Of a DNA stretch of 64,000 nucleotides, positions 1 through 64,000 are shown one piece after another. Below the pieces are notes generated by a model. That model made no database searches and had not been told where the DNA came from. It saw only the letters and a list, made by a program, of their open reading frames with translations. The stretch is from the sequence record NC_042013.1; one strand, 5' to 3'. How positions within the stretch are numbered: the first letter of the stretch is position 1; every line of letters begins with the position of its first letter. Made by a program: the position numbers and the translations under genes.

Positions 1-134
1 GGCTTGGAAATATAAGCCTCATCGATCAACTCACGGTATAACCTGATCTGTTTTTTATAAACATTCCACTTATATACATCACGTATAAGGTTCGGTAACA
101 AACCGCTATATACGCGTGTTTTTCGAACGACCAT
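1..134 (-). CDS. Hypothetical protein, 5' part only (runs off the window edge)
   Basis: Manual translation from ATG at 134: MVVRKTRVYSGLLPNLIRDVYKWNVYKKQIRLYRELIDEAYISK, open to base 1; TATAAATA upstream at 154-161. Confidence 0.35.
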   Translation of the reverse strand, partial: MVVRKTRVYSGLLPNLIRDVYKWNVYKKQIRLYRELIDEAYISK

Positions 135-205
135 CTGGTCGAACGCTCAAGGTTATTTATAAAGCATTATATTGCTAAAATCAAATTAAAATGTTAATGA
201 TTTTA

Positions 206-234
206 TAAAAAGAAAGGCGGGGATGAACCCGCCT
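206..234 (-). terminator. Rho-independent terminator after infC
   Basis: AGGCGGG-gatgaa-CCCGCCT stem (215-234) followed by a T-rich tract on the minus strand. Confidence 0.7.
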
Positions 235-243
235 AATTTATGA

Positions 244-747
244 TCACTTCGCTTGGCGAATTGTCATAGCAAGGTCACGACCAAGATCGCTGGTTGGCGA
301 ATCAATTTCATAAACGCCTACGCTTTCAAGGAACGTGTTAAGAATGTTCTGGCCGAGTTCCTTATGAGACGTTTCGCGTCCCTTAAATCGAATAACGACA
401 CGAACCTTGTCGCCGTCATTAAGAAAACCCTTTGCCTTCTTGGCCTTAATCTGAATATCACGGGTGTCCGTTACAGGTCGCAACTGGATTTCCTTGACTT
501 CAGAAACAGACTTACGTGAATTCTTCTTGATTTCTTTCTGACGCTTTTCATTTTCATACTGGAACTTGCCGTAATCAATGATCTTACAAACAGGAATATC
601 ACCCTTATCAGAGATCAATACCAAATCAAGTTCGGCATCAAAAGCGCGATCAAGTGCGTCTTCAATGTCGAGGACCGTTGTTTCTTCACCGTCAACCAAA
701 CGAATTGTGGAGGACTTGATGTCGTCTCGGGTACTAATTTTATTCAC
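244..747 (-). CDS. infC: Translation initiation factor IF-3
   Basis: Both IF-3 domains: IRLVD..LDLVLIS..PVCKIIDYGKFQYE and VKEIQLRP..FLNDGDKVRVVIRFKGRE; GTG start with AAGGAG RBS. Confidence 0.93.
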   Translation of the reverse strand: MNKISTRDDIKSSTIRLVDGEETTVLDIEDALDRAFDAELDLVLISDKGDIPVCKIIDYGKFQYENEKRQKEIKKNSRKSVSEVKEIQLRPVTDTRDIQIKAKKAKGFLNDGDKVRVVIRFKGRETSHKELGQNILNTFLESVGVYEIDSPTSDLGRDLAMTIRQAK

Positions 748-806
748 GTATATGTTACTCCTTATGTTGTTAACGAATTAAGAAATACCACTTTGAATAA
801 CAGGTG

Positions 807-2066
807 TCAACCTAACAAACGATCTTTTTCTAAAATAATCATTGGATCGGCGTTGTTAGTAATGAAGTCTTTGCTAATGATAACCTCAATAACTCCCTTT
901 TTACGCAAATCAGGAAGATCGAATTGAAGTTTGGTTAGCTTCTTTTCAAGAATGGTACGCAATCCACGTGCGCCAACTTTTTTATCAATTGCTTGTTCGG
1001 CTATTTCAACAAGAGCCTCGTAATCAAACGTGAGAGTAATACCATCAAGTTTGAACAATTCTTGATATTGGCGAATAATTGCATTCTTTGGTTCAGTAAG
1101 AACTTGAATGAGTTGGTCGACTGTTAATTCCTCAAGATGAGCGGAAATACCCAAACGTCCGATTAATTCTGGTATCATGCCAAACTTAACAAAATCTTCG
1201 GTAGAAACTTGGGATAATAGTTTTCCAGCATATTCCAATTTTTCACGCTTTGTTTTAGGATGACCGGTAAACCCAAATGATGAATCAAAACCATCATTGC
1301 TAAGTCGATCTTCGATTATTTTTTCAAGACCAACGAATGCCCCACCAACTATGAACAAAATAGAACTGGTGTCGACAACTGTCATTTCCGAAGATGGGTT
1401 TTTTCTACCACCTTGTGGGGTAACACGAACCTCTGTTCCTTCGATGATTTTCAAAAGTGCTTGTTGTACGCCTTCACCGGAAACATCTCTTGAAGCACTG
1501 GTGCCTTCAGCTTTTTTTGCCTTCTTGTCGATTTCATCTAGAAAGATTATACCTCTTTCCGCTTTTTTAACATCACCGCCTGCGGCATTTAAAAGTCGTG
1601 TGATAATGGATTCTACATCATCACCAACATAACCAGATTCTGTTAATGAAGTAGCGTCCGCTATTGCAAACGGAACATCCAATAATTTTGCAATCGCTTT
1701 AGCTATTAGAGTTTTACCTGAACCGGAATTTCCAATGAGCATCAAGTTTGTTTTATCTAATTCCACATCATTTATAACTTTATGGTTGATGCGCTTATAA
1801 TGACTTGATACTGCAACAGATACAGTAATTTTAGCTTCATCTTGACCAATAACATATTGATCTAAGAAATTCTTGACTTCTTTTGGTGTAATATCTTTAG
1901 TATGTTCGATGCCTTTTTTAAGGGTAGAAGTATTATGAATTGTATCGTGGCATAAATCTATGCAACTATCACAAATGAATACATTTGAACCAGATATCAA
2001 TTTTTTAACTTCGTACTGGTTCTTACCACAAAAAGAACATTTCAACGGTTCTCTGTCATCACGCAT
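807..2066 (-). CDS. clpX: ATP-dependent Clp protease ATPase subunit ClpX
   Basis: C4 zinc finger CSFC..CDSC, Walker A GNSGSGKT, GYVG pore loop, Walker B FLDEIDK, RDVSGEGVQQALLK, GARGLR. Confidence 0.95.
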   Translation of the reverse strand: MRDDREPLKCSFCGKNQYEVKKLISGSNVFICDSCIDLCHDTIHNTSTLKKGIEHTKDITPKEVKNFLDQYVIGQDEAKITVSVAVSSHYKRINHKVINDVELDKTNLMLIGNSGSGKTLIAKAIAKLLDVPFAIADATSLTESGYVGDDVESIITRLLNAAGGDVKKAERGIIFLDEIDKKAKKAEGTSASRDVSGEGVQQALLKIIEGTEVRVTPQGGRKNPSSEMTVVDTSSILFIVGGAFVGLEKIIEDRLSNDGFDSSFGFTGHPKTKREKLEYAGKLLSQVSTEDFVKFGMIPELIGRLGISAHLEELTVDQLIQVLTEPKNAIIRQYQELFKLDGITLTFDYEALVEIAEQAIDKKVGARGLRTILEKKLTKLQFDLPDLRKKGVIEVIISKDFITNNADPMIILEKDRLLG

Positions 2067-2102
2067 TCATATGTATCCCTACGAAGGAGTAGTCTATACA
2101 TA

Positions 2103-2109
2103 TATTTAT
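2103..2109 (-). promoter_or_regulatory. Putative late-type promoter (ATAAATA) upstream of clpX
   Basis: Same heptamer recurs in short intergenic gaps before many structural genes; the motif is also common by chance in AT-rich DNA. Confidence 0.4.
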
Positions 2110-2143
2110 TAACCTTTATTAATATAGCAAATGAACCATTTGC

Positions 2144-2491
2144 TTATTTAGAAACAAATGGTTCACCTGTGATGTAAAATGGTGTGACAGCCGTATATTT
2201 TGTTGTGATTTTATTAGAATCAACCGGCTTTGCATCTGACTTTGAATCGACGCTAAGCGTCACGTGATACATTTTCCCATCGGCGCGATATTCGGTTCCG
2301 TTAACACGAACGACAATACACTCGATTTTGGAATCTTCTGCGTAACCGATGACTTCAATGGTTGCGATTTCCGGCATATTGCCAGAAAGCTCTTTGGTTA
2401 CGTGATGGGCAATAACTCTATCGAATTTCGGAGGGAAAACCTCGAGGATTTTATTTCTCGATTTCTCATCAATAACCCAACCAGAATACAT
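2144..2491 (-). CDS. 2H phosphoesterase-family protein
   Basis: Two spaced HxT motifs (AHHVTK, MYHVTLS) in a 115-aa protein. Confidence 0.65.
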   Translation of the reverse strand: MYSGWVIDEKSRNKILEVFPPKFDRVIAHHVTKELSGNMPEIATIEVIGYAEDSKIECIVVRVNGTEYRADGKMYHVTLSVDSKSDAKPVDSNKITTKYTAVTPFYITGEPFVSK

Positions 2492-2644
2492 TCTTCACCT
2501 CCGTTAAAAATATTGAAAAACGATATCATTTAACAGTAACCTTGTCAAGCTGCTAAATAACTCGTCGGAGGTTAAAATTTAATTTTGACTTTTAAACCTC
2601 TGTTTTGGCACAATTAGCACAACTTAACTTTTGAAGATGGTAAC

Positions 2645-4513
2645 ATGACTGAAATCAAAAAGAAAACAGACTACCAACATATTCGACTACGAGTCCCTAT
2701 GTATCTTGGTTCACCTGATCCCCATACACAACAAATCATTTCCTATGACAACGGCCAGCCTATTCTTGCAGAGATGACGTGGGTTCCTGCTCTTTACACA
2801 GGATTTCGTGAAATTATTGATAACGCTCTTGACGAGGTTGTCGGTCACGGATTTGGTAATAGAATTGACATCACCTATAATGAAAAAGATTTGATTTTTT
2901 CTGTGAAAGATAATGGTCGTGGTATTCCTATCACTTATGATGAAGAGCATCAGATGTATGCTGCGACAATGGCTCTAACAGAACCAAAAGCAGGCCGTAA
3001 CTTTGAGGAACGCGGTGCGGTGGCTGGAACTAACGGTATCGGCGCGTCAGCGACTAACATTACGGCAGAATATTTTAATTTTGAGATTGTTCGTGATGGG
3101 AAAAAATTCAAACAGCGTTGTACCGAGGGCAACGTAGTTCTTGGTGATTATCTTCAGATTTTTGATCCAGAAATTACCAAATCAGCGTCTTCATCTTATA
3201 CGTACATCGAATATAAACCATCGCGAGAAGTTTACAAACATCGTATTCTTCCAGAACAATTCGTTAAAGATCGATTGTATGAAATTGCTGTTGCAAATCC
3301 AGATATCAAGATTAGTTACAATGGTGAAGTTATTAAGGTAAAGCTTCGTCCAGAACAAAACTTGTTCCCGAACAAGAAGCCTATCATTATTGAACATCAT
3401 AATGAAAATATGAGAGTTAAGTTTTGGCTATTACCTGAATGGTCTAAAGAAAATGAATTTATGACGACTATCGTTAATAACATTAATGCGTTTAACGGTG
3501 GTGTTCATATGGAAACCTTTAGACGTTCTTTCTTGACGAATTTCTTAAATTCACTTACGAAGGAAAGCAAACGTCGCAAGTTGCAGCCTAATAGATCGGA
3601 CGTAACCGAAGGATTGCTGATTTATAACATCACCGTTATGAATGCTCCGAATTTCGATTCTCAGTCAAAGACTCGTCTTATCAATGAAGAGGTTGAAAAG
3701 GAACTGAAGAAGGCATTTGATGATGAGGCTCTTTATAAGAACATCATCAAGAAAAATCCTGAATGGATCGAGGCTATTTTCGAACGTTGTGCACGACGCA
3801 CTATGAAGAAAGATGCATCCGAGATTGAAAAGATTGCAAAGAAGAATAGCCGTCTGAAAATTGCAAAGCTTATGGATGCTACCGGTAAGGACCGTTCTAA
3901 ATGTATCCTTCTTCTTGGCGAGGGTGATTCGGCTATTGCAGGTGCGGCAGCTGTTCGTGATCCAGAAATTCATGGTGGCCTACCATTGCGAGGTAAGGTT
4001 TTAAACGTTACCGGCGAAGACTTGAAAAAGGTCGTCAACAATGCAGAATTGATTAATATTACTACATCATTAGGATTGGTAATCGGTCAAAAAGCTGATC
4101 GTGAAAATATGCGTTATGGTCAAGTTTACATTGCTACCGATAGTGATGAGGACGGTAAGAATATTGCAGCGTTGCTGGTTAATTTTTTCAACACTTTTTG
4201 GCCAGAACTTTTAGAAGATACTGAAAAGCCATTTTTGAATATTTTCCAAACTCCATTTATTATTATGGAAAAAGGAAAGCAACGTCAGTATGTTTATGCA
4301 CATAACTATAGTGAATTTGATCCTAAGGATTATTCTGGTTGGCAAATTATCAGAGCTAAAGGTCTTGGTACACTTGAAGAAGTGGATTGGAAGTATGCAT
4401 TGGATAATCCACTGTTGTTTCCAATTATCAAGGATGAAAATCTAAACGATACCCTTGATCTTATCTTTAATGAAAAACGCGCCGATGATCGTAAAGAATG
4501 GATCGGGATGTAA
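2645..4513 (+). CDS. Type II DNA topoisomerase, ATPase/TOPRIM subunit (T4 gp39+gp60-like)
   Basis: GHKL motifs EIIDNALDE, DNGRGIP, GTNGIG; TOPRIM EGDSA, PLRGKVLN, ATDSDEDG, KGLG. Confidence 0.95.
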   Translation: MTEIKKKTDYQHIRLRVPMYLGSPDPHTQQIISYDNGQPILAEMTWVPALYTGFREIIDNALDEVVGHGFGNRIDITYNEKDLIFSVKDNGRGIPITYDEEHQMYAATMALTEPKAGRNFEERGAVAGTNGIGASATNITAEYFNFEIVRDGKKFKQRCTEGNVVLGDYLQIFDPEITKSASSSYTYIEYKPSREVYKHRILPEQFVKDRLYEIAVANPDIKISYNGEVIKVKLRPEQNLFPNKKPIIIEHHNENMRVKFWLLPEWSKENEFMTTIVNNINAFNGGVHMETFRRSFLTNFLNSLTKESKRRKLQPNRSDVTEGLLIYNITVMNAPNFDSQSKTRLINEEVEKELKKAFDDEALYKNIIKKNPEWIEAIFERCARRTMKKDASEIEKIAKKNSRLKIAKLMDATGKDRSKCILLLGEGDSAIAGAAAVRDPEIHGGLPLRGKVLNVTGEDLKKVVNNAELINITTSLGLVIGQKADRENMRYGQVYIATDSDEDGKNIAALLVNFFNTFWPELLEDTEKPFLNIFQTPFIIMEKGKQRQYVYAHNYSEFDPKDYSGWQIIRAKGLGTLEEVDWKYALDNPLLFPIIKDENLNDTLDLIFNEKRADDRKEWIGM

Positions 4514-4523
4514 GGAAAATAAA

Positions 4524-5885
4524 ATGTCAACAAAACAAAAAACACCAGCAAGCGATTTTATTCGCCAAACATCAAGAGAATATTCTATTTACGTTTGTCA
4601 ACATCGCGCAATTCCGTCCGTTATTGATGGATTTAAAGATGTTCAGAGAAAGCTAACGTGGACCTTGAAAAGCAAAGCTGAAAAAATTAAAACCGTTGCG
4701 CTTGGTTCAGAAATTATTTCAACAGAGCTTTACCTCCACGGTGATGCAAGCTCGAGTGCTGCCGCAGGTTTGATGGCAGCACCATATGTAAACAACATTC
4801 CGTTGTTTACAGGAATAGGCACATTCGGTACACGCGTGTCACCTGTTGACGGTATCGGTGCGCCACGTTACACGTACGTAAAGAAGGGTAAGGCCCTTGA
4901 AAAGCTAATCCTGACGGATTCTGACATCGTTCCTCTTGTCGAGAACCATGATGGTTCACGATTGTTGGCTGCATACTTCCTTCCCCTTATACCAACTGTT
5001 CTGTTAAATGGCAGTTCTGGTATTGCGGTTGGTTGGTCAACAGAAATTTTGCGCCGTAAGTTTAGTGATCTTGTAGATGCGAGTATTGCTGTTCTGGAAG
5101 GTAAAAAGATTAAAAGGCTTGTTCCTCATTATGAATTGTACAATATCGGTGTTAATCACGTTGAAGGTAACACTTGGGAATTTGTAGGGTCAGTTACAGT
5201 TAAAGATGCAAGCACCCTTCACGTGACAGAACTTCCACCGGATTTATCTCTTGAAAAATTCAAGGAACGTTTGAATACCATGGAAGAAACAGGTTCTATC
5301 AACACCTACATTGATAATAGTACCAAGACGATTGATATTACTATTAAAATGCCTCGTGGTGCAGTTAAGGGTTGGAATCAAAATACCGCCATTGATTTTC
5401 TAAAATTAAAGCAAAAGAAAACGGAGCGTATCGTTGTTGTTGACTTCGGTGGAGATACTATTAAGCAATATGATACTGCTGAGGAAGTAATCAAGAAGTT
5501 CGTTGAATGGCGCTTAGCGTGGTACGAAACACGATACGAAAAAATGTTACGTGATGCTACTCATAAACGCAATTATTATCATGCTATCAAAAAATGCTTT
5601 GATGATAAATTTCCAGCAAAACTTACTGGTTTCAAGAACAAAAAAGAAGTATCAGATTCTATTAGATTGATTTGTAAAGACATCCCGTTGGATGACAACC
5701 AGATTGAAAATATCACCGGTTTATCATCATATCGTTGGGCAAAAGATTATTATGAAGATGTCCTTAATAACATTGCTGAATTGGATAGTAAGATCGCAGA
5801 ATACGAATTGATCTTAAGTAGTGAAGAAATTCGTAGAGAAATTTATAAAACCGAATTGATTGAACTTCGTAAAGAAAAATTCTAA
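4524..5885 (+). CDS. Type II DNA topoisomerase, breakage-reunion subunit (T4 gp52-like)
   Basis: RAIPSVIDGFKDVQRK, YLHGDAS, catalytic APRY; start moved to ATG 4524 after AAGGAAA. Confidence 0.93.
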   Translation: MSTKQKTPASDFIRQTSREYSIYVCQHRAIPSVIDGFKDVQRKLTWTLKSKAEKIKTVALGSEIISTELYLHGDASSSAAAGLMAAPYVNNIPLFTGIGTFGTRVSPVDGIGAPRYTYVKKGKALEKLILTDSDIVPLVENHDGSRLLAAYFLPLIPTVLLNGSSGIAVGWSTEILRRKFSDLVDASIAVLEGKKIKRLVPHYELYNIGVNHVEGNTWEFVGSVTVKDASTLHVTELPPDLSLEKFKERLNTMEETGSINTYIDNSTKTIDITIKMPRGAVKGWNQNTAIDFLKLKQKKTERIVVVDFGGDTIKQYDTAEEVIKKFVEWRLAWYETRYEKMLRDATHKRNYYHAIKKCFDDKFPAKLTGFKNKKEVSDSIRLICKDIPLDDNQIENITGLSSYRWAKDYYEDVLNNIAELDSKIAEYELILSSEEIRREIYKTELIELRKEKF

Positions 5886-5888
5886 AAG

Positions 5889-5914
5889 AAAAAGGGGCTT
5901 TAAGCCCCTTTTTT
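5889..5914. terminator. Bidirectional rho-independent terminator
   Basis: AAAAAGGGGCT-TTA-AGCCCCTTTTTT between convergent genes. Confidence 0.85.
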
Positions 5915-6191
5915 ACTTCCAGATGATCTTGAAATTCTGTGCAAGGCGAACGCCCTGAATATCCCAACCCATTTCTTTGAGTTCACTTCCACGATAAACT
6001 TGTTGGTGAACGACATTGGTTTCATCACCAAAACCAACGAGCATCTTTTCAACTTCCTCGGTACGATCCCGCCAATATTCACCGTCATTGTATTTGTCAC
6101 TGGCGCGAATTACTGCAATAGCTTCGAATGACATGTTCGATGCCACCTTAAGCCATATCGGAGCGAAATCGTATGTTTCAAAAATAAGCAT
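5913..6191 (-). CDS. Hypothetical protein (92 aa)
   Basis: ATG 6191 with AGGAG RBS; ORF-track extension to 6320 overlaps the next gene. Confidence 0.7.
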   Translation of the reverse strand: MLIFETYDFAPIWLKVASNMSFEAIAVIRASDKYNDGEYWRDRTEEVEKMLVGFGDETNVVHQQVYRGSELKEMGWDIQGVRLAQNFKIIWK

Positions 6192-6207
6192 TTTTCGTCT
6201 CCTATTG

Positions 6208-6459
6208 TTACTTGATAAGTTCAACAAGATCGGCGTAATGGATATAAACTTCATTAAGGCTGTAAGCATGGCCCCTTTCATATGCCTTGCTATAAAGAAG
6301 GTCTGCTTTAGGATTATCAACTACCCCGAATTCTTCTGCAAGATCATTCTGGAATTGACGTTCAAGAATCGCAACCTCTTTGCGGAATTCTTCAGGACCG
6401 TCAGCATAAAAAATATTAGGCTTGTATTCGCCGTTAGTAAGCTTCTGATAAACGTTCAT
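6208..6459 (-). CDS. Hypothetical early protein
   Basis: AAGGAG RBS; directly behind repeated promoter. Confidence 0.75.
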   Translation of the reverse strand: MNVYQKLTNGEYKPNIFYADGPEEFRKEVAILERQFQNDLAEEFGVVDNPKADLLYSKAYERGHAYSLNEVYIHYADLVELIK

Positions 6460-6477
6460 AATATTGTCTCCTTCATT

Positions 6478-6520
6478 CGTTTCGATGATTTAGTTATACA
6501 TTATTGAAAAATAATGTCAA
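6478..6520 (-). promoter_or_regulatory. Repeated sigma70-like early promoter element (degenerate copy)
   Basis: TTGACA-N16-TATAAC then TAAATCATCGAAACG; near-identical to copies at 6926, 7308, 29097. Confidence 0.8.
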
Positions 6521-6525
6521 CACTT

Positions 6526-6909
6526 TTATTCGTGTTGATATTGAGGATATTCTTTTTCGAAATACCCGTAAGGAAGGTTGAAATGGTATGCAGCATACGA
6601 ACCGCGATAAATTTCAACATCTGCGGTGATATCTTCGGCATCAAAAATCCAACGAAGAGCGGTCTCGCGATCTTTTGCACCGGACTCGATAACTTCGGCA
6701 ACCCGTACTTCGAATTTTTTAGCCGAAGCTTCTTTTTCGGCGGTTTCCCGGTCAATCGTTTCGCAAACAGCGGCAGACAATTCGTCTGCTTCGGCCTGAA
6801 GCTGTTCCATCGTCAAAGAGTTGTAATATTCCCAATTACCGGGACGAAAACCATATGCATCTTTGTGAGCATCGCTAATGTAGGAAAGAAGGGTTTTACG
6901 GTCGGTCAT
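6526..6909 (-). CDS. Hypothetical early protein
   Basis: AAGGAG RBS; directly behind repeated promoter. Confidence 0.8.
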   Translation of the reverse strand: MTDRKTLLSYISDAHKDAYGFRPGNWEYYNSLTMEQLQAEADELSAAVCETIDRETAEKEASAKKFEVRVAEVIESGAKDRETALRWIFDAEDITADVEIYRGSYAAYHFNLPYGYFEKEYPQYQHE

Positions 6910-6925
6910 AACAATCTCCTTAACT

Positions 6926-6968
6926 CGTTTCGATGATGTAGTTATACACCATCGAAAAATAATGTCAA
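6926..6968 (-). promoter_or_regulatory. Repeated sigma70-like early promoter with inverted repeat around -10
   Basis: TTGACATTATTTTTCGATGGTGTATAACTACATCATCGAAACG. Confidence 0.85.
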
Positions 6969-6977
6969 TAGATTATT

Positions 6978-7292
6978 TTAGGCCGTAAGAGAAATAATCC
7001 AGTCAGTAAGAGACAATTCCGAACCAGAATTTTTCCAACGATTGTGGAGCATTACATTCTGATTTTCGGAAAATTCAATCTTAATTTTGCACTGAACCGT
7101 AAATTGGTCATCGTTCAGGGACGCAACTTTTTGAGAATTAAAAATGCTTCTGTGAACAATACGAAAATTGTGTGTATCATTTTCAACATGAACACTACCA
7201 TTCGAAGGGAGCCAATAAACAACACCGGATACTGTTCCAGCGGATGTTTCCAAAATGACGTTATCACCGATTTTCAAATTAGAATCAGACAT
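6978..7292 (-). CDS. Hypothetical early protein
   Basis: AGGAG RBS; directly behind repeated promoter. Confidence 0.75.
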   Translation of the reverse strand: MSDSNLKIGDNVILETSAGTVSGVVYWLPSNGSVHVENDTHNFRIVHRSIFNSQKVASLNDDQFTVQCKIKIEFSENQNVMLHNRWKNSGSELSLTDWIISLTA

Positions 7293-7307
7293 GACTTACT
7301 CCTATAA

Positions 7308-7350
7308 CGTTTCGATGATGTAGCTATACACCATCGAAAAATAATGTCAA
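7308..7350 (-). promoter_or_regulatory. Repeated sigma70-like early promoter with inverted repeat
   Basis: TTGACATTATTTTTCGATGGTGTATAGCTACATCATCGAAACG; one mismatch to the 6926 copy. Confidence 0.85.
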
Positions 7351-7736
7351 ATCTTTTTTTCTAAAAATACTCCTTTGTGCAATACCCATCGATATTGACC
7401 AAGCAAAAAACCATCTCGCAATTCATCCTTGTCTACTAAGTTCTTGAAATGTTTATCAGATATTTCAAGTGCAAACCCACGAGGATCAAAGACTCGATAT
7501 CGAGTATGATATTTGTTATTGTAAAAATGTTCTACCGGTGACAAGCTAATTCTAAATCCATATTGAAAGTCATTAGGAATCACCACAGGTTCTTTGCAAA
7601 TAAGACGATCATTCCACATTTCTATATCTCGTTTTTTTGCAGCACTTTCATTATTATCAACTGCGAAACCTAAAATAATGTCATTACCAGTTTCACCATC
7701 AATTCTTTCGCCAAATCCAATGTACATTTCTCTCAT
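7347..7736 (-). CDS. Hypothetical protein with DPRGF motif
   Basis: YRVFDPRGFALEI block shared with the 7960-8970 protein. Confidence 0.75.
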   Translation of the reverse strand: MREMYIGFGERIDGETGNDIILGFAVDNNESAAKKRDIEMWNDRLICKEPVVIPNDFQYGFRISLSPVEHFYNNKYHTRYRVFDPRGFALEISDKHFKNLVDKDELRDGFLLGQYRWVLHKGVFLEKKI

Positions 7737-7960
7737 AATTTGTCGCCCTTACTTAATATTACTATTTGATTCAGGTCATCAATAAGTTTAGAACGTTTAC
7801 TTTCATATTCCTTATTGATTTTTTTAATTTCCTCATATAGCGGTATAAGAGCTAAGTCTCGTTCTTTTAAAATGGTTTGTAATTCTTCATTAATATCATC
7901 CAATGAATCAGAACAAAGTATGCCTACCGTGTCATTTATAATGTACGTCATCGCTTGCAT
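7733..7960 (-). CDS. Small coiled-coil hypothetical protein
   Basis: Coupled overlaps with both neighbours; heptad-like C-terminal half. Confidence 0.65.
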   Translation of the reverse strand: MQAMTYIINDTVGILCSDSLDDINEELQTILKERDLALIPLYEEIKKINKEYESKRSKLIDDLNQIVILSKGDKL

Positions 7961-8970
7961 TAGACAATAGTCTCCATTCCATTCTCGTCTTCCAAAAAAT
8001 ACTCAATGTAAGTAAATGTAGTATTCGTTGGCAGACTGTTCATTGATATTCGATATGCTTGGTTCATATCAAAAGTTTCATCAAAAATTCTAAAGGTTAT
8101 AGACTTACCGTATTCTTGAGGAAATGCGGTTATATACTCAGACTTTCGTCTACTCGGCATGATAAAAAAGGAAATTTTGTCATCATGAACTTCGATAAGA
8201 GCTTTTCTATTATCCTCCATTTTAAAGTCAGAAATAGGCTTCGTTACTAACCTGCTTCGTAAAAGGAGATTCGGAGAATGTGAGACTACATTATAATAGC
8301 GATCTCTCCCGTCGAGTTTAAAATAAGTACCCTTGGTAGTTGTAAACTCCACAGGCTTTTTATTAGGTGAACGATGGCGCAAAATATTAAATTTGTTAGA
8401 AGCAACAACGTGCTTTGGATTAAAATCTTTGCCATCAAGTTCATAGTAGGTATGTTGATTATAAAGAGGTATAATGTTGGATGTTGTATCAACGTAAAAA
8501 CCGTAGTTTCCAACATACTGCAATTCAGTACCGTTTTTTAGAGTTACGATATTTCCAATAGGAACGTCCTCTTGACTAATATACGTTTTTGGTTTTAATG
8601 CTTCTTCCAGCCTTTTTGAATTGTTCTTCATTAGCAATGATACACCGTTTCGGACAGCCCACACGCATTCATCAGTTATGATGCCGTCAATGACGGTAGA
8701 TTCTAGCATCAATTGAAATATATTTGTGGTGTTACACCGGATTATAAATCCTCGTGGATCGAGAATGTTAACGGTTGGTTGACGCTTTGTAACATTGAAA
8801 TCCTCCTCCGAAACGATGATTCTAAATCCGGTCAATGGAACATTTTCAAAAGACATGGCTTTACCCGTAGAGCTATGTGACGTAGCACCACGTTTATTAC
8901 GCGGAGTGAACAAACATGTTACCCCATTCAAATCTGTTGAAACATACATCGTTGGATGAACAACTGTCAT
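7960..8970 (-). CDS. Hypothetical protein with DPRGF motif
   Basis: 336-aa ORF; VNILDPRGFIIRC block. Confidence 0.8.
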   Translation of the reverse strand: MTVVHPTMYVSTDLNGVTCLFTPRNKRGATSHSSTGKAMSFENVPLTGFRIIVSEEDFNVTKRQPTVNILDPRGFIIRCNTTNIFQLMLESTVIDGIITDECVWAVRNGVSLLMKNNSKRLEEALKPKTYISQEDVPIGNIVTLKNGTELQYVGNYGFYVDTTSNIIPLYNQHTYYELDGKDFNPKHVVASNKFNILRHRSPNKKPVEFTTTKGTYFKLDGRDRYYNVVSHSPNLLLRSRLVTKPISDFKMEDNRKALIEVHDDKISFFIMPSRRKSEYITAFPQEYGKSITFRIFDETFDMNQAYRISMNSLPTNTTFTYIEYFLEDENGMETIV

Positions 8971-9191
8971 TTTGCCAACCTCATAGACACCATCAATGCA
9001 ATACTTTCCTCGAGTTCAATAATTTCTGGATCGTATTTCTTGCGGATGGTCTCAATAGCGTCATTAATTTCTTGGTTGCGACGAAGAACCAATTGATTAA
9101 GTTCGGCAAGAGAATCTTTCGTGAACTCATTCTCGACTACCGATGAGCCGGTTTCCTTTGCATATTGACTTAAAGCGGTTGTTATTTTCAT
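8967..9191 (-). CDS. Small coiled-coil hypothetical protein
   Basis: GGAG RBS; TTGACA-N16-TAAATT upstream (9216-9243). Confidence 0.7.
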   Translation of the reverse strand: MKITTALSQYAKETGSSVVENEFTKDSLAELNQLVLRRNQEINDAIETIRKKYDPEIIELEESIALMVSMRLAK

Positions 9192-9283
9192 CAGAACTCT
9201 CCGTAGTTTGCGTATAATTTAACAAAATATCCGTTTATGTCAATAAAAATAAATGAATAAATAGGTTAAAATAGGGATATGCC

Positions 9284-9910
9284 ATGAACGCAATTTATAA
9301 AGATATTGGTAAAGTCTTAGCATCATTCGTTGATGATGATAAAATACCGCCGTCTAGTATTTTTGCAGTATCTAGAAATCTGTATTTCGATCAATACGTT
9401 TACTCGATGATTTTTCAACCAACTATGTCGAGTTTTTTGTTTTACGAGGATCGATTAGAAAAAATCAAGCAAGTTCTACGTCCTTATGATCTAAGAGTTG
9501 TTTCTAATAAACAAACCCGTTTTATATATGTGTATGGAAAATACCCACGTGATATGGAATTTGCTTTAGATACAGTTACCGGATTTCATCTTAAAGAAAT
9601 CACGTTGATTAGACAAGATTACATTGGTAAAAGAAAAATAGAAAAATCGAAGCCCGAAATTTACTACAATAAGTACCATTATAGAATTAAAGTTCGTGGC
9701 ACTTTGATACAAGATAACCCCGATTTGTGTGACAAATTAAAAGAGGCTATTTCAGACATAAAAATAACGTGTCGACTTAAGCCATATCACGGCCATCAGG
9801 CTGTTGATGCATATTACAATTCCACTTACATTTATCTCACTGAAGAAGTTGATGCGGTTACTGCCAGTATGATATTATCATCATATGTTGACAGGATTAC
9901 ATCGAAATGA
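9284..9910 (+). CDS. Hypothetical protein
   Basis: 208-aa ORF with ATG, ATGA overlap to the next gene. Confidence 0.75.
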   Translation: MNAIYKDIGKVLASFVDDDKIPPSSIFAVSRNLYFDQYVYSMIFQPTMSSFLFYEDRLEKIKQVLRPYDLRVVSNKQTRFIYVYGKYPRDMEFALDTVTGFHLKEITLIRQDYIGKRKIEKSKPEIYYNKYHYRIKVRGTLIQDNPDLCDKLKEAISDIKITCRLKPYHGHQAVDAYYNSTYIYLTEEVDAVTASMILSSYVDRITSK

Positions 9911-10236
9911 CACGCTACCCGACAAAAGAAGAATTGGAGCTTTGGAAAAAGGTTAATCAAACCGATCTTCCTGCGTTTATCGGCGTAAAACATATTCCAC
10001 CATTCGACAGTACCCTTGATTTGCATAATCTAACGATTCAAGAGGCATATGACGCTGTTTATTCCCATATTCAAAAATCGTACGAAAACGGATATAATAA
10101 AATATTGCATATCACCGGTAAGAGCGGTAATATATGCAAAGAATTTCCGTTCTGGATCGAACGTAACAAATATGTGCGTTATGCAGAAAGTTTAAATGGT
10201 GGCGGGTCATGGAAAATAACATTGGTAAAAAAGTAA
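9907..10236 (+). CDS. Stand-alone Smr (MutS2 C-terminal) domain protein
   Basis: LDLHNLT, ILHITGKSG, NGGGSWKI motifs. Confidence 0.85.
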   Translation: MTRYPTKEELELWKKVNQTDLPAFIGVKHIPPFDSTLDLHNLTIQEAYDAVYSHIQKSYENGYNKILHITGKSGNICKEFPFWIERNKYVRYAESLNGGGSWKITLVKK

Positions 10237-10514
10237 TTAATGCAGATACGTTTTTTACAAAAATTACGTATATACATCCCTACACGTCTGCAAATTCATA
10301 TGGGTTGTATACAAATCATCACGTTTATGGGATGATATCTCCTAATGATAGTAATATGGTTAATATTGTTGGATTGAAAGAATTTGTAGACGAGATTGTA
10401 CAAATTCGTCTACAACAAACAATTCAGGATTTGAAAATGCAAATAAGTTCGGCTATTTTGTCTTCTTCAGAAGAAATCTATAGCGATCTTTTCGTTAAAC
10501 GGGTTGAAGGGTAA
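10209..10514 (+). CDS. Hypothetical protein
   Basis: 101-aa ORF continuing the plus-strand unit. Confidence 0.55.
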   Translation: MENNIGKKVINADTFFTKITYIHPYTSANSYGLYTNHHVYGMISPNDSNMVNIVGLKEFVDEIVQIRLQQTIQDLKMQISSAILSSSEEIYSDLFVKRVEG

Positions 10515-11001
10515 GACTATCAACAAACTCAACCCCGTGATAGATGCAGCCCTCTTCAACAAATGCACGAAGATCATCAACCATTGCGGTGCACGCAAGC
10601 TCTTTACACTTGAAGCCTTTCCATCTATTAACTCGGATTTTTAGTGCATCATATTCTTCCTGAGTTACTTTATGATAATCCAGAATGCGATTAACTTTGG
10701 CAAATTGCTTGTTCTTAATCGCTTTCTGGATTGTCAAGTCTAGTTGATGATACTTTCTTCCGAAATCCTCGGGGATACCGTTGACAGTATCAAACAGTTT
10801 GATATCAACGCACCGATACGCCAAATCACGTTCGATATTCCGAAATTCATATCCATACCTAAAGGTGATAAGGTGGAATTTCTTAACGCCTTGGTGATGA
10901 CGAATATAATCTTGAAGAAAATAGGAGTGAGGGCCATCGATCAAGGTTTGATCGATGTCGATACCGATGTTCAGATGGTTATCAAGAATATCGTGTTTCA
11001 T
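10495..11001 (-). CDS. HAD-superfamily phosphatase
   Basis: Motif I IGIDIDQTL; C-terminal MVDD motif IV. Confidence 0.75.
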   Translation of the reverse strand: MKHDILDNHLNIGIDIDQTLIDGPHSYFLQDYIRHHQGVKKFHLITFRYGYEFRNIERDLAYRCVDIKLFDTVNGIPEDFGRKYHQLDLTIQKAIKNKQFAKVNRILDYHKVTQEEYDALKIRVNRWKGFKCKELACTAMVDDLRAFVEEGCIYHGVEFVDSLTLQPV

Positions 11002-12266
11002 TATACCCTTACTGCCTTTCCGTGAACAATCATATTAACCGCGTCTTTTTCATTGACAATGAACTTGTAGTTATCAAAGACAACCTTACGAACAGTGTCA
11101 ACTTCAAAGTCATTTTCATCTTCAACCGTGATAACGGCCAGTTCGTTGATATTATCAAAAAATTGAAAACCGTCAAGGAGTTCTTCTTTGGAGATAATAA
11201 AGTAGCTATTTTCCCAACGTTCCTTCAACGTGTCCAAAATCTTACCCATATTTACACCGGGCTTCATACCCATTGCAATCAGGTCTTTGCCAGATACCGG
11301 GAATACGTGCGGGATAGTCTTCGAACCGTCAAATTCGAAATGTGGCAGGTTAATACGCTTTACAAACGGGGTAACTGCCTCATTAAGATGTGGGTACTTT
11401 GTAATGAACGCATTAATATGTACCGGATACGAATGACGTACGGTGCCAAAAAATGCAATCATCGACTTTTCGTCGGCACTAATTTTGAAGATTTCAGCAA
11501 AACGATCTGTGTCATTGCAAAAACGTGCAATCTCGAAGAAAGGACCGTTAAGATGATCAAACATATCATCTTGTGGAAATCTAAACAGTTCCTCGTCTTC
11601 AACGCGATTGATGAATTCGAAAAGATCAGAAATCAAATCGTGATCGTGAAAGCGAACCTTCTTGAATTCAGACCAGATGCGTTCCTTGCTAATATTCCGC
11701 ATACCTTCGATTACATCATCCTGAACAATGAAGTTTTTGATATCATCATCAAGATCAGCGCCCATTACAGAAGCAAAACGAAAGTACCGAAAAATTCGAA
11801 GGTAATCTTCGCGAATACGGTCTTCAAAGTTACCAACGAAACGAACAACCTTGTTCTTAAGGTCTTCGCGGCCACCAAAATAGTCATAAAGATTTCCATT
11901 GAAATCAAACGACATTGCGTTGATAGTAAGATCGCGTCTACGAGCATCTTCTTCAAACGAACGAGTAAATTCAACATTCGCATGACGACCATCAGTTTCG
12001 GCGTCAATGCGAAGCGTTGTGATTTCGTATGATTGATCGTCAATGACAAAGGTAACCGTACCGTGTTGAAGACCGGTTGGAATAACCTTAATAGAATGTT
12101 CGTCAGCGATTGCAATCATTTCAGATGGCAGCGCGTCAGTGCAAAGATCGATATCCTTTGGAGTTACACCGCGAAGAACATCGCGAACGCACCCGCCAAC
12201 CAAGCGGATTTCAAAACCCTCATTCTTGAAGATTTCTGCAATGTTTTCAAGTTCTGGCGTCAGCAT
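11001..12266 (-). CDS. cca: CCA-adding tRNA nucleotidyltransferase / poly(A) polymerase family (class II)
   Basis: LVGGCVRD..PKDIDL, EITTLR, RRDLTINAM, REDYLRIFRYFRF. Confidence 0.88.
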   Translation of the reverse strand: MLTPELENIAEIFKNEGFEIRLVGGCVRDVLRGVTPKDIDLCTDALPSEMIAIADEHSIKVIPTGLQHGTVTFVIDDQSYEITTLRIDAETDGRHANVEFTRSFEEDARRRDLTINAMSFDFNGNLYDYFGGREDLKNKVVRFVGNFEDRIREDYLRIFRYFRFASVMGADLDDDIKNFIVQDDVIEGMRNISKERIWSEFKKVRFHDHDLISDLFEFINRVEDEELFRFPQDDMFDHLNGPFFEIARFCNDTDRFAEIFKISADEKSMIAFFGTVRHSYPVHINAFITKYPHLNEAVTPFVKRINLPHFEFDGSKTIPHVFPVSGKDLIAMGMKPGVNMGKILDTLKERWENSYFIISKEELLDGFQFFDNINELAVITVEDENDFEVDTVRKVVFDNYKFIVNEKDAVNMIVHGKAVRV

Positions 12267-12326
12267 ATCGGTCTCCTGTGATTGATATGAAGATGTTTTA
12301 ACACAACTAAAAATAAAGTCAATGGA

Positions 12327-12683
12327 TTATTCGTAATCTACCAAAATAAAATGAATGTTATGACAATTACGGTTATCATTGATAAATCTAAGTATCGTTT
12401 GTTTTACGGTTTCATTACAGCTATACATCTCGTCAATGATAAAAAATATCAAATTACTATTTGGTAAATTTGCAACTGCCGTTGAAAATTCGTTTAATAG
12501 ATGGATATATGCGCTATTTTCATTAAAAGCATATGCTCTTACATTGATGGTTGGAACATCTGGATAAAATGTGCCAACTTGTGTAAGAAAACCATCACCG
12601 GGGCGCTTTACAACAGTGGTATAACCCTCTTTTGAAAGAATATCGTGTTCAAGCTTTGTAAGATTTTCAGAAACACTGGCCAT
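12327..12683 (-). CDS. Hypothetical early protein
   Basis: AGGAG RBS; behind promoter copy 12701-12743. Confidence 0.7.
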   Translation of the reverse strand: MASVSENLTKLEHDILSKEGYTTVVKRPGDGFLTQVGTFYPDVPTINVRAYAFNENSAYIHLLNEFSTAVANLPNSNLIFFIIDEMYSCNETVKQTILRFINDNRNCHNIHFILVDYE

Positions 12684-12700
12684 TTCTTAATCTCCTATAA

Positions 12701-12743
12701 CGTTTAGATAATGCAGTTATATCTCAGTTTAAAACAAAGTCAA
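12701..12743 (-). promoter_or_regulatory. Diverged copy of early promoter
   Basis: TTGACT-N16-TATAAC; shares the AAACGTTATAGGAG leader with the 7308 and 29097 copies. Confidence 0.7.
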
Positions 12744-12766
12744 TAGATTTTTTTGAAACGGTATCG

Positions 12767-12773
12767 ATAAATA
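12767..12773 (+). promoter_or_regulatory. Putative late promoter (ATAAATA)
   Basis: About 33 nt before the start of the CSPG-repeat cluster. Confidence 0.5.
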
Positions 12774-12805
12774 TCAATAAGCGCGATACAATCTGGATTC
12801 TGAAG

Positions 12806-15800
12806 ATGGCAATTACAATTAAATCAAATATCGATCAAGGGGTTAACTTAGGAGCAACCGCGAATATTTCAGGTGCTAACCTTCAGGCGATTTCATCAAA
12901 GGGAAGCCCTAACTCAAGAATTCAATATACTTTAACCTCCCTTCCAAGATATGGTCAACTTCTTCGTGGTAATGTTCCGTTAGCTATAGGCGCGACATTT
13001 ACCCAAGCAGATTTGATTGCGGGTAATATCCGTTATCGTTCAGATTCCAATGTTCTTATTTTGATGGTATATTTCGGGGTTTCTGTTCGTGATTTGGATG
13101 ATCCAAGTTCACCCGCAGTTTCAGTGGAAGTTCCTATTCGTATTTCGATTCCTCCCGTTCCTCCTAATGGTACAACGTCGCCAATGAATGTTGCGCAGAA
13201 TGGTACTGTTAAAGCAACCCAAAACAACATCAATTATGATGACTTAAACACCCCCGGTAAATGGTCACAGATTTTTTTCCAAGTTCTTGTTTTGCCAGAA
13301 TTTGGTATTTTGTACATCAATGGTAAAAAAGCAACCGTTGGGGCGAATTTTACACAAGCAGATGTTAATAATGGGTTGATTTCGTATACTCATATCAAAG
13401 ATAGAAATCCAACTGCTGATAAAGACCAGTTTATTATTCAGGCTCGTGACCCACAGGGCAATATCACTCCTGAATTTGGCGTTGTGGATATTAACATTGG
13501 TTTGTTTGACGCGCCATTGGTATTGGTAAAAAATGGTCCTCTCGTTCTTAATCAGGATGAGAAAAAAACAATTGATAATACACTTCTTTTGGCGTCCGAT
13601 GCGGATGATCCAAACCTAGTAATTACATACAAAATTACAGTACTTCCTAAGAATGGTATTTTGGCTAAAAACAATGTTCCGTTAACGGTAGGTGCTACTT
13701 TTACGCAAACGGATATTGACAACGGTCTTCTTAGTTATGACCATGACGGTGGCATTTCTATTGCAGATTCTTTTAAATTTGACGTTTCTCACTCTAAAGA
13801 AACATTGCTTAATAATACGTTCAATATAATTATTAAGCCAGTTCTAAATTTACCTCCATTAGTTTCCGTTCTTCCTATTCCAGTGGACTATTGTAAGTCA
13901 GTTGTAATTGATAAAAAATATATTACTATATCCGATCCTGAGGGCAAACCTTTAACGGAACTTACTTTCACGATTACAGAATTGCCTCAATTTGGAACTT
14001 TGTTCATTAAAGGTGTTCCAGCAAAAATAGGCGATAAAGTAACCGTGAATGATGTAGTTAATAACGCGGTATTATCCTATACACACGGCTGTGCTAAGCC
14101 AGAGGAAGAAACTGATTTATTTAAATTTACAGTGTCTGATGGTGTAAATGATGTTGCTGCTGTTGGAAATATCATTATTAATTATGTTAAAAATGAACCC
14201 CCATATGTTGTAACAAATATTCCTCAACAAATCGAACGTACCAGCGTAACAACTGTTGATTTTACTGTTTTGAATTTTGACGATAAAGATTCGCCAGCAG
14301 AAGAAGTTCTTTTGATTATTTCTGAATTACCAGAAATAGGAACGCTAACCTATAATGGCTCTGTTGTTACCGTTGGAATGTCATTCAAAAAATCAATATG
14401 GAAAGACGTTAAAATCCTATATACCGTTTCAACGGAGGATTTTGATATTGAGGAAGTATCTTTTTCATTTACATTAACGGATGGAACGAATGATGTTGGG
14501 CCATTTGATCATTTCTTCAGATTCCCACCTCCACCACGTGGCTGCCCTACACTAACGAATGAACCAATATCCATGCGTTATCTTGAAACGAAGCTTATTG
14601 ACAAGGATCATTTGTTTGCGACAGACCCTGACGTAAAGCCCGTTAACTTGATATTCACTGTGACGAAGGTGCCACAATATGGCGACTTTACGTTCTATGG
14701 ATCACCTACAAGTGTTGAATCAAAAATCAGCGTTCGTGATATCATGAACAATGCTATTGCATATAAGCAAACAACCGGAACTCCAGATACTGACGAAATT
14801 CATTTTACATTGTCAAATGGCGTTTGTGAAATAGATTTGATATTCACTATTAATTTTGAACGATCACTATTTTCTGTTATTAATAACCCCCTAACCGTTA
14901 TCGCATGTGGTGAGGGAACTATTAAAGGCGGCGACAATCCGCCATTAAACCCCGCTGACGTTAATTTGTTGTATAGCAATAAGTTGTCTACTGATCCAAA
15001 AACAATCGCGTATACGATCACCACAAGCGTTCGTAGTGGTATTATAACGGTTAATGGTATAGAGACTAATACGTTCACACAAGATGATCTTAATAATGGT
15101 GTTGTTAAATATCAACATGATTGTTCTGATTCATTGACTGATCAATTTGAATTTTCGGTGACCAATGGAACCGAAACATTAAATGCTATTTTTGAAATTA
15201 TTATAACGCCGATTGATAATCCGCCTACATTGGTAAACAATGGAATAACCGTTGGCGAACTTTCTTGTAAAATTATTAATGGCGGCGAAATCTCCGCAAA
15301 TGATGATAATGCGTCGGCGGCAGAACTTGTATTTCAATTGATTACTCTTCCACAACACGGTAACCTCACAAAAAATGGCCAGATATTAAATCCGGCTGAT
15401 ACATTTACATATGAGGACATCCTCAACGGGTTTGTTTCTTATTGTAACACGGTTGAAGATCAGCTTACCGATGTATTTGAAATCACCGTAACGGATGGAG
15501 TAAATGAACCGGTCGGTCCAGAAGAAGTTTTAGTCACTATTATACCTCTACCTGAACCTGAATTAATTAATCGCGTGCTTTCAATGGCTGTGTGTTCTGA
15601 AAGAACTATCACCGGAGGCTTCTTAAGTATTGCCAATTACTCGATTGAAAATGATAAAAAAGATGCAATCTTTACGGTAACAAGATTGCCTGATATTGGT
15701 TTTCTTAAGAAAAACGGAATCCCAATGAACGTCAACGAAACGTTTACTCTTGATGACATTGGAGCAGGAGTTGTCACTTACCAAAACGACACAATGAATG

Positions 15801-16312
15801 ATGAACCGCAGTCATTTGATTTCACGCTTTCGTCACCAGACCTTAGCGCTACAGGAACATTTAATATCGTTTTCAATGCGAGTTTTAATCCACCGTGGGT
15901 ATGTGTAAATGATGGCATGGTTGTTATGGAAAAATCAACAACAAAACTTCCGCAAGATAGTTTGCAGATGTGTGATATCGATCTTGATGCTGACGGTGAT
16001 ATTAATACATATCCTCCAATGTCATCCTATTCTGTTGATAGCGAGATTGTCGGTGATTCGTTACGTTATATTCAATTTTTAAGCGTTGATTCCGGTAGAA
16101 CGTATGCATACAATTTGAATGTTACATCGGGTAGCGTGCATGTTGCGGTAACCGATATTGTAGCCAATAAATTAGTATCAACCGCGTGCGTGACAAGCTC
16201 AAGTACTGGTTCATTCGTTATTCCACAATATGTTTACGAAGTTTCAGTAGATATTCAAATAGGTTGTAATAATTCTACTGAAAATACTTGGAACCTCGTA
16301 TTCACCGGATAA
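12806..16312 (+). CDS. Large CSPG/cadherin-like repeat protein, probable virion surface fibre
   Basis: About nine 110-120-aa repeats with LPxxGxLxxNG and FTQxDxxNGxxxY signatures. Confidence 0.8.
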   Translation: MAITIKSNIDQGVNLGATANISGANLQAISSKGSPNSRIQYTLTSLPRYGQLLRGNVPLAIGATFTQADLIAGNIRYRSDSNVLILMVYFGVSVRDLDDPSSPAVSVEVPIRISIPPVPPNGTTSPMNVAQNGTVKATQNNINYDDLNTPGKWSQIFFQVLVLPEFGILYINGKKATVGANFTQADVNNGLISYTHIKDRNPTADKDQFIIQARDPQGNITPEFGVVDINIGLFDAPLVLVKNGPLVLNQDEKKTIDNTLLLASDADDPNLVITYKITVLPKNGILAKNNVPLTVGATFTQTDIDNGLLSYDHDGGISIADSFKFDVSHSKETLLNNTFNIIIKPVLNLPPLVSVLPIPVDYCKSVVIDKKYITISDPEGKPLTELTFTITELPQFGTLFIKGVPAKIGDKVTVNDVVNNAVLSYTHGCAKPEEETDLFKFTVSDGVNDVAAVGNIIINYVKNEPPYVVTNIPQQIERTSVTTVDFTVLNFDDKDSPAEEVLLIISELPEIGTLTYNGSVVTVGMSFKKSIWKDVKILYTVSTEDFDIEEVSFSFTLTDGTNDVGPFDHFFRFPPPPRGCPTLTNEPISMRYLETKLIDKDHLFATDPDVKPVNLIFTVTKVPQYGDFTFYGSPTSVESKISVRDIMNNAIAYKQTTGTPDTDEIHFTLSNGVCEIDLIFTINFERSLFSVINNPLTVIACGEGTIKGGDNPPLNPADVNLLYSNKLSTDPKTIAYTITTSVRSGIITVNGIETNTFTQDDLNNGVVKYQHDCSDSLTDQFEFSVTNGTETLNAIFEIIITPIDNPPTLVNNGITVGELSCKIINGGEISANDDNASAAELVFQLITLPQHGNLTKNGQILNPADTFTYEDILNGFVSYCNTVEDQLTDVFEITVTDGVNEPVGPEEVLVTIIPLPEPELINRVLSMAVCSERTITGGFLSIANYSIENDKKDAIFTVTRLPDIGFLKKNGIPMNVNETFTLDDIGAGVVTYQNDTMNDEPQSFDFTLSSPDLSATGTFNIVFNASFNPPWVCVNDGMVVMEKSTTKLPQDSLQMCDIDLDADGDINTYPPMSSYSVDSEIVGDSLRYIQFLSVDSGRTYAYNLNVTSGSVHVAVTDIVANKLVSTACVTSSSTGSFVIPQYVYEVSVDIQIGCNNSTENTWNLVFTG

Positions 16313-16317
16313 AAGAT

Positions 16318-17454
16318 ATGTATGAAATTTTACCAGAATATACCCATTTAGTATATGCAAGAATAGTTAAGAGACCAACTAAAGGTTTCTTAACTTTGAA
16401 TAAAACGCGTTTACGTGTAGGTGATTTTTTCACACTTGCCGATATAAACAATGGGAAAATTTATTACACCCATACATCAAACCTTACAGACACAACTGAT
16501 ACTGATAGTTTTGAATTTATATTGTTTGATATTGAGGGTGATATTACTAGAGCGCGTTATTCATCATGCTTTCTTACGGAGTATAATATTACCGTTCCAG
16601 AAAATGGTATTTACACATACGAAATAACAATTAACGGCGCATCAAGACCAACTGCTGTTATCAATGTTTTGAATGCAGAAACAAATTCAAGTATCCAAAT
16701 AACTCCATTGATCATTTCTTCATCCAGCGATGGGTTTAATGCAGACGATATCATTATATCCGCATCTAAGCCAACATCCGGCGCGTTTATAGTAAATGGT
16801 GTTGAAAGTGATGTGTTCACACAACAAGAAATAAACAAAGGAAACGTATATTTTAAAACATATTCGGAGCCAAAGTCAGAACAAATAACATTATCTATTG
16901 TTAATGGTAAAAGTAAAAGTATTACCGAGACACTACAAGTAAATGTAGAAACAAAGTTTGAATTTACTGGCGACAATGTAATATATCAACAAATACTTGC
17001 GGATGTTTACCTGAATATAACAACAAATCGTCCAAATGTGATTTTTGTATTGAAGAATGGTATTACTAAGACTCCTATTGGTGTTGTATATAAAGTAGAT
17101 GATGATCTTATACCATTTACTGAATACAATGAGGTTGGTACAACTAATACCGCTGTTGGTGAGGGTGTGAACAAATTACCACAATACAGGAACTATAAAA
17201 ACATAACGTATTGGGATGGCGGATTGTCATATGGCGTTAGCTTAAATAGTCGTGGTGAGTTGTTATCAAATACACACATACCTGAAATTGATTTAGGTTC
17301 GGATCAATGGGTATTACCAGTGACGCCTCGAGAATACCCATTTGTTGTTGAGGCTATTGATACGGTTACCGGAAAATCAATTGAACGAGAATACAAGATT
17401 ATTACCACTTATACTGGTTTTGGTCCTAATGGCGAAAGTACAACGGTGATATAA
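16318..17454 (+). CDS. CSPG-repeat/Ig-like structural protein
   Basis: FTLADINNGKIYY and FTQQEINKGNVYF repeats; ATG 16318 preferred over TTG 16288. Confidence 0.75.
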   Translation: MYEILPEYTHLVYARIVKRPTKGFLTLNKTRLRVGDFFTLADINNGKIYYTHTSNLTDTTDTDSFEFILFDIEGDITRARYSSCFLTEYNITVPENGIYTYEITINGASRPTAVINVLNAETNSSIQITPLIISSSSDGFNADDIIISASKPTSGAFIVNGVESDVFTQQEINKGNVYFKTYSEPKSEQITLSIVNGKSKSITETLQVNVETKFEFTGDNVIYQQILADVYLNITTNRPNVIFVLKNGITKTPIGVVYKVDDDLIPFTEYNEVGTTNTAVGEGVNKLPQYRNYKNITYWDGGLSYGVSLNSRGELLSNTHIPEIDLGSDQWVLPVTPREYPFVVEAIDTVTGKSIEREYKIITTYTGFGPNGESTTVI

Positions 17455-20120
17455 TGGCACGACATCCTAACGTTATTATTCCAGAATATTCTGACAAAGC
17501 ATATTTTAAAATTACAAAAGTACCACTTTATGGGGATTTATATTTTCGTGGTATGAAAGCTATTGTTGGAACCGTATTCACTCAAGAAGATTTGCTTGAA
17601 GAGAATATGGAATATAAAAACACCAAAACGCCTGCAACAACAAATGGTGCATCGTTTGAGGATACATTTAATTTTGTTGTTCCTGTGTCAGGTTCTGCTA
17701 TTCTATTGCCTAATTTCCCTGCGCATAAAGCATGCTTTCCAGTAACTTGGGGTGGTTCTCCAACGGGAGAATTTGTATATAAAATAAAAGTCCTGTTTAT
17801 TCCCATTCCAAAAGTAGTTGTTAATGCAGGTCTTACTCTGTTCGAAGAACAAACTAAATGTTTATCAACCGAACTTCTGAAATATACTAGTGATTATGGT
17901 GAGCTTCCTCCCGGCGAAACGTTCCCTCCAAATGGTGAAAAATTCCCCATAACGTATACTATTACGAATATTATATCTCATAAGTCGGCAAAGATAACAC
18001 TAAATGATGTGGAATTAAAAAAAGGCGATACTTTCGGTCACGCAGATTTGCCTAATTTGTGTGTAAAAGGCCAATTGGAGGGCGCGGGGAATTTGAGCTT
18101 TTCATTCTCTGTATGTAACAATGTTAATAAATGTATAACTGGCACATTTAATATCACAGTTAAAGCAAGACCTTTTCCTAAAATTTATCGATCTGAAATC
18201 ACAATTAATGAATGTGATTCCAATATTTCTATTACTAAGCAACATCTCGAGGTTCGATCCGAGGGAGAAACTGATGATGATTTTATCAAGTTTGAATATC
18301 TCAGTGAAAAAACTATCGCTCTTGATCCATTGGTTGTCGCTAATCTAAATGAAAGTGTATTTAACGGTACATTTATTGGTAATGGTCTTACTGTTACCAA
18401 TCCATGTCCTATGGAAAACAAAAAGACTACCCAAGTCTTGGTTATGAAAGCGACTAATGGTTATGGCAAGGTAAAGGAATTCTTTTTTACGGTTCGTATT
18501 ATTCTTAAAAAGATTGAATTACCGCCAGCTAATCCAGCGGAAATATTCTATGATACCAATGGCGGTTGTAGCTATAAAATGAACTTTTTTGGTCAATGGA
18601 CCATCAATGGTCTTTGTGGCCTATGGGTAGAGATTTTAACGCGTGATGTAGCTGAATTTATGGAAGATAAACCAGTAGGTCAGGTAGTTGTTGTGCCTAA
18701 TGCGGCAGAAGAACCGATTGCTGTTCTTAAAACGCCAGAAGGATTGGTTACTATTCCATTTAATGCAAATCCTCCATCCGGCGAAACACCTTGGCCAGAA
18801 CCAAAGCCAAGTCCAGATAAACCAAATGGTGAAGCGGCTGCTGGCGATCTATTCGTATCTGAGGATGGAACTAAGTTTATTGCCTCAGGTGAAGGTACGT
18901 ATCATGCGGTTGAGGGAACTTGGCCTGAAGGGCAAGAAGAACCTAATATGGACCCTGTTATATTGACAGGTGACTATTGCGTTGAAACTACCAATCTCGG
19001 TGGGGTTCCGAGCAATGTAGGTTGTGCGATTGTTAATGGTAACTATTTGGTTAAAAATGAGGCAGGCGATTGGGAACCGGGTGAACCTGAACGTCTAGAT
19101 ATTCAATACTCAACTCCGTATTTTGGATGGATCGGGGCTAATGAATTCTATGTTCGATATAACCAATCTGTAAGCATATTCTTCTATTCGTTGCGTTTTT
19201 ATACTCGTTTCGATATTGTAGGTGGTGGCGAACAGCTTTATGGAAACTTCCATCGTGATAGAACCTATATTCCTTGGTCAAATACTATTGGTCCCGGTCC
19301 TATTTTACATAAGCTTGATATTAGCTTACCGCTCAACACGTATAAGGTTCATAACATTACGAACCCTTATGCATTTGGTCCATATCGAAAAATACCGGGA
19401 ATTGATGATTTTACACGTCAAGATTTTACCTATATTAAAATGCAAGACTCTAGACTGTTTGCGTTTGGATCAAGCTCGCGCCCATTTAAATCTATCTATC
19501 AACCACCGCGTATTGATGGATATGATATCTCACCAACTTGGACACAAGCTGATGATGTAAGGACTACTATTCCATATAATAAGAAATATCCAATTATGGA
19601 TTATGTGAATTTGACGTCTGATCAAGAGGTTGTTCCTTTTGGTGGACCGGCGTATGGACCAAATCTTGATCCTCATCTACATTTTCTTGCTTGGAAAGTT
19701 GCATATAAGCTCGTTAGAAAATATAATCCAACAACGAAAAAGTATGATCAGGTTTTTGAAAGACCACAAGGTTTTGCCAAGGGTCAGCTTAAAATTATGC
19801 ATAATGATAATTTTACTAAAGCAGCTAATTTCAAACGTGCGAACGGTGGTGAATTTGAAGCTAACCTACCGAAAGCTCCTGTCACATATACGTTCAATGT
19901 AAGAGCATATGATATAATGACCGGATTAACGAAGTATAGAACTTACAAAATCCATTATAATGCAACCGGTCTTTCACCGGCAGGAAATTCTAGCGAGACA
20001 ACAGATAATCCGACTGAAGGTTTGGGTAATGGTTTCTTGCCACCTGCAAGACAAACGGCAACGTGTCAGTTTATCAACAACGTTGCCCAATCGTGTAAGT
20101 ATACCGGAGGTGCAGGCTAA
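17454..20120 (+). CDS. Large structural protein with N-terminal CSPG-like repeats
   Basis: VFTQEDLLEENMEY repeat; TAATG coupling; C-terminal strand block similar to the 388-aa neighbour. Confidence 0.75.
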   Translation: MARHPNVIIPEYSDKAYFKITKVPLYGDLYFRGMKAIVGTVFTQEDLLEENMEYKNTKTPATTNGASFEDTFNFVVPVSGSAILLPNFPAHKACFPVTWGGSPTGEFVYKIKVLFIPIPKVVVNAGLTLFEEQTKCLSTELLKYTSDYGELPPGETFPPNGEKFPITYTITNIISHKSAKITLNDVELKKGDTFGHADLPNLCVKGQLEGAGNLSFSFSVCNNVNKCITGTFNITVKARPFPKIYRSEITINECDSNISITKQHLEVRSEGETDDDFIKFEYLSEKTIALDPLVVANLNESVFNGTFIGNGLTVTNPCPMENKKTTQVLVMKATNGYGKVKEFFFTVRIILKKIELPPANPAEIFYDTNGGCSYKMNFFGQWTINGLCGLWVEILTRDVAEFMEDKPVGQVVVVPNAAEEPIAVLKTPEGLVTIPFNANPPSGETPWPEPKPSPDKPNGEAAAGDLFVSEDGTKFIASGEGTYHAVEGTWPEGQEEPNMDPVILTGDYCVETTNLGGVPSNVGCAIVNGNYLVKNEAGDWEPGEPERLDIQYSTPYFGWIGANEFYVRYNQSVSIFFYSLRFYTRFDIVGGGEQLYGNFHRDRTYIPWSNTIGPGPILHKLDISLPLNTYKVHNITNPYAFGPYRKIPGIDDFTRQDFTYIKMQDSRLFAFGSSSRPFKSIYQPPRIDGYDISPTWTQADDVRTTIPYNKKYPIMDYVNLTSDQEVVPFGGPAYGPNLDPHLHFLAWKVAYKLVRKYNPTTKKYDQVFERPQGFAKGQLKIMHNDNFTKAANFKRANGGEFEANLPKAPVTYTFNVRAYDIMTGLTKYRTYKIHYNATGLSPAGNSSETTDNPTEGLGNGFLPPARQTATCQFINNVAQSCKYTGGAG

Positions 20121-20569
20121 ATTTTAGCCTCTAACTCTTTTTGATACATAGCAAAGAAGTCAGATTTTAACATCCTATTAACGAAATCTGACTTCTTTAA
20201 TAAACTCTCTAAATCGATAATCTCGTATGCCATATTAGCTATAATGGTACTTTTTTCTAAAACCAATATCAAATCGTTTGTGGAAATTTCAACAGTTCCA
20301 TTTTTTAACTTAAGATCATGATTAGGCCCTTTATATCGAAACACGGGATATTCAATTTCCTCTATTTCGACTTCCATTAAATCAGCAATCTGGTCAGCAT
20401 TCATATACCCATCTTTAAGATTCTTTAATGCGTTCCTGATCCATAATGGCTGGCCACATTTGTCTATTTCTTCATAAGATAGATTTTTTACATTATCATA
20501 CAATGCTTGCTGTGCTGGCTTTTTCTTCATAGCAATGAAGAATTCAACCGGGTTTTTATTGGTTCGCAT
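20117..20569 (-). CDS. Hypothetical protein
   Basis: 150-aa ORF overlapping the upstream gene end. Confidence 0.65.
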   Translation of the reverse strand: MRTNKNPVEFFIAMKKKPAQQALYDNVKNLSYEEIDKCGQPLWIRNALKNLKDGYMNADQIADLMEVEIEEIEYPVFRYKGPNHDLKLKNGTVEISTNDLILVLEKSTIIANMAYEIIDLESLLKKSDFVNRMLKSDFFAMYQKELEAKI

Positions 20570-21059
20570 TTGCTAAAACCCTAGCAAGAAGATTAGTCTC
20601 CATATCCTCATTCAAAATCATAATTTTTGATGTTCGGCGGATAGTTGATTGATTACCGACTGTTGGGTGAATTGTACTAACATCAATTCCTTGTTCGGTA
20701 ATTTTATTTGCAACGCCTACCCAAAGATCATTGTTTTTCCAAAAAATTAGTTTATCATTAACTTTAATTTCTTGGTCAAGAGAATCTTTATAATATGCAC
20801 CATCTTGTCTTGTAGGAGCTACGAGCTTTGTTTCTGTTTCATCACTGATAATTAGGTTTTTACCAGATTCAGAAAAATGACGTTGACCTTCAATAGCTAG
20901 TCGGTATAGGTGCCTTGAAAAATGAATGCGTGATACTGATATTACTTTTGCAATAGACCCTGCTTTTTTTCCATCTAATATTTGAACAAAAATGCTTCTA
21001 CCAGCGTTGATAGCATTACTAATATCTGACGCCTCAATATGATGATGTAGTGTTTTCAT
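20556..21059 (-). CDS. Hypothetical protein
   Basis: 167-aa ORF. Confidence 0.7.
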   Translation of the reverse strand: MKTLHHHIEASDISNAINAGRSIFVQILDGKKAGSIAKVISVSRIHFSRHLYRLAIEGQRHFSESGKNLIISDETETKLVAPTRQDGAYYKDSLDQEIKVNDKLIFWKNNDLWVGVANKITEQGIDVSTIHPTVGNQSTIRRTSKIMILNEDMETNLLARVLANANQ

Positions 21060-21148
21060 TTATATGCCCTGCATTTCTTATGATCTAAAGATAGCAGGGT
21101 TGTTTTGGCGTATGCAATATTATTTTAAGTTCCGTATATAGAAGATGT

Positions 21149-21511
21149 TTATGCGTTCCAATAATCAATGCCAGCTTGTTTCCAATACGCCTCGTCCTCA
21201 TTTTCGCAAAACGTGCGTATCTTAACAAGCTCTCGCTTCCAGATTCCTTTTATATCTTTTGGCACTTCATCATACGATATCTCAACAATAGGGCGATTCA
21301 TAGATCGAGTTCCATCTGTAAGGACAGCGGCAAGACCTACTCTGTTATGACCTTTTTGTTTTTTAGCCATTATTGAACGGGATTGTGCATAACCATCTTT
21401 CCCCTCTCCTCTAAAAAATTGCGTATAACGACTATCGACTACCAGATATTCAGACCATTCTCCATTTTCATGAAAGAACCATTTATCGAAATTTGGAACA
21501 GGAATACTCAT
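21149..21511 (-). CDS. Hypothetical protein
   Basis: GAGG RBS; 120 aa. Confidence 0.75.
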   Translation of the reverse strand: MSIPVPNFDKWFFHENGEWSEYLVVDSRYTQFFRGEGKDGYAQSRSIMAKKQKGHNRVGLAAVLTDGTRSMNRPIVEISYDEVPKDIKGIWKRELVKIRTFCENEDEAYWKQAGIDYWNA

Positions 21512-21535
21512 ATTATCACCCCCTCATTTTGTATA

Positions 21536-21787
21536 TTATTTTGCGTTTTTAGCTTCTGTATAAGTCATTTCGTCAATTAACGTAATTTCGGAATCGGTTT
21601 CAATCCAAGCACGAGCACCGCACGATAATTGATTTCCATTATAGATTAGTTTGGAAGGTCCATTAATATGAACTTCGCGGGCATATTTAGTTTTGCCTTT
21701 AATTTTAATTGTGTATACTGGCCTATTACCGCCGTCTTTTGCATTCATGCCAATATGACTGCGGTTTACGTGAATGATTGTTGTCAT
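21536..21787 (-). CDS. Hypothetical phage protein
   Basis: GAGG RBS; ATGA-type overlap. Confidence 0.75.
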   Translation of the reverse strand: MTTIIHVNRSHIGMNAKDGGNRPVYTIKIKGKTKYAREVHINGPSKLIYNGNQLSCGARAWIETDSEITLIDEMTYTEAKNAK

Positions 21788-22080
21788 TGTGACCTCAATA
21801 AAGCAGATAAGATTAATGAATCCATATGATTGTCAAATTCAAATCCAATTACATTTTGTAAAAATTCACGACTCTCATTTAAGAATATCAATTCGTCATC
21901 TGTTAATTTTTCAAACTGTTGGTATAACTTTTTACGAACCTCATACCGGAGATATATGATTCTTGGATCATTTGTATAAACCGGAAAGACATCTTTTATA
22001 TTAGTGTAATGAATTTGAAATGTTGATAATGGTTCAAAAATCAACATTTCATAAGCTTCGTATTCGGTAATTAATGACAT
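21784..22080 (-). CDS. Hypothetical protein
   Basis: 98-aa ORF tightly packed between neighbours. Confidence 0.6.
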   Translation of the reverse strand: MSLITEYEAYEMLIFEPLSTFQIHYTNIKDVFPVYTNDPRIIYLRYEVRKKLYQQFEKLTDDELIFLNESREFLQNVIGFEFDNHMDSLILSALLRSQ

Positions 22081-22081
22081 A

Positions 22082-22387
22082 TTAATTATTCTTCGAACCC
22101 GGCGTGTTATAAAAGATGTTCAATGGATTTGCATCCTCTGGAATAGCGCTATCATCGGCATCAACAAAACCATTGAGAAAGTTCTGTAAGCCTTCTTCGT
22201 CATCCGCATCAAACACACGGGTTGATACCTCAAACCCGTTTTCTTTAAAGACACGCATAAGGTCAGCAAGTCCTGCAACATTTTCTAACAGAAAAGTGTC
22301 AAATTCAACGGTATCCTCATTTTCATTTTCATTTTCTACGTTATCTTCCTCATTAGAATTGAGGATTTCGTCGTCCTTTTTTGACAT
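22082..22387 (-). CDS. Acidic hypothetical protein
   Basis: ATG 22387 with AAGGA RBS; very D/E/N-rich. Confidence 0.7.
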   Translation of the reverse strand: MSKKDDEILNSNEEDNVENENENEDTVEFDTFLLENVAGLADLMRVFKENGFEVSTRVFDADDEEGLQNFLNGFVDADDSAIPEDANPLNIFYNTPGSKNN

Positions 22388-22448
22388 ATGTACGTCCTTT
22401 ATGATATTATTAACGAAGGTATAATACTCTAACCAAAAGCGAACGTCA

Positions 22449-22868
22449 ATGAGAATAATAGATTTGGAATATGCCGAGGACAGCTTCAAACTGATGTTTG
22501 CACTCCAACAAGAGGATTACTATAAACGCGTCTTTGAAAATTATCACGAAGTGGAGATAGTGTCGCAAGACATCTTGTTTATGGATTATTCATCCGCTTG
22601 GGTAAAAGTTGAAAAAGATGGATCGGAATCTACTTTTGAAATAGAGGCGTTCGATATAATGGACCGGTATGCCATTATTTTACGGGTTTGGCGTTCGGAA
22701 TGGGTTAGGTATTATAATGAAAATGTCGATTATATACACGGTGTTTCATTTGCCATAAATTTATATCGTTTGGAAATTAGAGGATTGAATACCACTTATA
22801 GAATTCGATTTTCATCATTATCAAAACTAGATGACATTTTTAAAAGAATTCAGTTGACTTATTTTTGA
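22449..22868 (+). CDS. Hypothetical protein
   Basis: 139-aa ORF. Confidence 0.65.
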   Translation: MRIIDLEYAEDSFKLMFALQQEDYYKRVFENYHEVEIVSQDILFMDYSSAWVKVEKDGSESTFEIEAFDIMDRYAIILRVWRSEWVRYYNENVDYIHGVSFAINLYRLEIRGLNTTYRIRFSSLSKLDDIFKRIQLTYF

Positions 22869-22911
22869 TATGGTTTATTACTCATAATTGAAAGATTTTA
22901 TGAGGTGTAAA

Positions 22912-23286
22912 ATGGAATTTCAAACAGGATTTACCGAATGGACCGAGAGTGAATCTCTTCGTATAATGATGATTAATGCGCAAATTCATCGTCGCATGGT
23001 GTCATATAAAAGATCGACTACCGTTTCAGGTGAAATGTTTGGTATCCTTAATGTTGGACTTGACATTATTAAAAATATCCCTAATATCATTAAACCTACC
23101 GTATTTTTTGAAAGGAATGTGGTTGAAACTGGATTAATTAAGATTGATGATTCTAAAATAGTAATTTTATCCAGTTGGGTATCAGATGGGAAATTTATGG
23201 TAGATATAGACTTTTCTGACACATTAGTTAGTGTTTTGGAATTTAATAACCGTGACGAGGCTATTGCCTTTTTTGAAAATCTATAA
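22912..23286 (+). CDS. Hypothetical protein
   Basis: ATG 22912 with GAGGT RBS. Confidence 0.65.
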   Translation: MEFQTGFTEWTESESLRIMMINAQIHRRMVSYKRSTTVSGEMFGILNVGLDIIKNIPNIIKPTVFFERNVVETGLIKIDDSKIVILSSWVSDGKFMVDIDFSDTLVSVLEFNNRDEAIAFFENL

Positions 23287-23296
23287 GGAGAAAAAT

Positions 23297-23488
23297 ATGG
23301 ATATCATTGTTAAAGAATATAAAGGCGCTATTCGTTCGGTAAAAGTTTACAAGACAGAAAATGAAATGTTCTATATCGAAACTTCCACCAATGGTGGAGA
23401 TTGGGAACGTTTTATTAATGTTCACGGAAATGGTGTATATGATAAGAAGCACACCGTTATGACAGCAGCACGGAAACTTAAGCAGTGA
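23297..23488 (+). CDS. Hypothetical protein
   Basis: ATG 23297 with AAGGAG RBS. Confidence 0.7.
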   Translation: MDIIVKEYKGAIRSVKVYKTENEMFYIETSTNGGDWERFINVHGNGVYDKKHTVMTAARKLKQ

Positions 23489-23670
23489 CGAAAACGGTAA
23501 TCGTTGACATATACACCTTGATGAACATCATCAACGATGGGACCGTTGATGATGTTGAGTTTGTAATACATTTTAGATCGGACGGAAATACAGCGTCAAT
23601 ATCATCCACTGATGAATCTTTTATTTTGCAAATGGTTATGACCCATAATCTTCAAATAGTTGAATATTGA
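23485..23670 (+). CDS. Hypothetical protein
   Basis: GTGA overlap with the previous stop. Confidence 0.55.
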   Translation: MTKTVIVDIYTLMNIINDGTVDDVEFVIHFRSDGNTASISSTDESFILQMVMTHNLQIVEY

Positions 23671-24083
23671 CCATCAGTAACTTTGTAGCGTGTTGTTATT
23701 TTATAATCGTCCTCGATTTCATCAATTGTGAAGATTTCATTATATGAAAAATTAATAATGTAATCCTCGACACGCACTACAGTTGCGGAATCCCCATCCT
23801 TCTCAAGCCTGAACAATTCTGCATCAATTCCTGAAAGAATTAACGTTTGATGCATCATATAGGCAATAGATGCATCACAGAAGATATTATCGGAAATAAG
23901 TTCCCACGGAGACGGCCACGTTTCGGGTTTATCCCAATCTATTACATATTTGCATAATGGAGCGTGACTCCACCAATTTACTACGCTTTCAAGTTGTTCA
24001 TACGTATTTAAATTTTCTATTGACTTTCTTAAATTACGCCATTCGAAAATTCTTGAATTAACATCTTTCATAAAAACATTCAT
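23652..24083 (-). CDS. Hypothetical protein (papain/transglutaminase-like fold possible)
   Basis: TAATG coupling to the fibre gene; PETWPSPWELI..FCD block. Confidence 0.65.
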   Translation of the reverse strand: MNVFMKDVNSRIFEWRNLRKSIENLNTYEQLESVVNWWSHAPLCKYVIDWDKPETWPSPWELISDNIFCDASIAYMMHQTLILSGIDAELFRLEKDGDSATVVRVEDYIINFSYNEIFTIDEIEDDYKITTRYKVTDGQYSTI

Positions 24084-25372
24084 TAGTTTGCAATCTTTTG
24101 TAACAAATAATAATAAACGGTAGACTGACCGGGACTTGTACCAACGGTTGTTACACTGGTAACACCACGTGACACCCATACACCCGGTAAGTATAAATGG
24201 GCTTCATTCTGATAGTGCACTCTTCTTAATGAACCACCGGGAATGATCCACATTTGAGTACCATATGCAACCGCAAAATAGTCGTCCATTCCACCAGCAT
24301 AAATTGATCCAATCGGCATATCTTGTATATTGGTGCTTGTATTTACGATAGACAACGGACCGGTAATAGATTCAATATCTGCTTTTGACAATGATACGTT
24401 ATGGGTATGACCGTCACCTGTTGCTGCATTTGGCGTGTGAATAGAAACGGATTGTGGCGTCTTCATTGCAATTTGACGGTTGTTAGTTAAATCGCCGCCG
24501 CCTTCAAGACCAACACCAGCAGATATCGTTCTGCTAACGGGTACAATGTCACCACCCATAATGGTTTCAATATTTTGTTTTGTAAGAACCATTTTATGAG
24601 AATGCGTTCCAACGGTAGACGTGTTATCAGAACTAAACGTAATATCTGATGGTGTACCAAGATGAATAGTAACATCTTGTGCAAGATTACCACCACCTAC
24701 AAGACCATTTCCGGCAAGAATCTGACGGGTGTTATATACCGCTTCTTCAGGACTTGGGACCAAGTCTTTATCTGCTGGTGTATAACCAAGATAATCAATA
24801 ATATCTTGCGAAGTTAATGTCAACGAGTGGGTATGTGTTTCATCTGTAACACTATTGGTAGATGTTGACGTAATCACCGATGGGGTTCCAAGAGTTAATG
24901 TAACATCAGACGCAAGTGCTCCACCGCCAGTCATTCCTTCGCCAGCAAGAACATTTCTGGTAATCAAAACGAAGTCCGATAGCGGATGACCTTTTAATGT
25001 ACCGGCATCAACGTTACCCTCAAGGTCTGCTAATTTTTGTAAGAGATATGCAAGATTAACAGCATCTTTTGGGTTTTCTGGTGGATTAAGATTTACAATT
25101 TTATTGTCACGCAAATCAAGATTTGTTGTTACGTATCCATTTTCTTGTGTAACATATCTGTCATCACCGGAATCTTGATCTATAACTGAAACCCATTCTG
25201 CATTAATGTATGTTTCCATTTTTCCAATAGACGAATTGAAACGAATCGTTCCGTTTCGCAAAAGTCCAGTAGGTCTCTGAGCGGTAGAACCTAATGGAAC
25301 TGATAAACCACCATTTGACTGGATTGTTGTTACTTGTAATGAATTAGTATAAAGATCGGTTGAATTACTCAT
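24083..25372 (-). CDS. Tail-fibre-like structural protein
   Basis: Three repeats of GxG[ML]xGGGxL...TP...HxH; N-terminal GTIRFN..METY fibre-type block. Confidence 0.75.
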   Translation of the reverse strand: MSNSTDLYTNSLQVTTIQSNGGLSVPLGSTAQRPTGLLRNGTIRFNSSIGKMETYINAEWVSVIDQDSGDDRYVTQENGYVTTNLDLRDNKIVNLNPPENPKDAVNLAYLLQKLADLEGNVDAGTLKGHPLSDFVLITRNVLAGEGMTGGGALASDVTLTLGTPSVITSTSTNSVTDETHTHSLTLTSQDIIDYLGYTPADKDLVPSPEEAVYNTRQILAGNGLVGGGNLAQDVTIHLGTPSDITFSSDNTSTVGTHSHKMVLTKQNIETIMGGDIVPVSRTISAGVGLEGGGDLTNNRQIAMKTPQSVSIHTPNAATGDGHTHNVSLSKADIESITGPLSIVNTSTNIQDMPIGSIYAGGMDDYFAVAYGTQMWIIPGGSLRRVHYQNEAHLYLPGVWVSRGVTSVTTVGTSPGQSTVYYYLLQKIAN

Positions 25373-26295
25373 AGCTCGTCACTACTCCAACGATCACCAA
25401 AATAGGTGATATGAACCGGATAATCACTTGCATTTGTGCAAGTAAAAGAAAGATATTTTGTTACTTGTGAGGGGTCCATAGGATCAGCCTCTTCGATAAC
25501 ACGAACCGAAAAAACGACTCTCATATAATTGACGCCGGATTGCTGATTCATATCAACACCGTTGTCCATAACTTCCGCGCCGTCCTCATCTGCTACAATA
25601 TGAAGAGTTCCGGTTCTACGAACCGTTTTGCCGTTGACGGGGACCGTTGTTTTGATAGAATAGTTAATAATCATAGAATCCGCTTCAGATAGAGGATATC
25701 TATCAATTTCCATTGCCGGAATAAACCAGAATGTAAATTCGTCATCAGATGTTACTGTATCCATTTGAGCAGTATCAAGATCAAGAAGAACAGATGTATT
25801 TCCTGCGGAATTTTGAATAACAGTTAAGGCATCTAATGAAAGATTGTATAATCCAGACGCATTAGAATATTCTGCTTTATACAGCATTGAACCGGATTCG
25901 TCTGAGTTGAAAACGTCAATAACCGCAGTTCGTATTGTCGATACTCCGTTACCATCAACCGGTAAAACTGGTCCGGTATAATTTACTGTTACCGCTTGGT
26001 TCGACAATGTTCTTTCAGCGGAAAAGAAACGTTGCAAAGGAGACGTGGTGACAACATGATCAACCAACGTTCTTGATACGTCAAACTCTGTTAAAATTTT
26101 AACATTTCCATATGGAAATCTACCGGGACTTGACATTGTAGGTAGACGTGATTGTACCTTTGAATAATTTGGCATGCCAACAAAAATTTCACCAGAATCA
26201 TATGTAGTTACGATTTCATTCTCTGGTAATGTGGCAGGCAAATCTTCACGACGTCCTGTTCTTAATTGAATTTGGGATATCTGAATAACTGTCAT
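25369..26295 (-). CDS. Virion structural protein (fibre/baseplate-attachment-like N-terminus)
   Basis: ATG 26295; ISQIQLRTG..LP..GEIFVG N-terminus typical of myophage fibre proteins. Confidence 0.65.
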   Translation of the reverse strand: MTVIQISQIQLRTGRREDLPATLPENEIVTTYDSGEIFVGMPNYSKVQSRLPTMSSPGRFPYGNVKILTEFDVSRTLVDHVVTTSPLQRFFSAERTLSNQAVTVNYTGPVLPVDGNGVSTIRTAVIDVFNSDESGSMLYKAEYSNASGLYNLSLDALTVIQNSAGNTSVLLDLDTAQMDTVTSDDEFTFWFIPAMEIDRYPLSEADSMIINYSIKTTVPVNGKTVRRTGTLHIVADEDGAEVMDNGVDMNQQSGVNYMRVVFSVRVIEEADPMDPSQVTKYLSFTCTNASDYPVHITYFGDRWSSDEL

Positions 26296-26323
26296 ATCTT
26301 GTCTCGAAAAATTATTATATAGA

Positions 26324-26351
26324 TATTTATCTTTTACCAAAGTAATAAATA
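26324..26351. promoter_or_regulatory. Back-to-back ATAAATA late-type promoters
   Basis: Minus copy 26324-26330 and plus copy 26345-26351 in a 94-nt divergent gap. Confidence 0.55.
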
Positions 26352-26389
26352 GAAATATGAACAAACATTGTTTTCAAGGATAACCCATT

Positions 26390-27382
26390 ATGTCAAGCGA
26401 TTTACGCAAATACAAAAATATTCTTTCTGAATCTTACAACCCGCCTGTAGTTAATGAAGACTTGGGTACTCTTAAATTCGTTGATAAAGACCTTATTGGC
26501 GCATTGAAAAATAAACCGTTTTATAGCCGTCGCAGCACTGGTCTTAAGTCCGGTCTTACATCAGATTCACCTGTCAAAACAACATTGGTTGGAACGGCAT
26601 CAGCTATACATTCTCTCTTAACCGACAAAACCGTATTTGGAGCGGTGTTCATGGTTGAGGACCGTCAGCTATTTGTTGCGGTAAAAGAAGATAACGACAA
26701 ATACAACATTACATTCTCAAGAACAAACAAGTCATACGCAAAAGATGCTGGTATTGATGAATATGATTATAGTGGAAAAGTTAGTTCAGCTAAGCTTAAG
26801 AAATTGGTTTCTGCTATTAACAAAATGGCAAAAGAAGACAATAAAATGCTTGAAGCACAGGTTATCTTCATTGATGGCTCTAAGACCGAACTTCGTAAAG
26901 AACGTCAGGCAGCACGTAGTGGCTCTCCATTCTTCACTAAGAATTTGACAAGAGAATTGCGTCAGAGTCTTTCAGCACGCCTTGAAAAATTCAAAGCTAG
27001 TAAGTCAACTAACGTTGATGATTTGGATGCAGCGTTTGAAACCATTAAAGAAAAATTCCTCGACATGATCAATGTTGGTGGTTATTCTTACAAACTATCA
27101 CGTACAAACCTTAATTGGGAATCACTCAATAAGGGCGAAGATGACACTAATGTATGGAGCGACTCATATCTTACGTACTCTTTGACCAGTGACTCTGAAG
27201 GTAAACGTAGTGATGAAATGCGCAAGGTTTATACCGATGCACGTGAAATTAGCGACGACTCTGAAAAGGATGCATATATCGACGCAGAACGCGCTAAACT
27301 TCCACCACGTTCATTTGATATTATCCTTCGACTTAAGGGTAATGTTCTTACACCGGTTCGTTTAAAGTCATCTGAATATTGA
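26390..27382 (+). CDS. Hypothetical, probable virion internal protein
   Basis: N-terminal ILSE/VVNE sites; late-type promoter; own terminator. Confidence 0.75.
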   Translation: MSSDLRKYKNILSESYNPPVVNEDLGTLKFVDKDLIGALKNKPFYSRRSTGLKSGLTSDSPVKTTLVGTASAIHSLLTDKTVFGAVFMVEDRQLFVAVKEDNDKYNITFSRTNKSYAKDAGIDEYDYSGKVSSAKLKKLVSAINKMAKEDNKMLEAQVIFIDGSKTELRKERQAARSGSPFFTKNLTRELRQSLSARLEKFKASKSTNVDDLDAAFETIKEKFLDMINVGGYSYKLSRTNLNWESLNKGEDDTNVWSDSYLTYSLTSDSEGKRSDEMRKVYTDAREISDDSEKDAYIDAERAKLPPRSFDIILRLKGNVLTPVRLKSSEY

Positions 27383-27389
27383 TAATAAT

Positions 27390-27416
27390 AAAGCCATCCT
27401 TCGGGATGGCTTTTTT
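27390..27416 (+). terminator. Rho-independent terminator (probably bidirectional)
   Basis: AAAGCCATCC-TTCG-GGATGGCTTTTTT. Confidence 0.9.
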
Positions 27417-27418
27417 CT

Positions 27419-28126
27419 TTAGTGCTTTAGTTTAAAAAGTCGTTCTATACTTTCTTTATTTCCACCGGATTTTCCATTTGCACTTAAAGATGACTTAACT
27501 GTCTTCTCCCAAATAATCTCAAAATCATCAGGGGCTGAATATTCAGAAATAAAAACATCATGTGTTTTTGAAATATCCCGTACCCAATTCCAAAACTTGT
27601 CAGAGTCGAATTGGTCCTTATATCCTGTTGTATTAGAATATGGTGGATCACAATAAATCACAGCTTCATCTGGTATGTACATTTCATCGTATGAACCGCA
27701 AGAGAAAACAACATTTTTTAATTTGTTAACTTGCTTCATAATGTTGGTAAATGCTTCTTTTTGATAATCGCGTAAACCATTTTTTGTTTTTGTTTCTCCT
27801 GCATATCCACCAAACCATTTTCCTGAATATGAACAATTAAATCCGACATACCCAACAATGTGGTCCGGTTGCTCAAAGCGTTTACACGATTGATAAAAAT
27901 CGCGATCATAATAATCAGGAACCCAACCATCTTGTAACGCTTTCCACATCGCGATAAGATATTTGTTAGAATCATTTGCATAGCACGGACGAACATCCGG
28001 TACTTCGGCAATCATATTCATACCACCACCGAACGGTTCAACATATGGTCGACCATCAAACAAGGTGATTGTTTTTTCAAATATTTCGCTCGCGAAACGT
28101 GCCTTTGAACCCATATATTTCATCAA
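27419..28126 (-). CDS. DNA adenine methyltransferase, Dam/D12 class
   Basis: KYMGSK, YVEPFGGG (SAM binding), IYCDPPY catalytic motif. Confidence 0.88.
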   Translation of the reverse strand: MMKYMGSKARFASEIFEKTITLFDGRPYVEPFGGGMNMIAEVPDVRPCYANDSNKYLIAMWKALQDGWVPDYYDRDFYQSCKRFEQPDHIVGYVGFNCSYSGKWFGGYAGETKTKNGLRDYQKEAFTNIMKQVNKLKNVVFSCGSYDEMYIPDEAVIYCDPPYSNTTGYKDQFDSDKFWNWVRDISKTHDVFISEYSAPDDFEIIWEKTVKSSLSANGKSGGNKESIERLFKLKH

Positions 28127-28803
28127 TGTTCCTTATAATATTGCTCAAGACGACGCAACCATTCGTCCTTTGCATTTTGTAGTTCCACGCCTTCCCAAAT
28201 AAACTCTTGATACGCAAGATCGCGTGAAACCATAAAGATAACACCTTTTTTCATTTTCGTACCATATATTTCATCGTGGGCCATCATATAAGCAGCCGTT
28301 TGCAGGGAATAATCCTCGATATGTTCTCTCTTTTTTGGCTTTTTTGTTGTTTTATAATCCATTATCGCATCGTCACATTCATATTGACCAACCAAGTCAG
28401 TTGTTCCGGCATATAGGCCGGGGTAATATAAGACGCGTTCCATACCGTATACTACTGATATTTTAGGAAATGCGTTTTTTACAATGACATTTGCCATGTT
28501 ATTAGCCATCTTATGGATGACGTTTTTTTTAGGATTAATATCCTCTTTAAGCATTGTTTTTTCGAGATTATCGTGCATTAATGAACCGAGGTTGGTTGCC
28601 TCTTTTGTTATTCTTGCGGCTTCCTCAAGACCTACTCGCTTTTTCCATTCCTCGAGTTCAGGTTTATAAGAGGTAGCGCTTAATATAGTTGTAACAGATG
28701 GGAGATTGTTACCATCAGGGTCAACATAATGTCGGACTCCTGATTCAAGAGTAACTCGTTCTAAATCGGTATACTCAAACTTTTCTATAATTTCCGGTAT
28801 CAT
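28123..28803 (-). CDS. PD-(D/E)XK exonuclease (MGME1/exonuclease VIII-like)
   Basis: LPSVTTIL, G..MH, YAGTTDL, IMDYKT, Q..AY. Confidence 0.82.
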   Translation of the reverse strand: MIPEIIEKFEYTDLERVTLESGVRHYVDPDGNNLPSVTTILSATSYKPELEEWKKRVGLEEAARITKEATNLGSLMHDNLEKTMLKEDINPKKNVIHKMANNMANVIVKNAFPKISVVYGMERVLYYPGLYAGTTDLVGQYECDDAIMDYKTTKKPKKREHIEDYSLQTAAYMMAHDEIYGTKMKKGVIFMVSRDLAYQEFIWEGVELQNAKDEWLRRLEQYYKEH

Positions 28804-28867
28804 GTAAAAATCCTTATGTAAGATTTGATCTTAACATAAGGATTTCTGAGTTTTCAATATTTAGTAG

Positions 28868-29080
28868 TTATACGGTTTCTTTTCGATCCTCAATTGCTAC
28901 CTTGGCGGCAGCTTCCGCGAGATAAAAACCAAGCTTGGTGTTGACCATTGCTTCATTAACAAGATCGATAGCTGTCATGTTAATCTTTTCAGCCGAACGT
29001 TCAAACAACGCAGGAAGAACATATGAATCCTTAGAAGAAACGCTGTAACGAATTGCGAATTCAACAAGTTGTTTTTCCAT
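28868..29080 (-). CDS. Hypothetical early protein
   Basis: ATG 29080 with AGGAG RBS; directly behind repeated promoter. Confidence 0.75.
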   Translation of the reverse strand: MEKQLVEFAIRYSVSSKDSYVLPALFERSAEKINMTAIDLVNEAMVNTKLGFYLAEAAAKVAIEDRKETV

Positions 29081-29096
29081 TTTGTATCTCCTATAA

Positions 29097-29139
29097 CGTT
29101 TCGATGATGTAGTTATACACCATCGAAAAATAAAGTCAA
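29097..29139 (-). promoter_or_regulatory. Repeated sigma70-like early promoter with inverted repeat
   Basis: TTGACTTTATTTTTCGATGGTGTATAACTACATCATCGAAACG. Confidence 0.85.
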
Positions 29140-29333
29140 TAGTTATTTTCGGGTCCACCAAAAGCGGTGTCTTCTACCAACTTGCTAAGAGATTTTTTGG
29201 CTTTTTCTTTAGAATATTTTGGTTGTCCCCGTTTTAATGGATTGTTTTTAGCATACGCAACGTATAGTGGGTCTTTCCCATCACACGTATATACGTCATA
29301 TTCAACCATTTTTTCAGGAAGAGACAAAGCCAT
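29136..29333 (-). CDS. Hypothetical protein
   Basis: 65-aa ORF. Confidence 0.55.
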   Translation of the reverse strand: MALSLPEKMVEYDVYTCDGKDPLYVAYAKNNPLKRGQPKYSKEKAKKSLSKLVEDTAFGGPENNY

Positions 29334-29344
29334 TAATTACGCCT

Positions 29345-29770
29345 TTATAGTCCGAAACGCATACCTTCAAGCATATCATTTATATGCTTGATGAATTTAA
29401 GTGCATCCGTTCTGCGTTTGAAGAACAACGTTCTATCACAACCTGCACAACGCGAATAGGTATCCCATTCGATTTGGTATTCGCCAATATTCGTTTCTAG
29501 CCATCTCTTACAATGATTTGAAATGACATATGGTTTACGAGATTCACCATCAAGTTCCTCATAGGTTCGTTCGTCACCAATATTAGTCCATATAATTTGA
29601 TTTGCTGGAGTTTCAATGAATACATTAACAGTGTTGATCTGATCAAAATAATAACGTTCAGCCGTTACAATTGATCGATACCCGTCTCGCATTTCACCAT
29701 CGCCAGCAACGAAAAAAATATTGTCGGAACCAATGGTCAATCCGTGTTTCTTTTTAACATACTTAGACAT
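29345..29770 (-). CDS. Hypothetical protein
   Basis: AAGGA RBS; 141 aa. Confidence 0.75.
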   Translation of the reverse strand: MSKYVKKKHGLTIGSDNIFFVAGDGEMRDGYRSIVTAERYYFDQINTVNVFIETPANQIIWTNIGDERTYEELDGESRKPYVISNHCKRWLETNIGEYQIEWDTYSRCAGCDRTLFFKRRTDALKFIKHINDMLEGMRFGL

Positions 29771-30149
29771 TTACATATCCTTTTAGCCAATGTTGGTGTT
29801 CCGCAGTCATTACATTTTTAATAATCATATGTTTAACCGCTGTGTGGGTTGCCGGATGATTATCTGGATTGCAACCAATTTTAGTTAGCTGGCCGCGCCG
29901 AAACTTATCGATGTTTTTTTCAAGATTTTCAATTGCAATATCCGCACTTTTGCGTGCATCTTTCGATTCTTTCGATACGATCTTGATAGCCTCAATATCA
30001 CGTTCAGGTGCACTGGTAAGGTTATCAAGTGCTGCCTTCTTAACGTCTGCCTCCAATACAAGAGCATTGATAGATGCTTTTTCCGTAAGACACGTTGTTT
30101 CGAATGCGATATCTTCCTTGATAAGAGTTTCGATAGAATACTTAGACAC
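29763..30149 (-). CDS. Hypothetical helical protein
   Basis: GTG start with AAGGA RBS. Confidence 0.7.
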   Translation of the reverse strand: MSKYSIETLIKEDIAFETTCLTEKASINALVLEADVKKAALDNLTSAPERDIEAIKIVSKESKDARKSADIAIENLEKNIDKFRRGQLTKIGCNPDNHPATHTAVKHMIIKNVMTAEHQHWLKGYVNV

Positions 30150-30432
30150 TGAAATTCCTTTCTTGTTTTATTTCATTTATGCGATCAATACGTTTAGATA
30201 TTTTTGCAAGAATAGCAAAAAAATCAGAACGTTGTCTATAGAAATCTGATTTCGTATACAGTTTTCTTTTGCGAATTTGAGCTAAGCTATCAAAATCACC
30301 CATTTGAAAATAATTCAAATAACCGATTAATGCAAATTCGTCGCAAGATGCGTGCCTAATCATTTCTATCTTGTCATCTTTATCTGAGGATAGATATTTA
30401 AGTTTTGCGTTGATATCTCGACCTATTGCCAT
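30142..30432 (-). CDS. Hypothetical protein
   Basis: 96-aa ORF overlapping its neighbour. Confidence 0.65.
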   Translation of the reverse strand: MAIGRDINAKLKYLSSDKDDKIEMIRHASCDEFALIGYLNYFQMGDFDSLAQIRKRKLYTKSDFYRQRSDFFAILAKISKRIDRINEIKQERNFSV

Positions 30433-30440
30433 TTATTATC

Positions 30441-30839
30441 TCAATTTTTAAAATCGATCTTAAGACCGCGACGGATAGCCTCTCTAAAGATGGCAGTTGA
30501 AACAATCATTTTTGATGCAAGGCCATCACCGCCGCCAGCAAATTTAACAAAACGATCAAATGGGATAGTATCGCCTTCAAATCGACGGTGAAATGGAAGG
30601 CTGTAATAGTCGAATGCCATTACCGCCGCGATGATTGTATCGTCGGTTTCCAATTTGAGGAGATGGATAAATTCTGAAGGGCGATATGTTGAAAGATCAC
30701 ATCCAATTTCAGTTTGACCAGAAACGAACTGGCAAATATAACCTCTGAAATCGCCATCTGGATAATGTTCGCGACTCAATACGACGCCAAGACCGTAATA
30801 TGAACACCATACCAAATCGCCAATACTGAAATCGTCCAT
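30441..30839 (-). CDS. Hypothetical early protein
   Basis: AGGAG RBS; TTGACT-N16-TATTAT upstream (30870-30897). Confidence 0.75.
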   Translation of the reverse strand: MDDFSIGDLVWCSYYGLGVVLSREHYPDGDFRGYICQFVSGQTEIGCDLSTYRPSEFIHLLKLETDDTIIAAVMAFDYYSLPFHRRFEGDTIPFDRFVKFAGGGDGLASKMIVSTAIFREAIRRGLKIDFKN

Positions 30840-30903
30840 AGCTATCTCCTACAAAAAAACACTAAGGAGATAATACACGAACTTACATTAAAGTCAATAC
30901 TTT

Positions 30904-31188
30904 TTAAAAAGGAGAAACATCATTAAGTTCGGCAATAAACGAAATTGCCTCTTCTGGACGTTTGAACGTAGCGATACCGTCACGAAACATATCACCCTCG
31001 TGTTTTACGGCAAACGTATTTCCTTTACGGGTGAGTATACATTTGTTTTCACCAGTGAAAGTGAAAATAGAATCTGGTGATAAATGAATTTCTTTTTTTG
31101 TAAACTTAAAAGAATCTTTATTAGCTGGCATTATCCAGTTTGATACATTACCATCTAATTTTCTAACTGCGTTAGGTGGGGGATTCAT
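30904..31188 (-). CDS. Hypothetical protein
   Basis: ATG 31188 with AGGAG RBS. Confidence 0.7.
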   Translation of the reverse strand: MNPPPNAVRKLDGNVSNWIMPANKDSFKFTKKEIHLSPDSIFTFTGENKCILTRKGNTFAVKHEGDMFRDGIATFKRPEEAISFIAELNDVSPF

Positions 31189-31190
31189 TT

Positions 31191-32111
31191 TTAGTCTCCT
31201 GAACACGCTACTCTAAACGAATTTTCTAAAAATCCTTGCATTGTACCTTGAATAGTATCGGTGTTTTCAAGAATATCAGAAAACGTTTCAAATGACATGT
31301 TATCAACGTGGGTTTCACGTACAATATTAGCAAAAACTTCGTATGAACAGCATGTTTTTGCTTTTATAAAGTTGCAAATAAATTGATCATCACCATCAAA
31401 ATATTTGTCTGCGGTGAATTTCAAAATATCAATTGGATGTTCATTTGGGTATTTAATAAAGGTGTTCGTCATTTTCCAAACGATGTTGCTCAAATCTAAC
31501 GTTGTACGTGGTTCAGAAACCGCCACAGGAGGCTGTACAATAGCAAGAACAATAGATTCGGTCAATACGTTATCAACGATCTCAAGCCCTTCCTTGACGA
31601 TCTTAGCCGTAGCAATAGGGCTTTTAATTCCACGTGGCATAAGTTTTTTATCAACGAAGTCGTCATACATTTTTTGACTTGCTAACATTGTTTTACTGTT
31701 AGAAGACATGTATGCGATAATTTTGAAAGATTCGATGTCATACTCGGTGCATCCACCAAACATTTCTTTTGGTTTCCAACAATTTTCTTTGAAAACTTTT
31801 ATTGCTTCAGACTTTTTAGGAAAACCAAGCATGACTTTATCTTCATCATACTTTTTTCCATCAGACGTTAATTGGTGAATTACGTATACTTTAGAACCCT
31901 CAACTGGTTTAGGACGAACCCATACGTCAAGATTTTCACCATCCGGTGAATTGGTTCCTAAAATATATCCATATGTTGCCGTGACTTTACGACGCCATTT
32001 TTCCCCAAGATGATTAGTACCAGAGCGGTATGTTCCAGCCTTATCTTCTATAGAAATATCCAGACCATCGAATTTTAATTTGCCAACGACCTTACCCTCG
32101 AATACGATCAT
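31191..32111 (-). CDS. Inorganic-pyrophosphatase-like (InPase-type) domain protein
   Basis: YGYI.GT..PDGENLDVWV and DEDKVMLGF match the family I PPase YG..P.T...DGD.LD / D.K.I layout. Confidence 0.7.
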   Translation of the reverse strand: MIVFEGKVVGKLKFDGLDISIEDKAGTYRSGTNHLGEKWRRKVTATYGYILGTNSPDGENLDVWVRPKPVEGSKVYVIHQLTSDGKKYDEDKVMLGFPKKSEAIKVFKENCWKPKEMFGGCTEYDIESFKIIAYMSSNSKTMLASQKMYDDFVDKKLMPRGIKSPIATAKIVKEGLEIVDNVLTESIVLAIVQPPVAVSEPRTTLDLSNIVWKMTNTFIKYPNEHPIDILKFTADKYFDGDDQFICNFIKAKTCCSYEVFANIVRETHVDNMSFETFSDILENTDTIQGTMQGFLENSFRVACSGD

Positions 32112-32494
32112 TTAGAAAGGTTCCTTTTTACCGTATTCATTGCAGACTTTTTAATTTTTTCTTTTTCAACTTCTTTTTGATCTTTGTTGACGTAACGATC
32201 AGATTTTACGCTGTTTAGAAAGTAGATATACATTTCACCGCCATCCTCAGGGTTTCTTTCAACCTTTAGGATTGGCTTAATACGAGACGCTACCGATAAA
32301 ATCAAATCATTATCAATGATAGTACCCTGATATTCAGGTTCATTGTTTAAAAATTCTATAACTGATGCTACCGGAACTTTGTCTTTACCGGCTGAAATCA
32401 ATGGTGTTATATAATTTACAATGTCTTTTTGAGCTTGACGTTTAATGTCAAGCTCTTCAAACAAAGATGATTCAAGTAAATCGATAAGTCTCAT
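32108..32494 (-). CDS. Hypothetical, probable head-associated protein
   Basis: ATG 32494 with AAGGA RBS; N-terminus MRLIDLLES. Confidence 0.75.
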   Translation of the reverse strand: MRLIDLLESSLFEELDIKRQAQKDIVNYITPLISAGKDKVPVASVIEFLNNEPEYQGTIIDNDLILSVASRIKPILKVERNPEDGGEMYIYFLNSVKSDRYVNKDQKEVEKEKIKKSAMNTVKRNLSK

Positions 32495-32522
32495 ATTATA
32501 TTCCTTGTAAAAGATGGAGTTA

Positions 32523-34838
32523 TTAAAACTCCATACTTCCACCAATCTGACGGCCATTCTCAAAAGATGCAACCGTGTCGTCACTCATCCAATCGGTTAC
32601 GATGAATTTTGATCCAACTTTATCAACGTGCTGAACATATCCGTTCTTTGAATCGTCTTTTGCCCACTTAGCGGCTTCTGCAAAAGAATCAGCGCGATAA
32701 TTAAAAGTTTCTTCTAATTTCTTGCCTTTTTCTTTCTTAGCTTCAAGCCACATTGGTCCTTCAACCTGCTTACCTTTTTCAAAGGTAGCAACGGTCTTTT
32801 TCTTATCATAGAATTCAGAACCTTCGTAATGTTTACCAACAGCATTCACATAAGATTTCTTTCCTTTACGTGAACGGGAAATTGCCCAATCAGCAACTTT
32901 TTGAAAATCAGTATTTGAATACTTTTCAGTTTCATTTGTTTTATCTGATTTCTGCGCAACTTCTTCGGTAACTTCAGGACCGCATTCTGCAAGGCGCTCA
33001 GTAACGGTTGCAAGACGGTTGTAATATTTTGATTTCAGGCTTTCGTCTGTATCATTTTCTTCCATCTTAGCAATAGCTTTTTCAAGAGCTACTTTCTTTG
33101 ATTTGAGCATATCCTCGGTGCAATTACGTTCAGATACGTAAGTATTTGAAGCGGTTACACCATTGATTTCATAACCTTTTTCCAAAGCTTCTTTAAACCA
33201 TTTGCGTGCTTTATTGATATCGCCAAATTCCTTAGAACCTTCGCGACCTACTTTGGTGCTATAGCTAATGACGATATCCGATACGTTTTCTGGATTTTCG
33301 AAAATATCAAGCTTATCAGTGATATCCGCATTGTCTTCTGAAAGAACCGGATTTAATGATTCTTTACGGGTAATACGAACTTCATCAATCTGGCAACCAT
33401 TTGCAACCAACTTGTAGCTTTCACGCTGTGCACGGTTCATTGCTTTAAATTCACGATGACCGAATTTGCCAGCAGGAGTCATGTATGTGAAATATACATT
33501 GTCAACTTTCAACGGATCGCTATAATCTTCTTCGTTTTCTGACAATGTTGCTTCACGAACAGCTACATCTGAAAGAACATCACGATAGTGGGATTCTTGC
33601 AAAAGTGGCTCGGAGTTGGTGATAAAATCTGATACCTTGTCACTAGTTTTACCAGTGCTTTTAATTGTATTTTGAATTTTCTTTACCGTTAGGCGTTCAG
33701 CAGGCGTCATGCTTGTGGTAGCCGCAGTCATTGGCTTGTTGCCAAGATTTTTGTCGGTTTCCATGCTGGAAGCAATTTTAGCCATCACGTTACCAGCTTC
33801 TTTTTTTTCATTATTATTAAGAGGCTTCAAAGGAGAAACCGGCTTAACGGGTTGTGTATCCTCTGTAAGGTCAGAAGGATTTAGATTAGCCAATGGATTA
33901 AAAAGCTGTGCCGAAAGACCAGCGCCGTATTTCTTTTGACCAATCCAGCCAGCCAAATCTACTGGATTTGTATTTTTAGCTGCTGCAACGTCTGCCATTA
34001 ATTTTTCTTTTTTATCAGCAGGCATTCCAGATGTAACATTTTCATTTAACCAATTAACCAATGAGTCAACGGATTCTGTCATAAGAAGAATTGTTCCAAT
34101 TTTTCTATATGAACCCAAAACCTCGTTATTCAAAGATTCGCGAATAGCTTTAACCTTATTGCGAAGATTGTCTTTACGTGCAACTGACTTGGATTCTTTA
34201 ATAGTTTTGTTAATCGTACGGATTTGTTCTAATGAACGATTAACAGATTCTACAAGAGCGGTCTTGTTAAAAGAGCGGGATTCTTTCTGTGCGCGTCCAA
34301 GCGGTTCCGCCGCGCCAAATAAGTCGTCTTCCTCGATGTCTTCTTCGTTTTCGTCACCGTCCTCGGTATCGTCAACAGCAATTTCGGATTCATCTTCAAC
34401 ATCAACCGAAATATCTAGATCGTCGCCATCCTCGAAAGATGACATATCGTTATCAATCTCTTGGACTTCTTTTCCTTCAAGAGAAAGGATTGCGTTACCA
34501 ATTGCATCTTTTGATTTACGAATAACGTTAAGGCTATCCAATAAGGAATCGGTTGTTGTTCTTTCCCAATTAGCAGAAAGTTCTGGACCAAAAGAGCCTT
34601 TGATATTATCGGCAATAGGAAGAACGTCCGCTTGCATTTTAGCAATATCGCCAGCAATTCTCTGGAGCTTGTCTTGGATGTCTTTTGCCGCAAAAATAAG
34701 TTCAGCTTGTTCTAGATTGTTTTCAAGAAGTGCGCTAATACGGGTAGACTTGATAGAATGTTCAATAAGCTTTTCACGCTTTTGAACTGCCTCATCAAGT
34801 TGTTTTTTGATTTGTTCGATTTTCTTCGCTTTACTCAT
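32523..34838 (-). CDS. Probable prohead scaffold/core-like protein
   Basis: Coiled-coil N-terminus, long acidic tract, many L/V-x-E sites, duplicated C-terminal modules; function is inference. Confidence 0.6.
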   Translation of the reverse strand: MSKAKKIEQIKKQLDEAVQKREKLIEHSIKSTRISALLENNLEQAELIFAAKDIQDKLQRIAGDIAKMQADVLPIADNIKGSFGPELSANWERTTTDSLLDSLNVIRKSKDAIGNAILSLEGKEVQEIDNDMSSFEDGDDLDISVDVEDESEIAVDDTEDGDENEEDIEEDDLFGAAEPLGRAQKESRSFNKTALVESVNRSLEQIRTINKTIKESKSVARKDNLRNKVKAIRESLNNEVLGSYRKIGTILLMTESVDSLVNWLNENVTSGMPADKKEKLMADVAAAKNTNPVDLAGWIGQKKYGAGLSAQLFNPLANLNPSDLTEDTQPVKPVSPLKPLNNNEKKEAGNVMAKIASSMETDKNLGNKPMTAATTSMTPAERLTVKKIQNTIKSTGKTSDKVSDFITNSEPLLQESHYRDVLSDVAVREATLSENEEDYSDPLKVDNVYFTYMTPAGKFGHREFKAMNRAQRESYKLVANGCQIDEVRITRKESLNPVLSEDNADITDKLDIFENPENVSDIVISYSTKVGREGSKEFGDINKARKWFKEALEKGYEINGVTASNTYVSERNCTEDMLKSKKVALEKAIAKMEENDTDESLKSKYYNRLATVTERLAECGPEVTEEVAQKSDKTNETEKYSNTDFQKVADWAISRSRKGKKSYVNAVGKHYEGSEFYDKKKTVATFEKGKQVEGPMWLEAKKEKGKKLEETFNYRADSFAEAAKWAKDDSKNGYVQHVDKVGSKFIVTDWMSDDTVASFENGRQIGGSMEF

Positions 34839-34919
34839 GGGTTAATTTCCTCGAAATTAATTCGCGGCTATGACCACGAAAAATTGCGTTCACACATATA
34901 TACTATTTAACAATATCAA

Positions 34920-35612
34920 TTATAGACGAATATTCGCCAGAATTGATTTGATATGATCTGACGCCATAATAGCATTTGCTTTAGCAACTTGAAAACGTGA
35001 TTCGTAAACACCGGCAGATGAATGCTCACCGGCTTCTGTGCTTTTTTCGTAACGCTGTTTGAAAGTAACTGCATCTTGACGATTACGGCGATATTTTTCT
35101 TCATGATCAAGAATTTCATTGATCTTTTCGTGTTGGATTGGATAGCCTTTCTGAAGGTATTTTACAATAGCGTCAGCCGCTTCTTTAATAACCAATTTAC
35201 CAACAATCGTATTTGATGAATATCGTTCGACTACATCATATTCTTTTCGAACATTGCTACCCTCAACAAGGTAAGAACGAACCTCAAATGAATTAGGAGA
35301 ATAGTTTTCCATCTTTGGTGCAGAAGTTACAGGAGAAGAATAATAATCAACTACACTATTTGTTTCTTGATGGTGGTAATCTGTCTTCGTGGTTTCAATT
35401 GAACTGTCACCACGCATCGTGTTTACAACGTTCTGTGCTTCTTTTACAGCATCTTGTGTTACGCCACGAAACCCCTCCAAAATTTTTTTCATTTGGGCAG
35501 TTCCGTCATCCTCGAATGAGGTTTCACGTTCCACTGGTGATGTGCTTTTTGGTGTTCTGCCATAGCCACCATTAATTACATCCATAAAATATTGCATAGA
35601 ATCGTCTGACAT
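34920..35612 (-). CDS. Hypothetical structural-region protein
   Basis: ATG 35612 with GGAG RBS. Confidence 0.7.
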   Translation of the reverse strand: MSDDSMQYFMDVINGGYGRTPKSTSPVERETSFEDDGTAQMKKILEGFRGVTQDAVKEAQNVVNTMRGDSSIETTKTDYHHQETNSVVDYYSSPVTSAPKMENYSPNSFEVRSYLVEGSNVRKEYDVVERYSSNTIVGKLVIKEAADAIVKYLQKGYPIQHEKINEILDHEEKYRRNRQDAVTFKQRYEKSTEAGEHSSAGVYESRFQVAKANAIMASDHIKSILANIRL

Positions 35613-35613
35613 A

Positions 35614-35841
35614 TCACATTCTCCAAAAATCTTGCGGTTCGTTATATTTAAAACACACATTACCATCTTGGTCTGTGAATTTCAAAATTATTCGACGGCT
35701 GTATAATTTTCGAGCGAGTTCGTATTCTCGTTCATCGAGTTCATCAACGGGGAAAAGATCACGTTCAATGATCTTTTCCACTAGATTAGTTTCTTCAGTA
35801 GAAATGTACGTTGGGATACCGACGATATCTATAAATTTCAT
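35614..35841 (-). CDS. Hypothetical protein
   Basis: ATGA overlap with the upstream gene. Confidence 0.7.
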   Translation of the reverse strand: MKFIDIVGIPTYISTEETNLVEKIIERDLFPVDELDEREYELARKLYSRRIILKFTDQDGNVCFKYNEPQDFWRM

Positions 35842-36206
35842 CTCTTGCTCTCGGTTACATAACGAACGCCTTGTTCGCGGATAACACCTGTGAGGCGCTC
35901 AAGCTCGCTAACCAATTCTTTAAATTCGCCAAGCGGAACTTCTGGGAGTTGAGCAATGATTTCGTCAATATGTGTGCGCACTGACTCAAGTGCAGAACTA
36001 CCAATAACTGCAACGGGTGCAATTGCGTCTACGGCCTGAACAGCATCATAATCAATCGCATCAAAATCAGGAACTTCATATTCTGAAAAATCTGAATTTT
36101 CCCAATCGTCAAGTTCTACATCGTAATCAACTGTTTCGATTTCTTCTTCAGGAGTAGGTTCAATGAAAAAGTCATCTTCATTAAGTTTCAAATCTTTATA
36201 ACGCAT
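35838..36206 (-). CDS. Acidic hypothetical protein
   Basis: N-terminus MRYKDLKLNE; AAGGA RBS. Confidence 0.72.
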   Translation of the reverse strand: MRYKDLKLNEDDFFIEPTPEEEIETVDYDVELDDWENSDFSEYEVPDFDAIDYDAVQAVDAIAPVAVIGSSALESVRTHIDEIIAQLPEVPLGEFKELVSELERLTGVIREQGVRYVTESKR

Positions 36207-36276
36207 TTTTTGTTCCTTTATGTCAAAACTACGACAAATAATAGGTAAAATTTATATTTTGAACGTATCATGAATG

Positions 36277-36308
36277 TATTTATTAAACCGGGAACAAACA
36301 AATAAATA
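36277..36308. promoter_or_regulatory. Back-to-back ATAAATA late-type promoters
   Basis: Minus copy 36277-36283, plus copy 36302-36308 in a divergent gap. Confidence 0.5.
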
Positions 36309-36356
36309 TTAATAAGCACAGGAATATCTTTTATCAAGTCAGGAATTAGTGAAGCA

Positions 36357-36602
36357 ATGGGTGAGGTTATTAAGACAGTCTTGGCCGTACTGAATGGTGG
36401 CGGTTCAGAAGCGGTCATAGCGTTGCTTCTTATAATTGTAGCTTACTTAGGCTATAGTAATTATAGACTGCAACAAGATTTTAGAAATAAAGACGAACGC
36501 ACCGACAAGGTGGTTGAAGACTATCATACAAGTAATAGTATCTTGACTGAAGCAATTCAACGTTTGAATCAGTTGATATCAGAAATCAAGAATAAATTAT
36601 GA
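36357..36602 (+). CDS. Small single-pass membrane protein with coiled-coil tail
   Basis: Hydrophobic AVIALLLIIVAYLGY segment, then a charged helical C-terminus. Confidence 0.7.
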   Translation: MGEVIKTVLAVLNGGGSEAVIALLLIIVAYLGYSNYRLQQDFRNKDERTDKVVEDYHTSNSILTEAIQRLNQLISEIKNKL

Positions 36603-38209
36603 TGAAATGGTTTAAGAATAAAAAAGATATTAAGAACAAAGAACTCGATGAAAAAATAAAATCGAGTACGAGTCAGCTTGTCGAAGCCGCCAACATTACT
36701 ATTAGTCTGGCAGAAGAAATTACGGATGCTTTAAAAAATAGTATTGAAGATTCTTATAAAGAATTAAGTGCTACTGTTGAAATCATACCAGACGCTATTT
36801 TTATTGTACGTCGCTCAGGTATCATTGAAAGTGCTAACTCCCAAGCAAAAAACTTATTTGGGATAGAGGAACTTCTGCCTGAAACTTCCATTTTCGATTT
36901 TATAAGCTTTAATAGTACCAAGATTAGAAATACCGAAGAATTAGAAAAAATATCTACGGTTATTAATGAAAAATTAACATTTTCATCTGATACCGATGTT
37001 CACAATATTCGTGGTAAAACCATTGATGGTAAAACTATTACGTTGAAAGTAAAAGTTAACTATTTCAAAAAATCTGATAAAATTGTCAGATATGTTGTCT
37101 TAATGGAAAATATAACGGATCGAATTGAACAAGAAAAACGATTCGTTACTCTTTATAATTATAACAATGGAATAATATCAGCTATACCACAAACATTGAT
37201 TACCGTCGACATGGCAGGGGTTATAAAAAGCATTCATAATAAAGGATCATTTATCGATATCTCTTTTATGGATAAGAACATAACAGATGCATTTGATGAA
37301 ATATTAGTAAAACAATTTCGTCATTTCAAAAAGAATCCGATGGTTTATAATAATTCACAAATACACTTTACTAAAATAATAGATGGAATCGAGAAAAACT
37401 ATACATCTAAAATTTTGGAATGTCAGTCCGAAGCCTTATTTGTTATTTCAGATATTTCGGAGATTGTAGAAACAAAAAGAGAACTAGATCAAACCGAAGA
37501 TTATTTCCGCGCTTTTGAAAAAGCATCATCAGAGGCGATGTTCATTCATATTGACGATCAATTGATTCGATGGAATGATAATATGAGAAATCTTTTTGGT
37601 TATAGTGACGAAGATATGGAAACTCTTAGACCTGTTGATTTTATTACACCTCTTGACCGTGCTAAATATTTGTCAAATATTTCTGATGATGAAAATAAAT
37701 CATATGAAATATTAATGGTCAATAAAAAAGGTGATTCTATTGAAGCTTCAGTTACTGATAACATCATTACTTGGAATGATAAAAAAGCACATATCAAAGT
37801 TATTAGAGATATTAGCGATCTTACCAACGTGAAGAAAATGCAAACGGTTAGCCGCGAGCGCTATGCGACTATTATGAATAACACTATTGACTTGGTATTC
37901 AGTCTTAGTGAAAAATTTGAATTGAAATTTTCAAACGTTACTTTTGATCAATTTGTTGGTGAAGGAAAAGTACATTCTGTTATTGATTTTATTGATAGCC
38001 GTGATTTGGCACGTTTCATCGGTGATTTCAGTAACCTTAAAGACCCATCAACCGCTATACGTATCCTAACACGTATTAACAGAACCGGTATCGTTCGTCA
38101 TATTGATATTATTGCAAATCGCATACATGATGCTGAAGGAAACTTCGTTGAGTATCAGTGTGTTGGACGTGACGTTACATATTATATTGCAAAATCTTCC
38201 AAAGAATAA
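36599..38209 (+). CDS. Multi-PAS-domain protein with no output domain
   Basis: Four PAS/PAC-like units: IIPDAIFIV..ANSQAKNLFG; AIPQTLITVD; SSEAMFIH..WNDNMRNLFGY..IRDISD; NTIDLVFSL..VGRDVT. Confidence 0.82.
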   Translation: MMKWFKNKKDIKNKELDEKIKSSTSQLVEAANITISLAEEITDALKNSIEDSYKELSATVEIIPDAIFIVRRSGIIESANSQAKNLFGIEELLPETSIFDFISFNSTKIRNTEELEKISTVINEKLTFSSDTDVHNIRGKTIDGKTITLKVKVNYFKKSDKIVRYVVLMENITDRIEQEKRFVTLYNYNNGIISAIPQTLITVDMAGVIKSIHNKGSFIDISFMDKNITDAFDEILVKQFRHFKKNPMVYNNSQIHFTKIIDGIEKNYTSKILECQSEALFVISDISEIVETKRELDQTEDYFRAFEKASSEAMFIHIDDQLIRWNDNMRNLFGYSDEDMETLRPVDFITPLDRAKYLSNISDDENKSYEILMVNKKGDSIEASVTDNIITWNDKKAHIKVIRDISDLTNVKKMQTVSRERYATIMNNTIDLVFSLSEKFELKFSNVTFDQFVGEGKVHSVIDFIDSRDLARFIGDFSNLKDPSTAIRILTRINRTGIVRHIDIIANRIHDAEGNFVEYQCVGRDVTYYIAKSSKE

Positions 38210-38232
38210 TTCATATATTTTTTAATTACTAG

Positions 38233-38267
38233 AAAGAGAAAAGCCGGATATCGCTATGATATCCGGC
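38233..38267 (-). terminator. Rho-independent terminator
   Basis: GCCGGATATC-5 nt-GATATCCGGC stem followed by TTTTCTCTTTC on the minus strand. Confidence 0.8.
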
Positions 38268-38297
38268 CATCCCTTGTTTACTGTATCCGAGGAAGGA

Positions 38298-38705
38298 TTA
38301 CAGAGAAACGTTTAGCGTAACAGAAACGTTGTTGTCAGCAGTGTCAGCGATGTCATAAACAAAGCCTTCGATGCCGTTAAGTGATTCGCCAAGGGTAGGT
38401 GAGGAATCAGTGATTTCCCAAGCGCCCTTGTGGTTGATTGCGAACTTAAGCGTGTAAACGTCAACTGCACCTGAAGCAGAAGGAATGTCAGCAGGATCAG
38501 TTTCTTCAGCAACGGTAACAGCTTCAAGAATGATTGGCTGTGCGCGTGTAGAAATGGTCTGAACGAGCTTGTCAAGACGCTTCTGTGATTCTTCGGTGAT
38601 AACGCCTGTTGCGCGGATATCGAGGGTTGTGCGGATTGTGTAAACGTCAAAACCACCACCAACGAACTGGCCAGCGCCTACCATACCATGTACTTTTTCT
38701 ACCAT
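38298..38705 (-). CDS. Probable abundant small virion protein
   Basis: Own ATAAATA (38743-38749), AGGAG RBS and terminator; codon usage appears biased to C/T-ending codons. Confidence 0.7.
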   Translation of the reverse strand: MVEKVHGMVGAGQFVGGGFDVYTIRTTLDIRATGVITEESQKRLDKLVQTISTRAQPIILEAVTVAEETDPADIPSASGAVDVYTLKFAINHKGAWEITDSSPTLGESLNGIEGFVYDIADTADNNVSVTLNVSL

Positions 38706-38817
38706 AATTAAAAACTCCTAAAGAGAATTGTTTCGTTATAATTATTTATCATATTACAACGTTGATAAAACTCATATTAGGGTATTTTGTTAATTTTTTC
38801 AATATTAATGATAAATT

Positions 38818-38925
38818 TTAATCTTTTCTTGGAAAGAAAGCACGATAGGTGCAGAACAAAAACATTGCAATCAACGGAGAGGTTACCGCCAAACCAATCA
38901 ATAGTCTAATAGCATCAGAAGTCAT
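38818..38925 (-). CDS. 35-aa membrane peptide (absent from ORF track)
   Basis: MTSDAIRLLIGLAVTSPLIAMFLFCTYRAFFPRKD; ATGA overlap with the upstream stop. Confidence 0.55.
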   Translation of the reverse strand: MTSDAIRLLIGLAVTSPLIAMFLFCTYRAFFPRKD

Positions 38926-39170
38926 GTTTTCCCTTTCGCAAGTCTAACAAATTCTTGTTCCGTTATGAAATCGCGTCCTTTGTGCCATCGTTTAAAGCCA
39001 CTTGGACTATCGAAAACTGGCCCATTTGGATTTTCATAAAAATCAAACCTGATCCATTCATATTCACCATTTTTCCAAATGACTGCTGGTCCATCCTCGC
39101 GATGGTATAAGCCACTTTCAAGAATAGTGTATATGAATGAATCGTGGTCTTCTTCGCATATAATTTTCAT
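38922..39170 (-). CDS. HREDGPA-motif protein
   Basis: GLYHREDGPAVIW..NGP..PSGFK..ITEQE; similar to 63429-63851. Confidence 0.7.
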   Translation of the reverse strand: MKIICEEDHDSFIYTILESGLYHREDGPAVIWKNGEYEWIRFDFYENPNGPVFDSPSGFKRWHKGRDFITEQEFVRLAKGKT

Positions 39171-39427
39171 GCAATGCCTAAATGCTGTTCATATGAAGAA
39201 TAACCAGCAACAAAGCAATGATACAGCGTATACACGTCATTCTGAATGAAATTCGCTGTCGGGTCAAGCTTGACAATGGTATTCATATAGGTCTGAATTT
39301 CTTCCGGCGTGAAATGAAATTCATAAAGGAGACCATTTGTATTGGCAGGAATTACGTCAAAACCCGTTTTGACATACAGAAAATCAATCTGCGTCTTTGT
39401 GAGGTATACGGACCAAATCGTGCTCAT
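39167..39427 (-). CDS. Hypothetical early protein
   Basis: AAGGAG RBS; behind promoter copy 39445-39487. Confidence 0.72.
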   Translation of the reverse strand: MSTIWSVYLTKTQIDFLYVKTGFDVIPANTNGLLYEFHFTPEEIQTYMNTIVKLDPTANFIQNDVYTLYHCFVAGYSSYEQHLGIA

Positions 39428-39444
39428 TTAAAATCTCCTTCATG

Positions 39445-39487
39445 CGTTTCGATGTTTTTGTTATACACGAAGGAGAAATAATGTCAA
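39445..39487 (-). promoter_or_regulatory. Diverged copy of early promoter
   Basis: TTGACA-N16-TATAAC...CATCGAAACG; left arm of the inverted repeat lost. Confidence 0.72.
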
Positions 39488-41820
39488 GAATTTTTCTTAC
39501 GTTTCTTTGCGAACTCGTAAATACCCCAATCGCCATCTGGATCAAAGCCTACACCAAGACCGCCTACATTTCCATTTGTTGTAGCAACGTTACCTGCTCC
39601 GGTTGATCCAGCGGAGGACGTTTCAGTAATAGGCACTTTTTTTAGTCTAAAGAAAACAGAACGTGGTAGATTATTCTCTTGTAATTCGTATCCTAAATCT
39701 TTAAATTCAGCCGCAAGTTTTTTACCCATTGCTGAATATAGTTTTGCAAGTCCATTAGATTTATCGCCTACAAAAAACAACATGTCAGGCTTGTTATCAA
39801 CGATGTATTTTTTAATGCGATTTTTAACAATTCCTAATACTTTGGGAGCATCTTTTAATAATGTATTGGATGGTTTAAATGACGAACCTTGTTTGTCATC
39901 ATCTGGATTAACGAACCCATAATCAACTTCTACATATCGTGGTGATGGCGTGAAACGAAGGAAATAATCAATTCCATTAAACGTGAAATTACCCTCGTCG
40001 TGTTGTATAGTACCACCACCGGGGTCTTTGCGTTTCCCTTGTTTAAGATCAATATCTACTGACGTATCAAATAATTCGTTTAGATTATTAGTAAAATGAT
40101 AAAAACGTTCCCCGTGCTTATCAACAATATCAAGCTTCAAATTTAGTTTTGCCGCAAGTCTTTTTGAAAGAGCATCATATAACTTAACACGTGAATAATC
40201 GTCTAAATTCGCCGCAAATTTATATGGAGGAGTGAATTTTGATTTAATGATATTGTATACAGCAGAAAATACCTTGACTGAATTATTCCACAGGTTCTTT
40301 TTATCAAAATTTTTATTGGAATCATCTCCAGCCAAACTGAATAAGATTTCATCCCCTGCAATCAGACGAATATTGTACGTAATACCATCAACAGTGAAAT
40401 CATATCCGCGTGTAGCGATAGTTGTTTCAACTTCTGTATCAAATAATTCGGTCAAATTCTTTTGACTATTAATCCATTTTGACGCCGCAGGTGATTTGCT
40501 TGGCGAATTAATAAACGAATCTATACGTTTCGCTACTCCATTCAAATCTAATTTCGTATTGCTACTATCAACAATGAATAGATTGTTTCCAAAATAGTTC
40601 TGAAAACGGCCAAGGTTGGCCTGTGTTTGCTTCCATATCGTTTCAACAACATCAGGTGCAACTGTTCTTGAACGCTTGCTATTGCGTTCTATGGCCGTTT
40701 CCATATCGGTGTTGACGAATAACAAACCGGTATCATATCCTAACTTTTTAAGGTCGTTTGATAAGGTAATGATTTTATCATAATTACGACCGGTTCCGTC
40801 AATGACAAGAGGGAGTCTTCCATCAAGGTATAAATCCAATTGAGATTTATTAAGACTATGAGCTTTTGATTTAACGTTCCTATCCCAAGAATCCATGTTT
40901 TTAAGATCAAGGTCATTCTTTGAGGCAAGAAATTCTATAAATCGATCAACGTTTACCTCTTTGAAACCCTTGTGCGCCAAAAGTTTTTTAGAAATGGTTG
41001 TTTTACCAGAACCGGGACCACCGGCAGTAAAAATAGCCTTAAAAATGTGCTTGTCATTTACACCCTCGGTAACCTCGGATGTATTGGAAAACATTGGAAC
41101 GATTTCTTTCAAATACGTGTCCGATTTAATAAACAACACGTTCCCGCTCATCCACACTTCACGATTATCAGGTATACTTGCGACGTCATTAGTTATCGTG
41201 AAACCGTTTTTAGAAGGCTCCATAAAATCTGCATATGCTTTCCATAGATTATCGCCGCGTCTGAATCCAATATAGTCGATGTCATATGGAATTTTGATAT
41301 TTTGGTGCGTTACTAATGATTTGCTTATTTTATCCAAATCGTCTTTAAGTGCACTGCTGTTAGACGAGCTAAGCGGTATACCTGTCTCTCGTGATAGATC
41401 ATAAAGAGCGCTATTAATGTCAGCAGGGCTTGGATCACCAAAGGATTCCCAAAAATCAATTTCAGAACATACACCAATTGACTGATGTTCTAAAGGAATT
41501 ACTACATATAAAGAGCCATATCCAATAGACCTATTCAATGAGGTTGAACATATAAAGGACTTAGAACGTTTAGGATAATTACTCCACGCCGGATCGGCAT
41601 CAACAATTAATGTATAATAATTTTCGGTGTTGGCAGAACGACGACTAATCTCATTACCCGTTCCAAGTACGTATGCTCCGGTATCTTTCATACCACGATA
41701 TATAGGATTATCTCCACGAGTCTCCACATATGATTTGATAACGTCATGGTATTTCTTTAAAACACCATTACCATCAACAACGTCATAACCTGTTGCTTCG
41801 TTAAGATCATTCCATTTCAT
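39484..41820 (-). CDS. Array gene 1: ART-like (type A) + P-loop kinase + two Alt-N-like modules (polyprotein-like)
   Basis: MKWNDLNE; PIYRG, FICSTS, NREVW; AGGPGSGKT and LVIDGTG; linkers VTEG, LTELFDT, LNELFDT, ITET. Confidence 0.75.
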   Translation of the reverse strand: MKWNDLNEATGYDVVDGNGVLKKYHDVIKSYVETRGDNPIYRGMKDTGAYVLGTGNEISRRSANTENYYTLIVDADPAWSNYPKRSKSFICSTSLNRSIGYGSLYVVIPLEHQSIGVCSEIDFWESFGDPSPADINSALYDLSRETGIPLSSSNSSALKDDLDKISKSLVTHQNIKIPYDIDYIGFRRGDNLWKAYADFMEPSKNGFTITNDVASIPDNREVWMSGNVLFIKSDTYLKEIVPMFSNTSEVTEGVNDKHIFKAIFTAGGPGSGKTTISKKLLAHKGFKEVNVDRFIEFLASKNDLDLKNMDSWDRNVKSKAHSLNKSQLDLYLDGRLPLVIDGTGRNYDKIITLSNDLKKLGYDTGLLFVNTDMETAIERNSKRSRTVAPDVVETIWKQTQANLGRFQNYFGNNLFIVDSSNTKLDLNGVAKRIDSFINSPSKSPAASKWINSQKNLTELFDTEVETTIATRGYDFTVDGITYNIRLIAGDEILFSLAGDDSNKNFDKKNLWNNSVKVFSAVYNIIKSKFTPPYKFAANLDDYSRVKLYDALSKRLAAKLNLKLDIVDKHGERFYHFTNNLNELFDTSVDIDLKQGKRKDPGGGTIQHDEGNFTFNGIDYFLRFTPSPRYVEVDYGFVNPDDDKQGSSFKPSNTLLKDAPKVLGIVKNRIKKYIVDNKPDMLFFVGDKSNGLAKLYSAMGKKLAAEFKDLGYELQENNLPRSVFFRLKKVPITETSSAGSTGAGNVATTNGNVGGLGVGFDPDGDWGIYEFAKKRKKNS

Positions 41821-41840
41821 ATCAAAAATCCCTTTATGAA

Positions 41841-41847
41841 TATTTAT
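41841..41847 (-). promoter_or_regulatory. Putative late promoter (ATAAATA) for array gene 1
   Basis: Overlaps the stop of array gene 2, about 20 nt before ATG 41820. Confidence 0.45.
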
Positions 41848-43316
41848 TTGATAAGATCATTAAGATATTTCTGATCAAACACAAGTAGTTTACCGGAAAC
41901 CCATACTTCCTTATCAACCGGGATATTGGTTTTTTTAGTCAATTCAAACCCGTTACGTTCAGGGTTAATGTAGTTGACGTACCAGTCGAAAATGTTCTGG
42001 TCGGAGGGAATACTAAGTTCTGAATATAATTCGTTTACTGCCGGGTTATCGCGGTAGCTAGACAACGTAATAAAATCATCTTTCATTTTTTCAAAATCAG
42101 TTTCACTGATTTTTATACCTACGTCATTTGCGGCAGCGAATATCATATTGTTAATCATGTCGATTGGGTTGCCATTAATTTCAGCAAACGATGCCCATAT
42201 ATCACCTTCAGGGCATACACCAAAATCTTGATTTTCAAGTGGAACAACTACATATGTTTCACCAGCCGATTCAGCATAATATTCAACAACATCCAACGAT
42301 GATCCGCATATCAATGATTGTGAGCGTTTAGGATATGCTGACCATTCTGGAAGATTATCGATCATTAATGTATAATAATTCCGACCATTACGGCTTTTTC
42401 TTTTTATATCACCGGTATTAAAAATGGTGTAACCGTTCTCTTGCGGTTTCATACCACGATATATAACTGGACCATTTTCTACAATCTTCTTAATTTTTTC
42501 TTTGTTTTTAGTCAAAAAATCTGGAACATTGTCTAACGGTTGTGGTGATGTATTATTCCATTCGGAGCGAATCTTTAAAAATACAGCAGCATCAAGTGCA
42601 ACATACTTTCCACCTGAAATCATTATTTCGTTTTTAGAACGAATAGCTTCCTCGAGATTAGTTGTTTTGTATAGTTCATTGATCTTCTTTGCAAGATGTT
42701 CTTTATCAAACGCCAACCTACTTAGAACAGACGTAATTTTGTTTTCAGGTATCTTGTTTAGCCAACCCAATATTGATGATGCAGTTGAAATCAATTTTTT
42801 ATTAATTTCTTTTAGCGAGAATTTCTCTGGTAGTTCTTGTAATTTGTTATTATTAAACCATGAAAGGTCGTCATGGGTAAGAACTTTTTTGTTGTCGTTT
42901 TTAAACTTTATGAATCCATTCGAGTATAAGTATGTTTTAAAGTTATAAAGATCACGAATAGATGGTGAATACGAGAATGAAAAATCGCCAATGGGAAAAA
43001 TAACATATACTGACCCATAACGAGTTGCGTCTCCAAGATCACCGGTACAAAAAATACTATTATCTCGATTCGACTCTATGCCAGCGGCTTTAAACCCCTC
43101 AATGAAAACATTATGGTAGAACGGAGATGAATCTACCGATTGTCTATCAGTACGGATATTCTTTATCAAATACTCAGAATCTTCGCGCATACCTCTATAT
43201 AGAGGTAGTTTTAGAAAATTTGGATTTTCAGACAAATACTTTTTGCAATGTGTATTGATATATTCTATGATGTTTGAAACATCTAAGTCGTTTTCATTAA
43301 GCTGTTCCCAACGCAT
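41844..43316 (-). CDS. Array gene 2: tandem ART-like domains (type B + type A)
   Basis: ATG 43316 MRWEQLNE; PLYRG/IFCTG/NEIMI then VIYRG/LICGSS/KEVW. Confidence 0.72.
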   Translation of the reverse strand: MRWEQLNENDLDVSNIIEYINTHCKKYLSENPNFLKLPLYRGMREDSEYLIKNIRTDRQSVDSSPFYHNVFIEGFKAAGIESNRDNSIFCTGDLGDATRYGSVYVIFPIGDFSFSYSPSIRDLYNFKTYLYSNGFIKFKNDNKKVLTHDDLSWFNNNKLQELPEKFSLKEINKKLISTASSILGWLNKIPENKITSVLSRLAFDKEHLAKKINELYKTTNLEEAIRSKNEIMISGGKYVALDAAVFLKIRSEWNNTSPQPLDNVPDFLTKNKEKIKKIVENGPVIYRGMKPQENGYTIFNTGDIKRKSRNGRNYYTLMIDNLPEWSAYPKRSQSLICGSSLDVVEYYAESAGETYVVVPLENQDFGVCPEGDIWASFAEINGNPIDMINNMIFAAANDVGIKISETDFEKMKDDFITLSSYRDNPAVNELYSELSIPSDQNIFDWYVNYINPERNGFELTKKTNIPVDKEVWVSGKLLVFDQKYLNDLIK

Positions 43317-43317
43317 A

Positions 43318-44088
43318 TCAAATTCCCTCAATATCAAGTAATGCAGTGTCTTTTAAAAATAGTACGTTACCAGAAACCCATACCTCATTATCATTAAAAT
43401 CAGAAGGCACTTCGCTATTAAGTAAGAAATTATTAGTGGTTGGATCAAGTAATTTGGAAATCCATTCGAACGTTTTGCCGGGATAATCCATCATTGAAGT
43501 TCCGAGCCAACGATATTCCTCTGAGAAATATTCTTTGTAAGTATCGTCGCCTTTTTTCTGTTTATCAATAAACGAAAATGTTTGCTTTAATGCGGTTGGT
43601 GAAAGTGTCCAAGGTGAATCGTACTTATCCCCTATACCTTTCATTAATGTATATGCGTCGGCTAACATATGAGCAAATGAATTGATTGATTGCCCACCAG
43701 ATTCGATTGTGAAATTAAAAGATACCCAAAAGTCCGACGCTTGACAAATACCATACTGTTGACCCTCTAATGGTATAACGTGATATATTTCGCCATATTT
43801 TCTTGCTTTGGCAACTGATGTAGTGCATATAAATGATAACAAACGATCAGGATATGCGTCCCAAGACGGTAACATTTGATCGATAATAGTATTAGGGTAT
43901 GAAAATGTATTAGCGGATTCGCGTCGTTTTTTTGGATTACCGACAATCAATGGTCCAGTATCTCTCATACCACGATAAACAAAGCGCCCTTTATTAACGT
44001 AGGATCGAATTATATCGTGATATTCGGTTGGGATATTTTCAAAATTACTATACCAATCTGATTTTTCAGTAAGTTGTTCCCAACGCAT
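43318..44088 (-). CDS. Array gene 3: ART-like, type A
   Basis: MRWEQLTE; VYRG, FICTTS, NEVW. Confidence 0.72.
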   Translation of the reverse strand: MRWEQLTEKSDWYSNFENIPTEYHDIIRSYVNKGRFVYRGMRDTGPLIVGNPKKRRESANTFSYPNTIIDQMLPSWDAYPDRLLSFICTTSVAKARKYGEIYHVIPLEGQQYGICQASDFWVSFNFTIESGGQSINSFAHMLADAYTLMKGIGDKYDSPWTLSPTALKQTFSFIDKQKKGDDTYKEYFSEEYRWLGTSMMDYPGKTFEWISKLLDPTTNNFLLNSEVPSDFNDNEVWVSGNVLFLKDTALLDIEGI

Positions 44089-44089
44089 A

Positions 44090-44884
44090 TCAAGTATCCT
44101 TTTTAGAATATTTATTATTCATAAGGTCTTGAAATTTATCATTATGAATGAATAATACTCTATCAGATAACCATACTTCGTTTTTTCCAAAATGGGCGGT
44201 ATCTATATTAGTTGTAACTTCGAAACCATTTATGTCTGGATCAAAAAGATACGTTAGACCTTTCCAAACGCCATGTTTTTTGAAATATGCAAACATATCG
44301 TTTACTTGCTTAATATCATACCAATGATCACGGTTTAACGCATCAAATTCTTCTTGTGATGTGTTTTTCACATACGTTTCAAGCATATCCATAACTGATG
44401 AAACGGTTTTTGGATTTTCAGGAAGGTATTGGTCTATTGTATTTCTTAGTAATTCTTGTAAAACTTGATTGAACATGTTTAAAGAACGTAAACCAATTTC
44501 GTTGATGCTTTTGAAACCAAACCAAAAATCCTCGGCAGGGCAAATACCTATTGGCTGTAAATCCAATGGGATAACAACATATAATCGTCCATAACCAAAT
44601 GCTACCGTTGAATCTGTTGTGCATATAAATGATTTAGATCGCTTAGGATATGGTTTCCATTGTGGTAAAAAGTTATCTATAAGCGTGGTATAGAAATTAT
44701 ACGTGTTTTTTGATTTGCGTTCTCCTGTAGAACCATTACCGATTATATATGGGGACGTTCCTTTCATTCCACGATAGATGTAATTACCTGATGCGATATA
44801 ATCATCAATGATCGTTTTGTATTTTTCAGGGATTTCGTCTATATTCGTATATGAGAGTGACTCGGTAAGTTGTTCCCAACGCAT
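44090..44884 (-). CDS. Array gene 4: ART-like, type A
   Basis: MRWEQLTE; IYRG, FICTTD, NEVW. Confidence 0.72.
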   Translation of the reverse strand: MRWEQLTESLSYTNIDEIPEKYKTIIDDYIASGNYIYRGMKGTSPYIIGNGSTGERKSKNTYNFYTTLIDNFLPQWKPYPKRSKSFICTTDSTVAFGYGRLYVVIPLDLQPIGICPAEDFWFGFKSINEIGLRSLNMFNQVLQELLRNTIDQYLPENPKTVSSVMDMLETYVKNTSQEEFDALNRDHWYDIKQVNDMFAYFKKHGVWKGLTYLFDPDINGFEVTTNIDTAHFGKNEVWLSDRVLFIHNDKFQDLMNNKYSKKDT

Positions 44885-45663
44885 TATTTGGTTTCCTTAT
44901 GGTAACGTTTTAACTCGGTGTATCTTTCAAACGGTATAGCCAAATATTTATCACCGGTTATCATAATTTCATTACCGGATACAATCGCTTTTACTAAGTC
45001 GGTTGTTTGGTATTCTTTTACTATTTCACTAAAATTAGTGTCTATTCTTATAAGATTTAATTTTGAAAAATAATAACTTATTGATTTTGGAACATTATCT
45101 GGATACAACTTTATCAAATCATTAGTAGAAATATGACCAGAAAGTTTTTCTAATCCTCTATTTTCAGCACGGGCATCTATTGATATTCGAATCGATTCTG
45201 GAAATTCATCAACATTCAATGTTTTGTTATCGGATGGCACAAATTTAGATGCATCAGTTTGGTTATATAATGCAACAGTTAAGTCCCTTATTTCAGGACT
45301 CCACGTATATTCAAAATTTCCCATAGGATAAACAACGTGAACCTCGCCATATTCCTCCGCGTTGTAAGACTCGCCTATGCAAAACATAGAATTAGATCGT
45401 ATAGCCTTGAAACCTTGAGAAATAAATTCTTCGTCCAGTTCTTTTTGGACTTGTTTCGCCGTATCTTTAGGTAAACGATCTTTTCTAATTGTATTAATTG
45501 ATGCAATTGTACTTGGTGTTTTCATTCCTCGGTATAAACGATTTGTCTCAAAATATGGATTTTCATGAATATATGGTCGACAATGTTCATTAACAAATTT
45601 CAATAGATCGCTATATGTTCGAATAGGCGCTGTAGTGCTTTCTGTCAACTGTTCCCATTTCAT
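44884..45663 (-). CDS. Array gene 5: ART-like, type B
   Basis: ATG 45663 MKWEQLTE; LYRG, MFCIG, NEIMI. Confidence 0.72.
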   Translation of the reverse strand: MKWEQLTESTTAPIRTYSDLLKFVNEHCRPYIHENPYFETNRLYRGMKTPSTIASINTIRKDRLPKDTAKQVQKELDEEFISQGFKAIRSNSMFCIGESYNAEEYGEVHVVYPMGNFEYTWSPEIRDLTVALYNQTDASKFVPSDNKTLNVDEFPESIRISIDARAENRGLEKLSGHISTNDLIKLYPDNVPKSISYYFSKLNLIRIDTNFSEIVKEYQTTDLVKAIVSGNEIMITGDKYLAIPFERYTELKRYHKETK

Positions 45664-46418
45664 AACGCAGTATCCTCGTAATATGCTTTTATTTTTCTCC
45701 ATTCTATCATTTGAATGAATAGAACTTTTCCAGATAACCAAACTTCTCTGTCATCTGGAATGGATGATATATCTGTTGTGATTTTGAAATTATTTTTACG
45801 TGGGTCGATTAGCTTCACATAAAAATCATAAAGACTATCACCAATATTGTAACCCATTTCCTCGAAGTCTTTTACCGCCACCACGTGCGGATCAAGTGGA
45901 ATAGATTTCGATATATCGTTAAGATCATTATGAAATTCGTTATAATTTGTTTGTGAAATTGGTCTTTTTAAATAAAATCTTGCTAAGTCAGATATCATAC
46001 GGTTTATTGCGGACGGGAGATTTACAAATGATTCCCAAAAATCCATTGCGGGGCATACACCAATTTCTTGATTTTCTAATGGAATAACAACATAAGGAAC
46101 ACCGAACGCGGATGCGTAAGAATATTCCGTTGAACATATAAAAGATTTAGAGCGCTTAGGATATTCCTCCCAAGACGGATCATTGTCCATAATCAACGTA
46201 TAGTAATTTTCGGTGTTTTTAGATTGGCGATTCATTTTATTCCCATCACCAAATCCAAAAGGCCCAATAGATTTCATTCCACGATAAATCGTTTGTTTGC
46301 CTTTGGCAATAGGTTCTATGACGGGGCCATACTTTTCAAGTAAGGTTTCAATATCGAAATCACCGACCTCATATGCTTTAGAGGTATCACCTTTTTCGGT
46401 TAACTGTTGCCACTTCAT
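45660..46418 (-). CDS. Array gene 6: ART-like, type A
   Basis: MKWQQLTE; IYRG, FICSTE, REVW. Confidence 0.72.
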   Translation of the reverse strand: MKWQQLTEKGDTSKAYEVGDFDIETLLEKYGPVIEPIAKGKQTIYRGMKSIGPFGFGDGNKMNRQSKNTENYYTLIMDNDPSWEEYPKRSKSFICSTEYSYASAFGVPYVVIPLENQEIGVCPAMDFWESFVNLPSAINRMISDLARFYLKRPISQTNYNEFHNDLNDISKSIPLDPHVVAVKDFEEMGYNIGDSLYDFYVKLIDPRKNNFKITTDISSIPDDREVWLSGKVLFIQMIEWRKIKAYYEDTAL

Positions 46419-47218
46419 AAACTATCCCAATCTATTTCTTCAATCGATTCATACCTAATAAACATAACTTTTCCTGAAATCCATACCTCAGAATCATGGT
46501 CGTCTGGATGCTTGCTTAAAGAGAACTTATTTTTAACAGGGTCGAAAATCTGCGCTAATCCTTTTTGAACGTCGCCAGCTTCTTTGAAATATTTATATAA
46601 CGCAAATTCATCTTGAAACGTTTGTAGGTCGTCTGACGTTGATGGAAAAGAGTCGTAATCATAATTCGTTTTCTTAATGGCTTGCGACAGTATTGCCATT
46701 GAATTAAAAAATGAATCTGCGCTCGCCGCCATTATTTCTTTCTTTTTAAGAATATAATAAAGTCGACCTAAAATTTGGTTGAAATAGTGTAGGCTACCGT
46801 TGGAAATGATTTGTTCAAGAGTTTCATCAAATGCATACCAGAAGTCGTCAGACGGGGCGACACCGAAGTCTTGATTTTCTAATGGAATTACTACATACAC
46901 TGTGCCATACGAGCCAGCCGTTGATTCGTGTGTAGTGCATATAAAGCTTTCTGACCTAAGGGGAAATTTTTCCCATTGTCTTCTAAGAATACGGTCAACT
47001 ATATATGTATAATAATTAGTAGTATTTTTTGATTTGCGTGACATCTTCGTGCCATCACCAAAAATGATAGTTCCTGTATCTTTCATACCTCTATAAACGT
47101 ATGATTCGGACATCGTTATATACTCTTTTACAATCCTACGATATTTTTCAGGTATTTCATTAACGATAGAATATCCCTTTTCGGTATCGCCAGCTTCGTT
47201 TAATTGGTGCCATCTCAT
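46415..47218 (-). CDS. Array gene 7: ART-like, type A
   Basis: MRWHQLNE; VYRG, FICTTH, SEVW. Confidence 0.72.
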   Translation of the reverse strand: MRWHQLNEAGDTEKGYSIVNEIPEKYRRIVKEYITMSESYVYRGMKDTGTIIFGDGTKMSRKSKNTTNYYTYIVDRILRRQWEKFPLRSESFICTTHESTAGSYGTVYVVIPLENQDFGVAPSDDFWYAFDETLEQIISNGSLHYFNQILGRLYYILKKKEIMAASADSFFNSMAILSQAIKKTNYDYDSFPSTSDDLQTFQDEFALYKYFKEAGDVQKGLAQIFDPVKNKFSLSKHPDDHDSEVWISGKVMFIRYESIEEIDWDSL

Positions 47219-47976
47219 TTGAATTTTTCTTTCATCTGTTCGAATATATCAGGTTCTATTGCTAAGTATGAAGTCCCGGCTATCATAATTTCGGAACCAC
47301 TTTCAATAGCATCTTCGAGATCATTATTTGAATAATAATTTTTAAAATTATCTATTAATACATTTTGGTCTATTTCCAATTTCTGAAAAACTTCATCAAT
47401 ATCATCTGCACGAAACCATAAACGAAGATTATTGCCTGTTTCTTTAAAAATAACGTCTTTCATATAATTAAATGAAAACTTTTTTGGAACTTTGTAGTCC
47501 CCAAGCTCAGACGGTGACAAGTCAAGATCATCAATTGTTAGAACGTCCTTATCGGCATTTTTAAATGCAATACCACCATTGAGGTATATCGTTGGTAACA
47601 CATTAAGCAAATCACTATATGATGATGACCAAGTATATTCAAAATTTCCTATAGGAAAAATTACCATAGTGTATCCGTATTGGTCCGCTACGCTTTTACG
47701 TCCGGTAACAAACATACTGTTTGATCTACGAGCGACGAACCCTGCTTTTTTTAGAGTGTCATCATATAGATCATGAAAGTACCTTTTCATATCTGTTGGT
47801 TCACGATCTGTTCTAATATTTTTGATAATTATGTCTTCACTATCAGATATCCCTCTATATAATGGACTATTCATCCAATCGGGGTTTTCTCGTAAATATT
47901 CAGAACAATTTTTCTTAATAAAAGAAACAAGATTTCTTTTAGTAACATTAGCCTCTGTTAATTGATCCCAACGCAT
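47215..47976 (-). CDS. Array gene 8: ART-like, type B
   Basis: MRWDQLTE; LYRG, MFVTG, SEIMI. Confidence 0.72.
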   Translation of the reverse strand: MRWDQLTEANVTKRNLVSFIKKNCSEYLRENPDWMNSPLYRGISDSEDIIIKNIRTDREPTDMKRYFHDLYDDTLKKAGFVARRSNSMFVTGRKSVADQYGYTMVIFPIGNFEYTWSSSYSDLLNVLPTIYLNGGIAFKNADKDVLTIDDLDLSPSELGDYKVPKKFSFNYMKDVIFKETGNNLRLWFRADDIDEVFQKLEIDQNVLIDNFKNYYSNNDLEDAIESGSEIMIAGTSYLAIEPDIFEQMKEKFK

Positions 47977-48752
47977 TAGATCGCCTTTCCATATTTTACA
48001 AATTCTCTAAACAAACGAAGTGATATTGCTAGATATTCTTTACCGGTTATCATTATTTCGTTTTTAGATTCCATTGCTGCATTGAAGTCAGTATCTTGAT
48101 ATGATTTGGCAAGGTCTAACATTTGTTCAGAGCCTTGTAACATATTTTGTTTATGAAAAAATGTTCTTAAATCTTCATTCCAAGCACGATCACCTATAAT
48201 CTTAATTAGTTCGTTTGATGACATGACATCTGGCATTTCTATTCCTTGTTTTTTGAATTCGGAATTAATATAACCTGCTAATGATGAACTCATCTCTCTA
48301 ACGTAAATATTTTTTTCATCGGAAGGAACAATATAAAGCATATCCTTGATGTCGACGGTCAAATCATCAAATTTAGGATTCCACGTAAAATCAAAATGAC
48401 CGATAGGAAAAATAACGAATTCTTTTCCAAATTCAACTGCTGATCCTTGTGAACTTGTACAAAAAATAGAATTTCCGCGTAATGCCTTAAATCCATTTGC
48501 AGAAAGGTAATCATCTATTTGAGTTTGAATTAAATTGGAAGAATCACGTGGTTTTCTATCTTGGCGAATTTGACGTATCTGTATGTCTTTCAATCCAGCA
48601 ATCTTTATTCCACGGTAAAGAGGTCTCTTTACCCAATTAGGATTTTGTTGAACATATTCTTTACAATGAGTGTTGACGTATTCGGTTAATTGTTCTAAGG
48701 TTGTTATATCTTGAACATCCGTAACGGCTTCTGTAAGTTGATGCCATTTCAT
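47976..48752 (-). CDS. Array gene 9: ART-like, type B
   Basis: MKWHQLTE; LYRG, IFCTS, NEIMI. Confidence 0.72.
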   Translation of the reverse strand: MKWHQLTEAVTDVQDITTLEQLTEYVNTHCKEYVQQNPNWVKRPLYRGIKIAGLKDIQIRQIRQDRKPRDSSNLIQTQIDDYLSANGFKALRGNSIFCTSSQGSAVEFGKEFVIFPIGHFDFTWNPKFDDLTVDIKDMLYIVPSDEKNIYVREMSSSLAGYINSEFKKQGIEMPDVMSSNELIKIIGDRAWNEDLRTFFHKQNMLQGSEQMLDLAKSYQDTDFNAAMESKNEIMITGKEYLAISLRLFREFVKYGKAI

Positions 48753-49507
48753 GATAAATCCTCCAACATATCCATATATACGTGATGCTTCAATGCCAAA
48801 TATTTATCGCCTGTAATCATAATTTCGGTGTTGTTCCATATTGCATCGTCAATTTTATCGGTTCTATATAATTCTTTAAAACCGTCAGCGAGATGGTCAA
48901 TATCGATTTCAAGCTTATCCACTAAGCTTTCTTCATTAGAATCTATTAGATCATAAATTTTATACCAATCGATCTTAAAATTTTCATTCAGTTCTTTAAA
49001 AGAAATTTCGGTAATATCGGGAGGAAGATTATCATTTGTTAACTTTTTCGCCTCTACCCTTGTAAGAATAGTATTAACGTTTTTAAAACGAAAAAGGCCA
49101 CGACGAGCAAGGCGTCCGAATGCTGTGTATAAATCTCTATATTCCGTAGTATAAGAATATTTAAAATCGCCTATTGGAAAAACAACATATACATCACCGT
49201 ATCCAATTGCTGCATTTTTATTACCAGTGCAAAAAATACTATTAGAACGGATAGCCGTAAGACCAGCACGTTTCATAGCTTCATCATATACTTTATGTAT
49301 ATATTGATTAGAACTTAACGGTTTTCTGTCTTGGCGAATAGTTTGTATTGAAACTTCACCGCGTGAAGACATTCCTCTATAAAGAGGATAGCTCATAAAA
49401 TCAGGATGTTCTTTGATATATGGCTGGCAATTTTGTTGAATGAATGCCATGATATCATCTGAATCTTTTAATAGAATCTCGTTTTCAATTAGCTGGTGCC
49501 ATCTCAT
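48749..49507 (-). CDS. Array gene 10: ART-like, type B
   Basis: MRWHQLIE; LYRG, IFCTG, TEIMI. Confidence 0.72.
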   Translation of the reverse strand: MRWHQLIENEILLKDSDDIMAFIQQNCQPYIKEHPDFMSYPLYRGMSSRGEVSIQTIRQDRKPLSSNQYIHKVYDEAMKRAGLTAIRSNSIFCTGNKNAAIGYGDVYVVFPIGDFKYSYTTEYRDLYTAFGRLARRGLFRFKNVNTILTRVEAKKLTNDNLPPDITEISFKELNENFKIDWYKIYDLIDSNEESLVDKLEIDIDHLADGFKELYRTDKIDDAIWNNTEIMITGDKYLALKHHVYMDMLEDLS

Positions 49508-50592
49508 CGTTTGATTTCCTTTGCTATATTTTGAAAACGTGTATAATTGCTATATTTAATAGCGATATATTCTTTTCCGCTAATCATAATTTCGCATCCC
49601 GATTTGATAGCAGATACTAAATCGGTTGTTTTATATGTATCTAACGTTTTATCTAATTCTGGATTGTATTTTACTTTATGCTTACGTACCATTTCGACAA
49701 ATATTTCTTCTGGTACATCTTCAGAACTACCATACGCCTTTAAAATGTCGTTTGTTGATACTCGATAATTTTCGTGTTTTACGTCCCTTTTAAGTCTAAG
49801 ACTGAGTTGTTTATAATAATCACTACCAATTACTATTATTCTTTCATCATCTTTTATGACAGTAGATGCCCCTGCAATATTGGTTGTCATATCCAAAATC
49901 TTTGGGTTCCAAGTAAAATCAAATTCACCAATTGGAAATATTACATAGGTATTTCCATATGTATATGGTACATCCGAATCACCTGAACAGAATATAGAAT
50001 TGTCACGATTAGCCTTTATACCGCGATTGCTTAGCTCTTTAACGATTTTGTTATGGGTTTCTAAATCAGTATCTAATGGCTTTCGGTCGGTTCGTATAGC
50101 CGAAACAATGATAGGTTCGGACGAGGAAATACCTCTATACAACGGATTGTTGTTGAAATCTGGATTCATACGCAGATATGGTTGACATTTTTTTCTAATA
50201 AATTCTGCAACATTATTATCATTTAATTCAGCTGTTTCTGTAATAGACCCTTTAGGTAAACGATACATGCCATAAGAGATTGAGAAATCTTTGTCTTTGC
50301 CCTTATTGACAACGAACCCAAAACGTTTATAGAAATCAATTAACCTTGAAACAGAGGTTGTTCCTTGAATTTTTTCAGGAGTTAACAATACGATTTTGTT
50401 ATTTTGATCTGCATAAGCACAGATATATTTCATAAGAATAGAGCCGGTCCCCTCGCCGGGGGTTATGGCTTTAAGCATATGGATAATTATTTTGTCGTTA
50501 CGTTCCGTTACAGAAATAGACAAGCCAAGGTCGCGAGCTTTTGCTTCAATATATGTTTCCTCGGCTGTTTCTAACAATTGAAATAATCTCAT
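49504..50592 (-). CDS. Array gene 11: GNAT acetyltransferase + ART-like type B
   Basis: MRLFQLLE; GEGTGSILMKYI and LIDFYKRFGF (GNAT); ITET linker; LYRG, IFCSG, CEIMI. Confidence 0.75.
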   Translation of the reverse strand: MRLFQLLETAEETYIEAKARDLGLSISVTERNDKIIIHMLKAITPGEGTGSILMKYICAYADQNNKIVLLTPEKIQGTTSVSRLIDFYKRFGFVVNKGKDKDFSISYGMYRLPKGSITETAELNDNNVAEFIRKKCQPYLRMNPDFNNNPLYRGISSSEPIIVSAIRTDRKPLDTDLETHNKIVKELSNRGIKANRDNSIFCSGDSDVPYTYGNTYVIFPIGEFDFTWNPKILDMTTNIAGASTVIKDDERIIVIGSDYYKQLSLRLKRDVKHENYRVSTNDILKAYGSSEDVPEEIFVEMVRKHKVKYNPELDKTLDTYKTTDLVSAIKSGCEIMISGKEYIAIKYSNYTRFQNIAKEIKR

Positions 50593-51377
50593 TTCTTTTT
50601 CCTCGGGTCTTCTTTGAGGATGTCTGTTAGCGCATGCTTCATCGCTGTTTTTACATCATAACCATTCTTTTTTATAAGTTCTTTCGTTTTTTTCAAAAGT
50701 GCCGCTTTATCGGCATTTTTAGATTCTGGATTTAATACCAGCGCGTCCTCATAAGAACGATCTTTTGCAATTTTTTCAAGATGTACAAGGATATCCGCAT
50801 TTGGCGTACGCATTCGTAATGCTTGTAATAGACGAGTTACGACCAAACGTTTTTCACGTTCATCCATATCAGCCCAAGAGGAAATGATGCGACGGCAGGA
50901 TTTTAGATTACCATTGGAAATTTTAAGCTGCTTCTCGAGATTCATTAAGAACCCTCCTTCGCCAGCTTTATTACGTTTACCATATGATATTTCGCGTAAG
51001 CGATTTTTGATAGCATTCATATTGAGATGCATATTTTTCAAGAATAATTTGCTTGCTGTCTGGTCTTTAAGAAATTCCGTATCAAAACCAGATAGAATGT
51101 GGAGATACACATATAGGTCGGTTGAAGCCGTATTGAAACGTTTAAACCCGCCATACTTCATCGTATGAGCAGCGTGACCGACTCCCGCAGCCTCATATCC
51201 AAATTCGTCTAACATGATAAAGAGAACGAGGATGTGGATAAATGCCAATTCGGAAATATCTTTGGCAGTATACTTTCTGATTTGGCCAGTTTGACGAATA
51301 ACATTGCTTTCATTCAACTGACCAAGTTCTTGCAGAAAATTATTGCATGGCTCGTTGGACTTTGATTCTGATGTCAT
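50589..51377 (-). CDS. Hypothetical, probable virion protein
   Basis: ATG 51377 with GAGG RBS; FLQELGQLNES N-terminal segment. Confidence 0.7.
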   Translation of the reverse strand: MTSESKSNEPCNNFLQELGQLNESNVIRQTGQIRKYTAKDISELAFIHILVLFIMLDEFGYEAAGVGHAAHTMKYGGFKRFNTASTDLYVYLHILSGFDTEFLKDQTASKLFLKNMHLNMNAIKNRLREISYGKRNKAGEGGFLMNLEKQLKISNGNLKSCRRIISSWADMDEREKRLVVTRLLQALRMRTPNADILVHLEKIAKDRSYEDALVLNPESKNADKAALLKKTKELIKKNGYDVKTAMKHALTDILKEDPRKKK

Positions 51378-52173
51378 CAGGGATTTCCTCTTTAACATTA
51401 GTAATTCGATCCCAATACAACTTTGCAATTTCAGGGAGACGATCTTTCTGATATTTATTGAGAGCGGCCCATAATGAATCAAAATTATAAAATGCACTTT
51501 CGGTAGCTTCTGGAATAAGCCAGTTCATAACCCACTTCGGGTCATTGTTCATTTTCATCGGAAAATGAACAGGTTCGTATAATTGGCTATATGCCTCTTC
51601 AGTAATAACATCCATACGCTTTTTACGACCTTGGCCGTTTCGTTTCCATTCACGATGTTTGCAAATCCATTCAACACCGGTATCACTATTGAATACGGGA
51701 CCAGCACGAGCTATCAATTCCCCATCCTCAAATACTAATGAGTCTACACGATCTGCCACCATCGCACGAATAAGATTGGTTCTGAACAGACCTTTATGTT
51801 TTCCACCGTCGCTAAAATAGCCAAATACTTGCCATGCATAATTTCCAAACATCAAATCGCATTGAACAAATCCACGCGTTTCATCGCCGCGAATTGGGAG
51901 TTTAGTAAAAATTCTATGATTACCTGCTTGTACCCAAATATTATCCTCAGGCAAGGCTGCTTGTAGACGACTGGCAATCTCATCAAGATCAAATTTTCTT
52001 TCGTCCATATTAACATCAATGTCACCGGACGTTGGTTTCTTTCCACCTGATCCTAATAATGATGTTCGTAGATAATAATTATCAACATCAATTATCTTAC
52101 CCAAATAATTTAATGTTGGATAAATATCTTCACGATTGATACGCTGTGTACCATCAAATGCTCTACCGCCCAT
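51340..52173 (-). CDS. Pol-beta-superfamily nucleotidyltransferase
   Basis: LLGSGGKKPTSGDIDV (hGS..DxD) and third Asp in FVQCDLM; start MGGRAF at 52173. Confidence 0.72.
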   Translation of the reverse strand: MGGRAFDGTQRINREDIYPTLNYLGKIIDVDNYYLRTSLLGSGGKKPTSGDIDVNMDERKFDLDEIASRLQAALPEDNIWVQAGNHRIFTKLPIRGDETRGFVQCDLMFGNYAWQVFGYFSDGGKHKGLFRTNLIRAMVADRVDSLVFEDGELIARAGPVFNSDTGVEWICKHREWKRNGQGRKKRMDVITEEAYSQLYEPVHFPMKMNNDPKWVMNWLIPEATESAFYNFDSLWAALNKYQKDRLPEIAKLYWDRITNVKEEIPDDIRIKVQRAMQ

Positions 52174-53185
52174 CGACAATGTCCCTTCGAATTTCAGCAA
52201 ACAAGCTTAAAATTCTATTATTGTTGCAATCTTCTTTATACGGATAATACGTATAATTTTTAAATTTAGCTTTCACCTTAAATCGGCATTGAATATATTT
52301 TTTTAATAAATGATCAAGCCGTTCAACAGTCAATGGATTTGTTCTTTTCCTAAGCAGAATGTTCTTTACCAAACGATTTGCTTTATTCATTTTTTTAAAG
52401 CGATTATCGAAAATCTTTGTTTTGAACGTAGTTTCAAAAACCACCCCTTCAATAACTCGATCTTTGAAAACGCTTTCTATGAATGCTTGACCTACAGTAT
52501 TTACGTGTTTTTTGTATTTTTCGTATTCCATAGACCGAGCCTCTTTGATCGCCTCTTTCCAATCATCACTGGTTGCGAAATCTGGACGTTTGTTTATTTT
52601 TGCCCAAAGGATATTTTTTCTTGGAATTTTTACAGAACCAAATAGCACAGGTTCTTCTAAGAATGTCTTTAAAGAATCAAACAACTCAAATGTTGGGAAA
52701 TCAATCGGTTTATTAACGTCGATCTTCCAATTGATGACGTTGTTACCAGTAAACAATGTTTTTCCGTCGAGAGACAAAATTACGGGCAATTCTGTCCGTA
52801 ATTCCATATTAGGAATATGGAAACCTGTAGTGTTAGATGTGACGATTAGTTTAGGGAAATCTTTATACACAACGGTATTTGGTTGTGAACAATCGATTAT
52901 TTCAAAGCAAATTTCGGTTCCATTTGGAATGTTGCCGTCAATTTCGATTGTATCGAGTAGTTGTTCTAATGCCGAGTGAGCGTGTCTGAATGTATTAGTC
53001 CAAGATTTTATAGACCAATCTTTTAGATGGTAATAGGTAGCCGAATCTTTTCGTTGAACGAATCGGATACCTTTTTTGTCACGACCAATCTTTATAAAGC
53101 TACCGTCAAGCTTTTCCAGCAAGGTAACGGTATTCATAAATAAGTCGTTTGTCTGCTGTTGAGTTAGATCATAAATGTGTTTCAT
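52163..53185 (-). CDS. ATP-dependent ligase-like (RNA ligase-type adenylation domain) protein
   Basis: Motif I EKLDGS, motif III ICFEII, motif IV EGVVF. Confidence 0.62.
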   Translation of the reverse strand: MKHIYDLTQQQTNDLFMNTVTLLEKLDGSFIKIGRDKKGIRFVQRKDSATYYHLKDWSIKSWTNTFRHAHSALEQLLDTIEIDGNIPNGTEICFEIIDCSQPNTVVYKDFPKLIVTSNTTGFHIPNMELRTELPVILSLDGKTLFTGNNVINWKIDVNKPIDFPTFELFDSLKTFLEEPVLFGSVKIPRKNILWAKINKRPDFATSDDWKEAIKEARSMEYEKYKKHVNTVGQAFIESVFKDRVIEGVVFETTFKTKIFDNRFKKMNKANRLVKNILLRKRTNPLTVERLDHLLKKYIQCRFKVKAKFKNYTYYPYKEDCNNNRILSLFAEIRRDIVDGR

Positions 53186-53192
53186 ATGGTAT

Positions 53193-53221
53193 GTTATACA
53201 CTATACGAAACACGGTTTCAA
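53193..53221 (-). promoter_or_regulatory. sigma70-like promoter upstream of the ligase-like gene
   Basis: TTGAAA-N17-TATAAC. Confidence 0.55.
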
Positions 53222-53223
53222 AT

Positions 53224-53943
53224 TTATTTTTTGTCCATTGATTTGAACATCGCAAACCCAAGCTTCGCAAGTTGCTTCGTTAATTCTTTAGCGTCTGGAC
53301 GTTTTTCAATATCAGCAAACGATTTTTCATTAGCTGCAATATCAACCAAATCCTCGAAATATTCACCTGACAAACCAGATTGCTTCAATATGTTTTGATA
53401 GGATTTTTGATCAAAACTCACAACCGAGTCGTCACGTTTTGTATCCTTGCCGGTAAATGATTTTCCCTGTGCCGCTTTGACCAATCTATCAAGTTCGTCG
53501 CTTACGTCCACGCCTGTTGCTCCAGAACGCTTGCCTTTACTAGATTTCGACACTACGTCGCCTGATGACGGTTTATCTTTGTATTGACCAACTAAATCAT
53601 TTTCAAGTGCAAATGCCGCACCATTTTCAAAAATCTTGTCGAGTGCGTCCTGCTGAACAATTGTCATATCTTGACGATCAAATGGAATATTTGCATCAGC
53701 CAAAAAGTGTTTAACGTTTGTTGCAGAAAAATTAACTTTCTTAATAAGAAAATCAATTAATGCCCCCGTATTTGGCATGCGGTTTGCTTTTGCTAAAAAT
53801 GTTTTAAAATCGTCGCCTAGTGCTTTTTTTACAGTAAGAAGTTGTTTCTTTCCCTTACCGGTAGCACTCCCTAGAGATGATGCAATGGTTGCATCCCAAC
53901 GTTTGACTTTATCTTTAAAACCCTCTTCGTCAAGCTGTCTCAT
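53224..53943 (-). CDS. Hypothetical, probable internal head protein
   Basis: N-terminus MRQLDEE; 239 aa; K/D-rich. Confidence 0.72.
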   Translation of the reverse strand: MRQLDEEGFKDKVKRWDATIASSLGSATGKGKKQLLTVKKALGDDFKTFLAKANRMPNTGALIDFLIKKVNFSATNVKHFLADANIPFDRQDMTIVQQDALDKIFENGAAFALENDLVGQYKDKPSSGDVVSKSSKGKRSGATGVDVSDELDRLVKAAQGKSFTGKDTKRDDSVVSFDQKSYQNILKQSGLSGEYFEDLVDIAANEKSFADIEKRPDAKELTKQLAKLGFAMFKSMDKK

Positions 53944-54191
53944 TTCGATTTCTTCCTATTCTTAATAAGTTCATTCATTTTTCGAGTGAACTTAGCATTA
54001 TCGCGATTTTTTACGGAAAGAAGAAGACGATTGCACAATTCTTTAGCTGTTTCTTCGTCTAGTTGTTCCTCTATCAAATCCATTACATAATTACAATTAG
54101 CAATCGCATTCTCAGCGCGTTGAAGAATGTAATTATAATCGTGTGGTTGAGCGATTTTCATCAACTCGTCAAACAATCTCTTATTCTGCAT
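53940..54191 (-). CDS. Hypothetical protein
   Basis: Coupled overlaps with both neighbours. Confidence 0.7.
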   Translation of the reverse strand: MQNKRLFDELMKIAQPHDYNYILQRAENAIANCNYVMDLIEEQLDEETAKELCNRLLLSVKNRDNAKFTRKMNELIKNRKKSK

Positions 54192-54489
54192 TCGACAACT
54201 CCGTTAGTCGTTTAGTATATTCAGCGATTAATTGACTAACACGTTCGTGAGTCCACATTGATGCGGCCTCAAAGCCATCAATATAAGAGCCATTCATATC
54301 ATCAGCCATTCTATTATTTAAAAGCTTGAATGAAAGATCGTCTAAATCGCTTAAAAGACCTTTCAATTCAATTTTGTAATCATTTTCAATAGTTTCGTAT
54401 ACAACGGTTTCTTCAACTTCCGGCGCATTACCTTCTGTTATATAGGATAAGGCGCGAATATATTCACGCAAATCTCCGGTATATGACAT
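54181..54489 (-). CDS. Hypothetical protein
   Basis: GGAG RBS; ATAAATA at 54519-54525. Confidence 0.72.
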   Translation of the reverse strand: MSYTGDLREYIRALSYITEGNAPEVEETVVYETIENDYKIELKGLLSDLDDLSFKLLNNRMADDMNGSYIDGFEAASMWTHERVSQLIAEYTKRLTELSNAE

Positions 54490-54521
54490 ATTAAAACTCC
54501 GAAATTTTGTTATATAGTTAT

Positions 54522-56009
54522 TTATGGCTTTCGATGTAATTTAGCCATAAGCTCTTTGATGTTGTTACTCTTGACTGGAGCAGGTTCGTCATTTTTCTTT
54601 TCAACGGACTCCTCGTCAATTAGTTTAGTGACCTTTCTTTCTTGTTCCACTTCACTTGGATTATTTCTTAGTTTTGTTTTAGCAATTTGTTCTTGTAATT
54701 CAGATGATGACGACATATTTTCTGATGGAGCTTGGTAATAACCAGTACCTTCCGCGTCAGTGATTCGCAATGATTCTTTGTTGAACTGAAGTTCAACACG
54801 ATTACCAACACCGGATGAAGAACGGGTTTTAAGGAACTGAATTTGATAGCGCCCTTGTTCTTTCATACTCGCAGAAGCATAGATACCCATAACGTTGTCG
54901 GCGGTATTGATCTTAGAAATACCACCAGCAATATGACTATGATCGAAATCAGCCTCTTGAACTGACGCACGATTAAGCTGTGATGCGGTTGCTGTGAGCA
55001 AGTTCAATTCACCTGACAGCGCACGTAATTCCTCTGATGTATACTTATCTTTGGTAAACAAATTTGCGGCATCAATTTTTGCACTGTTTGGGTGTAGCAA
55101 ATCAAGATAGTCGACTACCAACCCGTCAGGTTTTTTTCCATTAAGAATTTCATATTCCTTGAGATATGCGCGAATGTCATTAGCATTCGTTCCTGCCTCT
55201 GGAAACTTCTTAATCGTCAATTTACCCCATTTGTTCTTTTTGCTAAGCATAGCAATTTTAGTAGAAACATCATCAATCTTTTTAAAGATATCACGGGTTC
55301 CCACTCCAGAGTTCATCGCGTCAAAACGCAATGCAACAAGGTCTTCAGACAATTCGAGTGTAATATAAACAACATCCAGCCCTGCGTGAATTAGATTGAG
55401 AGCATAGTTTTGTAAGAACAATGATTTACCAGAACCGGGACCACCAGCCCAAATGTTAAGCTGCCCACGTTCAAAACCACCATACAATTGCTTATCGATA
55501 TCTTTCCATCCGGTAGAGATTTGGTTTTTACGGTCTTTCATCGCCTCAAGACGGGATTTTGGATCGTCCAAATAATCAGTACCCATATCTTTTTGCAATG
55601 AGATGAGATTGTTTTCTTTTGATCGGCGTTCAATTTCAGCATACAACCCTTTTTCAAGGAGTTCTGGTCCTTCGAGGATTAGGAGTTCATTTGCTTTGTG
55701 ACGACAAAACTGCTCGACAGACTGCAATAACCATTGACTATATTGAGATATTTCAATAGGGTCATGCTTTACCAAATCAACACCGGTTTCTGCATAAACA
55801 AGATCGGTGTTAGGAAGAGATTTAAATTTGTCGGAGTATTCCATAATAAAACGGCAAGCTGGCCTGAATTTGGAATCCCAATATTCTGGTCGAATGATCG
55901 ATTGGCAGCGAACATAATCTGTTTGACTTGTTAAAAGATACTCAAGATAAAGTTTTTGCGTAGCTTCGTTGTAATTAATACTTTCATCGTTTTTATCTCT
56001 TTTCGTCAT
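54522..56009 (-). CDS. Replicative DNA helicase, DnaB/T4 gp41-like
   Basis: Walker A GGPGSGKS, TLELSE, VVDYLDLL, ASQLNR, TADNV, KTRSSSG. Confidence 0.92.
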   Translation of the reverse strand: MTKRDKNDESINYNEATQKLYLEYLLTSQTDYVRCQSIIRPEYWDSKFRPACRFIMEYSDKFKSLPNTDLVYAETGVDLVKHDPIEISQYSQWLLQSVEQFCRHKANELLILEGPELLEKGLYAEIERRSKENNLISLQKDMGTDYLDDPKSRLEAMKDRKNQISTGWKDIDKQLYGGFERGQLNIWAGGPGSGKSLFLQNYALNLIHAGLDVVYITLELSEDLVALRFDAMNSGVGTRDIFKKIDDVSTKIAMLSKKNKWGKLTIKKFPEAGTNANDIRAYLKEYEILNGKKPDGLVVDYLDLLHPNSAKIDAANLFTKDKYTSEELRALSGELNLLTATASQLNRASVQEADFDHSHIAGGISKINTADNVMGIYASASMKEQGRYQIQFLKTRSSSGVGNRVELQFNKESLRITDAEGTGYYQAPSENMSSSSELQEQIAKTKLRNNPSEVEQERKVTKLIDEESVEKKNDEPAPVKSNNIKELMAKLHRKP

Positions 56010-56015
56010 ACTTTA

Positions 56016-57038
56016 TCATCCAAATGTTAGCTTGCGTAATGCTTGTATCTTAAATTTACTATCTACAATATTGTCTATTATAGATCGTATTGCGTACAAT
56101 TTTCCATATTTTTTAACTAAATCAGCGCTGTCTTTAACTCCCTCGCCCCATAATGATTTAGGAGCCATACTTACAGCCCATCCCATTTCTAGAGCCACAT
56201 CAACCAATTTCCCGCCGCCTTTTTCACGGTCGGCAACTATTATTTTTTGCTGAGGCAAAGCGCTAAAATATTGTTTTTGGGTGGAGCTTATGTGGTCACC
56301 TAAGGTCGCACATGCATTAATAGCAATAGCGTCAAACGGTCCTTCAACGATGAAAACGTATTTGTCATCACGGTTAATACGGTCAGTGTTGAAAATATAA
56401 TCAGCGGGACTGTTATTGATATATCGTGATTTACCACCGTCCAAGTTACGTTTTGAAAAACCAACAACCTCATTTTTCCAATAGAACGGGATTATTACTG
56501 ATCGGTTATTTTTCTGCATTGTGTCGGGTGTCCAGTAATAGTCGTACCCATCGTATATATCTATTCCACGATTATAAACATACTGAATAACATCAAAGAA
56601 ATTGGGGTCGTCACAATCGTTTTCCAGCCAGTAAGAAAATGGCTGTGCGCCTTTTGGTAATGAAACGGAGTCATATTTCATTTTGTTTAATGGATTTAAT
56701 TCAAAAGAATTCGCCATAACATCACGCTGACGCCACGCGGCAAAATTCAGCTTCTTAATTTCATCAGACGGCATACCAAACCATCCAAGTAAATTTTTAA
56801 AGGTGTTGTTGAATTGTTGGCCGGGGTGCCATTGTGCGGTGTAACCACAATTAAAACAAGAATATGCAAGACCGCCATCTGCGGTTATGTTCCAACCGCC
56901 GCGCTTTTTGGAATCTGGATTTTCTCCTCGATGATGGCAGCATACGGCATTAAACGTATACCATCCAGTTCGCGCCAATTTAACCTGACGCGATCTCGAG
57001 CTAAAATTCAAAATTTCTGTTGTTATTTCGTGTGACAT
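56016..57038 (-). CDS. DNA primase, T4 gp61-like
   Basis: Zn-binding CCHH..RGG..CFNCG; TOPRIM IVEGPFDA; VADRE. Confidence 0.88.
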   Translation of the reverse strand: MSHEITTEILNFSSRSRQVKLARTGWYTFNAVCCHHRGENPDSKKRGGWNITADGGLAYSCFNCGYTAQWHPGQQFNNTFKNLLGWFGMPSDEIKKLNFAAWRQRDVMANSFELNPLNKMKYDSVSLPKGAQPFSYWLENDCDDPNFFDVIQYVYNRGIDIYDGYDYYWTPDTMQKNNRSVIIPFYWKNEVVGFSKRNLDGGKSRYINNSPADYIFNTDRINRDDKYVFIVEGPFDAIAINACATLGDHISSTQKQYFSALPQQKIIVADREKGGGKLVDVALEMGWAVSMAPKSLWGEGVKDSADLVKKYGKLYAIRSIIDNIVDSKFKIQALRKLTFG

Positions 57039-57092
57039 TCATATTAGCCTTGATCAATATATTACTATTATACAAGACCGTAGATCAGAATC

Positions 57093-57899
57093 TCAATTTC
57101 TAAATAATACCTTTTTCAACTTTCCGGGGTTGATATCGGTCTGTAAAATTTTAACTCTAACCCACATCAAGTTAGCTTCAATGTTATAAATGCAAATTCC
57201 AGAACAACCATCGAAACGTGTTTCTATTTTATCTGCCAATTCTATTGGGAACCAATCTGTATCAAGCGGTACATCATTCTGGATGCTACCCTCTACCCAA
57301 ATAGAACCTCTGAAATTTTCCAAATAAAATGCAATCGTATGCAATCCGAATGTTGAACCTCTAATCATATTGCCCTTAAAATTAGGGCTTATGAAATATG
57401 AATACATCCCGTTATAAAATTCAGCGTGAAAATCTTCCATCGTGAACATTTGGGTTCCGACTCTTTCAGGATGAGAACCAAGTTGAACCTCAAAGAAACC
57501 GTGAACGTCGTCGTATTGATCCATATTAAGAAGACGTGGCATTCCGTTGTTAAAATATGAAACGGTATATCGATAGGTTCCTAATGGGATGTCTTGGATA
57601 AGGCGCGGGTTTACGGTGAAACGAGCAATACCTCTCGCCGCATCTGAAACCTCTAAAGGAACAGTTGCAATAACTTCGTGGTTTTCGTCATTAATCAATG
57701 TTATGACAAGTTCAACACCAGTTAGGTTAATAGGCTTTCTGTCAGTATCGCGAACTATAAATTCTATAAGGGTTTGCGTTCCTTTAAAAACTTTAAAGTC
57801 GTGATCATGCATCGCCATGTTCCTATTAAGTCTATTGTATCCGCCTTCGAGTGTTAGAGATATTCTACGTTTTAATTTGTATAGTATCACCGAACCCAT
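57093..57899 (-). CDS. Probable structural protein (BppU-N-like beta-sandwich)
   Basis: FIVRDTDRKPINLTG..GIARFTV..GTYRYTV; TATAAATA upstream. Confidence 0.6.
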   Translation of the reverse strand: MGSVILYKLKRRISLTLEGGYNRLNRNMAMHDHDFKVFKGTQTLIEFIVRDTDRKPINLTGVELVITLINDENHEVIATVPLEVSDAARGIARFTVNPRLIQDIPLGTYRYTVSYFNNGMPRLLNMDQYDDVHGFFEVQLGSHPERVGTQMFTMEDFHAEFYNGMYSYFISPNFKGNMIRGSTFGLHTIAFYLENFRGSIWVEGSIQNDVPLDTDWFPIELADKIETRFDGCSGICIYNIEANLMWVRVKILQTDINPGKLKKVLFRN

Positions 57900-57916
57900 T
57901 GCAAAAATCCAAATCT

Positions 57917-57944
57917 TATAAATAAAACTATACTCCTATTTATA
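57917..57944. promoter_or_regulatory. Two opposed perfect TATAAATA (T4 late consensus)
   Basis: Plus copy 57917-57924 and minus copy 57937-57944 in a 58-nt divergent gap. Confidence 0.65.
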
Positions 57945-57957
57945 AGCGGAATTGCTG

Positions 57958-58317
57958 ATGAACACGTTTGAAGAAAGTTTCCCATTCTTAACGGTATTGA
58001 GATACCTTGACAAAGAATATGTTGGTATTATTGGAAATTCTGATAATCATATAACCAGTGTATATGTTATGGATAATCTTCCTAATGAACAACTTAGAAC
58101 GCATTTTATTAATTGTTGTAATGAGTGGTGGTGGGAGACTAATAGACAAATCCCTATCAATATTGTTTTGAAGGACAAATGGTCTATTTTTAGACCACAC
58201 ATGAAAACTTTCATCACAAAGGATGTTCATTTTGTTAGCGGGTATCGTCCACCAATCGAAAACCCAATCAATAAAAAACCTAAAAAACGTCAGGTGGAAT
58301 TTATTAAGAGAGTTTAA
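57958..58317 (+). CDS. Hypothetical protein
   Basis: ATG 57958; 119 aa. Confidence 0.7.
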   Translation: MNTFEESFPFLTVLRYLDKEYVGIIGNSDNHITSVYVMDNLPNEQLRTHFINCCNEWWWETNRQIPINIVLKDKWSIFRPHMKTFITKDVHFVSGYRPPIENPINKKPKKRQVEFIKRV

Positions 58318-58879
58318 TTCCCGATATCAAATTCATCTGCACTACTATTGCAATCGCATACGAAATAGAATGTGACTTTTTAAAATAGTATCCTTCAGTT
58401 GGTTTAACCCAAATTTCTTTGCGTATATCATCCCAACTTTTTCCAATAAGATGTCTTTTAGCAGGTCGAATCATTGCAATTAGCATAGCTAATTCTTCAA
58501 CCGATGTAGGACTCATTTGACACGTAATGTCAAAATGGTCCCCCAACTGAAACAATCCTTCAACAACCGTTTTGTCACATAGCATTTTCCAATCTGGTTC
58601 AGTTGAAATAAGCAAGTCCAAATGCTGTTCAGATTGAACATCTTTGTATATACTAATATTCAAAAAATCAAATTTGAAATAATATCGTTGTTCTGCCTCT
58701 TTATACGGGATGCTTGAGAACCCGGTAAATGGGTCAACCGGTATATCTTGTAGATATATACCAACATTATGTTTAATCAATTCTTTATCTTTGAGCATTG
58801 ACGCCGTTACGCATTTAACATGCTCAAGAGCGGTGTCTCGGTCATAAAAATCAATGTCAATATCCGGTATATTTTTCAT
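58304..58879 (-). CDS. Miniature DNA polymerase III alpha (DnaE)-like protein
   Basis: PDIDIDF, KFDFL, LFQL, LIAMIRP, YFKKSHSISYA in 191 aa. Confidence 0.8.
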   Translation of the reverse strand: MKNIPDIDIDFYDRDTALEHVKCVTASMLKDKELIKHNVGIYLQDIPVDPFTGFSSIPYKEAEQRYYFKFDFLNISIYKDVQSEQHLDLLISTEPDWKMLCDKTVVEGLFQLGDHFDITCQMSPTSVEELAMLIAMIRPAKRHLIGKSWDDIRKEIWVKPTEGYYFKKSHSISYAIAIVVQMNLISGIKLS

Positions 58880-59324
58880 TATCTACCACAATCTTAAAAA
58901 CAGGCGCAGGTTTGATAGTATCAATAGAAAACGTCTCTTGTAAACTAAACTTGACGGTTAGTTTTCCAAAAACATTACGAGTGATATTAACTCGGTCAAA
59001 ACCGGATACGCCATTTAATTCTAAGTGTCTGATTAAAACACCTGTTAAAAATTTAAAACTGGAATACGGTTCTTCCAAGCGTTCTATTTTTTTATCCGAA
59101 TCGTCCGCTCTTATCTTAGAAAAACAATGTAGTATGAGTGTATAGATGTTATCCTTTGATAAGTCAGCCCACGCAGTTTTGTTTTCAAAGCTTGGTGATG
59201 ATGATAAACCAACCAGTAGCTCGTCATCAATGTACCAAGTGGATACTACGTTTTTAATATCACTGTCTGTGATATCGCACTCCCACGCTACCATTGTATT
59301 TTCATCATTAAAACTTGCAATCAT
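58857..59324 (-). CDS. Hypothetical protein
   Basis: 155 aa; coupled to neighbours. Confidence 0.65.
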   Translation of the reverse strand: MIASFNDENTMVAWECDITDSDIKNVVSTWYIDDELLVGLSSSPSFENKTAWADLSKDNIYTLILHCFSKIRADDSDKKIERLEEPYSSFKFLTGVLIRHLELNGVSGFDRVNITRNVFGKLTVKFSLQETFSIDTIKPAPVFKIVVDNEKYTGY

Positions 59325-59704
59325 CTTTTATTCACTTTATTACGCATTTCATTTGTGAGTTTCTGTATCGATCCTTGTATATGCTTAATGGAATTGGATA
59401 GATTATTGACTCTGTTGCTAAGCTTATGGTTTTCATCCTCAAGCTTTTTTATTTTAACACGAAGTTCAGTTTTTTCTTTTTCTATGGCATCAATTTTCTT
59501 TTGATTGTCACGTGCTTGTAGAGAAATCTTCTTGATTATTTTGCTGTTTTCATCTTCAAGTTCATTGATTTTGTCAATAACTTTTTTATTAGTGGATAGG
59601 TCAGATTTCTGTTTGGTATCCTCGCCGGTTTCATTATCAGAAACACTGTTGAGGTCATCCTCGGTTAGACGATATCTGGTATTAGGTTGCTTGTAAATGT
59701 CCAT
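59321..59704 (-). CDS. Coiled-coil hypothetical protein
   Basis: Extended heptad pattern in the C-terminal two-thirds. Confidence 0.7.
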   Translation of the reverse strand: MDIYKQPNTRYRLTEDDLNSVSDNETGEDTKQKSDLSTNKKVIDKINELEDENSKIIKKISLQARDNQKKIDAIEKEKTELRVKIKKLEDENHKLSNRVNNLSNSIKHIQGSIQKLTNEMRNKVNKR

Positions 59705-60449
59705 TTAACATTCCCTTTAACTCTTCAAATTCTTCGTAGTTCTTTGAAATCTTATCGTGCCACTTGTTAGGATCAATCCATATTTCGATAATACCAAACT
59801 GTTCTTCACTCATTCTATCAAACAAATCTTGCCCTACTGCATAAAGAACCCACGGAGATAATCGTCCTGATTTTATCATATGTGTTGCAAGAGATGGCGA
59901 AACATTCCTAAAAAAGTTCCTCCAATCATCATCGTGTTCTCTTGCCCACTGTTCCATCAATAGAATGCTTCGTTCACCAGCAGCAAATGGTTGTTCATTT
60001 TCATTTTGATATCGTAGCCATAGTTGATACAAATTCATAGAACACCAATTAATAACTTTAGCATCTCCACGTATCAACCACTTTACATAATCGATTGCGT
60101 TCGTAATATTCATTTCGATTACAAATTTGCCGAAGTTATGAAAATATGTATAGTGTTGGCTTGTTACAAATTCTTTCATAGTTTTATCATTTTTTGTTTT
60201 GTATACAGATTTATAAAACTGTTGATATGCGCGAAAGGCGATTTGAACATCTCTGTCATCTTGACGAAGCCACCTAAGCTTTTTTTCACAAGTATGATCA
60301 ATTAAGGACGTTTCATTTACAAATGATTTTGTGCAATACTCACACTTATGTAACGCAGGAGCAACCGTCTTTTTTTTCTTAGCAACTTTTGGTCTGCTAA
60401 CACGTGGTCGCTTCTCCGCTTTTTCATTGGTCATAAACAACCCATCCAT
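59682..60449 (-). CDS. Hypothetical protein with N-terminal C2HC zinc-finger-like motif
   Basis: CEYCTKSF....LIDHTCE. Confidence 0.72.
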   Translation of the reverse strand: MDGLFMTNEKAEKRPRVSRPKVAKKKKTVAPALHKCEYCTKSFVNETSLIDHTCEKKLRWLRQDDRDVQIAFRAYQQFYKSVYKTKNDKTMKEFVTSQHYTYFHNFGKFVIEMNITNAIDYVKWLIRGDAKVINWCSMNLYQLWLRYQNENEQPFAAGERSILLMEQWAREHDDDWRNFFRNVSPSLATHMIKSGRLSPWVLYAVGQDLFDRMSEEQFGIIEIWIDPNKWHDKISKNYEEFEELKGMLNGHLQAT

Positions 60450-60507
60450 ATTCTATACCCTTTTTCTTATTTACGAACAAATCTAACATGATGACTATAG
60501 CAATTCA

Positions 60508-61017
60508 TTATTTTTCATAATGTTTTTTGTAATCAGAAAGGTGGTCTTTAATGGTCTTATCATCCAAACCCATATCATTAAGCATGTTTTTGTAATCTTC
60601 TTTTGTGAAATCACGAAGAATAATATCAAGTTCAATCTGGTTGATTGTTGGATTTAGTTCAAGAATTGTTTTTTCTAGACGAGTATGATTGTTTTTTTGT
60701 TTTGGAGAACTAATCCATTCGTGTTGGGGTATTCTTCCATTCGTGCGCAACGCCATAGTTGACATTACCATAAGACGCCACATCAAATCCGGTTCTTTGT
60801 AAAGATTGTTGTAGAATTTGTTAACGTACTCGTTAATGATTTCTATTTGCATTCCATTTAGGGGTGACTTAACCGAGGATAGCCATCGCATTAATGTAAC
60901 CGGGGTAATACCCTTTTTATCTTCTTCAGAAAGGTTACTATAGAAATCAAAATCGCCGCGATATAACGCAGGCAAAACTTCTTTAAATAAATCGAGTTTG
61001 TGGGTTTTTTCAGTCAT
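60508..61017 (-). CDS. Possible clamp-loader small subunit (T4 gp62-like)
   Basis: PVTLMRWLSS..INEYVN block reminiscent of gp62-type proteins; replication-gene context; recalled similarity only. Confidence 0.45.
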   Translation of the reverse strand: MTEKTHKLDLFKEVLPALYRGDFDFYSNLSEEDKKGITPVTLMRWLSSVKSPLNGMQIEIINEYVNKFYNNLYKEPDLMWRLMVMSTMALRTNGRIPQHEWISSPKQKNNHTRLEKTILELNPTINQIELDIILRDFTKEDYKNMLNDMGLDDKTIKDHLSDYKKHYEK

Positions 61018-61285
61018 TTAGAAATCCTCATTGAAAATCAAAATATAACACATATCATCAATGATTTGTATATTTTAAAAGAGGATATATGGATCAAGGT
61101 GCGTTTCCCCACCGCACACCGTCAAGTCACTAATAATCTATTTATGGTAAGTGACCCTTGCATTCCAAATTTAATACACCCGCTTCTACACTCTATATAT
61201 ATAATACTATAATTAATAGCGCTTTACCTTTGAAGCGTCCTTCAAGGTGGTATATTAAATTTCTTGATCCAGTATCTTCAAAATA

Positions 61286-61786
61286 TCAAACAAGTTGTGA
61301 GATGTCAAGCGTATCAGGTAGCTTATTTAAATCTTTGATAAAATAAGCGCACGGTGAATGTGGCTTCTCAGTCAATGGAACGGCAAGAAAGTGTCCGTGC
61401 TTTAACTTCGGGCTATACCATTTAACATCAGGAAAAATGTTCATAATTTCGATATCATAAAACATTGGCGAAAAACTAGAAATCGGATTTAGAACAAACG
61501 CATCAAATTCGCGGTCGTTAATATGCTTAAGAGGTAGCACCTCAACCTCGCCGGAATGTTTATCGGCAATAATGATGTGCCAATCTGACGGCATACGAAT
61601 TCTATATTTTCCAATACGAAGGTCTAACGAACTAACATTAAAGCTTTCAAGAAAAAGCAATGGTACGAAATGATAATCAACGTTCTTTGTATCAGTATAA
61701 TCAAGAACACCATACCTAATTTCGTCAATTTCATTAGCAACATCATTCATAGACATGCAAGTATTTTCTTCGGTAAGAATATTCAT
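61286..61786 (-). CDS. Hypothetical protein
   Basis: 166 aa; ATGA overlap with the helicase. Confidence 0.72.
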   Translation of the reverse strand: MNILTEENTCMSMNDVANEIDEIRYGVLDYTDTKNVDYHFVPLLFLESFNVSSLDLRIGKYRIRMPSDWHIIIADKHSGEVEVLPLKHINDREFDAFVLNPISSFSPMFYDIEIMNIFPDVKWYSPKLKHGHFLAVPLTEKPHSPCAYFIKDLNKLPDTLDISQLV

Positions 61787-63303
61787 TTTGTTTTTACCTT
61801 CTTTTTATTAGGGATAAACGGAACTCCCTTAGTGTAATCAATTTTAGTTAGTGTGAAAGGATATTCCGCTTCCTTATAATATTTCTTACGTTCCGTTAAA
61901 TGACGTGCGCTATATTTGCACGTAGACGCGATGTCATAAATATTAACGAAATCTTTGTCTTTTGCCTTACGAATTCCACGGCCAATACTCTGAATGACAC
62001 GAACAAATGATTTCCCCGGCTCAAAAAGAATCACATTGAACAGGCGTGGAATATCAATACCAACAGCGGCAGTGCCGTATGTTGCGATAATCAAAACATC
62101 ATCGTTGTCGGATGCTTGGGCATAATGTTTGTTTCTCTCTTCCACCTTAACTTTACCATTGATGAATTCAGAATTTGGTAAAAGCTTTTGTAGAGTTTCG
62201 CCGGTTTCGATAAGATTAACGAGCACCAACGTATTCCCTGATTTGCGAACGGTGTCGATCATATTTGCCATATAATCAAGCTTGATATCGTCCGTAACAA
62301 GGAACTTGTTTTCTTCTTTGAAATCTGCAAATTTGACATAATCAATCATCTGTAGAATATCGATATGGCAATTTGACAATACGCCCTTGTCCATCAAATC
62401 TTTTGCGCGAATTTGGCCGGAAACAGGTCCAATAACGCATTCGATGATTTCTGCAAGGTATTTGTCTTTTGGAATGGTCCCTGTAAAACCCCAACGAATA
62501 GGAATATCAGCGAACGCACCTGCCAGAAGATTTTTAAGTGTTGGACCAGAACTTCCATGACATTCATCAACCATCACACATACAACGTCTTTGATGAAAT
62601 CTTTGAAATCGGTCTTATTGGTTTTAACTTTCTTACTCTTTCCTTTTGCAAGGACATCAAGGCTTTGCCACGTACAAATAGTATGTTGATGACCATATTC
62701 TTTTCTATCACCATAAAAAACACCTACATCGAGACCGAGCATCTTGTAGTCTTTTTCGGTTTGTGTTACGAGTGATTTGTTGGGAACAATAACGATGGTT
62801 CTACCGTACGTTTCGCATAGAAAACTAAGAGTCGCTGATGTAACTGTTTTTCCACCACCAGTACTAATTATCTGCGTGCTTTGTGTGTTTGAAAGGAAGT
62901 TGTTAATAGCATCAACCTGATAATCACGTAAAATGATAGGTTGACCCTCGGCTGGATGGCCTTTAGGCCACACTGCATCCGGCTTGTTGTCTTTTAGATA
63001 ATTTTCATCAATTGGTTTGAAATCAAAAGTATGAGTCTTGCGATTATCCTCAATCTCAATTTCGTAACCATTATTAATGATGACAGGAAGAACACGCTCT
63101 AATGCATTTAGATAAGTTGCACCGTTTAGGTTAAACAAGCTTACGCTTCCGTCCCAATGGCCCATTCTAACTGCCATTGTGTGACGCGCATTGTACATAA
63201 TGTGTTTAACAGCCTCGTAACAATCACGTCGAGTCTTCGGGTCCAAGTTTCTAAAGAAGACGTTAACTTCGTCATCAATTATAAGTTGGGTTGTTTTTGT
63301 CAT
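61783..63303 (-). CDS. uvsW: Superfamily 2 DNA helicase, UvsW-like
   Basis: LRDYQ, STGGGKT, MVDECH, GFTGT, ATYGTAAVGIDIP, QSIGRGIR; ATG 63303. Confidence 0.88.
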   Translation of the reverse strand: MTKTTQLIIDDEVNVFFRNLDPKTRRDCYEAVKHIMYNARHTMAVRMGHWDGSVSLFNLNGATYLNALERVLPVIINNGYEIEIEDNRKTHTFDFKPIDENYLKDNKPDAVWPKGHPAEGQPIILRDYQVDAINNFLSNTQSTQIISTGGGKTVTSATLSFLCETYGRTIVIVPNKSLVTQTEKDYKMLGLDVGVFYGDRKEYGHQHTICTWQSLDVLAKGKSKKVKTNKTDFKDFIKDVVCVMVDECHGSSGPTLKNLLAGAFADIPIRWGFTGTIPKDKYLAEIIECVIGPVSGQIRAKDLMDKGVLSNCHIDILQMIDYVKFADFKEENKFLVTDDIKLDYMANMIDTVRKSGNTLVLVNLIETGETLQKLLPNSEFINGKVKVEERNKHYAQASDNDDVLIIATYGTAAVGIDIPRLFNVILFEPGKSFVRVIQSIGRGIRKAKDKDFVNIYDIASTCKYSARHLTERKKYYKEAEYPFTLTKIDYTKGVPFIPNKKKVKTK

Positions 63304-63428
63304 AATATAAACCTTATTCAATATTCAATGATTATAACAAACCTCTACAAATTAAGTCAAAATTTAATTAATAAAATGGGTTGACCGTTTTCTCATTTAA
63401 TGCTACCGTTTTTTTAAAGGAGATGTTT

Positions 63429-63851
63429 ATGAGGCAGCTATTAAAAAATATCAAAAAATCTGCAATATTTTTTTATCGTCAGATATTTAAACGTAATGGC
63501 CGATTTGTTGTAAATGACACAAACGGTCTTTATATGTATGAGATTTTGAATTTTTCTGATCGTATATGGTTTGCAGACATTGGTTCAGTATTGTATTTCA
63601 AAAACGGGAAGCTTCATCGTGAAGACGGTCCCGCTGTTGATTGCGAATATGTTAAAGTTTGGTTCAAAAACGGCAAGCCGTGCAACGATAATGGCCCGTG
63701 GATTGTATTTAGTTCTGGTGTAATCATTTATTCATATCTACAGCCAAAACCATTTATGCAATTCCCCTCTGGCTTTAAACAATATCTTGATGTATATGGC
63801 AAAGATATTACCGAGCAAGAACATTTACGTGAATACAAACCTATTGATTGA
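63429..63851 (+). CDS. HREDGPA-motif protein
   Basis: AAGGAG RBS; KNGKLHREDGPAV..WFKNG..NDNGP. Confidence 0.7.
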   Translation: MRQLLKNIKKSAIFFYRQIFKRNGRFVVNDTNGLYMYEILNFSDRIWFADIGSVLYFKNGKLHREDGPAVDCEYVKVWFKNGKPCNDNGPWIVFSSGVIIYSYLQPKPFMQFPSGFKQYLDVYGKDITEQEHLREYKPID

Positions 63852-63999
63852 TTTCTTTTTCAACGGCGTACGGGGTAAAACTATAAGAAGAATTTATCTT
63901 CTTAAGAATGGACCGTTCCTTAGGAGTATATAACGTCGACGGTGATATTACCAATTGAAACGTATTAAATCCGCCCGCTTGCATATCAAGTATTGACTT
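63841..63999 (-). CDS. 3' end of a gene entering from the window edge
   Basis: Open frame KSILDMQAGGFNTF...EKEINQ* to TAG at 63841. Confidence 0.45.
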   Translation of the reverse strand, partial: KSILDMQAGGFNTFQLVISPSTLYTPKERSILKKINSSYSFTPYAVEKEINQ

Positions 64000-64000
64000 A

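Follow-up and report, generated by a model that had tools for sequence, protein, structure and literature searches.

What does a bacteriophage do with a repeat viewed chiefly as an element of the metazoan matrix? The question arises in Agrobacterium phage Atu_ph07, which ranks among the largest phages in culture and is noted for an unexplained "hairy" virion, no hair of which has, to our knowledge, yet been assigned to a gene. The window, the whole 64,000-nucleotide stretch of DNA analyzed here, is the first 64 kb of this jumbo phage, whose record MF403008 it matches at 100% identity, in agreement with an earlier sequence-only reading that had taken the source to be a phage. It harbors a cluster of three plus-strand open reading frames encoding gp20, gp21, and gp22 (proteins A, B, and C), flanked by genes on the opposite strand. 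Genes A and B are separated by a 5-nt gap, and B and C overlap by 1 nt. The features of the locus are as follows.

12767..12773, plus strand: ATAAATA element, T4 late-promoter-like, 32 nt 5' of the gp20 start codon
12806..16312, plus strand: gp20 (protein A), 1168 aa, 127 kDa, pI 4.35, named "putative internalin" in GenBank
12818..15871, plus strand: tandem array of nine CSPG-type (Cadherin_3) repeats in gp20, aa 5-1022
15890..16309, plus strand: gp20 tail, aa 1029-1168
16318..17454, plus strand: gp21 (protein B), 378 aa from the ATG at 16318, the frame being open from 16288
16351..16635, plus strand: truncated N-terminal repeat of gp21, without strands A/B
16669..16941, plus strand: full Cadherin_3 repeat of gp21, aa 118-208
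16942..17451, plus strand: C-terminal region of gp21, aa 209-378, without family assignment
17454..20120, plus strand: gp22 (protein C), 888 aa, its start overlapping the gp21 stop (TAATG)
17493..17795, plus strand: N-terminal gp22 repeat, truncated, aa 14-114, a homologue of the gp21 N-terminus
17814..18509, plus strand: two cadherin/CSPG-like β-sandwich domains of gp22, aa 121-352
18510..20117, plus strand: C-terminal ~535 aa of gp22, β-rich and specific to the small phage family of gp22

The repeats belong to Pfam family PF16184 (Cadherin_3, the CSPG repeat), for which the curated gathering cut-off is 25.5 bits. gp20 matches this profile over nine stretches (E 2.5e-109, 359 bits), gp21 over two (E 1.8e-17, 63.7 bits), and gp22 over one, marginally (E 8.9e-6, 26.1 bits against the cut-off of 25.5), and the orthologues of the three proteins score alike. 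A custom repeat profile divides residues 5-1022 of gp20 into nine full repeats and finds one truncated and one full repeat in each of gp21 and gp22, to which the gp22 model adds a third, diverged β-sandwich at residues 241-352. The repeat type and the counts of about nine, two, and one or two that had been proposed from the sequence are confirmed in this way. The two signatures described at that time are also present: an LPxxGxL-like motif is found once in each of the nine gp20 repeats, at a spacing of ~115 aa, and a motif scan of gp20 returns the strict FT..D...G...Y form six times.

The fold is supported by a structural match obtained with a model of gp22. Searched against 48,161 PDB representatives, the gp22 model (aa 130-351, pLDDT ~80-89) has repeat 1 of human CSPG4 as its top match, with 7ML7_B (Z 9.3, rmsd 3.2 Å, 109 aligned) and 7N8X_B (Z 9.0) as the first two chains, against a generic cadherin/Ig background at Z 8 or below. 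Beyond residue ~350 the model is only moderate or poor, and no fold is therefore claimed for that part; the AF2 model of gp21, including its C-terminal region, is poor (pLDDT 46, from a 3-sequence alignment). Classical cadherin ectodomains are among the top Foldseek matches, SraP and a repeat of an RTX adhesin also match structurally, and the best viral neighbors, after the phage's own paralogues, are Ig/cadherin-like phage proteins. Searches of the PDB by sequence gave no match for any of the three proteins, nor did PHROGs at E up to 0.01. Classical cadherins share the tandem β-sandwich geometry of gp20-22, but their profile, PF00028, matches none of the three proteins, even with E values of up to 1 allowed. 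The loops between strands are acidic and, like the (N/D)xPP linkers, conserved; both are reminiscent of cadherin Ca2+ sites, although neither of the canonical motifs, DxNDN and DRE, was recovered in its exact form.

Within the length class of gp20, its closest non-phage kin are FREM1 proteins of vertebrates (E 8.8e-64) and cadherin-like proteins of bacteria, which upholds the earlier proposal of kinship with both animal matrix proteins and bacterial proteins of this type. FREM1 is the best cellular match over 80% of gp20, at only 22-23% identity. By profile, the animal proteins CSPG4/NG2, FRAS1, and FREM1-3 belong to the same repeat family as gp20-22, and their fold is known from the only solved CSPG repeat (7ML7/7N8X). 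Both the animal proteins and gp20 contain tandem arrays of about ten repeats with an intradomain disulfide, which is putative in gp20, but the phage proteins are made in the cytoplasm and lack a signal peptide as well as laminin-G, Calx-beta, and transmembrane parts. Bacterial fibrillar adhesins such as RTX proteins and SraP likewise combine a stalk of β-sandwich repeats with non-repeat end domains and an acidic pI; unlike them, the phage set is divided among three genes and has no secretion signal or cell-wall/outer-membrane anchor. T4 Hoc, the "Cadherin domain-containing" proteins of Rhizobium phages, and BACON/Ig proteins are also monomeric β-sandwich strings, and such Ig/cadherin-like phage surface proteins are thought to give weak adhesion to glycans. 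gp20-22 are a new member of this known class, and differ from the Hoc-type proteins in belonging to another repeat family without sequence homology to them, in having ten domains and three genes, and in that their attachment to the virion is putative.

Three cysteine pairs to which attention had been drawn, C363/C429, C701/C773, and C821/C880, are indeed present in gp20. C363/C429, C701/C773, and the pair C255/C319 of the related Sinorhizobium phage Phosso are either both present or both absent across homologues, and C580/C674 and C821/C880 are invariant across the gp20 homologues compared. This joint gain and loss, at matching repeat positions, supports the formation of intradomain disulfides, as had been suggested, and a disulfide is found in repeat 1 of CSPG4 (PMC8213806).

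The module is conserved, with its gene order unchanged, in Phosso (L002) and in four metagenomic relatives (L003, L005, L006, and L008), the proteins being 31-41% identical and L008 80% identical at the nucleotide level. The gp20 orthologues (1160-1218 aa) retain nine repeats and a conserved tail in all five examined, and B and C open with a truncated repeat that lacks its first third in every locus examined. Among 1.84 billion representatives, the gp22 family numbers only 13 members; a pattern scan of IMG/VR found no relative, a weak negative because it relied on two short peptide patterns. gp20-gp21-gp22 is thus a real, conserved, and rare phage module. Compared with the strain of 80% nucleotide identity, the dN/dS values are 0.057 for gp20, 0.067 for gp21, and 0.033 for gp22, with no indels, and although these values are approximate because dS is about 1.2-1.4, the range of 0.03-0.07 indicates strong purifying selection on all three genes. 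A fusion of the three products by frameshifting or read-through was considered and rejected: the A/B frame offset varies (2, 0, 2, 1, and 1 in five loci) and the stops are clean.

The ATAAATA element upstream of gene A is conserved in four of five loci; it lies 30-40 nt 5' of the orthologous gene in L002, L005, and L006, and takes the form CTAAATA in L003. Thirteen of the 16 sense-placed copies in the window precede virion genes detected by mass spectrometry (Fisher p 2e-4; p 3e-4 with gp20-22 left out), which may point to a late timing of gp20-22 expression. The RNA data consist of one library with two short contigs, insufficient to show transcription.

The reading that we prefer, with confidence about evenly balanced, is that gp20-22 form a late-expressed, translationally coupled operon for a set of thin, adhesive CSPG-repeat fibers that is likely to be a virion appendage. 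From the evidence above we infer the late timing, the fiber geometry, the virion attachment, and the adhesion. The proteins would be thin, monomeric, extracellular-type fibers of CSPG-type cadherin-like β-sandwich repeats. A cadherin domain spans ~4.5 nm, and at that length gp20, with its nine repeats and conserved tail, would provide a shaft of about 40-45 nm. gp21 and gp22 would be shorter paralogues, in which the truncated N-terminal repeat and a short C-terminal motif flank lineage-variable middles into which further modules are inserted in relatives, including one that resembles CBM60 at a sub-threshold score. The absence of a signal peptide implies folding in the cytoplasm, and the intradomain cysteine pairs would then oxidise after lysis. 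The set would most likely be a low-copy or loosely held appendage, possibly part of the "hairy whiskers", and would serve in reversible adhesion to polysaccharide-rich surfaces such as the host envelope, exopolysaccharide, or biofilm.

The published proteomics (Table S5), for which virions were purified with PEG, lists one peptide for gp20 (1.1% coverage), which falls below that study's own stated criteria, three for gp21 (10.5%), and none for gp22, which is absent from the list. gp20 came from the top gel slice and gp21 from a slice matching its size, and TEM of Atu_ph07 reveals capsid-associated hairs, the "hairy whiskers". Together with the late-promoter-like element, which lends indirect support, these data weakly suggest that gp20-22 sit on the virus particle. 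Of the virion fibers previously proposed, the elongated multi-domain architecture is supported, and the association with the virion is supported only weakly.

The alternative that survives best, possible if rather unlikely, is that the three proteins are not virion components but late products that lysis sets free in soluble or matrix-binding form; they might coat debris or exopolysaccharide, or might act during assembly, and their trace in the preparation would be carry-over. The very low peptide counts resemble those of obvious contaminants, since RecA-like, SSB, RNR, and terminase proteins appeared at comparable levels in the same PEG-only preparation; none of the three virion gene clusters delimited by the Atu_ph07 authors includes gp20-22, and PHROGs show no homology of the proteins to known structural families. 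However, the gel slices that yielded gp20 and gp21 fit their full-length sizes, the promoter element is common to genuine virion genes, and a rod architecture with a constant nine-repeat length is more in keeping with a structural appendage than with a soluble factor.

How the three proteins might be joined is suggested by the break in their repeats. The first ~35 aa of the gp20 tail, its best-conserved stretch, resemble a tenth repeat in its strands A/B and acidic loop (NPPWVC...LQMCD[IV]DL), and are followed by a β-rich domain of ~105 aa with conserved cysteines; searches of Pfam, the PDB, and the ESM Atlas gave the tail no assignment, the Atlas scores being low and non-specific. The tail start covers profile positions ~4-31, exactly the part missing from the opening repeats of gp21 and gp22, which span positions ~31-91 (~35-98 for the gp21 repeat taken by itself) and lack the first third, and all lineages examined, at 31-41% identity, preserve this complementarity. 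Speculatively, and with a low probability, gp20 could be a shaft to which gp21 and gp22 dock as alternative tips, each completing a CSPG repeat in trans. Residues 248-278 of gp22 were considered as a second "donor" fragment and rejected, as in relatives that region is a recognizable full repeat. The truncated opening repeats would in any case offer a simple system for the study of assembly by fragment complementation.

A shaft with two tips would also fit a primary receptor-binding tail-fiber complex that sets host range, which we consider improbable. The N-terminal module common to gp21 and gp22 is typical of interchangeable fiber tips, and the middle regions are variable, with insertions in relatives. 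Nevertheless, dN/dS is uniformly low, and a sliding analysis along the three genes finds no diversifying segment of the kind typical of receptor-binding tips. Between phages of different host genera the module is conserved at the same level as neighboring genes. There are no trimeric fiber signatures and no PHROG fiber matches, and the authors' own tail-fiber candidates, gp31, gp288, gp327, and gp472, have far higher MS coverage. An internalin-like role for gp20, as an effector directed at eukaryotic (plant) cells, is scarcely credible, since beyond the RAST/GenBank label and the metazoan distribution of CSPG repeats nothing favors it, whereas gp20 is encoded by a lytic phage, its N-terminus is not signal-like, and Pfam finds no domain in it besides Cadherin_3.

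Binding to eukaryotic tissue, which had also been proposed, found no evidence, and no ligand-binding domain above a curated threshold was found in the module proteins. The only hint of a ligand comes from an insertion of 127-221 aa at the position of gp22 aa ~443-460 in six of 12 gp22 relatives; CBM60 matches it in P0015, P0018, and P0019 only, at 22.9-26.8 bits, under the gathering cut-off of 28.2. gp22 itself is without this insertion. A PDB search with a profile of the insertion-bearing homologues was empty, and an ESM Atlas search of the gp22 C-terminus gave only low, non-specific scores. Over the whole of gp22, 11 cysteines are invariant across three distant homologues.

The module is a concrete candidate for the hair-like appendages of Atu_ph07, and shows that a small group of alphaproteobacterial jumbo phages makes use of the CSPG repeat. 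Should the proteins bind polysaccharide matrices, they could affect the persistence of a biocontrol-candidate phage in biofilms or the rhizosphere.

Two annotations are corrected. The "putative internalin" label of gp20 is unsupported, as the defining LRR domain is absent by Pfam. The GenBank start of gp21 (16396) cuts into the first repeat, whereas the ATG at 16318 lies upstream of it, and the relatives of gp21 have gene calls of 378-389 aa that start directly after the stop of A. The truncated repeat restored in this way includes a long loop with a conserved C84 followed by a closing strand, and at the other end of gp21 the last ~45 aa are 44% identical to gp22 aa 805-847 and resemble, by eye, an Ig/He_PIG-like strand pair.

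Over 12000-21000 the sequence matches Agrobacterium phage Atu_ph07 (MF403008) at 100% identity; this is a jumbo myovirus of 490 kb, and the window corresponds to its first 64 kb. Three of its genes, encoding the A, B and C proteins of one module, form a compact unit on the + strand, flanked on either side by genes on the - strand:

12806-16312, + strand: gp20 (A), "putative internalin" in GenBank
16318 (ATG start), + strand: gp21 (B), 378 aa; in GenBank a hypothetical protein with a TTG start at 16396
17454-20120, + strand: gp22 (C), hypothetical protein in GenBank

The gp20 stop codon, a TAA at 16310-16312, is followed 5 nt downstream by the gp21 ATG, and the start of gp22 overlaps the stop of gp21 as TAATG. 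The GenBank start of gp21 drops 26 residues and interrupts the first repeat; we place the start at ATG 16318, in agreement with gene calls and with the N-termini in all relatives. The offset between the A and B reading frames varies from locus to locus, which rules out a frameshift fusion and indicates separate polypeptides. None of the three N-termini resembles a signal peptide. Two nearby ORFs on the - strand, 20117-20569 (150 aa) and 21784-22080 (98 aa), lack annotation in MF403008; both are intact and called as genes in a strain with 80% nucleotide identity (L008), with amino acid identities of 0.77 and 0.72 that about equal the nucleotide identity and so give no clear sign of constraint.

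The sequence-only reading had described a phage cluster of three proteins built from CSPG/cadherin-like repeats, and this description proved right wherever the Pfam, profile, motif, structural and homology results could check it. Pfam Cadherin_3 (PF16184), the CSPG-type repeat known from animal CSPG4/NG2, FRAS1 and FREM, matches gp20 in nine stretches (E 2.5e-109), gp21 in two (E 1.8e-17) and gp22 in one marginal stretch (26.1 bits, cut-off 25.5), with no other occurrence in the 490-kb genome. A repeat profile made from gp20 likewise finds nine full repeats across residues 5-1022, in keeping with the approximately nine counted originally in the 1168-aa protein; both reported signatures are also borne out, with one LPxxGxL-like motif in each gp20 repeat and six copies of the strict FT..D...G...Y motif. 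Beyond phage orthologues, the best matches of gp20 are vertebrate FREM1 (E 8.8e-64; 22-23% identity, with 80-84% of gp20 covered) together with cadherin-like proteins of bacteria, the very kinds of protein to which it had been likened. For gp22, an AlphaFold2 model from a 12-sequence alignment (pLDDT of about 75-89 for residues 10-350) was compared with 48,161 PDB representatives with no pre-filter. The top two matches are fragments of human CSPG4 repeat 1, 7ML7_B (Z 9.3, rmsd 3.2 A, 109 residues) and 7N8X_B (Z 9.0), both above the generic cadherin/Ig background of Z <=8; Foldseek matches also include cadherin ectodomains.

The repeats are arranged in a distinctive way. In gp20 the nine repeats are followed by a tail (residues ~1029-1168), of which the first ~35 residues align with profile positions 4-31, corresponding to strands A/B and the acidic loop, and the remainder is a beta-rich domain of ~105 residues with conserved cysteines. 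The motif of those first ~35 residues, NPPWVC...LQMCD[IV]DL, is conserved better over five lineages than any other part of the tail. Both gp21 and gp22 enter a repeat at profile position ~31-35, about 10 residues into the protein, and hence lack strands A/B; they continue with a long loop in which one cysteine is conserved, then a closing strand, then a single full repeat. An additional diverged sandwich occupies gp22 residues 241-352, and the two proteins share a C-terminal motif of ~45 residues (44% identity). The gp20 tail carries just those strands that are absent from the gp21 and gp22 N-termini, and this break is kept in all lineages. Such a pattern might allow gp21 and gp22 to dock onto the gp20 tail by trans-complementation, a quite unlikely arrangement in our estimation and one that is not required, as shown by the truncated gp22 domain, which is modelled with confidence as a monomer.

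The module is found in unchanged order in Sinorhizobium phage Phosso, in three metagenomic contigs (L003, L005 and L006) and in L008. The Phosso proteins, of 1187, 389 and 1307 aa, are 31-35% identical to those of Atu_ph07. A proteins range from 1160 to 1218 aa and have exactly nine repeats and a tail in 5/5 examined, and a truncated repeat opens every C-family protein. Among 50,697 phage records only Phosso shares the module, which is confined to Atu_ph07-like jumbo phages, and a profile search of 1.84 billion representatives places the C-terminal part of gp22 in a family of 13 proteins. Against L008, gp20-22 show zero indels, dN/dS values of 0.057, 0.067 and 0.033, respectively, and no 100-codon segment with raised dN/dS; values are similar for the adjoining CCA-adding enzyme (0.072) and virion protein gp31 (0.036). 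These are real genes under constraint.

The core of the T4 late promoter is TATAAATA, and a matching ATAAATA lies 32 nt 5' of the gp20 ATG. In Phosso, L005 and L006 the same element precedes the A gene by 30-40 nt, in spacers that otherwise cannot be aligned, and L003 has CTAAATA at this place. Of 22 copies in the window, 16 are sense-oriented and stand 20-75 nt before a start codon; for 13 of these 16 the following gene has a product listed in the published virion proteome, compared with 32/82 genes overall (Fisher p 2e-4; 3e-4 without gp20-22). The conservation of the element and its association with virion genes make late transcription of gp20-22 likely, as judged from sequence, and ATAAATA may mark late genes genome-wide. 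Copies are often divergent and back-to-back, as at 26324/26345, 36277/36302 and 57918/57937.

In the published proteome (Attai et al. 2018, PMC6102473, Table S5), gp20 is represented by one peptide (1.11% coverage) from the top gel slice and gp21 by three peptides (10.5%) from a slice fitting ~40 kDa, indicating that the proteins are made. The proposal of virion-associated fibres is weakly supported by these peptides, but gp22 is absent and the levels are similar to those of RecA-like, SSB, RNR and terminase proteins in the same table; true structural proteins reach 25-65% coverage, and the preparation was purified by PEG only (PMC6102473). We give about an even chance to a late operon that encodes thin, monomeric fibres stabilised by disulfides, with CSPG repeats forming the shaft; these fibres would be present on the virion in low copy number or loosely attached, and would adhere to polysaccharide-rich surfaces. 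"Hairy whiskers" have been described on the capsid without gene assignment (PMC6102473). The same proteomic levels and the missing gp22 would suit a protein set that is freed at lysis and lies outside the virion, a somewhat unlikely alternative that has against it the gel slices of gp20 and gp21, which suit their full-length sizes.

Regarding possible ligands, 6/12 gp22 homologues have an insertion of 127-221 aa where gp22 has residues ~443-460. Three of these match CBM60 below threshold (22.9-26.8 bits, cut-off 28.2), and a PDB profile search with the insertion-bearing homologues gave zero matches. Some homologues, Phosso included, have a further insertion of ~250 aa, without assignment, within the second repeat. 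Conserved ends around a variable, insertion-tolerant middle fit a putative exposed binding region. That gp20-22 are the primary receptor-binding fibre is improbable, and an internalin-like effector, as the GenBank name implies, is scarcely credible, the lack of an LRR contradicting it.

The disulfide component of the fibre reading is supported by the paired gain and loss of cysteines and by the disulfide that stabilises CSPG4 repeat 1 (PMC8213806). Within the gp20 family, C580/C674 and C821/C880 are invariant, as are C930, C1033, C1056 and C1128; C363/C429 are both present in two lineages and both absent from a third, C701/C773 form a pair in Atu_ph07 only, and a Phosso-specific pair, C255/C319, occupies matching repeat positions. 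In gp22, 11 cysteines are invariant in three distant homologues, besides lineage-specific pairs. Given the N-termini, oxidation would have to come after lysis.

Phage proteins with Ig-like or cadherin-like domains, such as T4 Hoc, are well known, and BFVD neighbours include proteins of this kind. The gp20-22 proteins join this group as new members, built from the CSPG repeat family, for which full-text literature searching found no discussion in phages, and arranged as a conserved three-gene module.

Several further observations concern the relatives. Strains ~98.6% identical to 12700-18600, free of indels over 5.9 kb, occur in three metagenomes (biofilm, honey and one other), and marine-sediment and tobacco metagenomes hold smaller shares of this interval, suggesting that the Atu_ph07 lineage is environmentally widespread. 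A Logan contig from a 92%-identical phage (L004, 3694-5646) encodes a 650-aa protein in which gp22 residues 1-430 are joined to ClpX (gp2) ~200-419, which reflects either chimeric assembly or a genome that is rearranged or defective. Phosso-like relatives carry, after the module and on the opposite strand, a membrane-stress-type cluster of TelA, PF10112, SPFH/flotillin and YqiJ-like genes (Phosso 17663-21210; L005 11939-13704; L006 13215-17499), and in Atu_ph07 unnamed hypothetical proteins are annotated at the same place.

Follow-up and report, generated by a model that had tools for sequence, protein, structure and literature searches.

Short head-protein leaders in phage T4 and other phages

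In phage T4, maturation cleavage occurs after L/I-x-E, the capsid-targeting sequence (CTS) has 10-19 residues, and Alt is cut at ITE-6 (PMC9026906, PMC5694885). The T4 N-termini that we inspected show that IPII and IPIII begin MKTYQEFIAE. Here we describe a comparable leader in Agrobacterium phage Atu_ph07, a T4-related jumbo myovirus with a 490-kb genome. The window analysed is the stretch of 64,000 nucleotides that makes up bases 1-64000 of this genome. Like the CTS of IPI, IPII and IPIII, the Atu_ph07 leader is a short N-terminal L/I-x-E sequence on otherwise unrelated, fast-evolving proteins. Furthermore, the protease, the scaffold and the capsid protein of the two phages are homologous, and expression is late in both. 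The Atu_ph07 leader differs from the CTS in having just 8 residues, with a consensus of its own that has Trp at position 3, and in occurring on at least 17 proteins instead of 3-4. Unlike in the T4 internal protein system, the same junction recurs between domains. It is proven that the T4 CTS is cleaved and suffices for loading, whereas the Atu_ph07 leader is known from sequence and from a list of virion proteins. A literature search found no mention of this leader or of the proteins that bear it.

The T4 Alt protein is a second point of comparison. It is a packaged, injected, host-modifying ADP-ribosyltransferase with a very short I-T-E propeptide, which resembles our reading of Atu_ph07, and it is also cut at LTE-619 (PMC5694885). 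Alt is a single gene, whereas the window hosts 12 paralogous domains of one family (family A, the family of the gene array described below), and the sequences are dissimilar.

Three further systems share some of these features. The jumbo phages phiKZ, 201phi2-1 and SPN3US have many proteins inside the head that a gp21-related protease cleaves after Glu and, as in Atu_ph07, N-termini that are common to paralogues (PMC5694885, PMC9026906). Their cleavage sites are S/A-x-E and their propeptides usually exceed 100 residues, whereas Atu_ph07 has T4-type L/I-x-E sites and short leaders. In phage P1 an N-terminal signal of DarB is sufficient for loading a reporter into the capsid (PMC9024508). This signal has 10-30 residues, lacks a consensus among the Dar proteins and is without evidence of L-x-E cleavage. 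Finally, polyvalent proteins (Iyer et al. 2017, PMC5512222) are predicted to accompany the DNA into the host and subvert it, the same fate that we propose for the Atu_ph07 cargo. InPase and Zeta-like kinase domains are clearly common to both, while the overlap in GNAT, ART-PolyVal and LPD3 is only weak. A polyvalent protein is one giant polypeptide, whereas in Atu_ph07 most of the domains are encoded by separate leader-headed genes or by small fusions with putative protease junctions.

The leader and the proteins that bear it

The leader, with the consensus M-R/K-W-x-Q-L-x-E, is carried by all genes of an array of 11 (gp53 to gp63, Table 1) and by genes elsewhere. In a six-frame translation of the whole genome the strict motif M-[RK]-x-x-[QD]-L-x-E is found 18 times, always at the start of an ORF. 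Without its Met, the pattern [RK]xx[QD]LxE has 46 six-frame occurrences, of which 18 come immediately after the initial Met of an ORF. Based on the internal rate of the motif in ~800 proteins, just 0.08 N-termini would be expected to carry it. Every strict match (18) and every array protein (11) has L6 and E8. A bare [LI]xE within the 15 N-terminal residues is no more than two-fold enriched, in 30% of virion proteins against 16% of the others.

Table 1. Leader-bearing genes, a leaderless neighbour and late-promoter cores in the window (a slash marks the proposed cleavage point)
Feature	Coordinates	Strand	Leader or remarks
Late-promoter core	26345-26351		upstream region of gp33
gp33	26390..27382	+	second leader class, MSSDLRKYKNILSE/SY (26390-26431)
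gp42	31191..32111	-	annotated 'mega protein'; virion protein of the same cargo cluster, no N-terminal leader
gp43	32108..32494	-	MRLIDLLE (32471-32494); 128 aa; in virion list
gp47	35838..36206	-	longer variant MRYKDLKLNE (36177-36206), weak consensus match; in virion list
gp53	39484..41820	-	MKWNDLNE (codons 41797-41820)
ATAAATA, T4-type late-promoter core	41841..41847	-	21-27 nt upstream of gp53 start
gp54	41844..43316	-	MRWEQLNE, then two tandem array-family domains
gp55-gp62	43318..49507	-	eight tandem family A paralogues, ~255 aa each
gp55	start 44088	-	MRWEQLTE
ATAAATA late-promoter core	44109..44115	-	upstream of gp55
gp56	start 44884	-	MRWEQLTE
gp57	start 45663	-	MKWEQLTE
gp58	start 46418	-	MKWQQLTE
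gp59	start 47218	-	MRWHQLNE
gp60	start 47976	-	MRWDQLTE
gp61	start 48752	-	MKWHQLTE
gp62	start 49507	-	MRWHQLIE
gp63	49504..50592	-	MRLFQLLE/TAE (50569-50592)
gp67	53224..53943	-	short variant MRQLDE/E (53926-53943); leader assignment weak
gp69	54181..54489	-	loose L-R-E-9 and I-T-E-19 motifs (54433-54489); weakest case
ATAAATA late-promoter core	54519..54525	-	upstream of gp69, head of gp69-gp67 block

The strict matches comprise 17 annotated proteins and one unannotated ORF (315248-315526) that starts MRLFDLFE. This ORF belongs to a family of ~90-aa proteins with starts of the form M-[DE]-[LF]-x-[DE]-[LF]; its annotated relatives that were checked against the virion list (e.g. gp423) are absent from it. 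At least six families are represented among the bearers, and similarity between these is undetectable once the first 12 residues are removed. For example, MRLIDLLE is identical on gp43, gp561 and gp672, and these three have nothing else in common beyond the N-terminal stretch. All leaders quoted in the initial annotation are present at their gene starts. Five strict bearers, gp43, gp381, gp482, gp561 and gp672, are truly unrelated to the array; gp63 is not, being an array-family domain with a GNAT-like insert. The looser examples of the initial annotation are likewise present in the sequence, with gp67 (MRQLDEE) and gp69 as weak cases. The second leader class, seen on gp33, is also found on gp594 (MSDLRKFINILNE/SY) and on the head-module protein gp206 (MSIRKFLNIINE/SY).

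Most cargo genes are solo genes of 130-360 aa, and only gp53, gp54 and gp63 join 2-4 modules. In gp53 the leader is followed by an array-family domain (residues ~9-239), a Zeta-toxin-like P-loop kinase domain (Zeta_toxin match, 1.5e-14) and two family-B repeat modules bounded by the junctions NLTE458/LFDT and NLNE582/LFDT. The second array-family copy of gp54 is internal and has no leader, while all eight of gp55-gp62 have one of the form M-[RK]-W-x-Q-L-[TNI]-E. The order in gp63 is leader, GNAT-like insert, junction ITE119/TAE (50236-50244) and family-A domain. The leaderless gp42 has an InPase domain of the polyvalent-protein type (PF18823, E 2.8e-34). The matches of gp381 to ART-PolyVal (3.8e-4), gp67 to LPD3 (3.8e-3) and gp63 to GNAT (5e-3) do not reach the curated thresholds.

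No other 7-residue stretch of family A is as well conserved as the leader, whose pairwise identity is 0.70 against 0.27 in the body. The structural model of the family (pLDDT 92) has a pLDDT of 57 in the leader and >86 elsewhere. Family A is virus-only and has >9,000 clusters at 50% identity. There was no Pfam family for 80 of its members, no PDB sequence match was found, its sequence resembles neither that of T4 Alt nor that of the ART-PolyVal-like gp381, and a Foldseek search with the model gave no matches. The best VIA-align matches of the model were Arr (Z 5.6) and BC2332 (Z 5.4), where the guide value of the tool is Z 8. Lower-scoring matches were Tpt1, AvrPphF, TreX, PARP16 and CteC, mixed with cNMP-binding domains, all below Z 8. 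Candidates for the ADP-ribosyltransferase catalytic triad (Arg, Ser-x-Ser, Glu) are Y-R-G, R-S-x-S and a late Glu, which show little or no variation when the paralogues are aligned. Over 80 homologues G39, R82 and E236 never change, and S85 and the Arg of Y-R-G hardly do. For the modelled domain an ADP-ribosyltransferase fold is only weakly suggested.

The leader takes other forms in related phages. On contig L019, from a related metagenomic phage, four proteins start M-[RK]-x-x-E-L-[FY]-E, three of them orthologues of gp381, gp394 and gp672, and MKTFKELFE is used by some relatives. The leaders of gp381 orthologues vary in length, and each ends with hydrophobic-x-E directly before a conserved GIKVYHGS. 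A hydrophobic-x-E falls in the first 14 residues of 96% of 133 metagenomic family-A homologues, and 85% of them begin with M-[RK]; for the other Atu ORFs the proportions are 28% and 17%. One of the homologues, 2645 aa long, contains nine stretches that match.

Maturation machinery, virion proteome and fragment sizes

The T4 machinery that the initial annotation had invoked is encoded by Atu_ph07. A homologue of T4 gp21, the prohead protease, is found in gp204 (32% identical), and in an alignment L-M-E-58 of the capsid protein gp215 falls on L-T-E-65, at which T4 gp23 is known to be cut. There are 25 [LI]xE sites in the scaffold-like gp214, a protein that is missing from the virion list. L/I-x-E leaders also start the protease itself, gp205, gp206, gp213 and gp214. 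ATAAATA is found within 60 nt upstream of 40 of the 140 virion genes and 13 of 667 other ORFs, and it precedes most leader-bearing transcription units.

The virion set used here is a published mass-spectrometry table that lists 140 of the 714 encoded proteins, with the coverage of each. Comparing a genome-wide motif scan with the virion proteome, a check proposed in the initial annotation, was possible with these published data, and all 17 annotated strict bearers are listed, 15 of them at 23-52% coverage, and detection frequently extends over many gel slices. These include gp381, gp408, gp482, gp561 and gp672, which are scattered over 290-461 kb, far outside the window, and for which the motif was the sole criterion of choice; the near-matches gp196, gp394, gp407, gp487 and gp548 are likewise listed. 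In the window, gp53 is represented by 31 peptides, gp67 is abundant (67% coverage), gp33 has 65% coverage and gp69 a single peptide. The same cluster encodes abundant virion proteins that have no leader (gp42, gp44, gp50, gp65 and gp68), so the leader is not the sole route into the particle. The virions had been PEG-precipitated and pelleted, heads and tails together, and were partially purified with no density gradient. Given this and the presence in the list of enzymes such as ribonucleotide reductase, besides terminase, RecA-like and ssDNA-binding proteins, being virion-associated is no proof of encapsidation.

Two proteins run at sizes that fit the internal junctions, and a third does so approximately. 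Although gp63 has a predicted mass of 41.4 kDa, it is most abundant in band 8 (25-31 kDa), which fits a cut at ITE119, as such a cut leaves 28 kDa. A cut of gp483 at NLTE147/LFDT would give 16.3 and 16.9 kDa, and these sizes match band 12, where it is found. The 87-kDa gp53 is most abundant in band 9 (~18-22 kDa), an approximate fit only, since its junction pieces would be ≤26 kDa. All of gp55-gp62 are listed, in band 7 or 8 and at about the expected size. Cleavage must be context-dependent, because gp54 runs near full size in band 4 although it has internal [LI]xE sites. The leaderless gp42 is found in band 11 although 34.6 kDa is predicted.

A proposed capsid address and its alternatives

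By analogy with phage T4, we consider it likely that the leader serves Atu_ph07 as its capsid-targeting sequence and propeptide tag. A T4-style head-cargo leader had been proposed in the initial annotation, and this reading gains support from the listing of every annotated strict bearer and from the gp21-type protease. The class has at least 17 members and probably about 30. Proteins starting M-[RK]-[W/L]-x-[Q/D]-L-x-E would be made late in infection, alongside the head proteins, and the leader would attach them to the scaffold core while the prohead assembles. Judging from homology and fragment sizes, gp204 would then cut after the Glu of L-x-E and, as in T4, the mature protein would be freed inside the capsid and delivered with the DNA. 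The L-x-E junctions inside gp63, gp53 and gp483 would let these be cut into domain-sized pieces, like polyproteins. Positions 6 and 8 may be the cleavage determinants, and positions 2, 3 and 5 a phage-specific address, as these change together on unrelated proteins in the related phage. The cargo would comprise a range of host-modifying domains, namely those of the family-A array, a Zeta-like kinase, GNAT, InPase and the sub-threshold ART-PolyVal and LPD3, which in other phages are joined in giant polyvalent proteins.

The leader could instead be a protease site only, that is, a propeptide which keeps enzymes inactive or tethered until maturation while other parts of the proteins target the prohead. 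This would agree with the fact that only a hydrophobic P3 and a Glu at P1 are common to all dialects and phages, that an identical type of junction is used internally, where targeting is unneeded, and that processing and targeting map to different residues of the T4 CTS (PMC9026906). We nevertheless judge it improbable, because positions 2, 3 and 5 are kept on unrelated proteins and switch together in another phage, which a pure cleavage site would not require, and separate routes into the prohead are unlikely for unrelated folds that have the same first eight residues.

Two accounts that give the leader no role in the particle appear far less probable still. One is a mobile 5′ cassette that comprises late promoter, ribosome-binding site and initial codons; recombination would have spread it, and its benefit would lie in efficient late translation. 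Well-translated genes commonly have a basic residue at position 2 and an A-rich second codon, and many bearers have a similar upstream layout of AATAAATATT, 7-9 nt, AGGGAT and ATG. Such a cassette is very hard to reconcile with the leader codons, which vary synonymously in family A and do so freely (CGT/AGA/AAA; CTT/TTA/TTG/CTA; ACT/ACC/ACA), implying selection on the peptide. It would also leave the internal junctions and the fragment sizes unexplained; operon-internal genes without a promoter of their own have the leader too, and the end of the motif coincides precisely with the boundary of ortholog conservation. The other account, to which we give equally little credence, is that abundant late proteins with a cytoplasmic leader role co-pelleted with the particles, as the purification and the clearly non-structural enzymes in the list would allow. 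Against it stand the complete listing of the annotated strict bearers, their coverage and spread over gel slices, and a leader of the same kind on the head scaffold and protease. For several bearers, moreover, the main gel position corresponds to a cut at an L-x-E junction, and this implies that they had met the prohead protease.

If the capsid-targeting reading is correct, ~30 virion proteins labelled 'hypothetical' in this 490-kb phage would become a defined class of head cargo that is delivered together with the DNA. A rule of 'first 8 residues plus a late promoter' would find such cargo and could be applied to uncultured huge phages, and the leader is a candidate short tag for loading reporters into Agrobacterium phages. 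The finding also joins two literatures, that on the T4 CTS, which is experimental and concerns one phage group, and that on polyvalent injected proteins, which is comparative genomics only; it seems that one set of domains can be delivered in fused form or with a tag on each. More tentatively, and with somewhat less than even confidence, we hypothesize that T4-related jumbo phages have a phage-specific N-terminal 'address dialect', read by the scaffold and erased by the prohead protease, that loads dozens of separate or polyprotein-linked host-modifying domains, and that the family-A array is among the largest uncharacterised virus-only effector families. Were this the case, an 8-residue tag would suffice for loading chosen proteins into such capsids, and the cargo of uncultured phages could be read off the ten N-terminal residues of their encoded proteins.

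Leader occurrence and the virion proteome

The initial annotation proposed that a shared N-terminal leader of eight residues, M-[RK]-x-x-[QD]-L-x-E, marks the head cargo of Agrobacterium phage Atu_ph07, and every N-terminus that it quoted was found at the gene start concerned. The window matches bases 1-64000 of the phage record MF403008.1 (490,380 bp) without difference, and coordinates coincide. In a six-frame scan of the whole genome, rebuilt from the annotated record, the strict consensus has 18 matches, and all 18 are the first methionine of an open reading frame (ORF). Some 800 proteins contain no more than 14 internal copies of the core [RK]xx[QD]LxE, a rate at which just 0.08 N-terminal matches are expected. 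The leader-bearing stretch studied here, gp33 to gp69, lies within a block (CDS 31-76) encoding 29 virion proteins whose role is unknown according to the phage's authors (PMC6102473). Gene numbers follow the order of annotated CDSs, as verified on gp2 (ClpX), gp70 (primase/helicase), gp109 (terminase), gp198 (portal), gp204 (protease), gp215 (capsid), gp492 (ClpB) and gp676 (ClpP). A 139-aa ORF between annotated genes of the window is absent from the GenBank annotation (table).

The published list holds 140 virion-associated proteins (Supplementary Table S5, PMC6102473); it comes from a preparation made without gradient purification and includes obvious contaminants. Comparing the motif scan with this list upholds the capsid-targeting/propeptide interpretation: all 17 annotated strict bearers are present, 15 of them at 23-52% sequence coverage. 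The five beyond the window were chosen by motif alone, before the matching part of the table was read. The chance that six independent families would all fall in a list holding 20% of the proteome is ~6e-5. Virion proteins were placed on the genome by matching published molecular weights to ORFs, with ambiguous cases settled by annotation tables. A position-weight scan adds near-matches that are also listed, namely gp196 (MRWQDISSKKLTE), gp394 (MQYTDLIE), gp487 (MRYIELCE), gp548 (MRLSEILE) and gp407 read from an internal ATG (MKLINLLE); two further near-matches, gp592 and gp597, are absent. Several virion proteins of the gp33-gp69 cluster carry no leader at all. The bare [LI]xE is enriched two-fold, being found within the first 15 residues in 30% of virion proteins vs 16% of the non-virion background, an approximate set based on greedy ORF calling of our own; we rejected it as the code because it is too unspecific. 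The paper on phage RsoM2USA identifies ten gel bands and no more, and is unusable as a second proteome test.

The one strict match without annotation is a 92-aa ORF with a 56% identical orthologue on metagenomic contig L017. Its family, encoded in tandem at 312.7-317 kb, consists of proteins ~90-100 aa long with N-termini M-[DE]-[LF]-x-[DE]-[LF], and is probably not cargo.

Coordinates and N-termini of features in Atu_ph07, with leader versions from huge phages and T4 sequences read directly
Feature	Position	Strand	N-terminus or remark
ATAAATA	window 26345, 36302, 57918	+	
ATAAATA	window 26324, 38743, 41841, 44109, 54519	-	
139-aa ORF	window 22449-22868	+	
gp42	window 31191-32111	-	annotated 'mega protein'
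gp381, strict			MKWQDLSE
gp408, strict			MKWHQLTE; family A
gp482, strict			MRWNDLLE
gp561, gp672, strict			MRLIDLLE, as in gp43
92-aa ORF, strict	genome 315248-315526	-	MRLFDLFE
gp407	genome 303755-304783 (L007:39955-40983)		internal ATG at 303788
gp199	genome 161865-162098		MKLTELFNPLTE
gp200	genome 162443-163612		
gp204, head module			MSTKLTE
gp205, head module			MDFRQIRALLE
gp206, head module			MSIRKFLNIINE
gp213, head module			..LLINE
gp214, head module	genome 171475-172719		METGFEKLLE
SCTP-2			MKIHNLTE
RsoM2USA			MTTFKEYLTE
LR756508			MRLKKILKE
T4 ipII, ipIII			MKTYQEFIAE
T4 alt			MELITE
T4 gp24			MAKINELLRE
T4 gp22			MLKEQLIAE
T4 gp21			MNEPQLLIE
T4 gp23 site			..SFLTE-65

The leader as a separate module

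With the first 12 residues removed, BLAST puts the strict bearers in two families, A and B, and leaves gp43, gp381, gp561 and gp672 as singletons; in family B, gp482 is joined by gp483 and by the repeats at the C-terminus of gp53. Even in a very permissive search, the similarity among gp43, gp561 and gp672 is confined to residues 1-19. The array from gp53 to gp63 is a single family, A, with two subfamilies, and gp54 comprises two tandem copies. The most conserved 7-residue window of family A is the leader (0.70 pairwise identity vs 0.27 for the body), ahead of the invariant Y-R-G and R-S-x-S motifs. Its synonymous codons vary between genes, therefore the peptide is under selection and recent gene conversion is ruled out. 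A confident family-A model (pLDDT 92) has a mean of 57 over its first ten residues, and most later ten-residue blocks exceed 86. In gp63 a 110-residue GNAT-like domain is inserted between the leader and the family-A domain, and the leader is still N-terminal. By its conservation, its codon variety, the model confidence and the gp63 insertion, the leader is a separate module. Mere inheritance within one paralogous family is rejected, given the unrelated bearers, this insertion and the change of leader on contig L019, described below.

Some bearers and their neighbours have matches to domains of polyvalent phage proteins. A polyvalent-type, inorganic-pyrophosphatase-like domain (InPase, PF18823, E 2.8e-34) is found in gp42 and a Zeta-toxin-like kinase domain in gp53, with weak family matches to ART-PolyVal (an ADP-ribosyltransferase, ART, type) in gp381, LPD3 in gp67 and GNAT in gp63. 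Iyer et al. (PMC5512222) described domains of these types as parts of giant fusion proteins, for which injection along with the phage DNA was predicted. The virion-associated gp42 occurs for the most part at roughly half the predicted size.

For family A itself, neither Pfam, applied to 80 members, nor a PDB sequence search produced a match. Foldseek with two models gave no significant match in PDB or among Swiss-Prot models, and in PHROGs the matches are 'unknown function' families only. An ART fold is weakly suggested: ART-fold proteins recur among the weak structural matches (Arr, BC2332, Tpt1, AvrPphF, TreX, PARP16 and CteC), and conservation is strong at an Arg, a Ser-x-Ser and a Glu. The family profile has no similarity to T4 Alt, nor hhalign any to gp381, and the array was therefore not filed as Alt-like ARTs.

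Relatives and phage-specific dialects

A word-indexed search returned 5 relatives of family A, and an exhaustive profile search was required, which at E <=1e-3 found representatives of 9,109 clusters formed at 50% identity. In the ESM Atlas, the nearest fold clusters consist of viral proteins to 100%. Among 133 stand-alone homologues, 85% start with M-[RK], vs 17% of other Atu_ph07 ORFs, and the first 14 residues contain a hydrophobic-x-E in 96%, vs 28%. Their leaders fall into classes of 5, 8, 9 and 10 residues, e.g. MRLNE, MRYQELLE, MRLKQYINE and MKFKQFLLTE. Huge phages, both with and without annotation, have versions of their own (SCTP-2, RsoM2USA and LR756508; table). A metagenomic protein of 2645 aa (P0007) matches the profile in nine stretches and is a fusion, in polyvalent style, of a domain for which Atu_ph07 has separate genes.

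Orthologues of gp381 differ in the length and sequence of the leader, and every one ends in hydrophobic-x-E directly before a conserved GIKVYHGS. The clearest case is the metagenomic contig L019, from a related phage, on which the orthologues of gp381, gp394 and gp672 and a fourth protein start with MRLCELFE, MRMSELYE, MRIKELFE and MKYSELFE. These four share one dialect unlike that of Atu_ph07, and their mutual similarity is the leader only. Since positions outside the putative cleavage site change in concert, the leader would be recognised by one partner shared by these proteins and different from phage to phage, which argues for a targeting role beyond cleavage alone.

Up to 64% of sampled 31-mers from window 43000-49000 occur in metagenomic runs with the labels biofilm, honey, freshwater, food fermentation and marine sediment, thus close relatives appear widespread. 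We sought infection RNA-seq for expression timing; the runs containing the sequence are metagenomic DNA only.

Probable late expression, predicted processing and comparison with T4

The T4 late-promoter core, ATAAATA, is found just 125 times in the 490-kb genome. It lies <=60 nt upstream of 40 of the 140 virion genes vs 13 of the remaining 667 ORFs, with an odds ratio of 20 (p 3e-22). In sequence terms it behaves as a late-promoter core in Atu_ph07, which encodes a gp55-like late sigma factor. Copies precede gp53, gp55, gp33, gp381, gp561, gp196, gp394, gp487, gp548 and gp594, with GTAAATA in place at gp672. For gp407, the annotated ATG falls within a sequence resembling a late promoter (ATGCAAATAAATAATG), and an in-frame ATG 11 codons downstream yields its leader; the annotated start is probably wrong. 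On the minus strand at genome 262-330 kb, paralogous genes for small proteins (60-130 aa) follow one another in tandem over great lengths. Amid them gp381 and gp407/408 stand on the opposite strand as single late-promoter-driven leader genes, a layout seen again on contig L017.

Leader-like junctions also occur inside putative cargo proteins: ITE119/TAE in gp63 after the LLE8/TAE of its leader, NLTE458/LFDT and NLNE582/LFDT in gp53, and NLTE147/LFDT in gp483 after its start MLLSE5/LFDT. Cutting would give a 28-kDa family-A domain from gp63, 16.3 + 16.9 kDa from gp483 and pieces <=26 kDa from gp53. On the published gel gp63 (41.4 kDa) peaks in band 8 with 25-31 kDa proteins, gp483 (33.7 kDa) in band 12 with 13-16.5 kDa proteins, and gp53 (87 kDa) in band 9. 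The array proteins, roughly 30 kDa, migrate at about the expected size, consistent with loss of eight residues only. These positions, an indirect hint, are the sole experimental pointer to processing.

In T4, gp21 cleaves after L/I-x-E and the capsid-targeting sequences of internal proteins have 10-19 residues; the first 10 of IPIII are enough for loading, with residues 4 and 7 serving targeting and 8 and 10 processing (PMC9026906). From Alt, six residues are removed by a cut at ITE-6 (PMC5694885). Atu_ph07 gp204 is 32% identical to T4 gp21, and in the capsid-protein alignment A-P-L-M-E-58 aligns exactly with T4 S-F-L-T-E-65. The head-module starts (table) recur as a pattern in RsoM2USA. The gp22-like scaffold gp214 contains 25 [LI]xE sites; its absence from the virion list is what degradation of the scaffold would lead to. 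Annotations of gp214 as 'Rad50 ATPase' and of gp200 as 'topoisomerase IV subunit A' appear to be spurious, and gp200 is paralogous to head-module gp213 (E 5e-28). The 77-aa virion protein gp199, adjoining the portal gene, starts with a double L-x-E leader of the type MKLNEVFSPLxE, found on many metagenomic family-A homologues.

The Atu_ph07 leader is best filed as belonging to the T4 capsid-targeting/propeptide kind, which it extends in scale, in phage-specific dialects and in polyprotein-like junctions.

Follow-up and report, generated by a model that had tools for sequence, protein, structure and literature searches.

What does a sensory protein without an output domain do in a lytic jumbo phage, and what is its relation to the small membrane protein encoded just ahead of it? 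The question is raised by two genes in the 64,000-nucleotide window analysed here, which is the start of the 490 kb genome of Agrobacterium jumbo phage Atu_ph07 (MF403008.1). gp48 (36357..36602, plus strand; AUZ94860.1) encodes an 81-aa single-pass membrane protein, and gp49 (36599..38209, plus strand; AUZ94861.1) a 536-aa protein with four PAS units. The two open reading frames overlap by an ATGA stop/start sequence (36599..36602, plus strand), indicative of translational coupling. As the original prediction had stated for both the overlap and the orientation, the pair is transcribed opposite to its neighbours: the flanking genes on both sides lie on the minus strand, and a late-promoter-type motif stands before gp48. 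Only 88 nt separate the gp49 stop codon from the convergent gp50. This gap contains a hairpin with an 11-bp stem (38242..38268) and a T-rich tail on the minus strand, a terminator that probably works in both directions. The pair had been placed inside a head-gene region. Virion genes do surround it, and the setting is better described as a cluster of virion-protein genes, CDS 31-76, delimited by mass spectrometry.

PAS membership was judged by profile scores above curated cut-offs. The domain scan that had been proposed for gp49, done with Pfam and NCBIfam, returned PAS families and nothing else. In Pfam, PAS_9 scored 56.7 bits (cut-off 27), PAS 41.3, PAS_8 40.5 and PAS_3 34.8 bits, and TIGR00229 matched three stretches with 83.8 bits. 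The AlphaFold2 model, based on a 22-sequence alignment (mean pLDDT 81.7), consists of a long helix followed by four alpha/beta PAS units, and the protein ends 11 residues past the last one. The helix spans residues 6-62 (36614..36784) and is a candidate docking site for gp48. PAS1 (residues 66-171, 36794..37111) was recovered by domain scan and model, and PAS2 (residues 199-285, 37193..37453) by the structure model only, having been missed by Pfam. PAS3 (residues 313-404, 37535..37810), the best S-box match, was recovered by the domain scans and AlphaFold2, and PAS4 (residues 432-525, 37892..38173) by domain scan and AlphaFold2; all of these features are on the plus strand. A Foldseek comparison of the model with known structures matched PpsR, DosP, FixL, LOV-HK and NifL at E values of 1e-10 to 1e-16. 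By its profile scores and four PAS folds, gp49 belongs to the PAS domain superfamily, and the predicted layout, an N-terminal coil plus four PAS units with no kinase, GGDEF, EAL or HTH domain, was confirmed by model and scan alike. A transmembrane segment, a lipobox and a signal sequence are all absent from gp49. With regard to LOV, heme or flavin cofactors, the sequence gives no signature by which a ligand could be assigned: its only two cysteines (275 and 521) lie outside LOV-type motifs, and the positions conserved at 75% or above include no histidine.

The missing output domain is a property of the gene. HisKA was absent from gp49 at E<=1, and GGDEF and EAL were absent from the Pfam and NCBIfam scans. 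No output domain was found in another frame at the locus, the short downstream gap holds the terminator, and a natural variant of gp49, 3.8% divergent, shows zero indels. In this variant, 33 of the 36 listed natural substitutions fall at third codon positions, a pattern by which gp49 is under purifying selection. The GenBank product name "histidine kinase" is wrong, as neither HisKA nor HATPase_c is present. The rest of the 490-kb genome was scanned for signalling partners. PAS was found only in gp49, the sole HATPase_c match is a topoisomerase (2792-3079), and neither Response_reg nor GGDEF was matched; Atu_ph07 supplies no kinase, receiver or cyclase for gp49. A two-component or c-di-GMP role was rejected, with no receiver in the genome and no GGDEF or EAL in gp49.

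gp48 (calculated mass 9.11 kDa) has a short acidic N-terminal tail, a GG hinge, a transmembrane segment at about residues 15-33, a basic juxtamembrane stretch and a conserved C-terminal helix (47-81). Its top 19-residue hydropathy window is 1.98, and its C-terminal 48 residues are charged and helical, in agreement with the single-transmembrane partner described originally. An exhaustive HMMER search revealed a family of proteins of about 80 aa, with 49 cluster representatives that align over their full length, with the partner gene adjoining wherever context existed, so the label "orphan" has to be dropped. In 48 of 48 family members, the 15 residues that follow the transmembrane segment contain more lysine plus arginine than the stretch that precedes it (mean 4.46 versus 0.69). 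This charge distribution predicts an N-out/C-in topology in the inner membrane, which would make the conserved C-terminal helix cytoplasmic. No Pfam family and no PHROG covers gp48, and all 48 family members compared with PHROGs and Pfam gave no consistent family. The family profile gave only chance matches to PDB sequences (best E 0.007, a proteasome subunit), and a word-indexed search with gp48 returned only itself. gp48 was also considered as an i-spanin and rejected. An i-spanin is N-in/C-out with a periplasmic coiled coil, the reverse of the charge prediction, and the next gene encodes a cytoplasmic PAS protein without lipobox or signal sequence, not an o-spanin lipoprotein.

A T4-type late-promoter motif, AATAAATATT (36301..36310, plus strand), lies 56 nt upstream of the gp48 start codon. 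Back-to-back with it, in the shared divergent intergenic region, a late-promoter-like motif, AATAAATACA (36275..36284, minus strand), faces gp47 at position -78 and may be the gp47 promoter. The same 10-mer as AATAAATATT occurs upstream of the virion genes gp53 and gp55, and close variants upstream of gp20, 32, 33, 50 and 56. In nearly all related loci, nTAAATA was present within about 60 nt (mostly 25-50 nt) upstream of the small gene. The Atu_ph07 paper lists gp694 as a gp55-like late sigma factor (Table S3). Judged by these motifs, gp48 and gp49 are expressed late, from a promoter of the virion-gene type. The public RNA data held no infection transcriptome, and one root metatranscriptome contig spans gp50 only.

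The two genes have been kept together over long distances. Sinorhizobium phage Phosso has the pair in the same divergent arrangement: an 81-aa gp48 homologue (37% identity, E 9e-20) and, in the next gene, a PAS protein 32% identical to gp49 that is without the PAS2 unit. IMG/VR contributed 22 loci with a partner gene, 10 of them on contigs of 296-608 kb. These were retrieved with a 10-sequence alignment; single-protein queries and a diverse 48-sequence alignment were unsuccessful. In total, at least two dozen uncultured giant phages carry a pair of the gp48/gp49 type. In all 25 related loci with downstream sequence, the two genes are spaced by -4 to +15 nt, and the pair is linked in Phosso and in all metagenomic loci whose context was examined, as opposed to the unlinked state that would have spoken against a joint function.

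Wherever DNA context existed, the partner protein begins with the same conserved helix, and what follows varies. Twenty of the 22 partners matched PAS families. The sole non-PAS family was NUMOD3, at one locus where the conserved helix start is followed by NUMOD3-type sequence. In all but two loci the partner has two, three or four PAS units and no other domain; over the whole set the number ranges from 0 to 4, and the partner at locus L012 is a 70-aa protein made of the conserved helix alone. All PAS-bearing homologues match PAS families only, and the PAS-only architecture and its end point are common to about 20 gp49 homologues, down to 19-35% identity. Four PAS units are usual (many loci encode partners of 527-559 aa); a gain by duplication in Atu_ph07 was thereby rejected, and Phosso lost one unit. 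Outside the family, gp49 shares only 22-25% identity, over a quarter of its length, with the closest cellular PAS proteins, which belong to unrelated lineages. Word-indexed searches with gp49 and its family profile returned mostly cellular multi-PAS kinases and missed the phage family, and a language-model search with the N-terminal helix gave nothing informative.

From these loci we defined a module. Its first gene encodes an N-out/C-in membrane protein of about 80 aa whose C-terminus carries a motif of the form KIDKIIDDY..GN.TLTEALN.LK.VL.EIK.K, and the gene directly downstream encodes a product beginning with a helix of the type S..AL..AA..T..LA.DVT..L; the Atu_ph07 pair fits. In Phosso, in L008/L009 and in 12 IMG/VR loci, the module has homologues of the virion protein gp50 on one side and of gp47-44 on the other; it is on the neighbours' strand in L008/L009 and on the opposite strand in the 12 IMG/VR loci. 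Genes of 97-137 aa upstream of the module in distant loci were considered as gp50 homologues and discarded (hhalign probability 0.04). Salicola phage SCTP-2 keeps homologues of gp50, gp46, gp45 and gp44 and lacks the module, which is therefore dispensable for that virion cluster. Taken together, gp48 and gp49 make up a single module, conserved in a clade of T4-related jumbo phages, whose genes are transcribed late and coupled in translation. No paper on this module was found in the literature.

Being PAS-only, gp49 must act through protein contact, a conclusion supported by its architecture. The original prediction of a sensor that works in this way stands in respect of its PAS-only composition and obligate genomic membrane partner, and is not supported in respect of host kinases as its targets. 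The most conserved segment of gp48 is its C-terminal helix (column identity 0.41), and that of gp49 is its N-terminal helix (mean column identity 0.44, versus 0.29-0.40 in the PAS units), in which the nearly invariant L27, A31, T34, A38, T42 and L45 form an Ala/Thr/Leu stripe. These two segments are the candidate interface, and the genomic and conservation patterns make it likely that gp48 and gp49 form a complex. gp48 would be the inner-membrane anchor, N-out/C-in. Its C-terminal helix would pair with the N-terminal helix of gp49, probably in a 2:2 helical bundle, tethering a rod of PAS domains beneath the membrane. The PAS domains would read a cytoplasmic cue, such as a ligand or the redox or energy state, and their signal would travel in reverse through the helices to gp48. 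The output would be the behaviour of gp48 in the membrane, namely oligomerisation or pore formation. That the PAS units are sensors and not pure scaffold is somewhat favoured, and we give the complete reading, a membrane-tethered PAS sensor complex with gp48 as its output, slightly less than an even chance. Since PAS-less variants exist, the membrane protein and the helix appear to be the working core, and the PAS domains an added regulatory input.

Parts of this arrangement have parallels. PpsR (with AppA) and NifL-NifA also carry tandem PAS domains joined by helices and signal by binding another protein, as proposed for gp49. They are its best structural matches (PpsR 4hh2, E 8e-16; NifL-NifA 9qq6), at an identity of only 12-16%. 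However, PpsR has a C-terminal HTH and NifL a C-terminal kinase-like domain, whereas gp49 ends after its last PAS unit, has its conserved element in the N-terminal helix and has an 81-aa membrane protein as fixed partner. Sensor histidine kinases with cytoplasmic PAS domains have the same order in their input half (membrane helix, cytoplasmic helix, PAS array), here split over gp48 and gp49, but gp49 has no DHp/HisKA and no HATPase_c, and the genome no receiver. To our knowledge, sensory proteins are rare in lytic phages. The one described phage sensory protein that we found in the literature, VqmA of vibriophage VP882, acts via DNA binding: it is a phage-encoded receptor in which a single PAS domain is joined to an HTH, and through transcription it governs the choice between lysis and lysogeny (PMC8284805). 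VqmA resembles gp49 as a phage PAS sensor reading a chemical cue. In contrast, gp49 has four PAS units, no DNA-binding domain and a membrane partner, and belongs to the late genes of a lytic jumbo phage.

The process controlled by such a membrane-tethered sensor would most likely be a late membrane event, with lysis timing by a holin/antiholin-like pair as the leading candidate, although taken by itself lysis timing is possible and not probable. Its most specific form, in which gp48 is the missing holin or a holin regulator and gp49 a cytoplasmic multi-PAS antiholin or co-holin, together a lysis clock reading redox, energy, oxygen or metabolite state, we consider unlikely. gp48 has generic holin features (81 aa, one transmembrane segment, charged C-terminus, late promoter), which are permissive and not diagnostic. 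Holins paired with cytoplasmic antiholins are familiar from T4 (T with RIII) and P1 (LydA/LydB), and the T4 holin gene likewise lies among late virion genes, apart from the endolysin. These pairs share with gp48/gp49 a small late membrane protein, a charged cytoplasmic segment and an adjacent soluble potential binder, but there is no sequence or profile similarity to any holin or antiholin family, and we know of no antiholin with PAS domains. gp48 matched no holin, spanin or other known family. BhlA/UviB-type proteins (PF10960) are alike in architecture only (about 70-90 aa, N-terminal transmembrane helix, charged helical C-terminus). Pfam Holin_BhlA gave nothing at E<=1 in the Atu_ph07 genome, and the weak leads were two of 48 gp48-family members at E ~0.014 and a BhlA cluster at rank 19 (score 0.90) in a language-model search. 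The lysozymes of Atu_ph07 are gp141 and gp699, and its authors identified no holin. No lysozyme is annotated beside gp48/gp49, where the annotated neighbours are virion proteins, and among 71 neighbouring ORFs of eight distant loci the top 25 families returned included no lysozyme or endolysin. rIIA/rIIB adjoin the module in three distant loci only and are absent from Atu_ph07; this adjacency is thus subclade synteny and was rejected as a lysis link. The same tethered sensor might instead serve a non-lysis late function, such as sensing or excluding superinfecting phages, controlling membrane potential or transport, or positioning assembly sites. This shares all the structural and genomic evidence, and nothing links the module specifically to endolysin or spanin genes. 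But no particular process has positive evidence in its favour, and exclusion functions in T4 are usually early, whereas the pair has a late promoter; we hold a non-lysis role to be improbable as well.

The main rival view is that gp48 is a minor virion component, perhaps a hydrophobic protein that is ejected into a membrane or anchored at one, or a membrane assembly anchor, with gp49 as its non-packaged assembly partner or chaperone and the PAS units as scaffold or checkpoint. Strongly hydrophobic transmembrane helices (KD 2.1-2.8), of the kind seen here, are unusual in virions of tailed phages, and presence in the virion is not necessarily expected of a holin. Yet ESI-MS/MS of Atu_ph07 virions detected gp48 (band 13, 9.11 kDa, 3 unique peptides, 37% coverage) and not gp49. 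The other membrane proteins named by the authors (gp123, gp369-376, gp586 and gp680) are all missing from the virion list, so bulk membrane carry-over is not obvious. The detection of gp48 and the fixed place of the module between gp50 and gp47-44 homologues in either orientation fit a structural or assembly role no worse than the sensor reading, and virion genes gp53 and gp55 have exactly the same promoter motif. However, the virions were purified by PEG only and the list includes terminase, ribonucleotide reductase, RecA-like and SSB proteins, so contamination by an abundant late membrane protein is possible. The variable PAS number suits a regulatory input more than a fixed structural part, and the SCTP-2 virion cluster persists without the module. 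On balance a virion or assembly role is rather unlikely. Far less plausible is a dominant-negative decoy that heterodimerises with host PAS kinases or cyclases and blocks or, as originally suggested, poisons host signalling. PAS domains often dimerise, and the fold search returned heterodimeric PAS pairs (HIF-ARNT) and multi-PAS regulators (PpsR). But host takeover would be early, whereas this promoter is late; gp49 is obligately coupled to a phage membrane protein, and the helix is conserved, not a PAS surface. Its cellular PAS relatives are distant and of unrelated lineages, so it does not mimic a protein of Agrobacterium, and the family is spread over many uncultured phages without identified hosts. 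The GenBank name might suggest a functionless remnant of a captured histidine-kinase gene, a reading that the comparisons effectively refute: the homologues share architecture and end point, substitutions concentrate at third codon positions without indels, and coupling and promoter are conserved.

The public annotation of gp49 as a histidine kinase needs correcting, and the family of about 80-aa proteins is one without a Pfam or PHROG model. For protein engineers, the pair would be of interest as a compact natural case of PAS signalling backwards into a separate transmembrane helix. If it is a membrane-tethered sensor, these phages would gauge some internal state of their host cell as infection draws to a close, which would offer a handle on how Atu_ph07 and its relatives time and execute lysis. 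If the lysis clock is true, it would be the first case of lysis gated by PAS domains and a novel type of holin control, common to a clade of 0.3-0.6 Mb phages.

Both genes of the module lie on the plus strand of Agrobacterium phage Atu_ph07 (MF403008.1, 490,380 bp, genus Polybotosvirus), whose bases 1-64000 form the window; window 36000-38600 was 100% identical to this record. With AUZ94813 taken as gp1, the pair is gp48 (AUZ94860.1, 36357-36602, hypothetical in GenBank) and gp49 (AUZ94861.1, 36599-38209, "multi-sensor signal transduction histidine"). As originally noted, the 81-aa and 536-aa reading frames overlap, sharing an ATGA, and run opposite to their neighbours, which are on the minus strand on both sides. 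Table S1 of the Atu_ph07 genome paper lists CDS 49 as a 1,611-nt "histidine kinase" in the category "Other", and the main text has no mention of PAS, sensor or kinase. The GC content over the pair (window 36001-38000) was 31.5%, versus 37-39% on either side, despite the ancient position of the module in the clade.

The module is not an orphan, as had been supposed. With gp48 as query, exhaustive HMMER searching of 1.84 billion representatives returned 49 further proteins, nearly all 78-93 aa long and aligning end to end. Of the 50,697 phage genomes on deposit, only two contain the pair, those of Atu_ph07 and of Sinorhizobium phage Phosso (469 kb). The Phosso pair consists of a protein of 81 aa (37% identical, E 9e-20) and, immediately behind it, a PAS protein of 434 aa (32% identical); the two are divergent from their neighbours, homologues of gp50 (61% identical) and gp42-47. 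From context look-ups and scanning of IMG/VR, 26 related loci were obtained, 10 of them on 296-608 kb contigs. The linkage held in relatives: wherever DNA downstream was available (25 loci), one ORF followed the small gene at a gap of -4 to +15 nt. PAS-family matches without an output family were found in 20 of 22 partner proteins, which fell into length classes of 283-309 aa (two PAS), 402-440 aa (three) and 527-559 aa (four). Four PAS domains are the commonest state, and Phosso has lost one. An exception was the Logan SRR29078115 contig (L012:1163-1620), where an 82-aa membrane protein overlaps a 70-aa helix-only partner aligning with gp49 residues 1-47; this PAS-less module adjoins a phage-encoded ribosomal protein S21 gene. 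In IMGVR_UViG_3300016717_000078 (L035:1174-2154), the first ~45 gp49-type helix residues of the partner are followed by unrelated NUMOD3 (homing-endonuclease) sequence, and an endonuclease may have inserted into, or replaced part of, the PAS gene. Near-identical Atu_ph07-like DNA (window 35800-38800) was present in public metagenomes labelled biofilm, honey, marine sediment, freshwater, tobacco and compost, and one protein cluster is on record from a contig of 497,955 bp; relatives close to Atu_ph07 are therefore widespread.

gp49 is a genuine, selected four-PAS protein without an output domain, and its database name "histidine kinase" is wrong. Pfam and NCBIfam profiles matched PAS only, in agreement with the lack of kinase, GGDEF and HTH domains noted originally. 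The AlphaFold2 model (22-member homologue alignment, pLDDT 81.7) had a 57-residue N-terminal helix and four helix-linked PAS folds (residues 66-171, 199-285, 313-404 and 432-525), with the chain ending 11 residues beyond the fourth. gp49 had no transmembrane segment. Its best solved Foldseek matches were generic multi-PAS proteins (PpsR, DosP, LOV-HK, FixL, NifL, HIF-ARNT). There is no space for an output domain hidden in another frame by an assembly error, because only 88 nt, containing a hairpin with an 11-bp stem, separate the gp49 stop from gp50, which is convergent to it. In a natural variant with 3.8% divergence, the region was free of indels, and of the 36 gp49 substitutions listed, 33 were at third codon positions. 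Genome-wide, PAS was found in gp49 only and HATPase_c in topoisomerase only, while receiver and GGDEF domains were absent from the whole Atu_ph07 genome. We consider both gene decay, with gp49 as a remnant, and the originally proposed poisoning of host kinases unlikely.

gp48 (pI 5.7) contains one segment of strong hydrophobicity, with a charged helix behind it. It has no Pfam model, and neither the gp48 nor the gp49 family has a PHROG. Members of the gp48 family share a net acidic N-tail, a GG hinge that precedes the transmembrane segment, a basic stretch of D-R-R-R-L type behind it, and a C-terminal motif extending to the final residue. Lys plus Arg were higher directly after the segment than before it in all 48 aligned small proteins (4.46 vs 0.69). 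Since the K/R-rich flank is the cytoplasmic side under the positive-inside rule, the C-terminal helix would share a compartment with gp49. This helix is the best-conserved part of the small protein (0.41). In the PAS proteins the best-conserved part is not a PAS domain but the N-terminal helix (mean column identity 0.44), in which L27, A31, T34, A38, T42 and L45 are near-invariant and form a small-residue stripe along one face. The stop/start overlap is conserved, which suggests joint synthesis of both proteins at a constant ratio. Helix conservation, shared compartment, overlap and variable PAS number together suggest a complex between the two helices, to which the PAS domains would be a variable, dispensable appendage.

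A late-promoter motif, AATAAATATT (36301-36310, plus strand), faces gp48. The virion genes gp53 and gp55 have the identical 10-mer ahead of them, gp20, 32, 33, 50 and 56 have close variants of it, and motifs of this type are missing from most non-virion genes of the window. Nearly every related locus has nTAAATA no more than ~60 nt upstream of the small gene, mostly at 25-50 nt. The element matches the T4 late promoter, TATAAATA. Atu_ph07 also encodes a gp55-like sigma factor (Table S3 of its genome paper), so the module is probably late. The divergent gp47/gp48 intergenic region (36207-36356, 150 nt) seemingly holds two late-promoter-like motifs back to back, the second being AATAAATACA on the minus strand, facing gp47.

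The module sits between gp50 and gp47-44 homologues on the opposite strand in Phosso and in 12 loci of IMG/VR. It shares the strand of these neighbours in L008 and L009, and in L013 it lies directly downstream of a gp50 homologue on the same strand. Its place is old; the orientation alone has flipped. Salicola phage SCTP-2 retains the flanking genes and lacks the module. Its genes 14 and 13 (L004:7447-8363) are tandem paralogues of gp50, an abundant virion protein; gp46, gp45 and gp44 homologues lie downstream, and two unrelated small genes occupy the PAS-module site. More distant loci have other virion proteins as neighbours, and in three of them, on jumbo-phage contigs, rIIB and rIIA are convergent to the PAS gene, at most ~2 kb downstream (L017:8093-9388, L023:6218-9946, L034:7262-10145); neither was detectable in Atu_ph07. 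gp47 (35838-36206, 122 aa) corresponds to only the C-terminal end of its ~440-640-aa homologues in Phosso and 12 IMG/VR relatives. Despite this drastic shortening of the Atu_ph07 gene, its protein is in the virion proteome.

Our tentative reading, held with a little less than even confidence, is that gp48 and gp49 form a membrane-tethered sensor complex that acts late, with gp48 itself as the output. That the process controlled is lysis timing is doubtful. gp48 would pass as a holin on loose criteria. The T4 holin gene, too, is surrounded by late virion genes, and T4 RIII is a cytoplasmic protein that binds a holin tail, as gp49 would in this reading. The Atu_ph07 authors identified no holin. 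However, gp48 has no homology to any holin, the neighbour genes surveyed included no linked endolysin family, and gp48 was detected in a virion preparation.

In the published ESI-MS/MS of PEG-purified Atu_ph07 virions, gp48 was found in band 13 with 3 unique peptides and 37% coverage; its listed mass of 9.11 kDa equals that calculated here for the 81-aa ORF. The same list has the neighbours gp44, 46, 47, 50 and 53-65, but neither gp49 nor any other protein that the authors named as a predicted membrane protein. Its entries also include terminase, ribonucleotide reductase, RecA-like and SSB proteins, so non-structural proteins are present as well. A virion or assembly role of the module is unlikely in our estimate, and some other late membrane function quite unlikely.

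Full-text searches on PAS in jumbo phages, PAS with holins and phage-encoded PAS gave no description of the module. The nearest precedent, the PAS receptor VqmA of Vibriophage VP882 (PMC8284805), combines PAS with HTH, whereas gp49 is without an output domain. PAS sensing by protein contact is the known part; what would be new is a separate single-pass membrane partner for a PAS protein, in lytic giant phages.

Follow-up and report, generated by a model that had tools for sequence, protein, structure and literature searches.

How did a single phage gene come to encode four units drawn from three unrelated families, followed by a tail, and in what form does its product reside in the virion? The gene is gp53, from Agrobacterium phage Atu_ph07, a jumbo phage whose first 64 kb constitute the window, i.e. 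the whole stretch of DNA analysed here. The ORF at 39484-41820 on the minus strand specifies a product identical (100%) to AUZ94865.1 (gp53), and the mass computed for it (87.07 kDa) agrees with that of the published table (87.08 kDa). An earlier interpretation, made from the DNA letters alone and referred to below as the sequence-only reading, had taken this product for a protease-processed polyprotein, and the amino acid strings that it quoted are all located in gp53: VTEG (residue 250), FTAGGPGSGKT (264), VNVD (289) and LVIDGT (338), together with an RNSKRSR lid, for the kinase region; LTELFDT (456), LNELFDT (580), VFSAV (517), SRVKLYDAL (543), VLGIV (661) and GLAKLYSAM (690) for the two modules that follow; and ITET (731) before the tail. 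The features concerned are these:

39484..41820, minus strand: gp53 polyprotein ORF, 778 codons, unbroken
41797..41820, minus strand: leader MKWNDLNE, residues 1-8, ending in L-N-E; putative capsid-targeting and cleavage leader
41065..41796, minus strand: N-domain, residues 9-252, ending in V-T-E 250-252; phrog_12810 N-part / phrog_11975
40447..41064, minus strand: P-loop kinase, residues 253-458, ending in L-T-E 456-458; assigned by Pfam and by alignment with T4 Pnk
40075..40446, minus strand: module C1, residues 459-582, ending in L-N-E 580-582; DUF6934-type, predicted GNAT-like fold
39622..40074, minus strand: module C2, residues 583-733, ending in I-T-E 731-733; DUF6934-type, predicted GNAT-like fold
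39487..39621, minus strand: Gly/Ser/Ala-rich tail with a basic end, residues 734-778; putative C-terminal propeptide
41841..41847, minus strand: late-promoter-like ATAAATA heptamer, 21-27 nt upstream of the ATG of gp53
41844..50592, minus strand: gp54-gp63, an array of N-domain paralogues; context, outside gp53

The ATAAATA that the sequence-only reading assigned to gp53 itself is indeed there, overlapping the stop codon of gp54. Window-wide the heptamer is rarer than expected (22 copies vs 35), and 15 of its 22 copies lie no more than 100 nt upstream of a start codon on the same strand, a position occupied by only 13% of heptamers of the same composition. Its presence suggests that gp53 is a late gene. 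The products of the paralogous genes gp54-gp63 were all detected in virions (PMC6102473 Table S5); neighbouring gp67 shows a weak LPD3 match.

Judged from their sequences, the four units of gp53 are proteins that other phages encode separately. The tail behind the I-T-E site, likewise pointed out from the letters alone, proved to be a separate conserved segment: it is kept in orthologues down to 39% identity as well as in an unrelated one-module protein (P0050), preceded by an [LI]-x-E site in every case seen. The number of modules varies among orthologues (one, two or three), and each gain or loss spans precisely the stretch between junctions, as in P0003, which is 84% identical to gp53 and lacks C1 from one junction to the next. 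One orthologue bears an additional C-terminal domain after an I-S-E site. A ParB-like identity of the extra C-terminal domain of P0003 was considered and dropped, Pfam lending it no support.

Among the four units, the kinase is the one most readily placed. Its assignment to the zeta-toxin/AAA_33 type, put forward from the sequence, is upheld by Pfam (Zeta_toxin, 1.5e-14, 54.4 bits vs a cut-off of 22.3; AAA_33, 2.7e-10, 41.1 bits vs a cut-off of 27) and by the alignment of its catalytic residues. The features in question are the Walker A GGPGSGKT (267-274), D292, LVIDGT (338-343) and the lid arginines R379, R383 and R385; Walker A, the catalytic Asp and the lid arginines are invariant in eight homologues and align with those of T4 Pnk, zeta toxins and PSTK/KTI12. 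The best match in the PDB is the kinase domain of T4 Pnk (E 1.9e-4), whose K15, D35, R122 and R126 align to K273, D292, R379 and R383 of gp53, in an alignment limited to residues 3-149 of Pnk (301 residues in all) and in which gp53 has no counterpart of Pnk R38. Unlike T4 Pnk, the gp53 kinase is devoid of a 3'-phosphatase (Pfam found no phosphatase or HAD domain in gp53), stands behind a leader-type site and is carried in the virion. Zeta toxins phosphorylate UDP-N-acetylglucosamine and are paired with an epsilon-type antitoxin; a zeta chain in the PDB matches the gp53 kinase at only E 0.1, no antitoxin-like gene was recognised beside gp53, and no NCBIfam model reached its cut-off for the kinase, the best one, far below it, being PSTK. 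What might it phosphorylate? Most likely a non-protein substrate, i.e. a nucleic-acid 5' end, a nucleotide or a sugar-nucleotide. Orthologues that stand alone occur in HTVC008M and RsoM2USA; beside them lie a gene with a weak cytidylyltransferase-like match (HTVC008M) and a terminase gene, which adjoins the kinase gene of RsoM2USA, and their neighbours offered no further hint of function.

The mutual resemblance of the two C-terminal modules, also noticed at the outset, is borne out by BLASTP (28% identity, E 3e-5 in a single comparison of residues 459-582 with 583-733), and sequence comparison makes C1 and C2 true duplicates belonging to a widespread phage family. Pfam gave no match for either module of gp53 even at E 10. 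A profile built from both collects 193 clusters, and DUF6934 was matched within the corresponding regions of those tested, namely in 29 of 41 stand-alone relatives and in all multi-module relatives; many proteins among the 193 clusters carry two to five copies. Fusions with ART-PolyVal, Pol-beta-type nucleotidyltransferase, amidoligase and GGACT domains occur among relatives of the modules. The description of the modules as Alt-N-like did not hold, their likeness to Alt being confined to six residues at the start of each module: the module profile was aligned with T4 Alt by hhalign at a probability of 0.2%, and a relationship to the N-terminal domain of Alt was rejected at the domain level, leaving only the six-residue cut site in common. 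As for a GNAT fold, the part of that suggestion that stands is weak structural support, in that Foldseek with the AF2 model of C2 (pLDDT 86.7) returned a run of GNAT-fold matches at E 4e-4 to 1e-2 with low TM scores (0.3-0.48); against it, the modules match no GNAT family in Pfam, and a G-x-G-type glycine motif, found in 62 of the 159 modules of the family, is absent from both modules of gp53.

Is the N-domain an ADP-ribosyltransferase (ART), as the sequence-only reading had labelled residues 1-252? No tool matched this region to an ART or to Alt, ModA or ModB. Pfam gave no ART match for 20 members of the N-domain family at E values up to 5, nor did a PHROGs search or a sequence and profile search of the PDB with the N-domain. 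With the AF2 model of the domain (pLDDT 91.9), Foldseek reached a best E of 0.4 in the PDB, with no ART among the matches listed, and only uncharacterised phage proteins in BFVD; a large helical insert in the N-domain may reduce Foldseek sensitivity. Alignment by hhalign gave a probability of 0.1% with an ART-PolyVal protein and again 0.1% with T4 Alt, and the N-domain profile found just 24 matches, none annotated, among 5.8 billion proteins. Because the searches with Pfam, PHROGs, PDB, Foldseek and hhalign were all negative, ART identity was dropped as a label and kept as a rival explanation. According to the latter, the N-domain and the whole array would be very divergent R-S-E ADP-ribosyltransferases, and gp53 a kinase joined to a host-modifying enzyme resembling Alt, which we consider doubtful. 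Its appeal lies in the residues that are invariant across 20 sequences (Y41, R42, R60, R85, S88, D122 and E221): R42, within Y-R-G, S88 (with S/T at 92) and E221, all three invariant or nearly so, fall on predicted strands in the order R, S, E, in the AF2 model an S-T-S string is followed by a helix and E221 by a beta hairpin, and 46 residues separate R42 from S88. These placements, we presume, resemble the ART motifs. In other contigs, moreover, DUF6934-bearing proteins are fused to, or adjoin, ART-PolyVal domains that Pfam does recognise. Apart from the negative searches, this explanation has to contend with some 80 helical residues between the S and E elements and with the residue two positions before E221, which is not conserved, leaving no [QE]-x-E. 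Between pairs of sequences, the core of the domain averages 34% and 29% identity in its two parts, as against 15% in the helical insert (124-205).

What, then, marks the borders between these units? An [LVI]-x-E site at each domain boundary had been claimed for gp53, and each boundary does hold one. Their overall number is unremarkable (nine, vs 6.4 +/- 2.2 in shuffled sequences); since this count is not significant, the argument rests on the placement and conservation of the sites. The boundary sites at 250 and 456 are retained in all aligned homologues, and those at 580 and 731 wherever a homologue has the region; the non-boundary sites 237, 391 and 767 are gone in distant homologues, and a fourth, 713, is retained in four of six. 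A short leader with [LIV]-x-E is, furthermore, common to all three unrelated domain families. All 11 array genes, gp53-gp63, begin with an 8-residue leader whose sixth residue is L and whose eighth is E, and in the N-domain relatives of other contigs (8/8) an [LIV]-x-E falls among the first 12 residues. Kinases that stand alone or occupy an N-terminal position carry [LIV]-x-E-G directly before the kinase core (6/6). The modules, finally, start with [LIV]-x-E-hydrophobic-aromatic in 74 of 101 N-terminal and 111 of 203 internal copies, where chance would give 0.15 occurrences per 40-residue window; across 41 module sequences just two alignment columns are invariant, the motif Glu being one, and [LIV]-x-E-L-F-D, the element with which the module opens, is conserved and forms a short helix in the AF2 model. 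The leader itself is modelled with a pLDDT of about 62, compared with at least 90 in the N-domain core, and similar values recur at residues 241-252 (44-74) and at both ends of the C2 model (about 62-64), the cores reaching at least 90, a drop in confidence at the junctions that would suit flexible linkers. An unfused version of the first two units is found in RsoM2USA, where an N-domain gene (hhalign probability 97.4%) lies directly upstream of a kinase gene (31% identity to the gp53 kinase, E 8e-34), each with its own leader. The virion MS of this phage, which concerned the most abundant bands only, lists the neighbouring ORF257 and does not mention ORF254 or ORF255.

The same sites recall those recognised by the T4 head protease. 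Residues 456-461 and 580-585 of gp53, LTELFD and LNELFD, each match residues 4-9 of T4 Alt (sequence taken from NC_000866) at five of six positions. T4 gp21 cuts Alt at its N-terminal ITE-6 (PMC5694885), following the rule that cleavage occurs after L/I-x-E (PMC9026906). As the junctions keep the cut-site of the T4 head protease, gp53 is probably cleaved into pieces inside the capsid. The tripeptide by itself is no predictor of cleavage, given that gp54 contains 14 [LVI]-x-E sites and is apparently uncut. An N-terminal L-x-E is more frequent among virion proteins (16/32) than among the other proteins of the window (11/49, P = 0.016), an enrichment that carries little weight because most of the positives are paralogues. 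In 50 kb of Yersinia phage JC221, no annotated alt gene was found.

Published virion proteomics bears on the fate of the chain. ESI-MS/MS of purified virions identified gp53 by 31 unique peptides covering 45.5% of its sequence, most abundantly in gel band 9, far below the position of the full-length 87.08-kDa protein (PMC6102473 Table S5). The other proteins peaking in band 9 are mostly of 17.8-24.3 kDa, two being larger (29.0 and 44.8 kDa) (PMC6102473), and gp197, an intact protein of 87.3 kDa, peaks in band 1; gp53 peptides as such occur in 11 of the 13 bands, namely 2-9 and 11-13 (PMC6102473 Table S5). The predicted kinase piece has a computed mass of 23.0 kDa. Two members of the array provide controls. 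In gp54, two paralogue domains are fused without a leader-type junction, and the peak of this protein, in band 4, is where an uncut chain of 56.5 kDa should run (PMC6102473 Table S5). By its sequence, gp63 (41.4 kDa) consists of a leader and an extension of about 110 aa, after which an I-T-E site leads into a paralogue domain, the predicted C-terminal piece measuring 28.0 kDa; it peaks in band 8, alongside paralogues of 29-31 kDa (PMC6102473 Table S5). The phage also has a T4 gp21 homologue, gp204 (33% identity), which is itself in virions (PMC6102473).

[quoted passage not shown] An N-domain of the local family, a PNK/zeta-type kinase, two DUF6934-type modules and a Gly-rich tail would have been fused, the [LIV]-x-E junctions being the ends of each unit's former N-terminal leader. 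The leader that now stands at the N-terminus would carry the entire chain into the prohead core, where the prohead protease, presumably gp204, might cleave after Glu 8, 252, 458, 582 and 733 to yield pieces of about 27, 23, 14, 17 and 4.5 kDa; its specificity is assumed from the 33% identity to T4 gp21. At least some of the pieces may then remain associated with the DNA and accompany it into the host. Thus far, the idea of a multi-unit polyprotein with protease-type junctions has gained from both the comparative evidence and the published band-level virion MS. The further claim that one gene delivers four injected activities goes beyond the evidence: a catalytic signature can be recognised in the kinase alone, and the glycine motif seen in some relatives is missing from both modules of gp53.

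Could gp53 instead be an intact multi-domain virion protein, its motifs being fusion relics or structural elements and its low gel position a product of breakdown during preparation? Such an explanation, which we regard as improbable, would sit well with the spread of gp53 peptides over bands 2-9 and 11-13 and with the fact that several virion proteins run far below their predicted size, e.g. the large terminase subunit (68 kDa, with its peak in band 11). The helix modelled for [LIV]-x-E-L-F-D at the module start could, moreover, be a structural N-cap, and in some stand-alone members the motif lies at the very N-terminus behind two or three residues, fewer than one would expect of a targeting leader. 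The intact-protein explanation accounts less well for a peak band roughly four times smaller than the full-length protein that fits one predicted piece, for the gp54 and gp63 controls, which agree with what cutting at the junctions predicts, for the same type of leader in three unrelated domain families, and for the selective conservation of the boundary sites. A comparably small chance is given to the view that gp53 and the array are structural internal components of the head, i.e. core- or scaffold-like or a DNA-associated filler on the lines of the inner-body proteins of phiKZ-like phages, and not host effectors. Twelve or more paralogous copies, all in virions with good coverage, would suit such a role, and multiple cleavage at L/I-x-E sites is known for the T4 core proteins gp22, gp67 and gp68 (PMC9026906). 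It is opposed by the catalytic signature of the kinase, kept in full in homologues down to 31-40% identity, by the combination of invariant polar residues with a hypervariable insert in the N-domain, which is more usual for enzymes or target-binding proteins, and by the fusion of module relatives to enzymes (ART-PolyVal, nucleotidyltransferase, amidoligase, GGACT).

A head-packaged polyprotein cut at leader-type junctions would not be without precedent, and gp53 is best described as a variant of two known arrangements, the T4 targeting-leader proteins and the polyvalent proteins. With T4 Alt and the internal proteins IPI-III, which bear a capsid-targeting sequence and are processed by gp21, it shares a short L/I-x-E leader (the leader of T4 capsid-targeting proteins being defined as in PMC9026906), presence in the head and a phage-encoded gp21-type protease; and just as cutting at LTE-619 removes a C-terminal propeptide of 63 residues from T4 Alt (PMC5694885), gp53 has a C-terminal piece behind a further [LI]-T-E site. 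Unlike Alt, to which it has no domain-level similarity, gp53 carries leader-type sites inside one chain, between its four units, where cutting is predicted, whereas in T4 each protein has one leader. Like polyvalent proteins (PMC5512222), it unites unrelated, probably host-directed domains in one virion polypeptide, and a zeta-toxin-like kinase is among the domains listed for these proteins (Iyer et al. 2017, PMC5512222); in contrast to them, it contains no MuF, peptidase of its own or other hallmark domain recognised by Pfam; its processing would use the prohead protease at leader-type sites in place of a built-in peptidase. Many paralogous head proteins, of the inner-body and ejection kinds, that are cut after Glu, with several cuts per chain, by a gp21-related protease are known from phiKZ, 201phi2-1 and SPN3US (PMC9026906), but the phiKZ-type motif is S/A-x-E, the families are unrelated, and the cuts mostly remove long propeptides and do not separate enzyme units.

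What would be the significance of such an arrangement? If gp53 is indeed cut at its junctions, an [LI]-x-E at the N-terminus or between units would become a sequence rule for recognising capsid-delivered proteins, with the T4-superfamily and jumbo phages as its range; Pfam DUF6934 would acquire its first biological context; a P-loop kinase carried in virions would be conserved from pelagiphages to jumbo phages; and there would be a route to polyvalent proteins via the head protease and not via a built-in peptidase. A bolder generalisation, which we offer tentatively, is that the [LI]-x-E-L-F-D leader could be a portable targeting and cleavage cassette of the T4 superfamily, the DUF6934 modules and the kinase large, previously unrecognised classes of capsid-delivered proteins, and the array a diversified set of delivered enzymes with a novel fold. 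Its scope would extend over T4 Alt, marine T4-like phages and jumbo phages of 0.3-0.5 Mb, with independently evolved cargo strung together in one gene and separated by the prohead protease, and the array would represent a 12-copy set of N-domains whose fold is not yet in the PDB. With a confident predicted structure and no solved relative, the gp53-gp63 family makes a good target for structure determination.

The product of gp53 (AUZ94865.1) is probably a head-packaged polyprotein of formerly separate, leader-bearing cargo, which the prohead protease would cut at leader sites retained from the once-separate proteins. The window coordinates are identical to the start of MF403008.1 (Atu_ph07, 490 kb); the gene number follows the genome-paper numbering, where AUZ94832 is gp20 ('internalin'), and the mass agrees with it: 87.07 kDa computed, 87.08 kDa in the published table. 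All strings quoted in the sequence-only reading are found in the protein, in the order stated, and its claim of an [LVI]-x-E site at every domain boundary holds.

39484-41820, minus strand: gp53, intact ORF of 778 codons
gp53 residues 6-8, 250-252, 456-458, 580-582 and 731-733: [LVI]-x-E sites, the first in the N-terminal leader, the others at the four unit boundaries
39487-39621, minus strand: gp53 tail of 45 residues, Gly/Ser/Ala-rich, with a basic end and a G-F-D-P-D/E-G-D-W/F-G element
L003:10001-12295: P0003, gp53 orthologue in a 498 kb metagenomic relative
L005:4252-5717 (RsoM2USA_255, RsoM2USA_254) and L004:3986-4648 (HTVC008M AGE60463): stand-alone kinase orthologues, leaders present, with an N-domain homologue alongside in RsoM2USA

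What distinguishes these junctions from chance occurrences? With nine [LVI]-x-E sites in gp53, where 6.4 +/- 2.2 are expected, the count alone is uninformative. The sites at 250 and 456 are kept in every aligned homologue, and those at 580 and 731 wherever the region is present; of the non-boundary sites, distant homologues have lost 237, 391 and 767; 713 survives in four of six. The unit boundaries, moreover, coincide with the starts of unfused relatives. All six stand-alone or N-terminal kinases compared (HTVC008M, RsoM2USA_254, P0009, P0010, P0011 and P0045) carry an N-terminal leader, 8-12 residues long, that closes with [LIV]-x-E and is followed by a Gly equivalent to gp53 G253, and stand-alone relatives of the C-terminal modules C1 (residues 459-582) and C2 (583-733) have a leader of 5-11 residues with the same ending, then L/I-F-D/N. 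Of the N-terminal copies, 74 of 101 have this [LIV]-x-E module-start motif, as do 111 of 203 internal ones, against a chance expectation of 0.15 for a window of 40 residues; across 41 sequences, only its Glu and one other column are invariant. Leaders of the same type open 11/11 genes of the array gp53-gp63 and 8/8 N-domain relatives from elsewhere. RsoM2USA encodes an N-domain protein immediately upstream of its kinase gene, a pair that, judged by sequence, corresponds to the N-terminal half of gp53 in unfused form. Orthologues vary by whole modules, junction to junction, with one module in P0003 and P0008 and three in P0006. P0003 (84% identity over the 72% of gp53 aligned by BLASTP) is missing C1 exactly from junction to junction, the remaining array being syntenic, and carries behind an I-S-E site an extra C-terminal domain of ~110 aa, for which Pfam gave no match.

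The T4 prohead protease gp21 cleaves after L/I-x-E (PMC9026906); Alt loses its first six residues to it at ITE-6 and, at LTE-619, a C-terminal propeptide of 63 residues (PMC5694885). The gp21 homologue of Atu_ph07, gp204 (33% identity), was detected in virions (PMC6102473). T4 internal proteins carry short leaders that act as capsid-targeting sequences (PMC3012670), a logic that gp53 would share. T4 alt, read from NC_000866 (accession confirmed in papers), encodes the N-terminus MELITELFD, as given in the sequence-only reading, and two gp53 junctions, compared as strings, copy the proven gp21 site of Alt almost letter for letter, which matters because gp21 is known from published work to cut Alt there. 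The Gly/Ser/Ala-rich end noted behind I-T-E is present after ITE-733, where it parallels the C-terminal propeptide of Alt; this tail is conserved in P0008 (a 39%-identical orthologue) and in the otherwise unrelated one-module protein P0050, always after [LI]-x-E.

Published proteomics, gel-slice MS of purified virions resolved per band, recovered 31 unique gp53 peptides (45.5% coverage), spread over 11 bands with a peak in band 9, where most of the other proteins with their maximum there fall within 17.8-24.3 kDa; paralogues of 29-31 kDa have theirs in band 8 and the intact 87.3 kDa gp197 in band 1, and several proteins besides gp53 also run low (PMC6102473). The predicted gp53 pieces are 27.2, 23.0, 14.3, 17.1 and 4.5 kDa. 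Two further array proteins serve as internal controls.

41844-43316, minus strand: gp54, a phrog_11975-type and then a phrog_12810-type paralogue domain, fused
49504-50592, minus strand: gp63, leader, ~110-aa extension, I-T-E site and paralogue domain

In gp54, the second domain copy is missing its leader, the fusion having no leader-type junction, and the protein peaks in band 4, which fits the intact 56.5 kDa chain despite 14 [LVI]-x-E sites. gp63 (41.4 kDa) peaks in band 8 alongside the 29-31 kDa proteins and looks like a second polyprotein of the array; its extension has a weak GNAT match (Acetyltransf_7, E 7e-4, under the cut-off). Both fit the junction reading of gp53. Two more virion proteins of this cluster run far under their predicted size: gp44 (32523-34838, minus strand; 86 kDa), with its peak in band 10, and gp42 (31191-32111, minus strand; 34.6 kDa), labelled 'mega protein' and, in a relative, InPase, with its peak in band 11. 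Atu_ph07 may make widespread use of proteolysis in head maturation.

The N-domain (residues 9-252) is of the paralogue family that makes up the array; gp54 has it twice. Its core is conserved either side of a variable helical insert (mean pairwise identity 34% and 29%, against 15% in the insert), and Y41, R42, R60, R85, S88, D122 and E221 are invariant in 20 family sequences. Could it be an ADP-ribosyltransferase (ART), as its 'ART-like' label in the sequence-only reading suggests, of a divergent R-S-E type? The possibility is kept because the arrangement of R42, S88/S92 and E221 recalls, in order and strand placement, what we take to be the R-S-E pattern. Searches for such membership came back negative throughout: no ART appeared among the Pfam matches of all 20 members, by PDB profile search or PHROGs, in hhalign against an ART-PolyVal protein and T4 Alt, or among the hits of a family profile run against 5.8 billion proteins, and Foldseek with the confident AlphaFold model (pLDDT 91.9) got no further than E 0.4 in the PDB, with no ART among the matches listed, and reached only uncharacterised phage proteins in BFVD. 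We consider ART membership unsupported and rather unlikely.

The P-loop unit (residues 253-458) is a predicted kinase of the PNK/zeta/PSTK group, given its matches to Pfam Zeta_toxin (1.5e-14) and AAA_33 (2.7e-10), both above curated cut-offs, to 'ATPase' and 'polynucleotide kinase' families in PHROGs and, as top NCBIfam match with a score far under the cut-off, to PSTK. Among solved structures, T4 polynucleotide kinase comes closest through its kinase domain (E 1.9e-4), in which K15, D35, R122 and R126 align to gp53 K273, D292, R379 and R383, invariant across eight homologues; the zeta-toxin/AAA_33 layout proposed earlier is thus corroborated. No phosphatase domain was found in gp53. The leader-bearing stand-alone kinase of the 344 kb Ralstonia jumbo phage RsoM2USA has a homologue of the N-domain and the gene for the large terminase as neighbours, and further orthologues (38-40% identity) occur in T4-like pelagiphage and Methylophilales phages. 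Within the gp53 cluster, gp66 (52163-53137, minus strand) matches RNA ligase weakly (PF09414, E 0.002), opens with a leader-like sequence (MNTVTLLE, then K-L-D-G) and is absent from the published virion list; a ligase-like protein and a PNK-like kinase in one cluster hint at RNA repair.

C1 and C2 are homologous (28% identity, BLASTP E 3e-5), so the mutual resemblance noticed earlier stands, but their description as 'Alt-N-like' does not: domain-level comparison of the modules and N-domain with T4 Alt by hhalign was null, and likeness is limited to the Alt N-terminal string against gp53 456-461 and 580-585. A C1+C2 profile matched 193 clusters at E <=1e-3 (1.84 billion representative proteins), some stand-alone proteins of 130-190 aa, others larger with two to five copies. 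The matched regions are Pfam DUF6934 in the relatives tested; C1 and C2 themselves have no Pfam match. In larger relatives, modules share a chain with a zeta-type kinase, with ART-PolyVal and a Pol-beta-type nucleotidyltransferase, or with amidoligase and GGACT, the kinase, ART-PolyVal and amidoligase fusions being encoded on phage-like metagenomic contigs. An AlphaFold model of C2 (41-sequence alignment, pLDDT 86.7) gave a long, consistent run of GNAT-fold matches (antizyme, PatZ, AAC(6')-Ib, PseH, GCN5, SpeG), modest in strength (E 4e-4 to 1e-2, TM 0.3-0.48). The suggested GNAT fold thus gains some weak backing, but the G-x-G-type motif, present in 62 of 159 family modules, is missing from both; the [S/G]-x-x-K-L-Y element is retained (SRVKLY and GLAKLY). 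We regard C1 and C2 as GNAT-like modules whose catalytic competence is uncertain.

By analogy with T4 Alt, internal proteins and polyvalent proteins (PMC5512222), we infer that the gp53 pieces would be ejected into the host and have activities there. In make-up, gp53 resembles polyvalent proteins; in gp53, the head protease would be the separating device, which would set it apart from known systems. A weak match to LPD3, a domain of large polyvalent proteins (E 0.0038, under the cut-off), occurs in gp67 (53224-53943, minus strand), which is abundant in virions (16 peptides, 67% coverage).

The ATAAATA reported upstream of gp53 is real.

12767, 26324, 26345, 38743, 41841 (upstream of gp53), 44109 and 54519: example ATAAATA sites among the 22 in the window

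The heptamer is depleted in the window (22 copies against 35 expected), and 15 of the 22 are followed within 100 nt by a start codon on the same strand, in many cases that of a virion gene; by its placement, it behaves like a putative T4-type late promoter core across the window. Just downstream of gp53, on the opposite strand, gp49 (36599-38209, plus strand) encodes a protein with a PAS domain and the annotation sensor histidine kinase; relatives as distant as 39% identity keep it in this position beside gp53.
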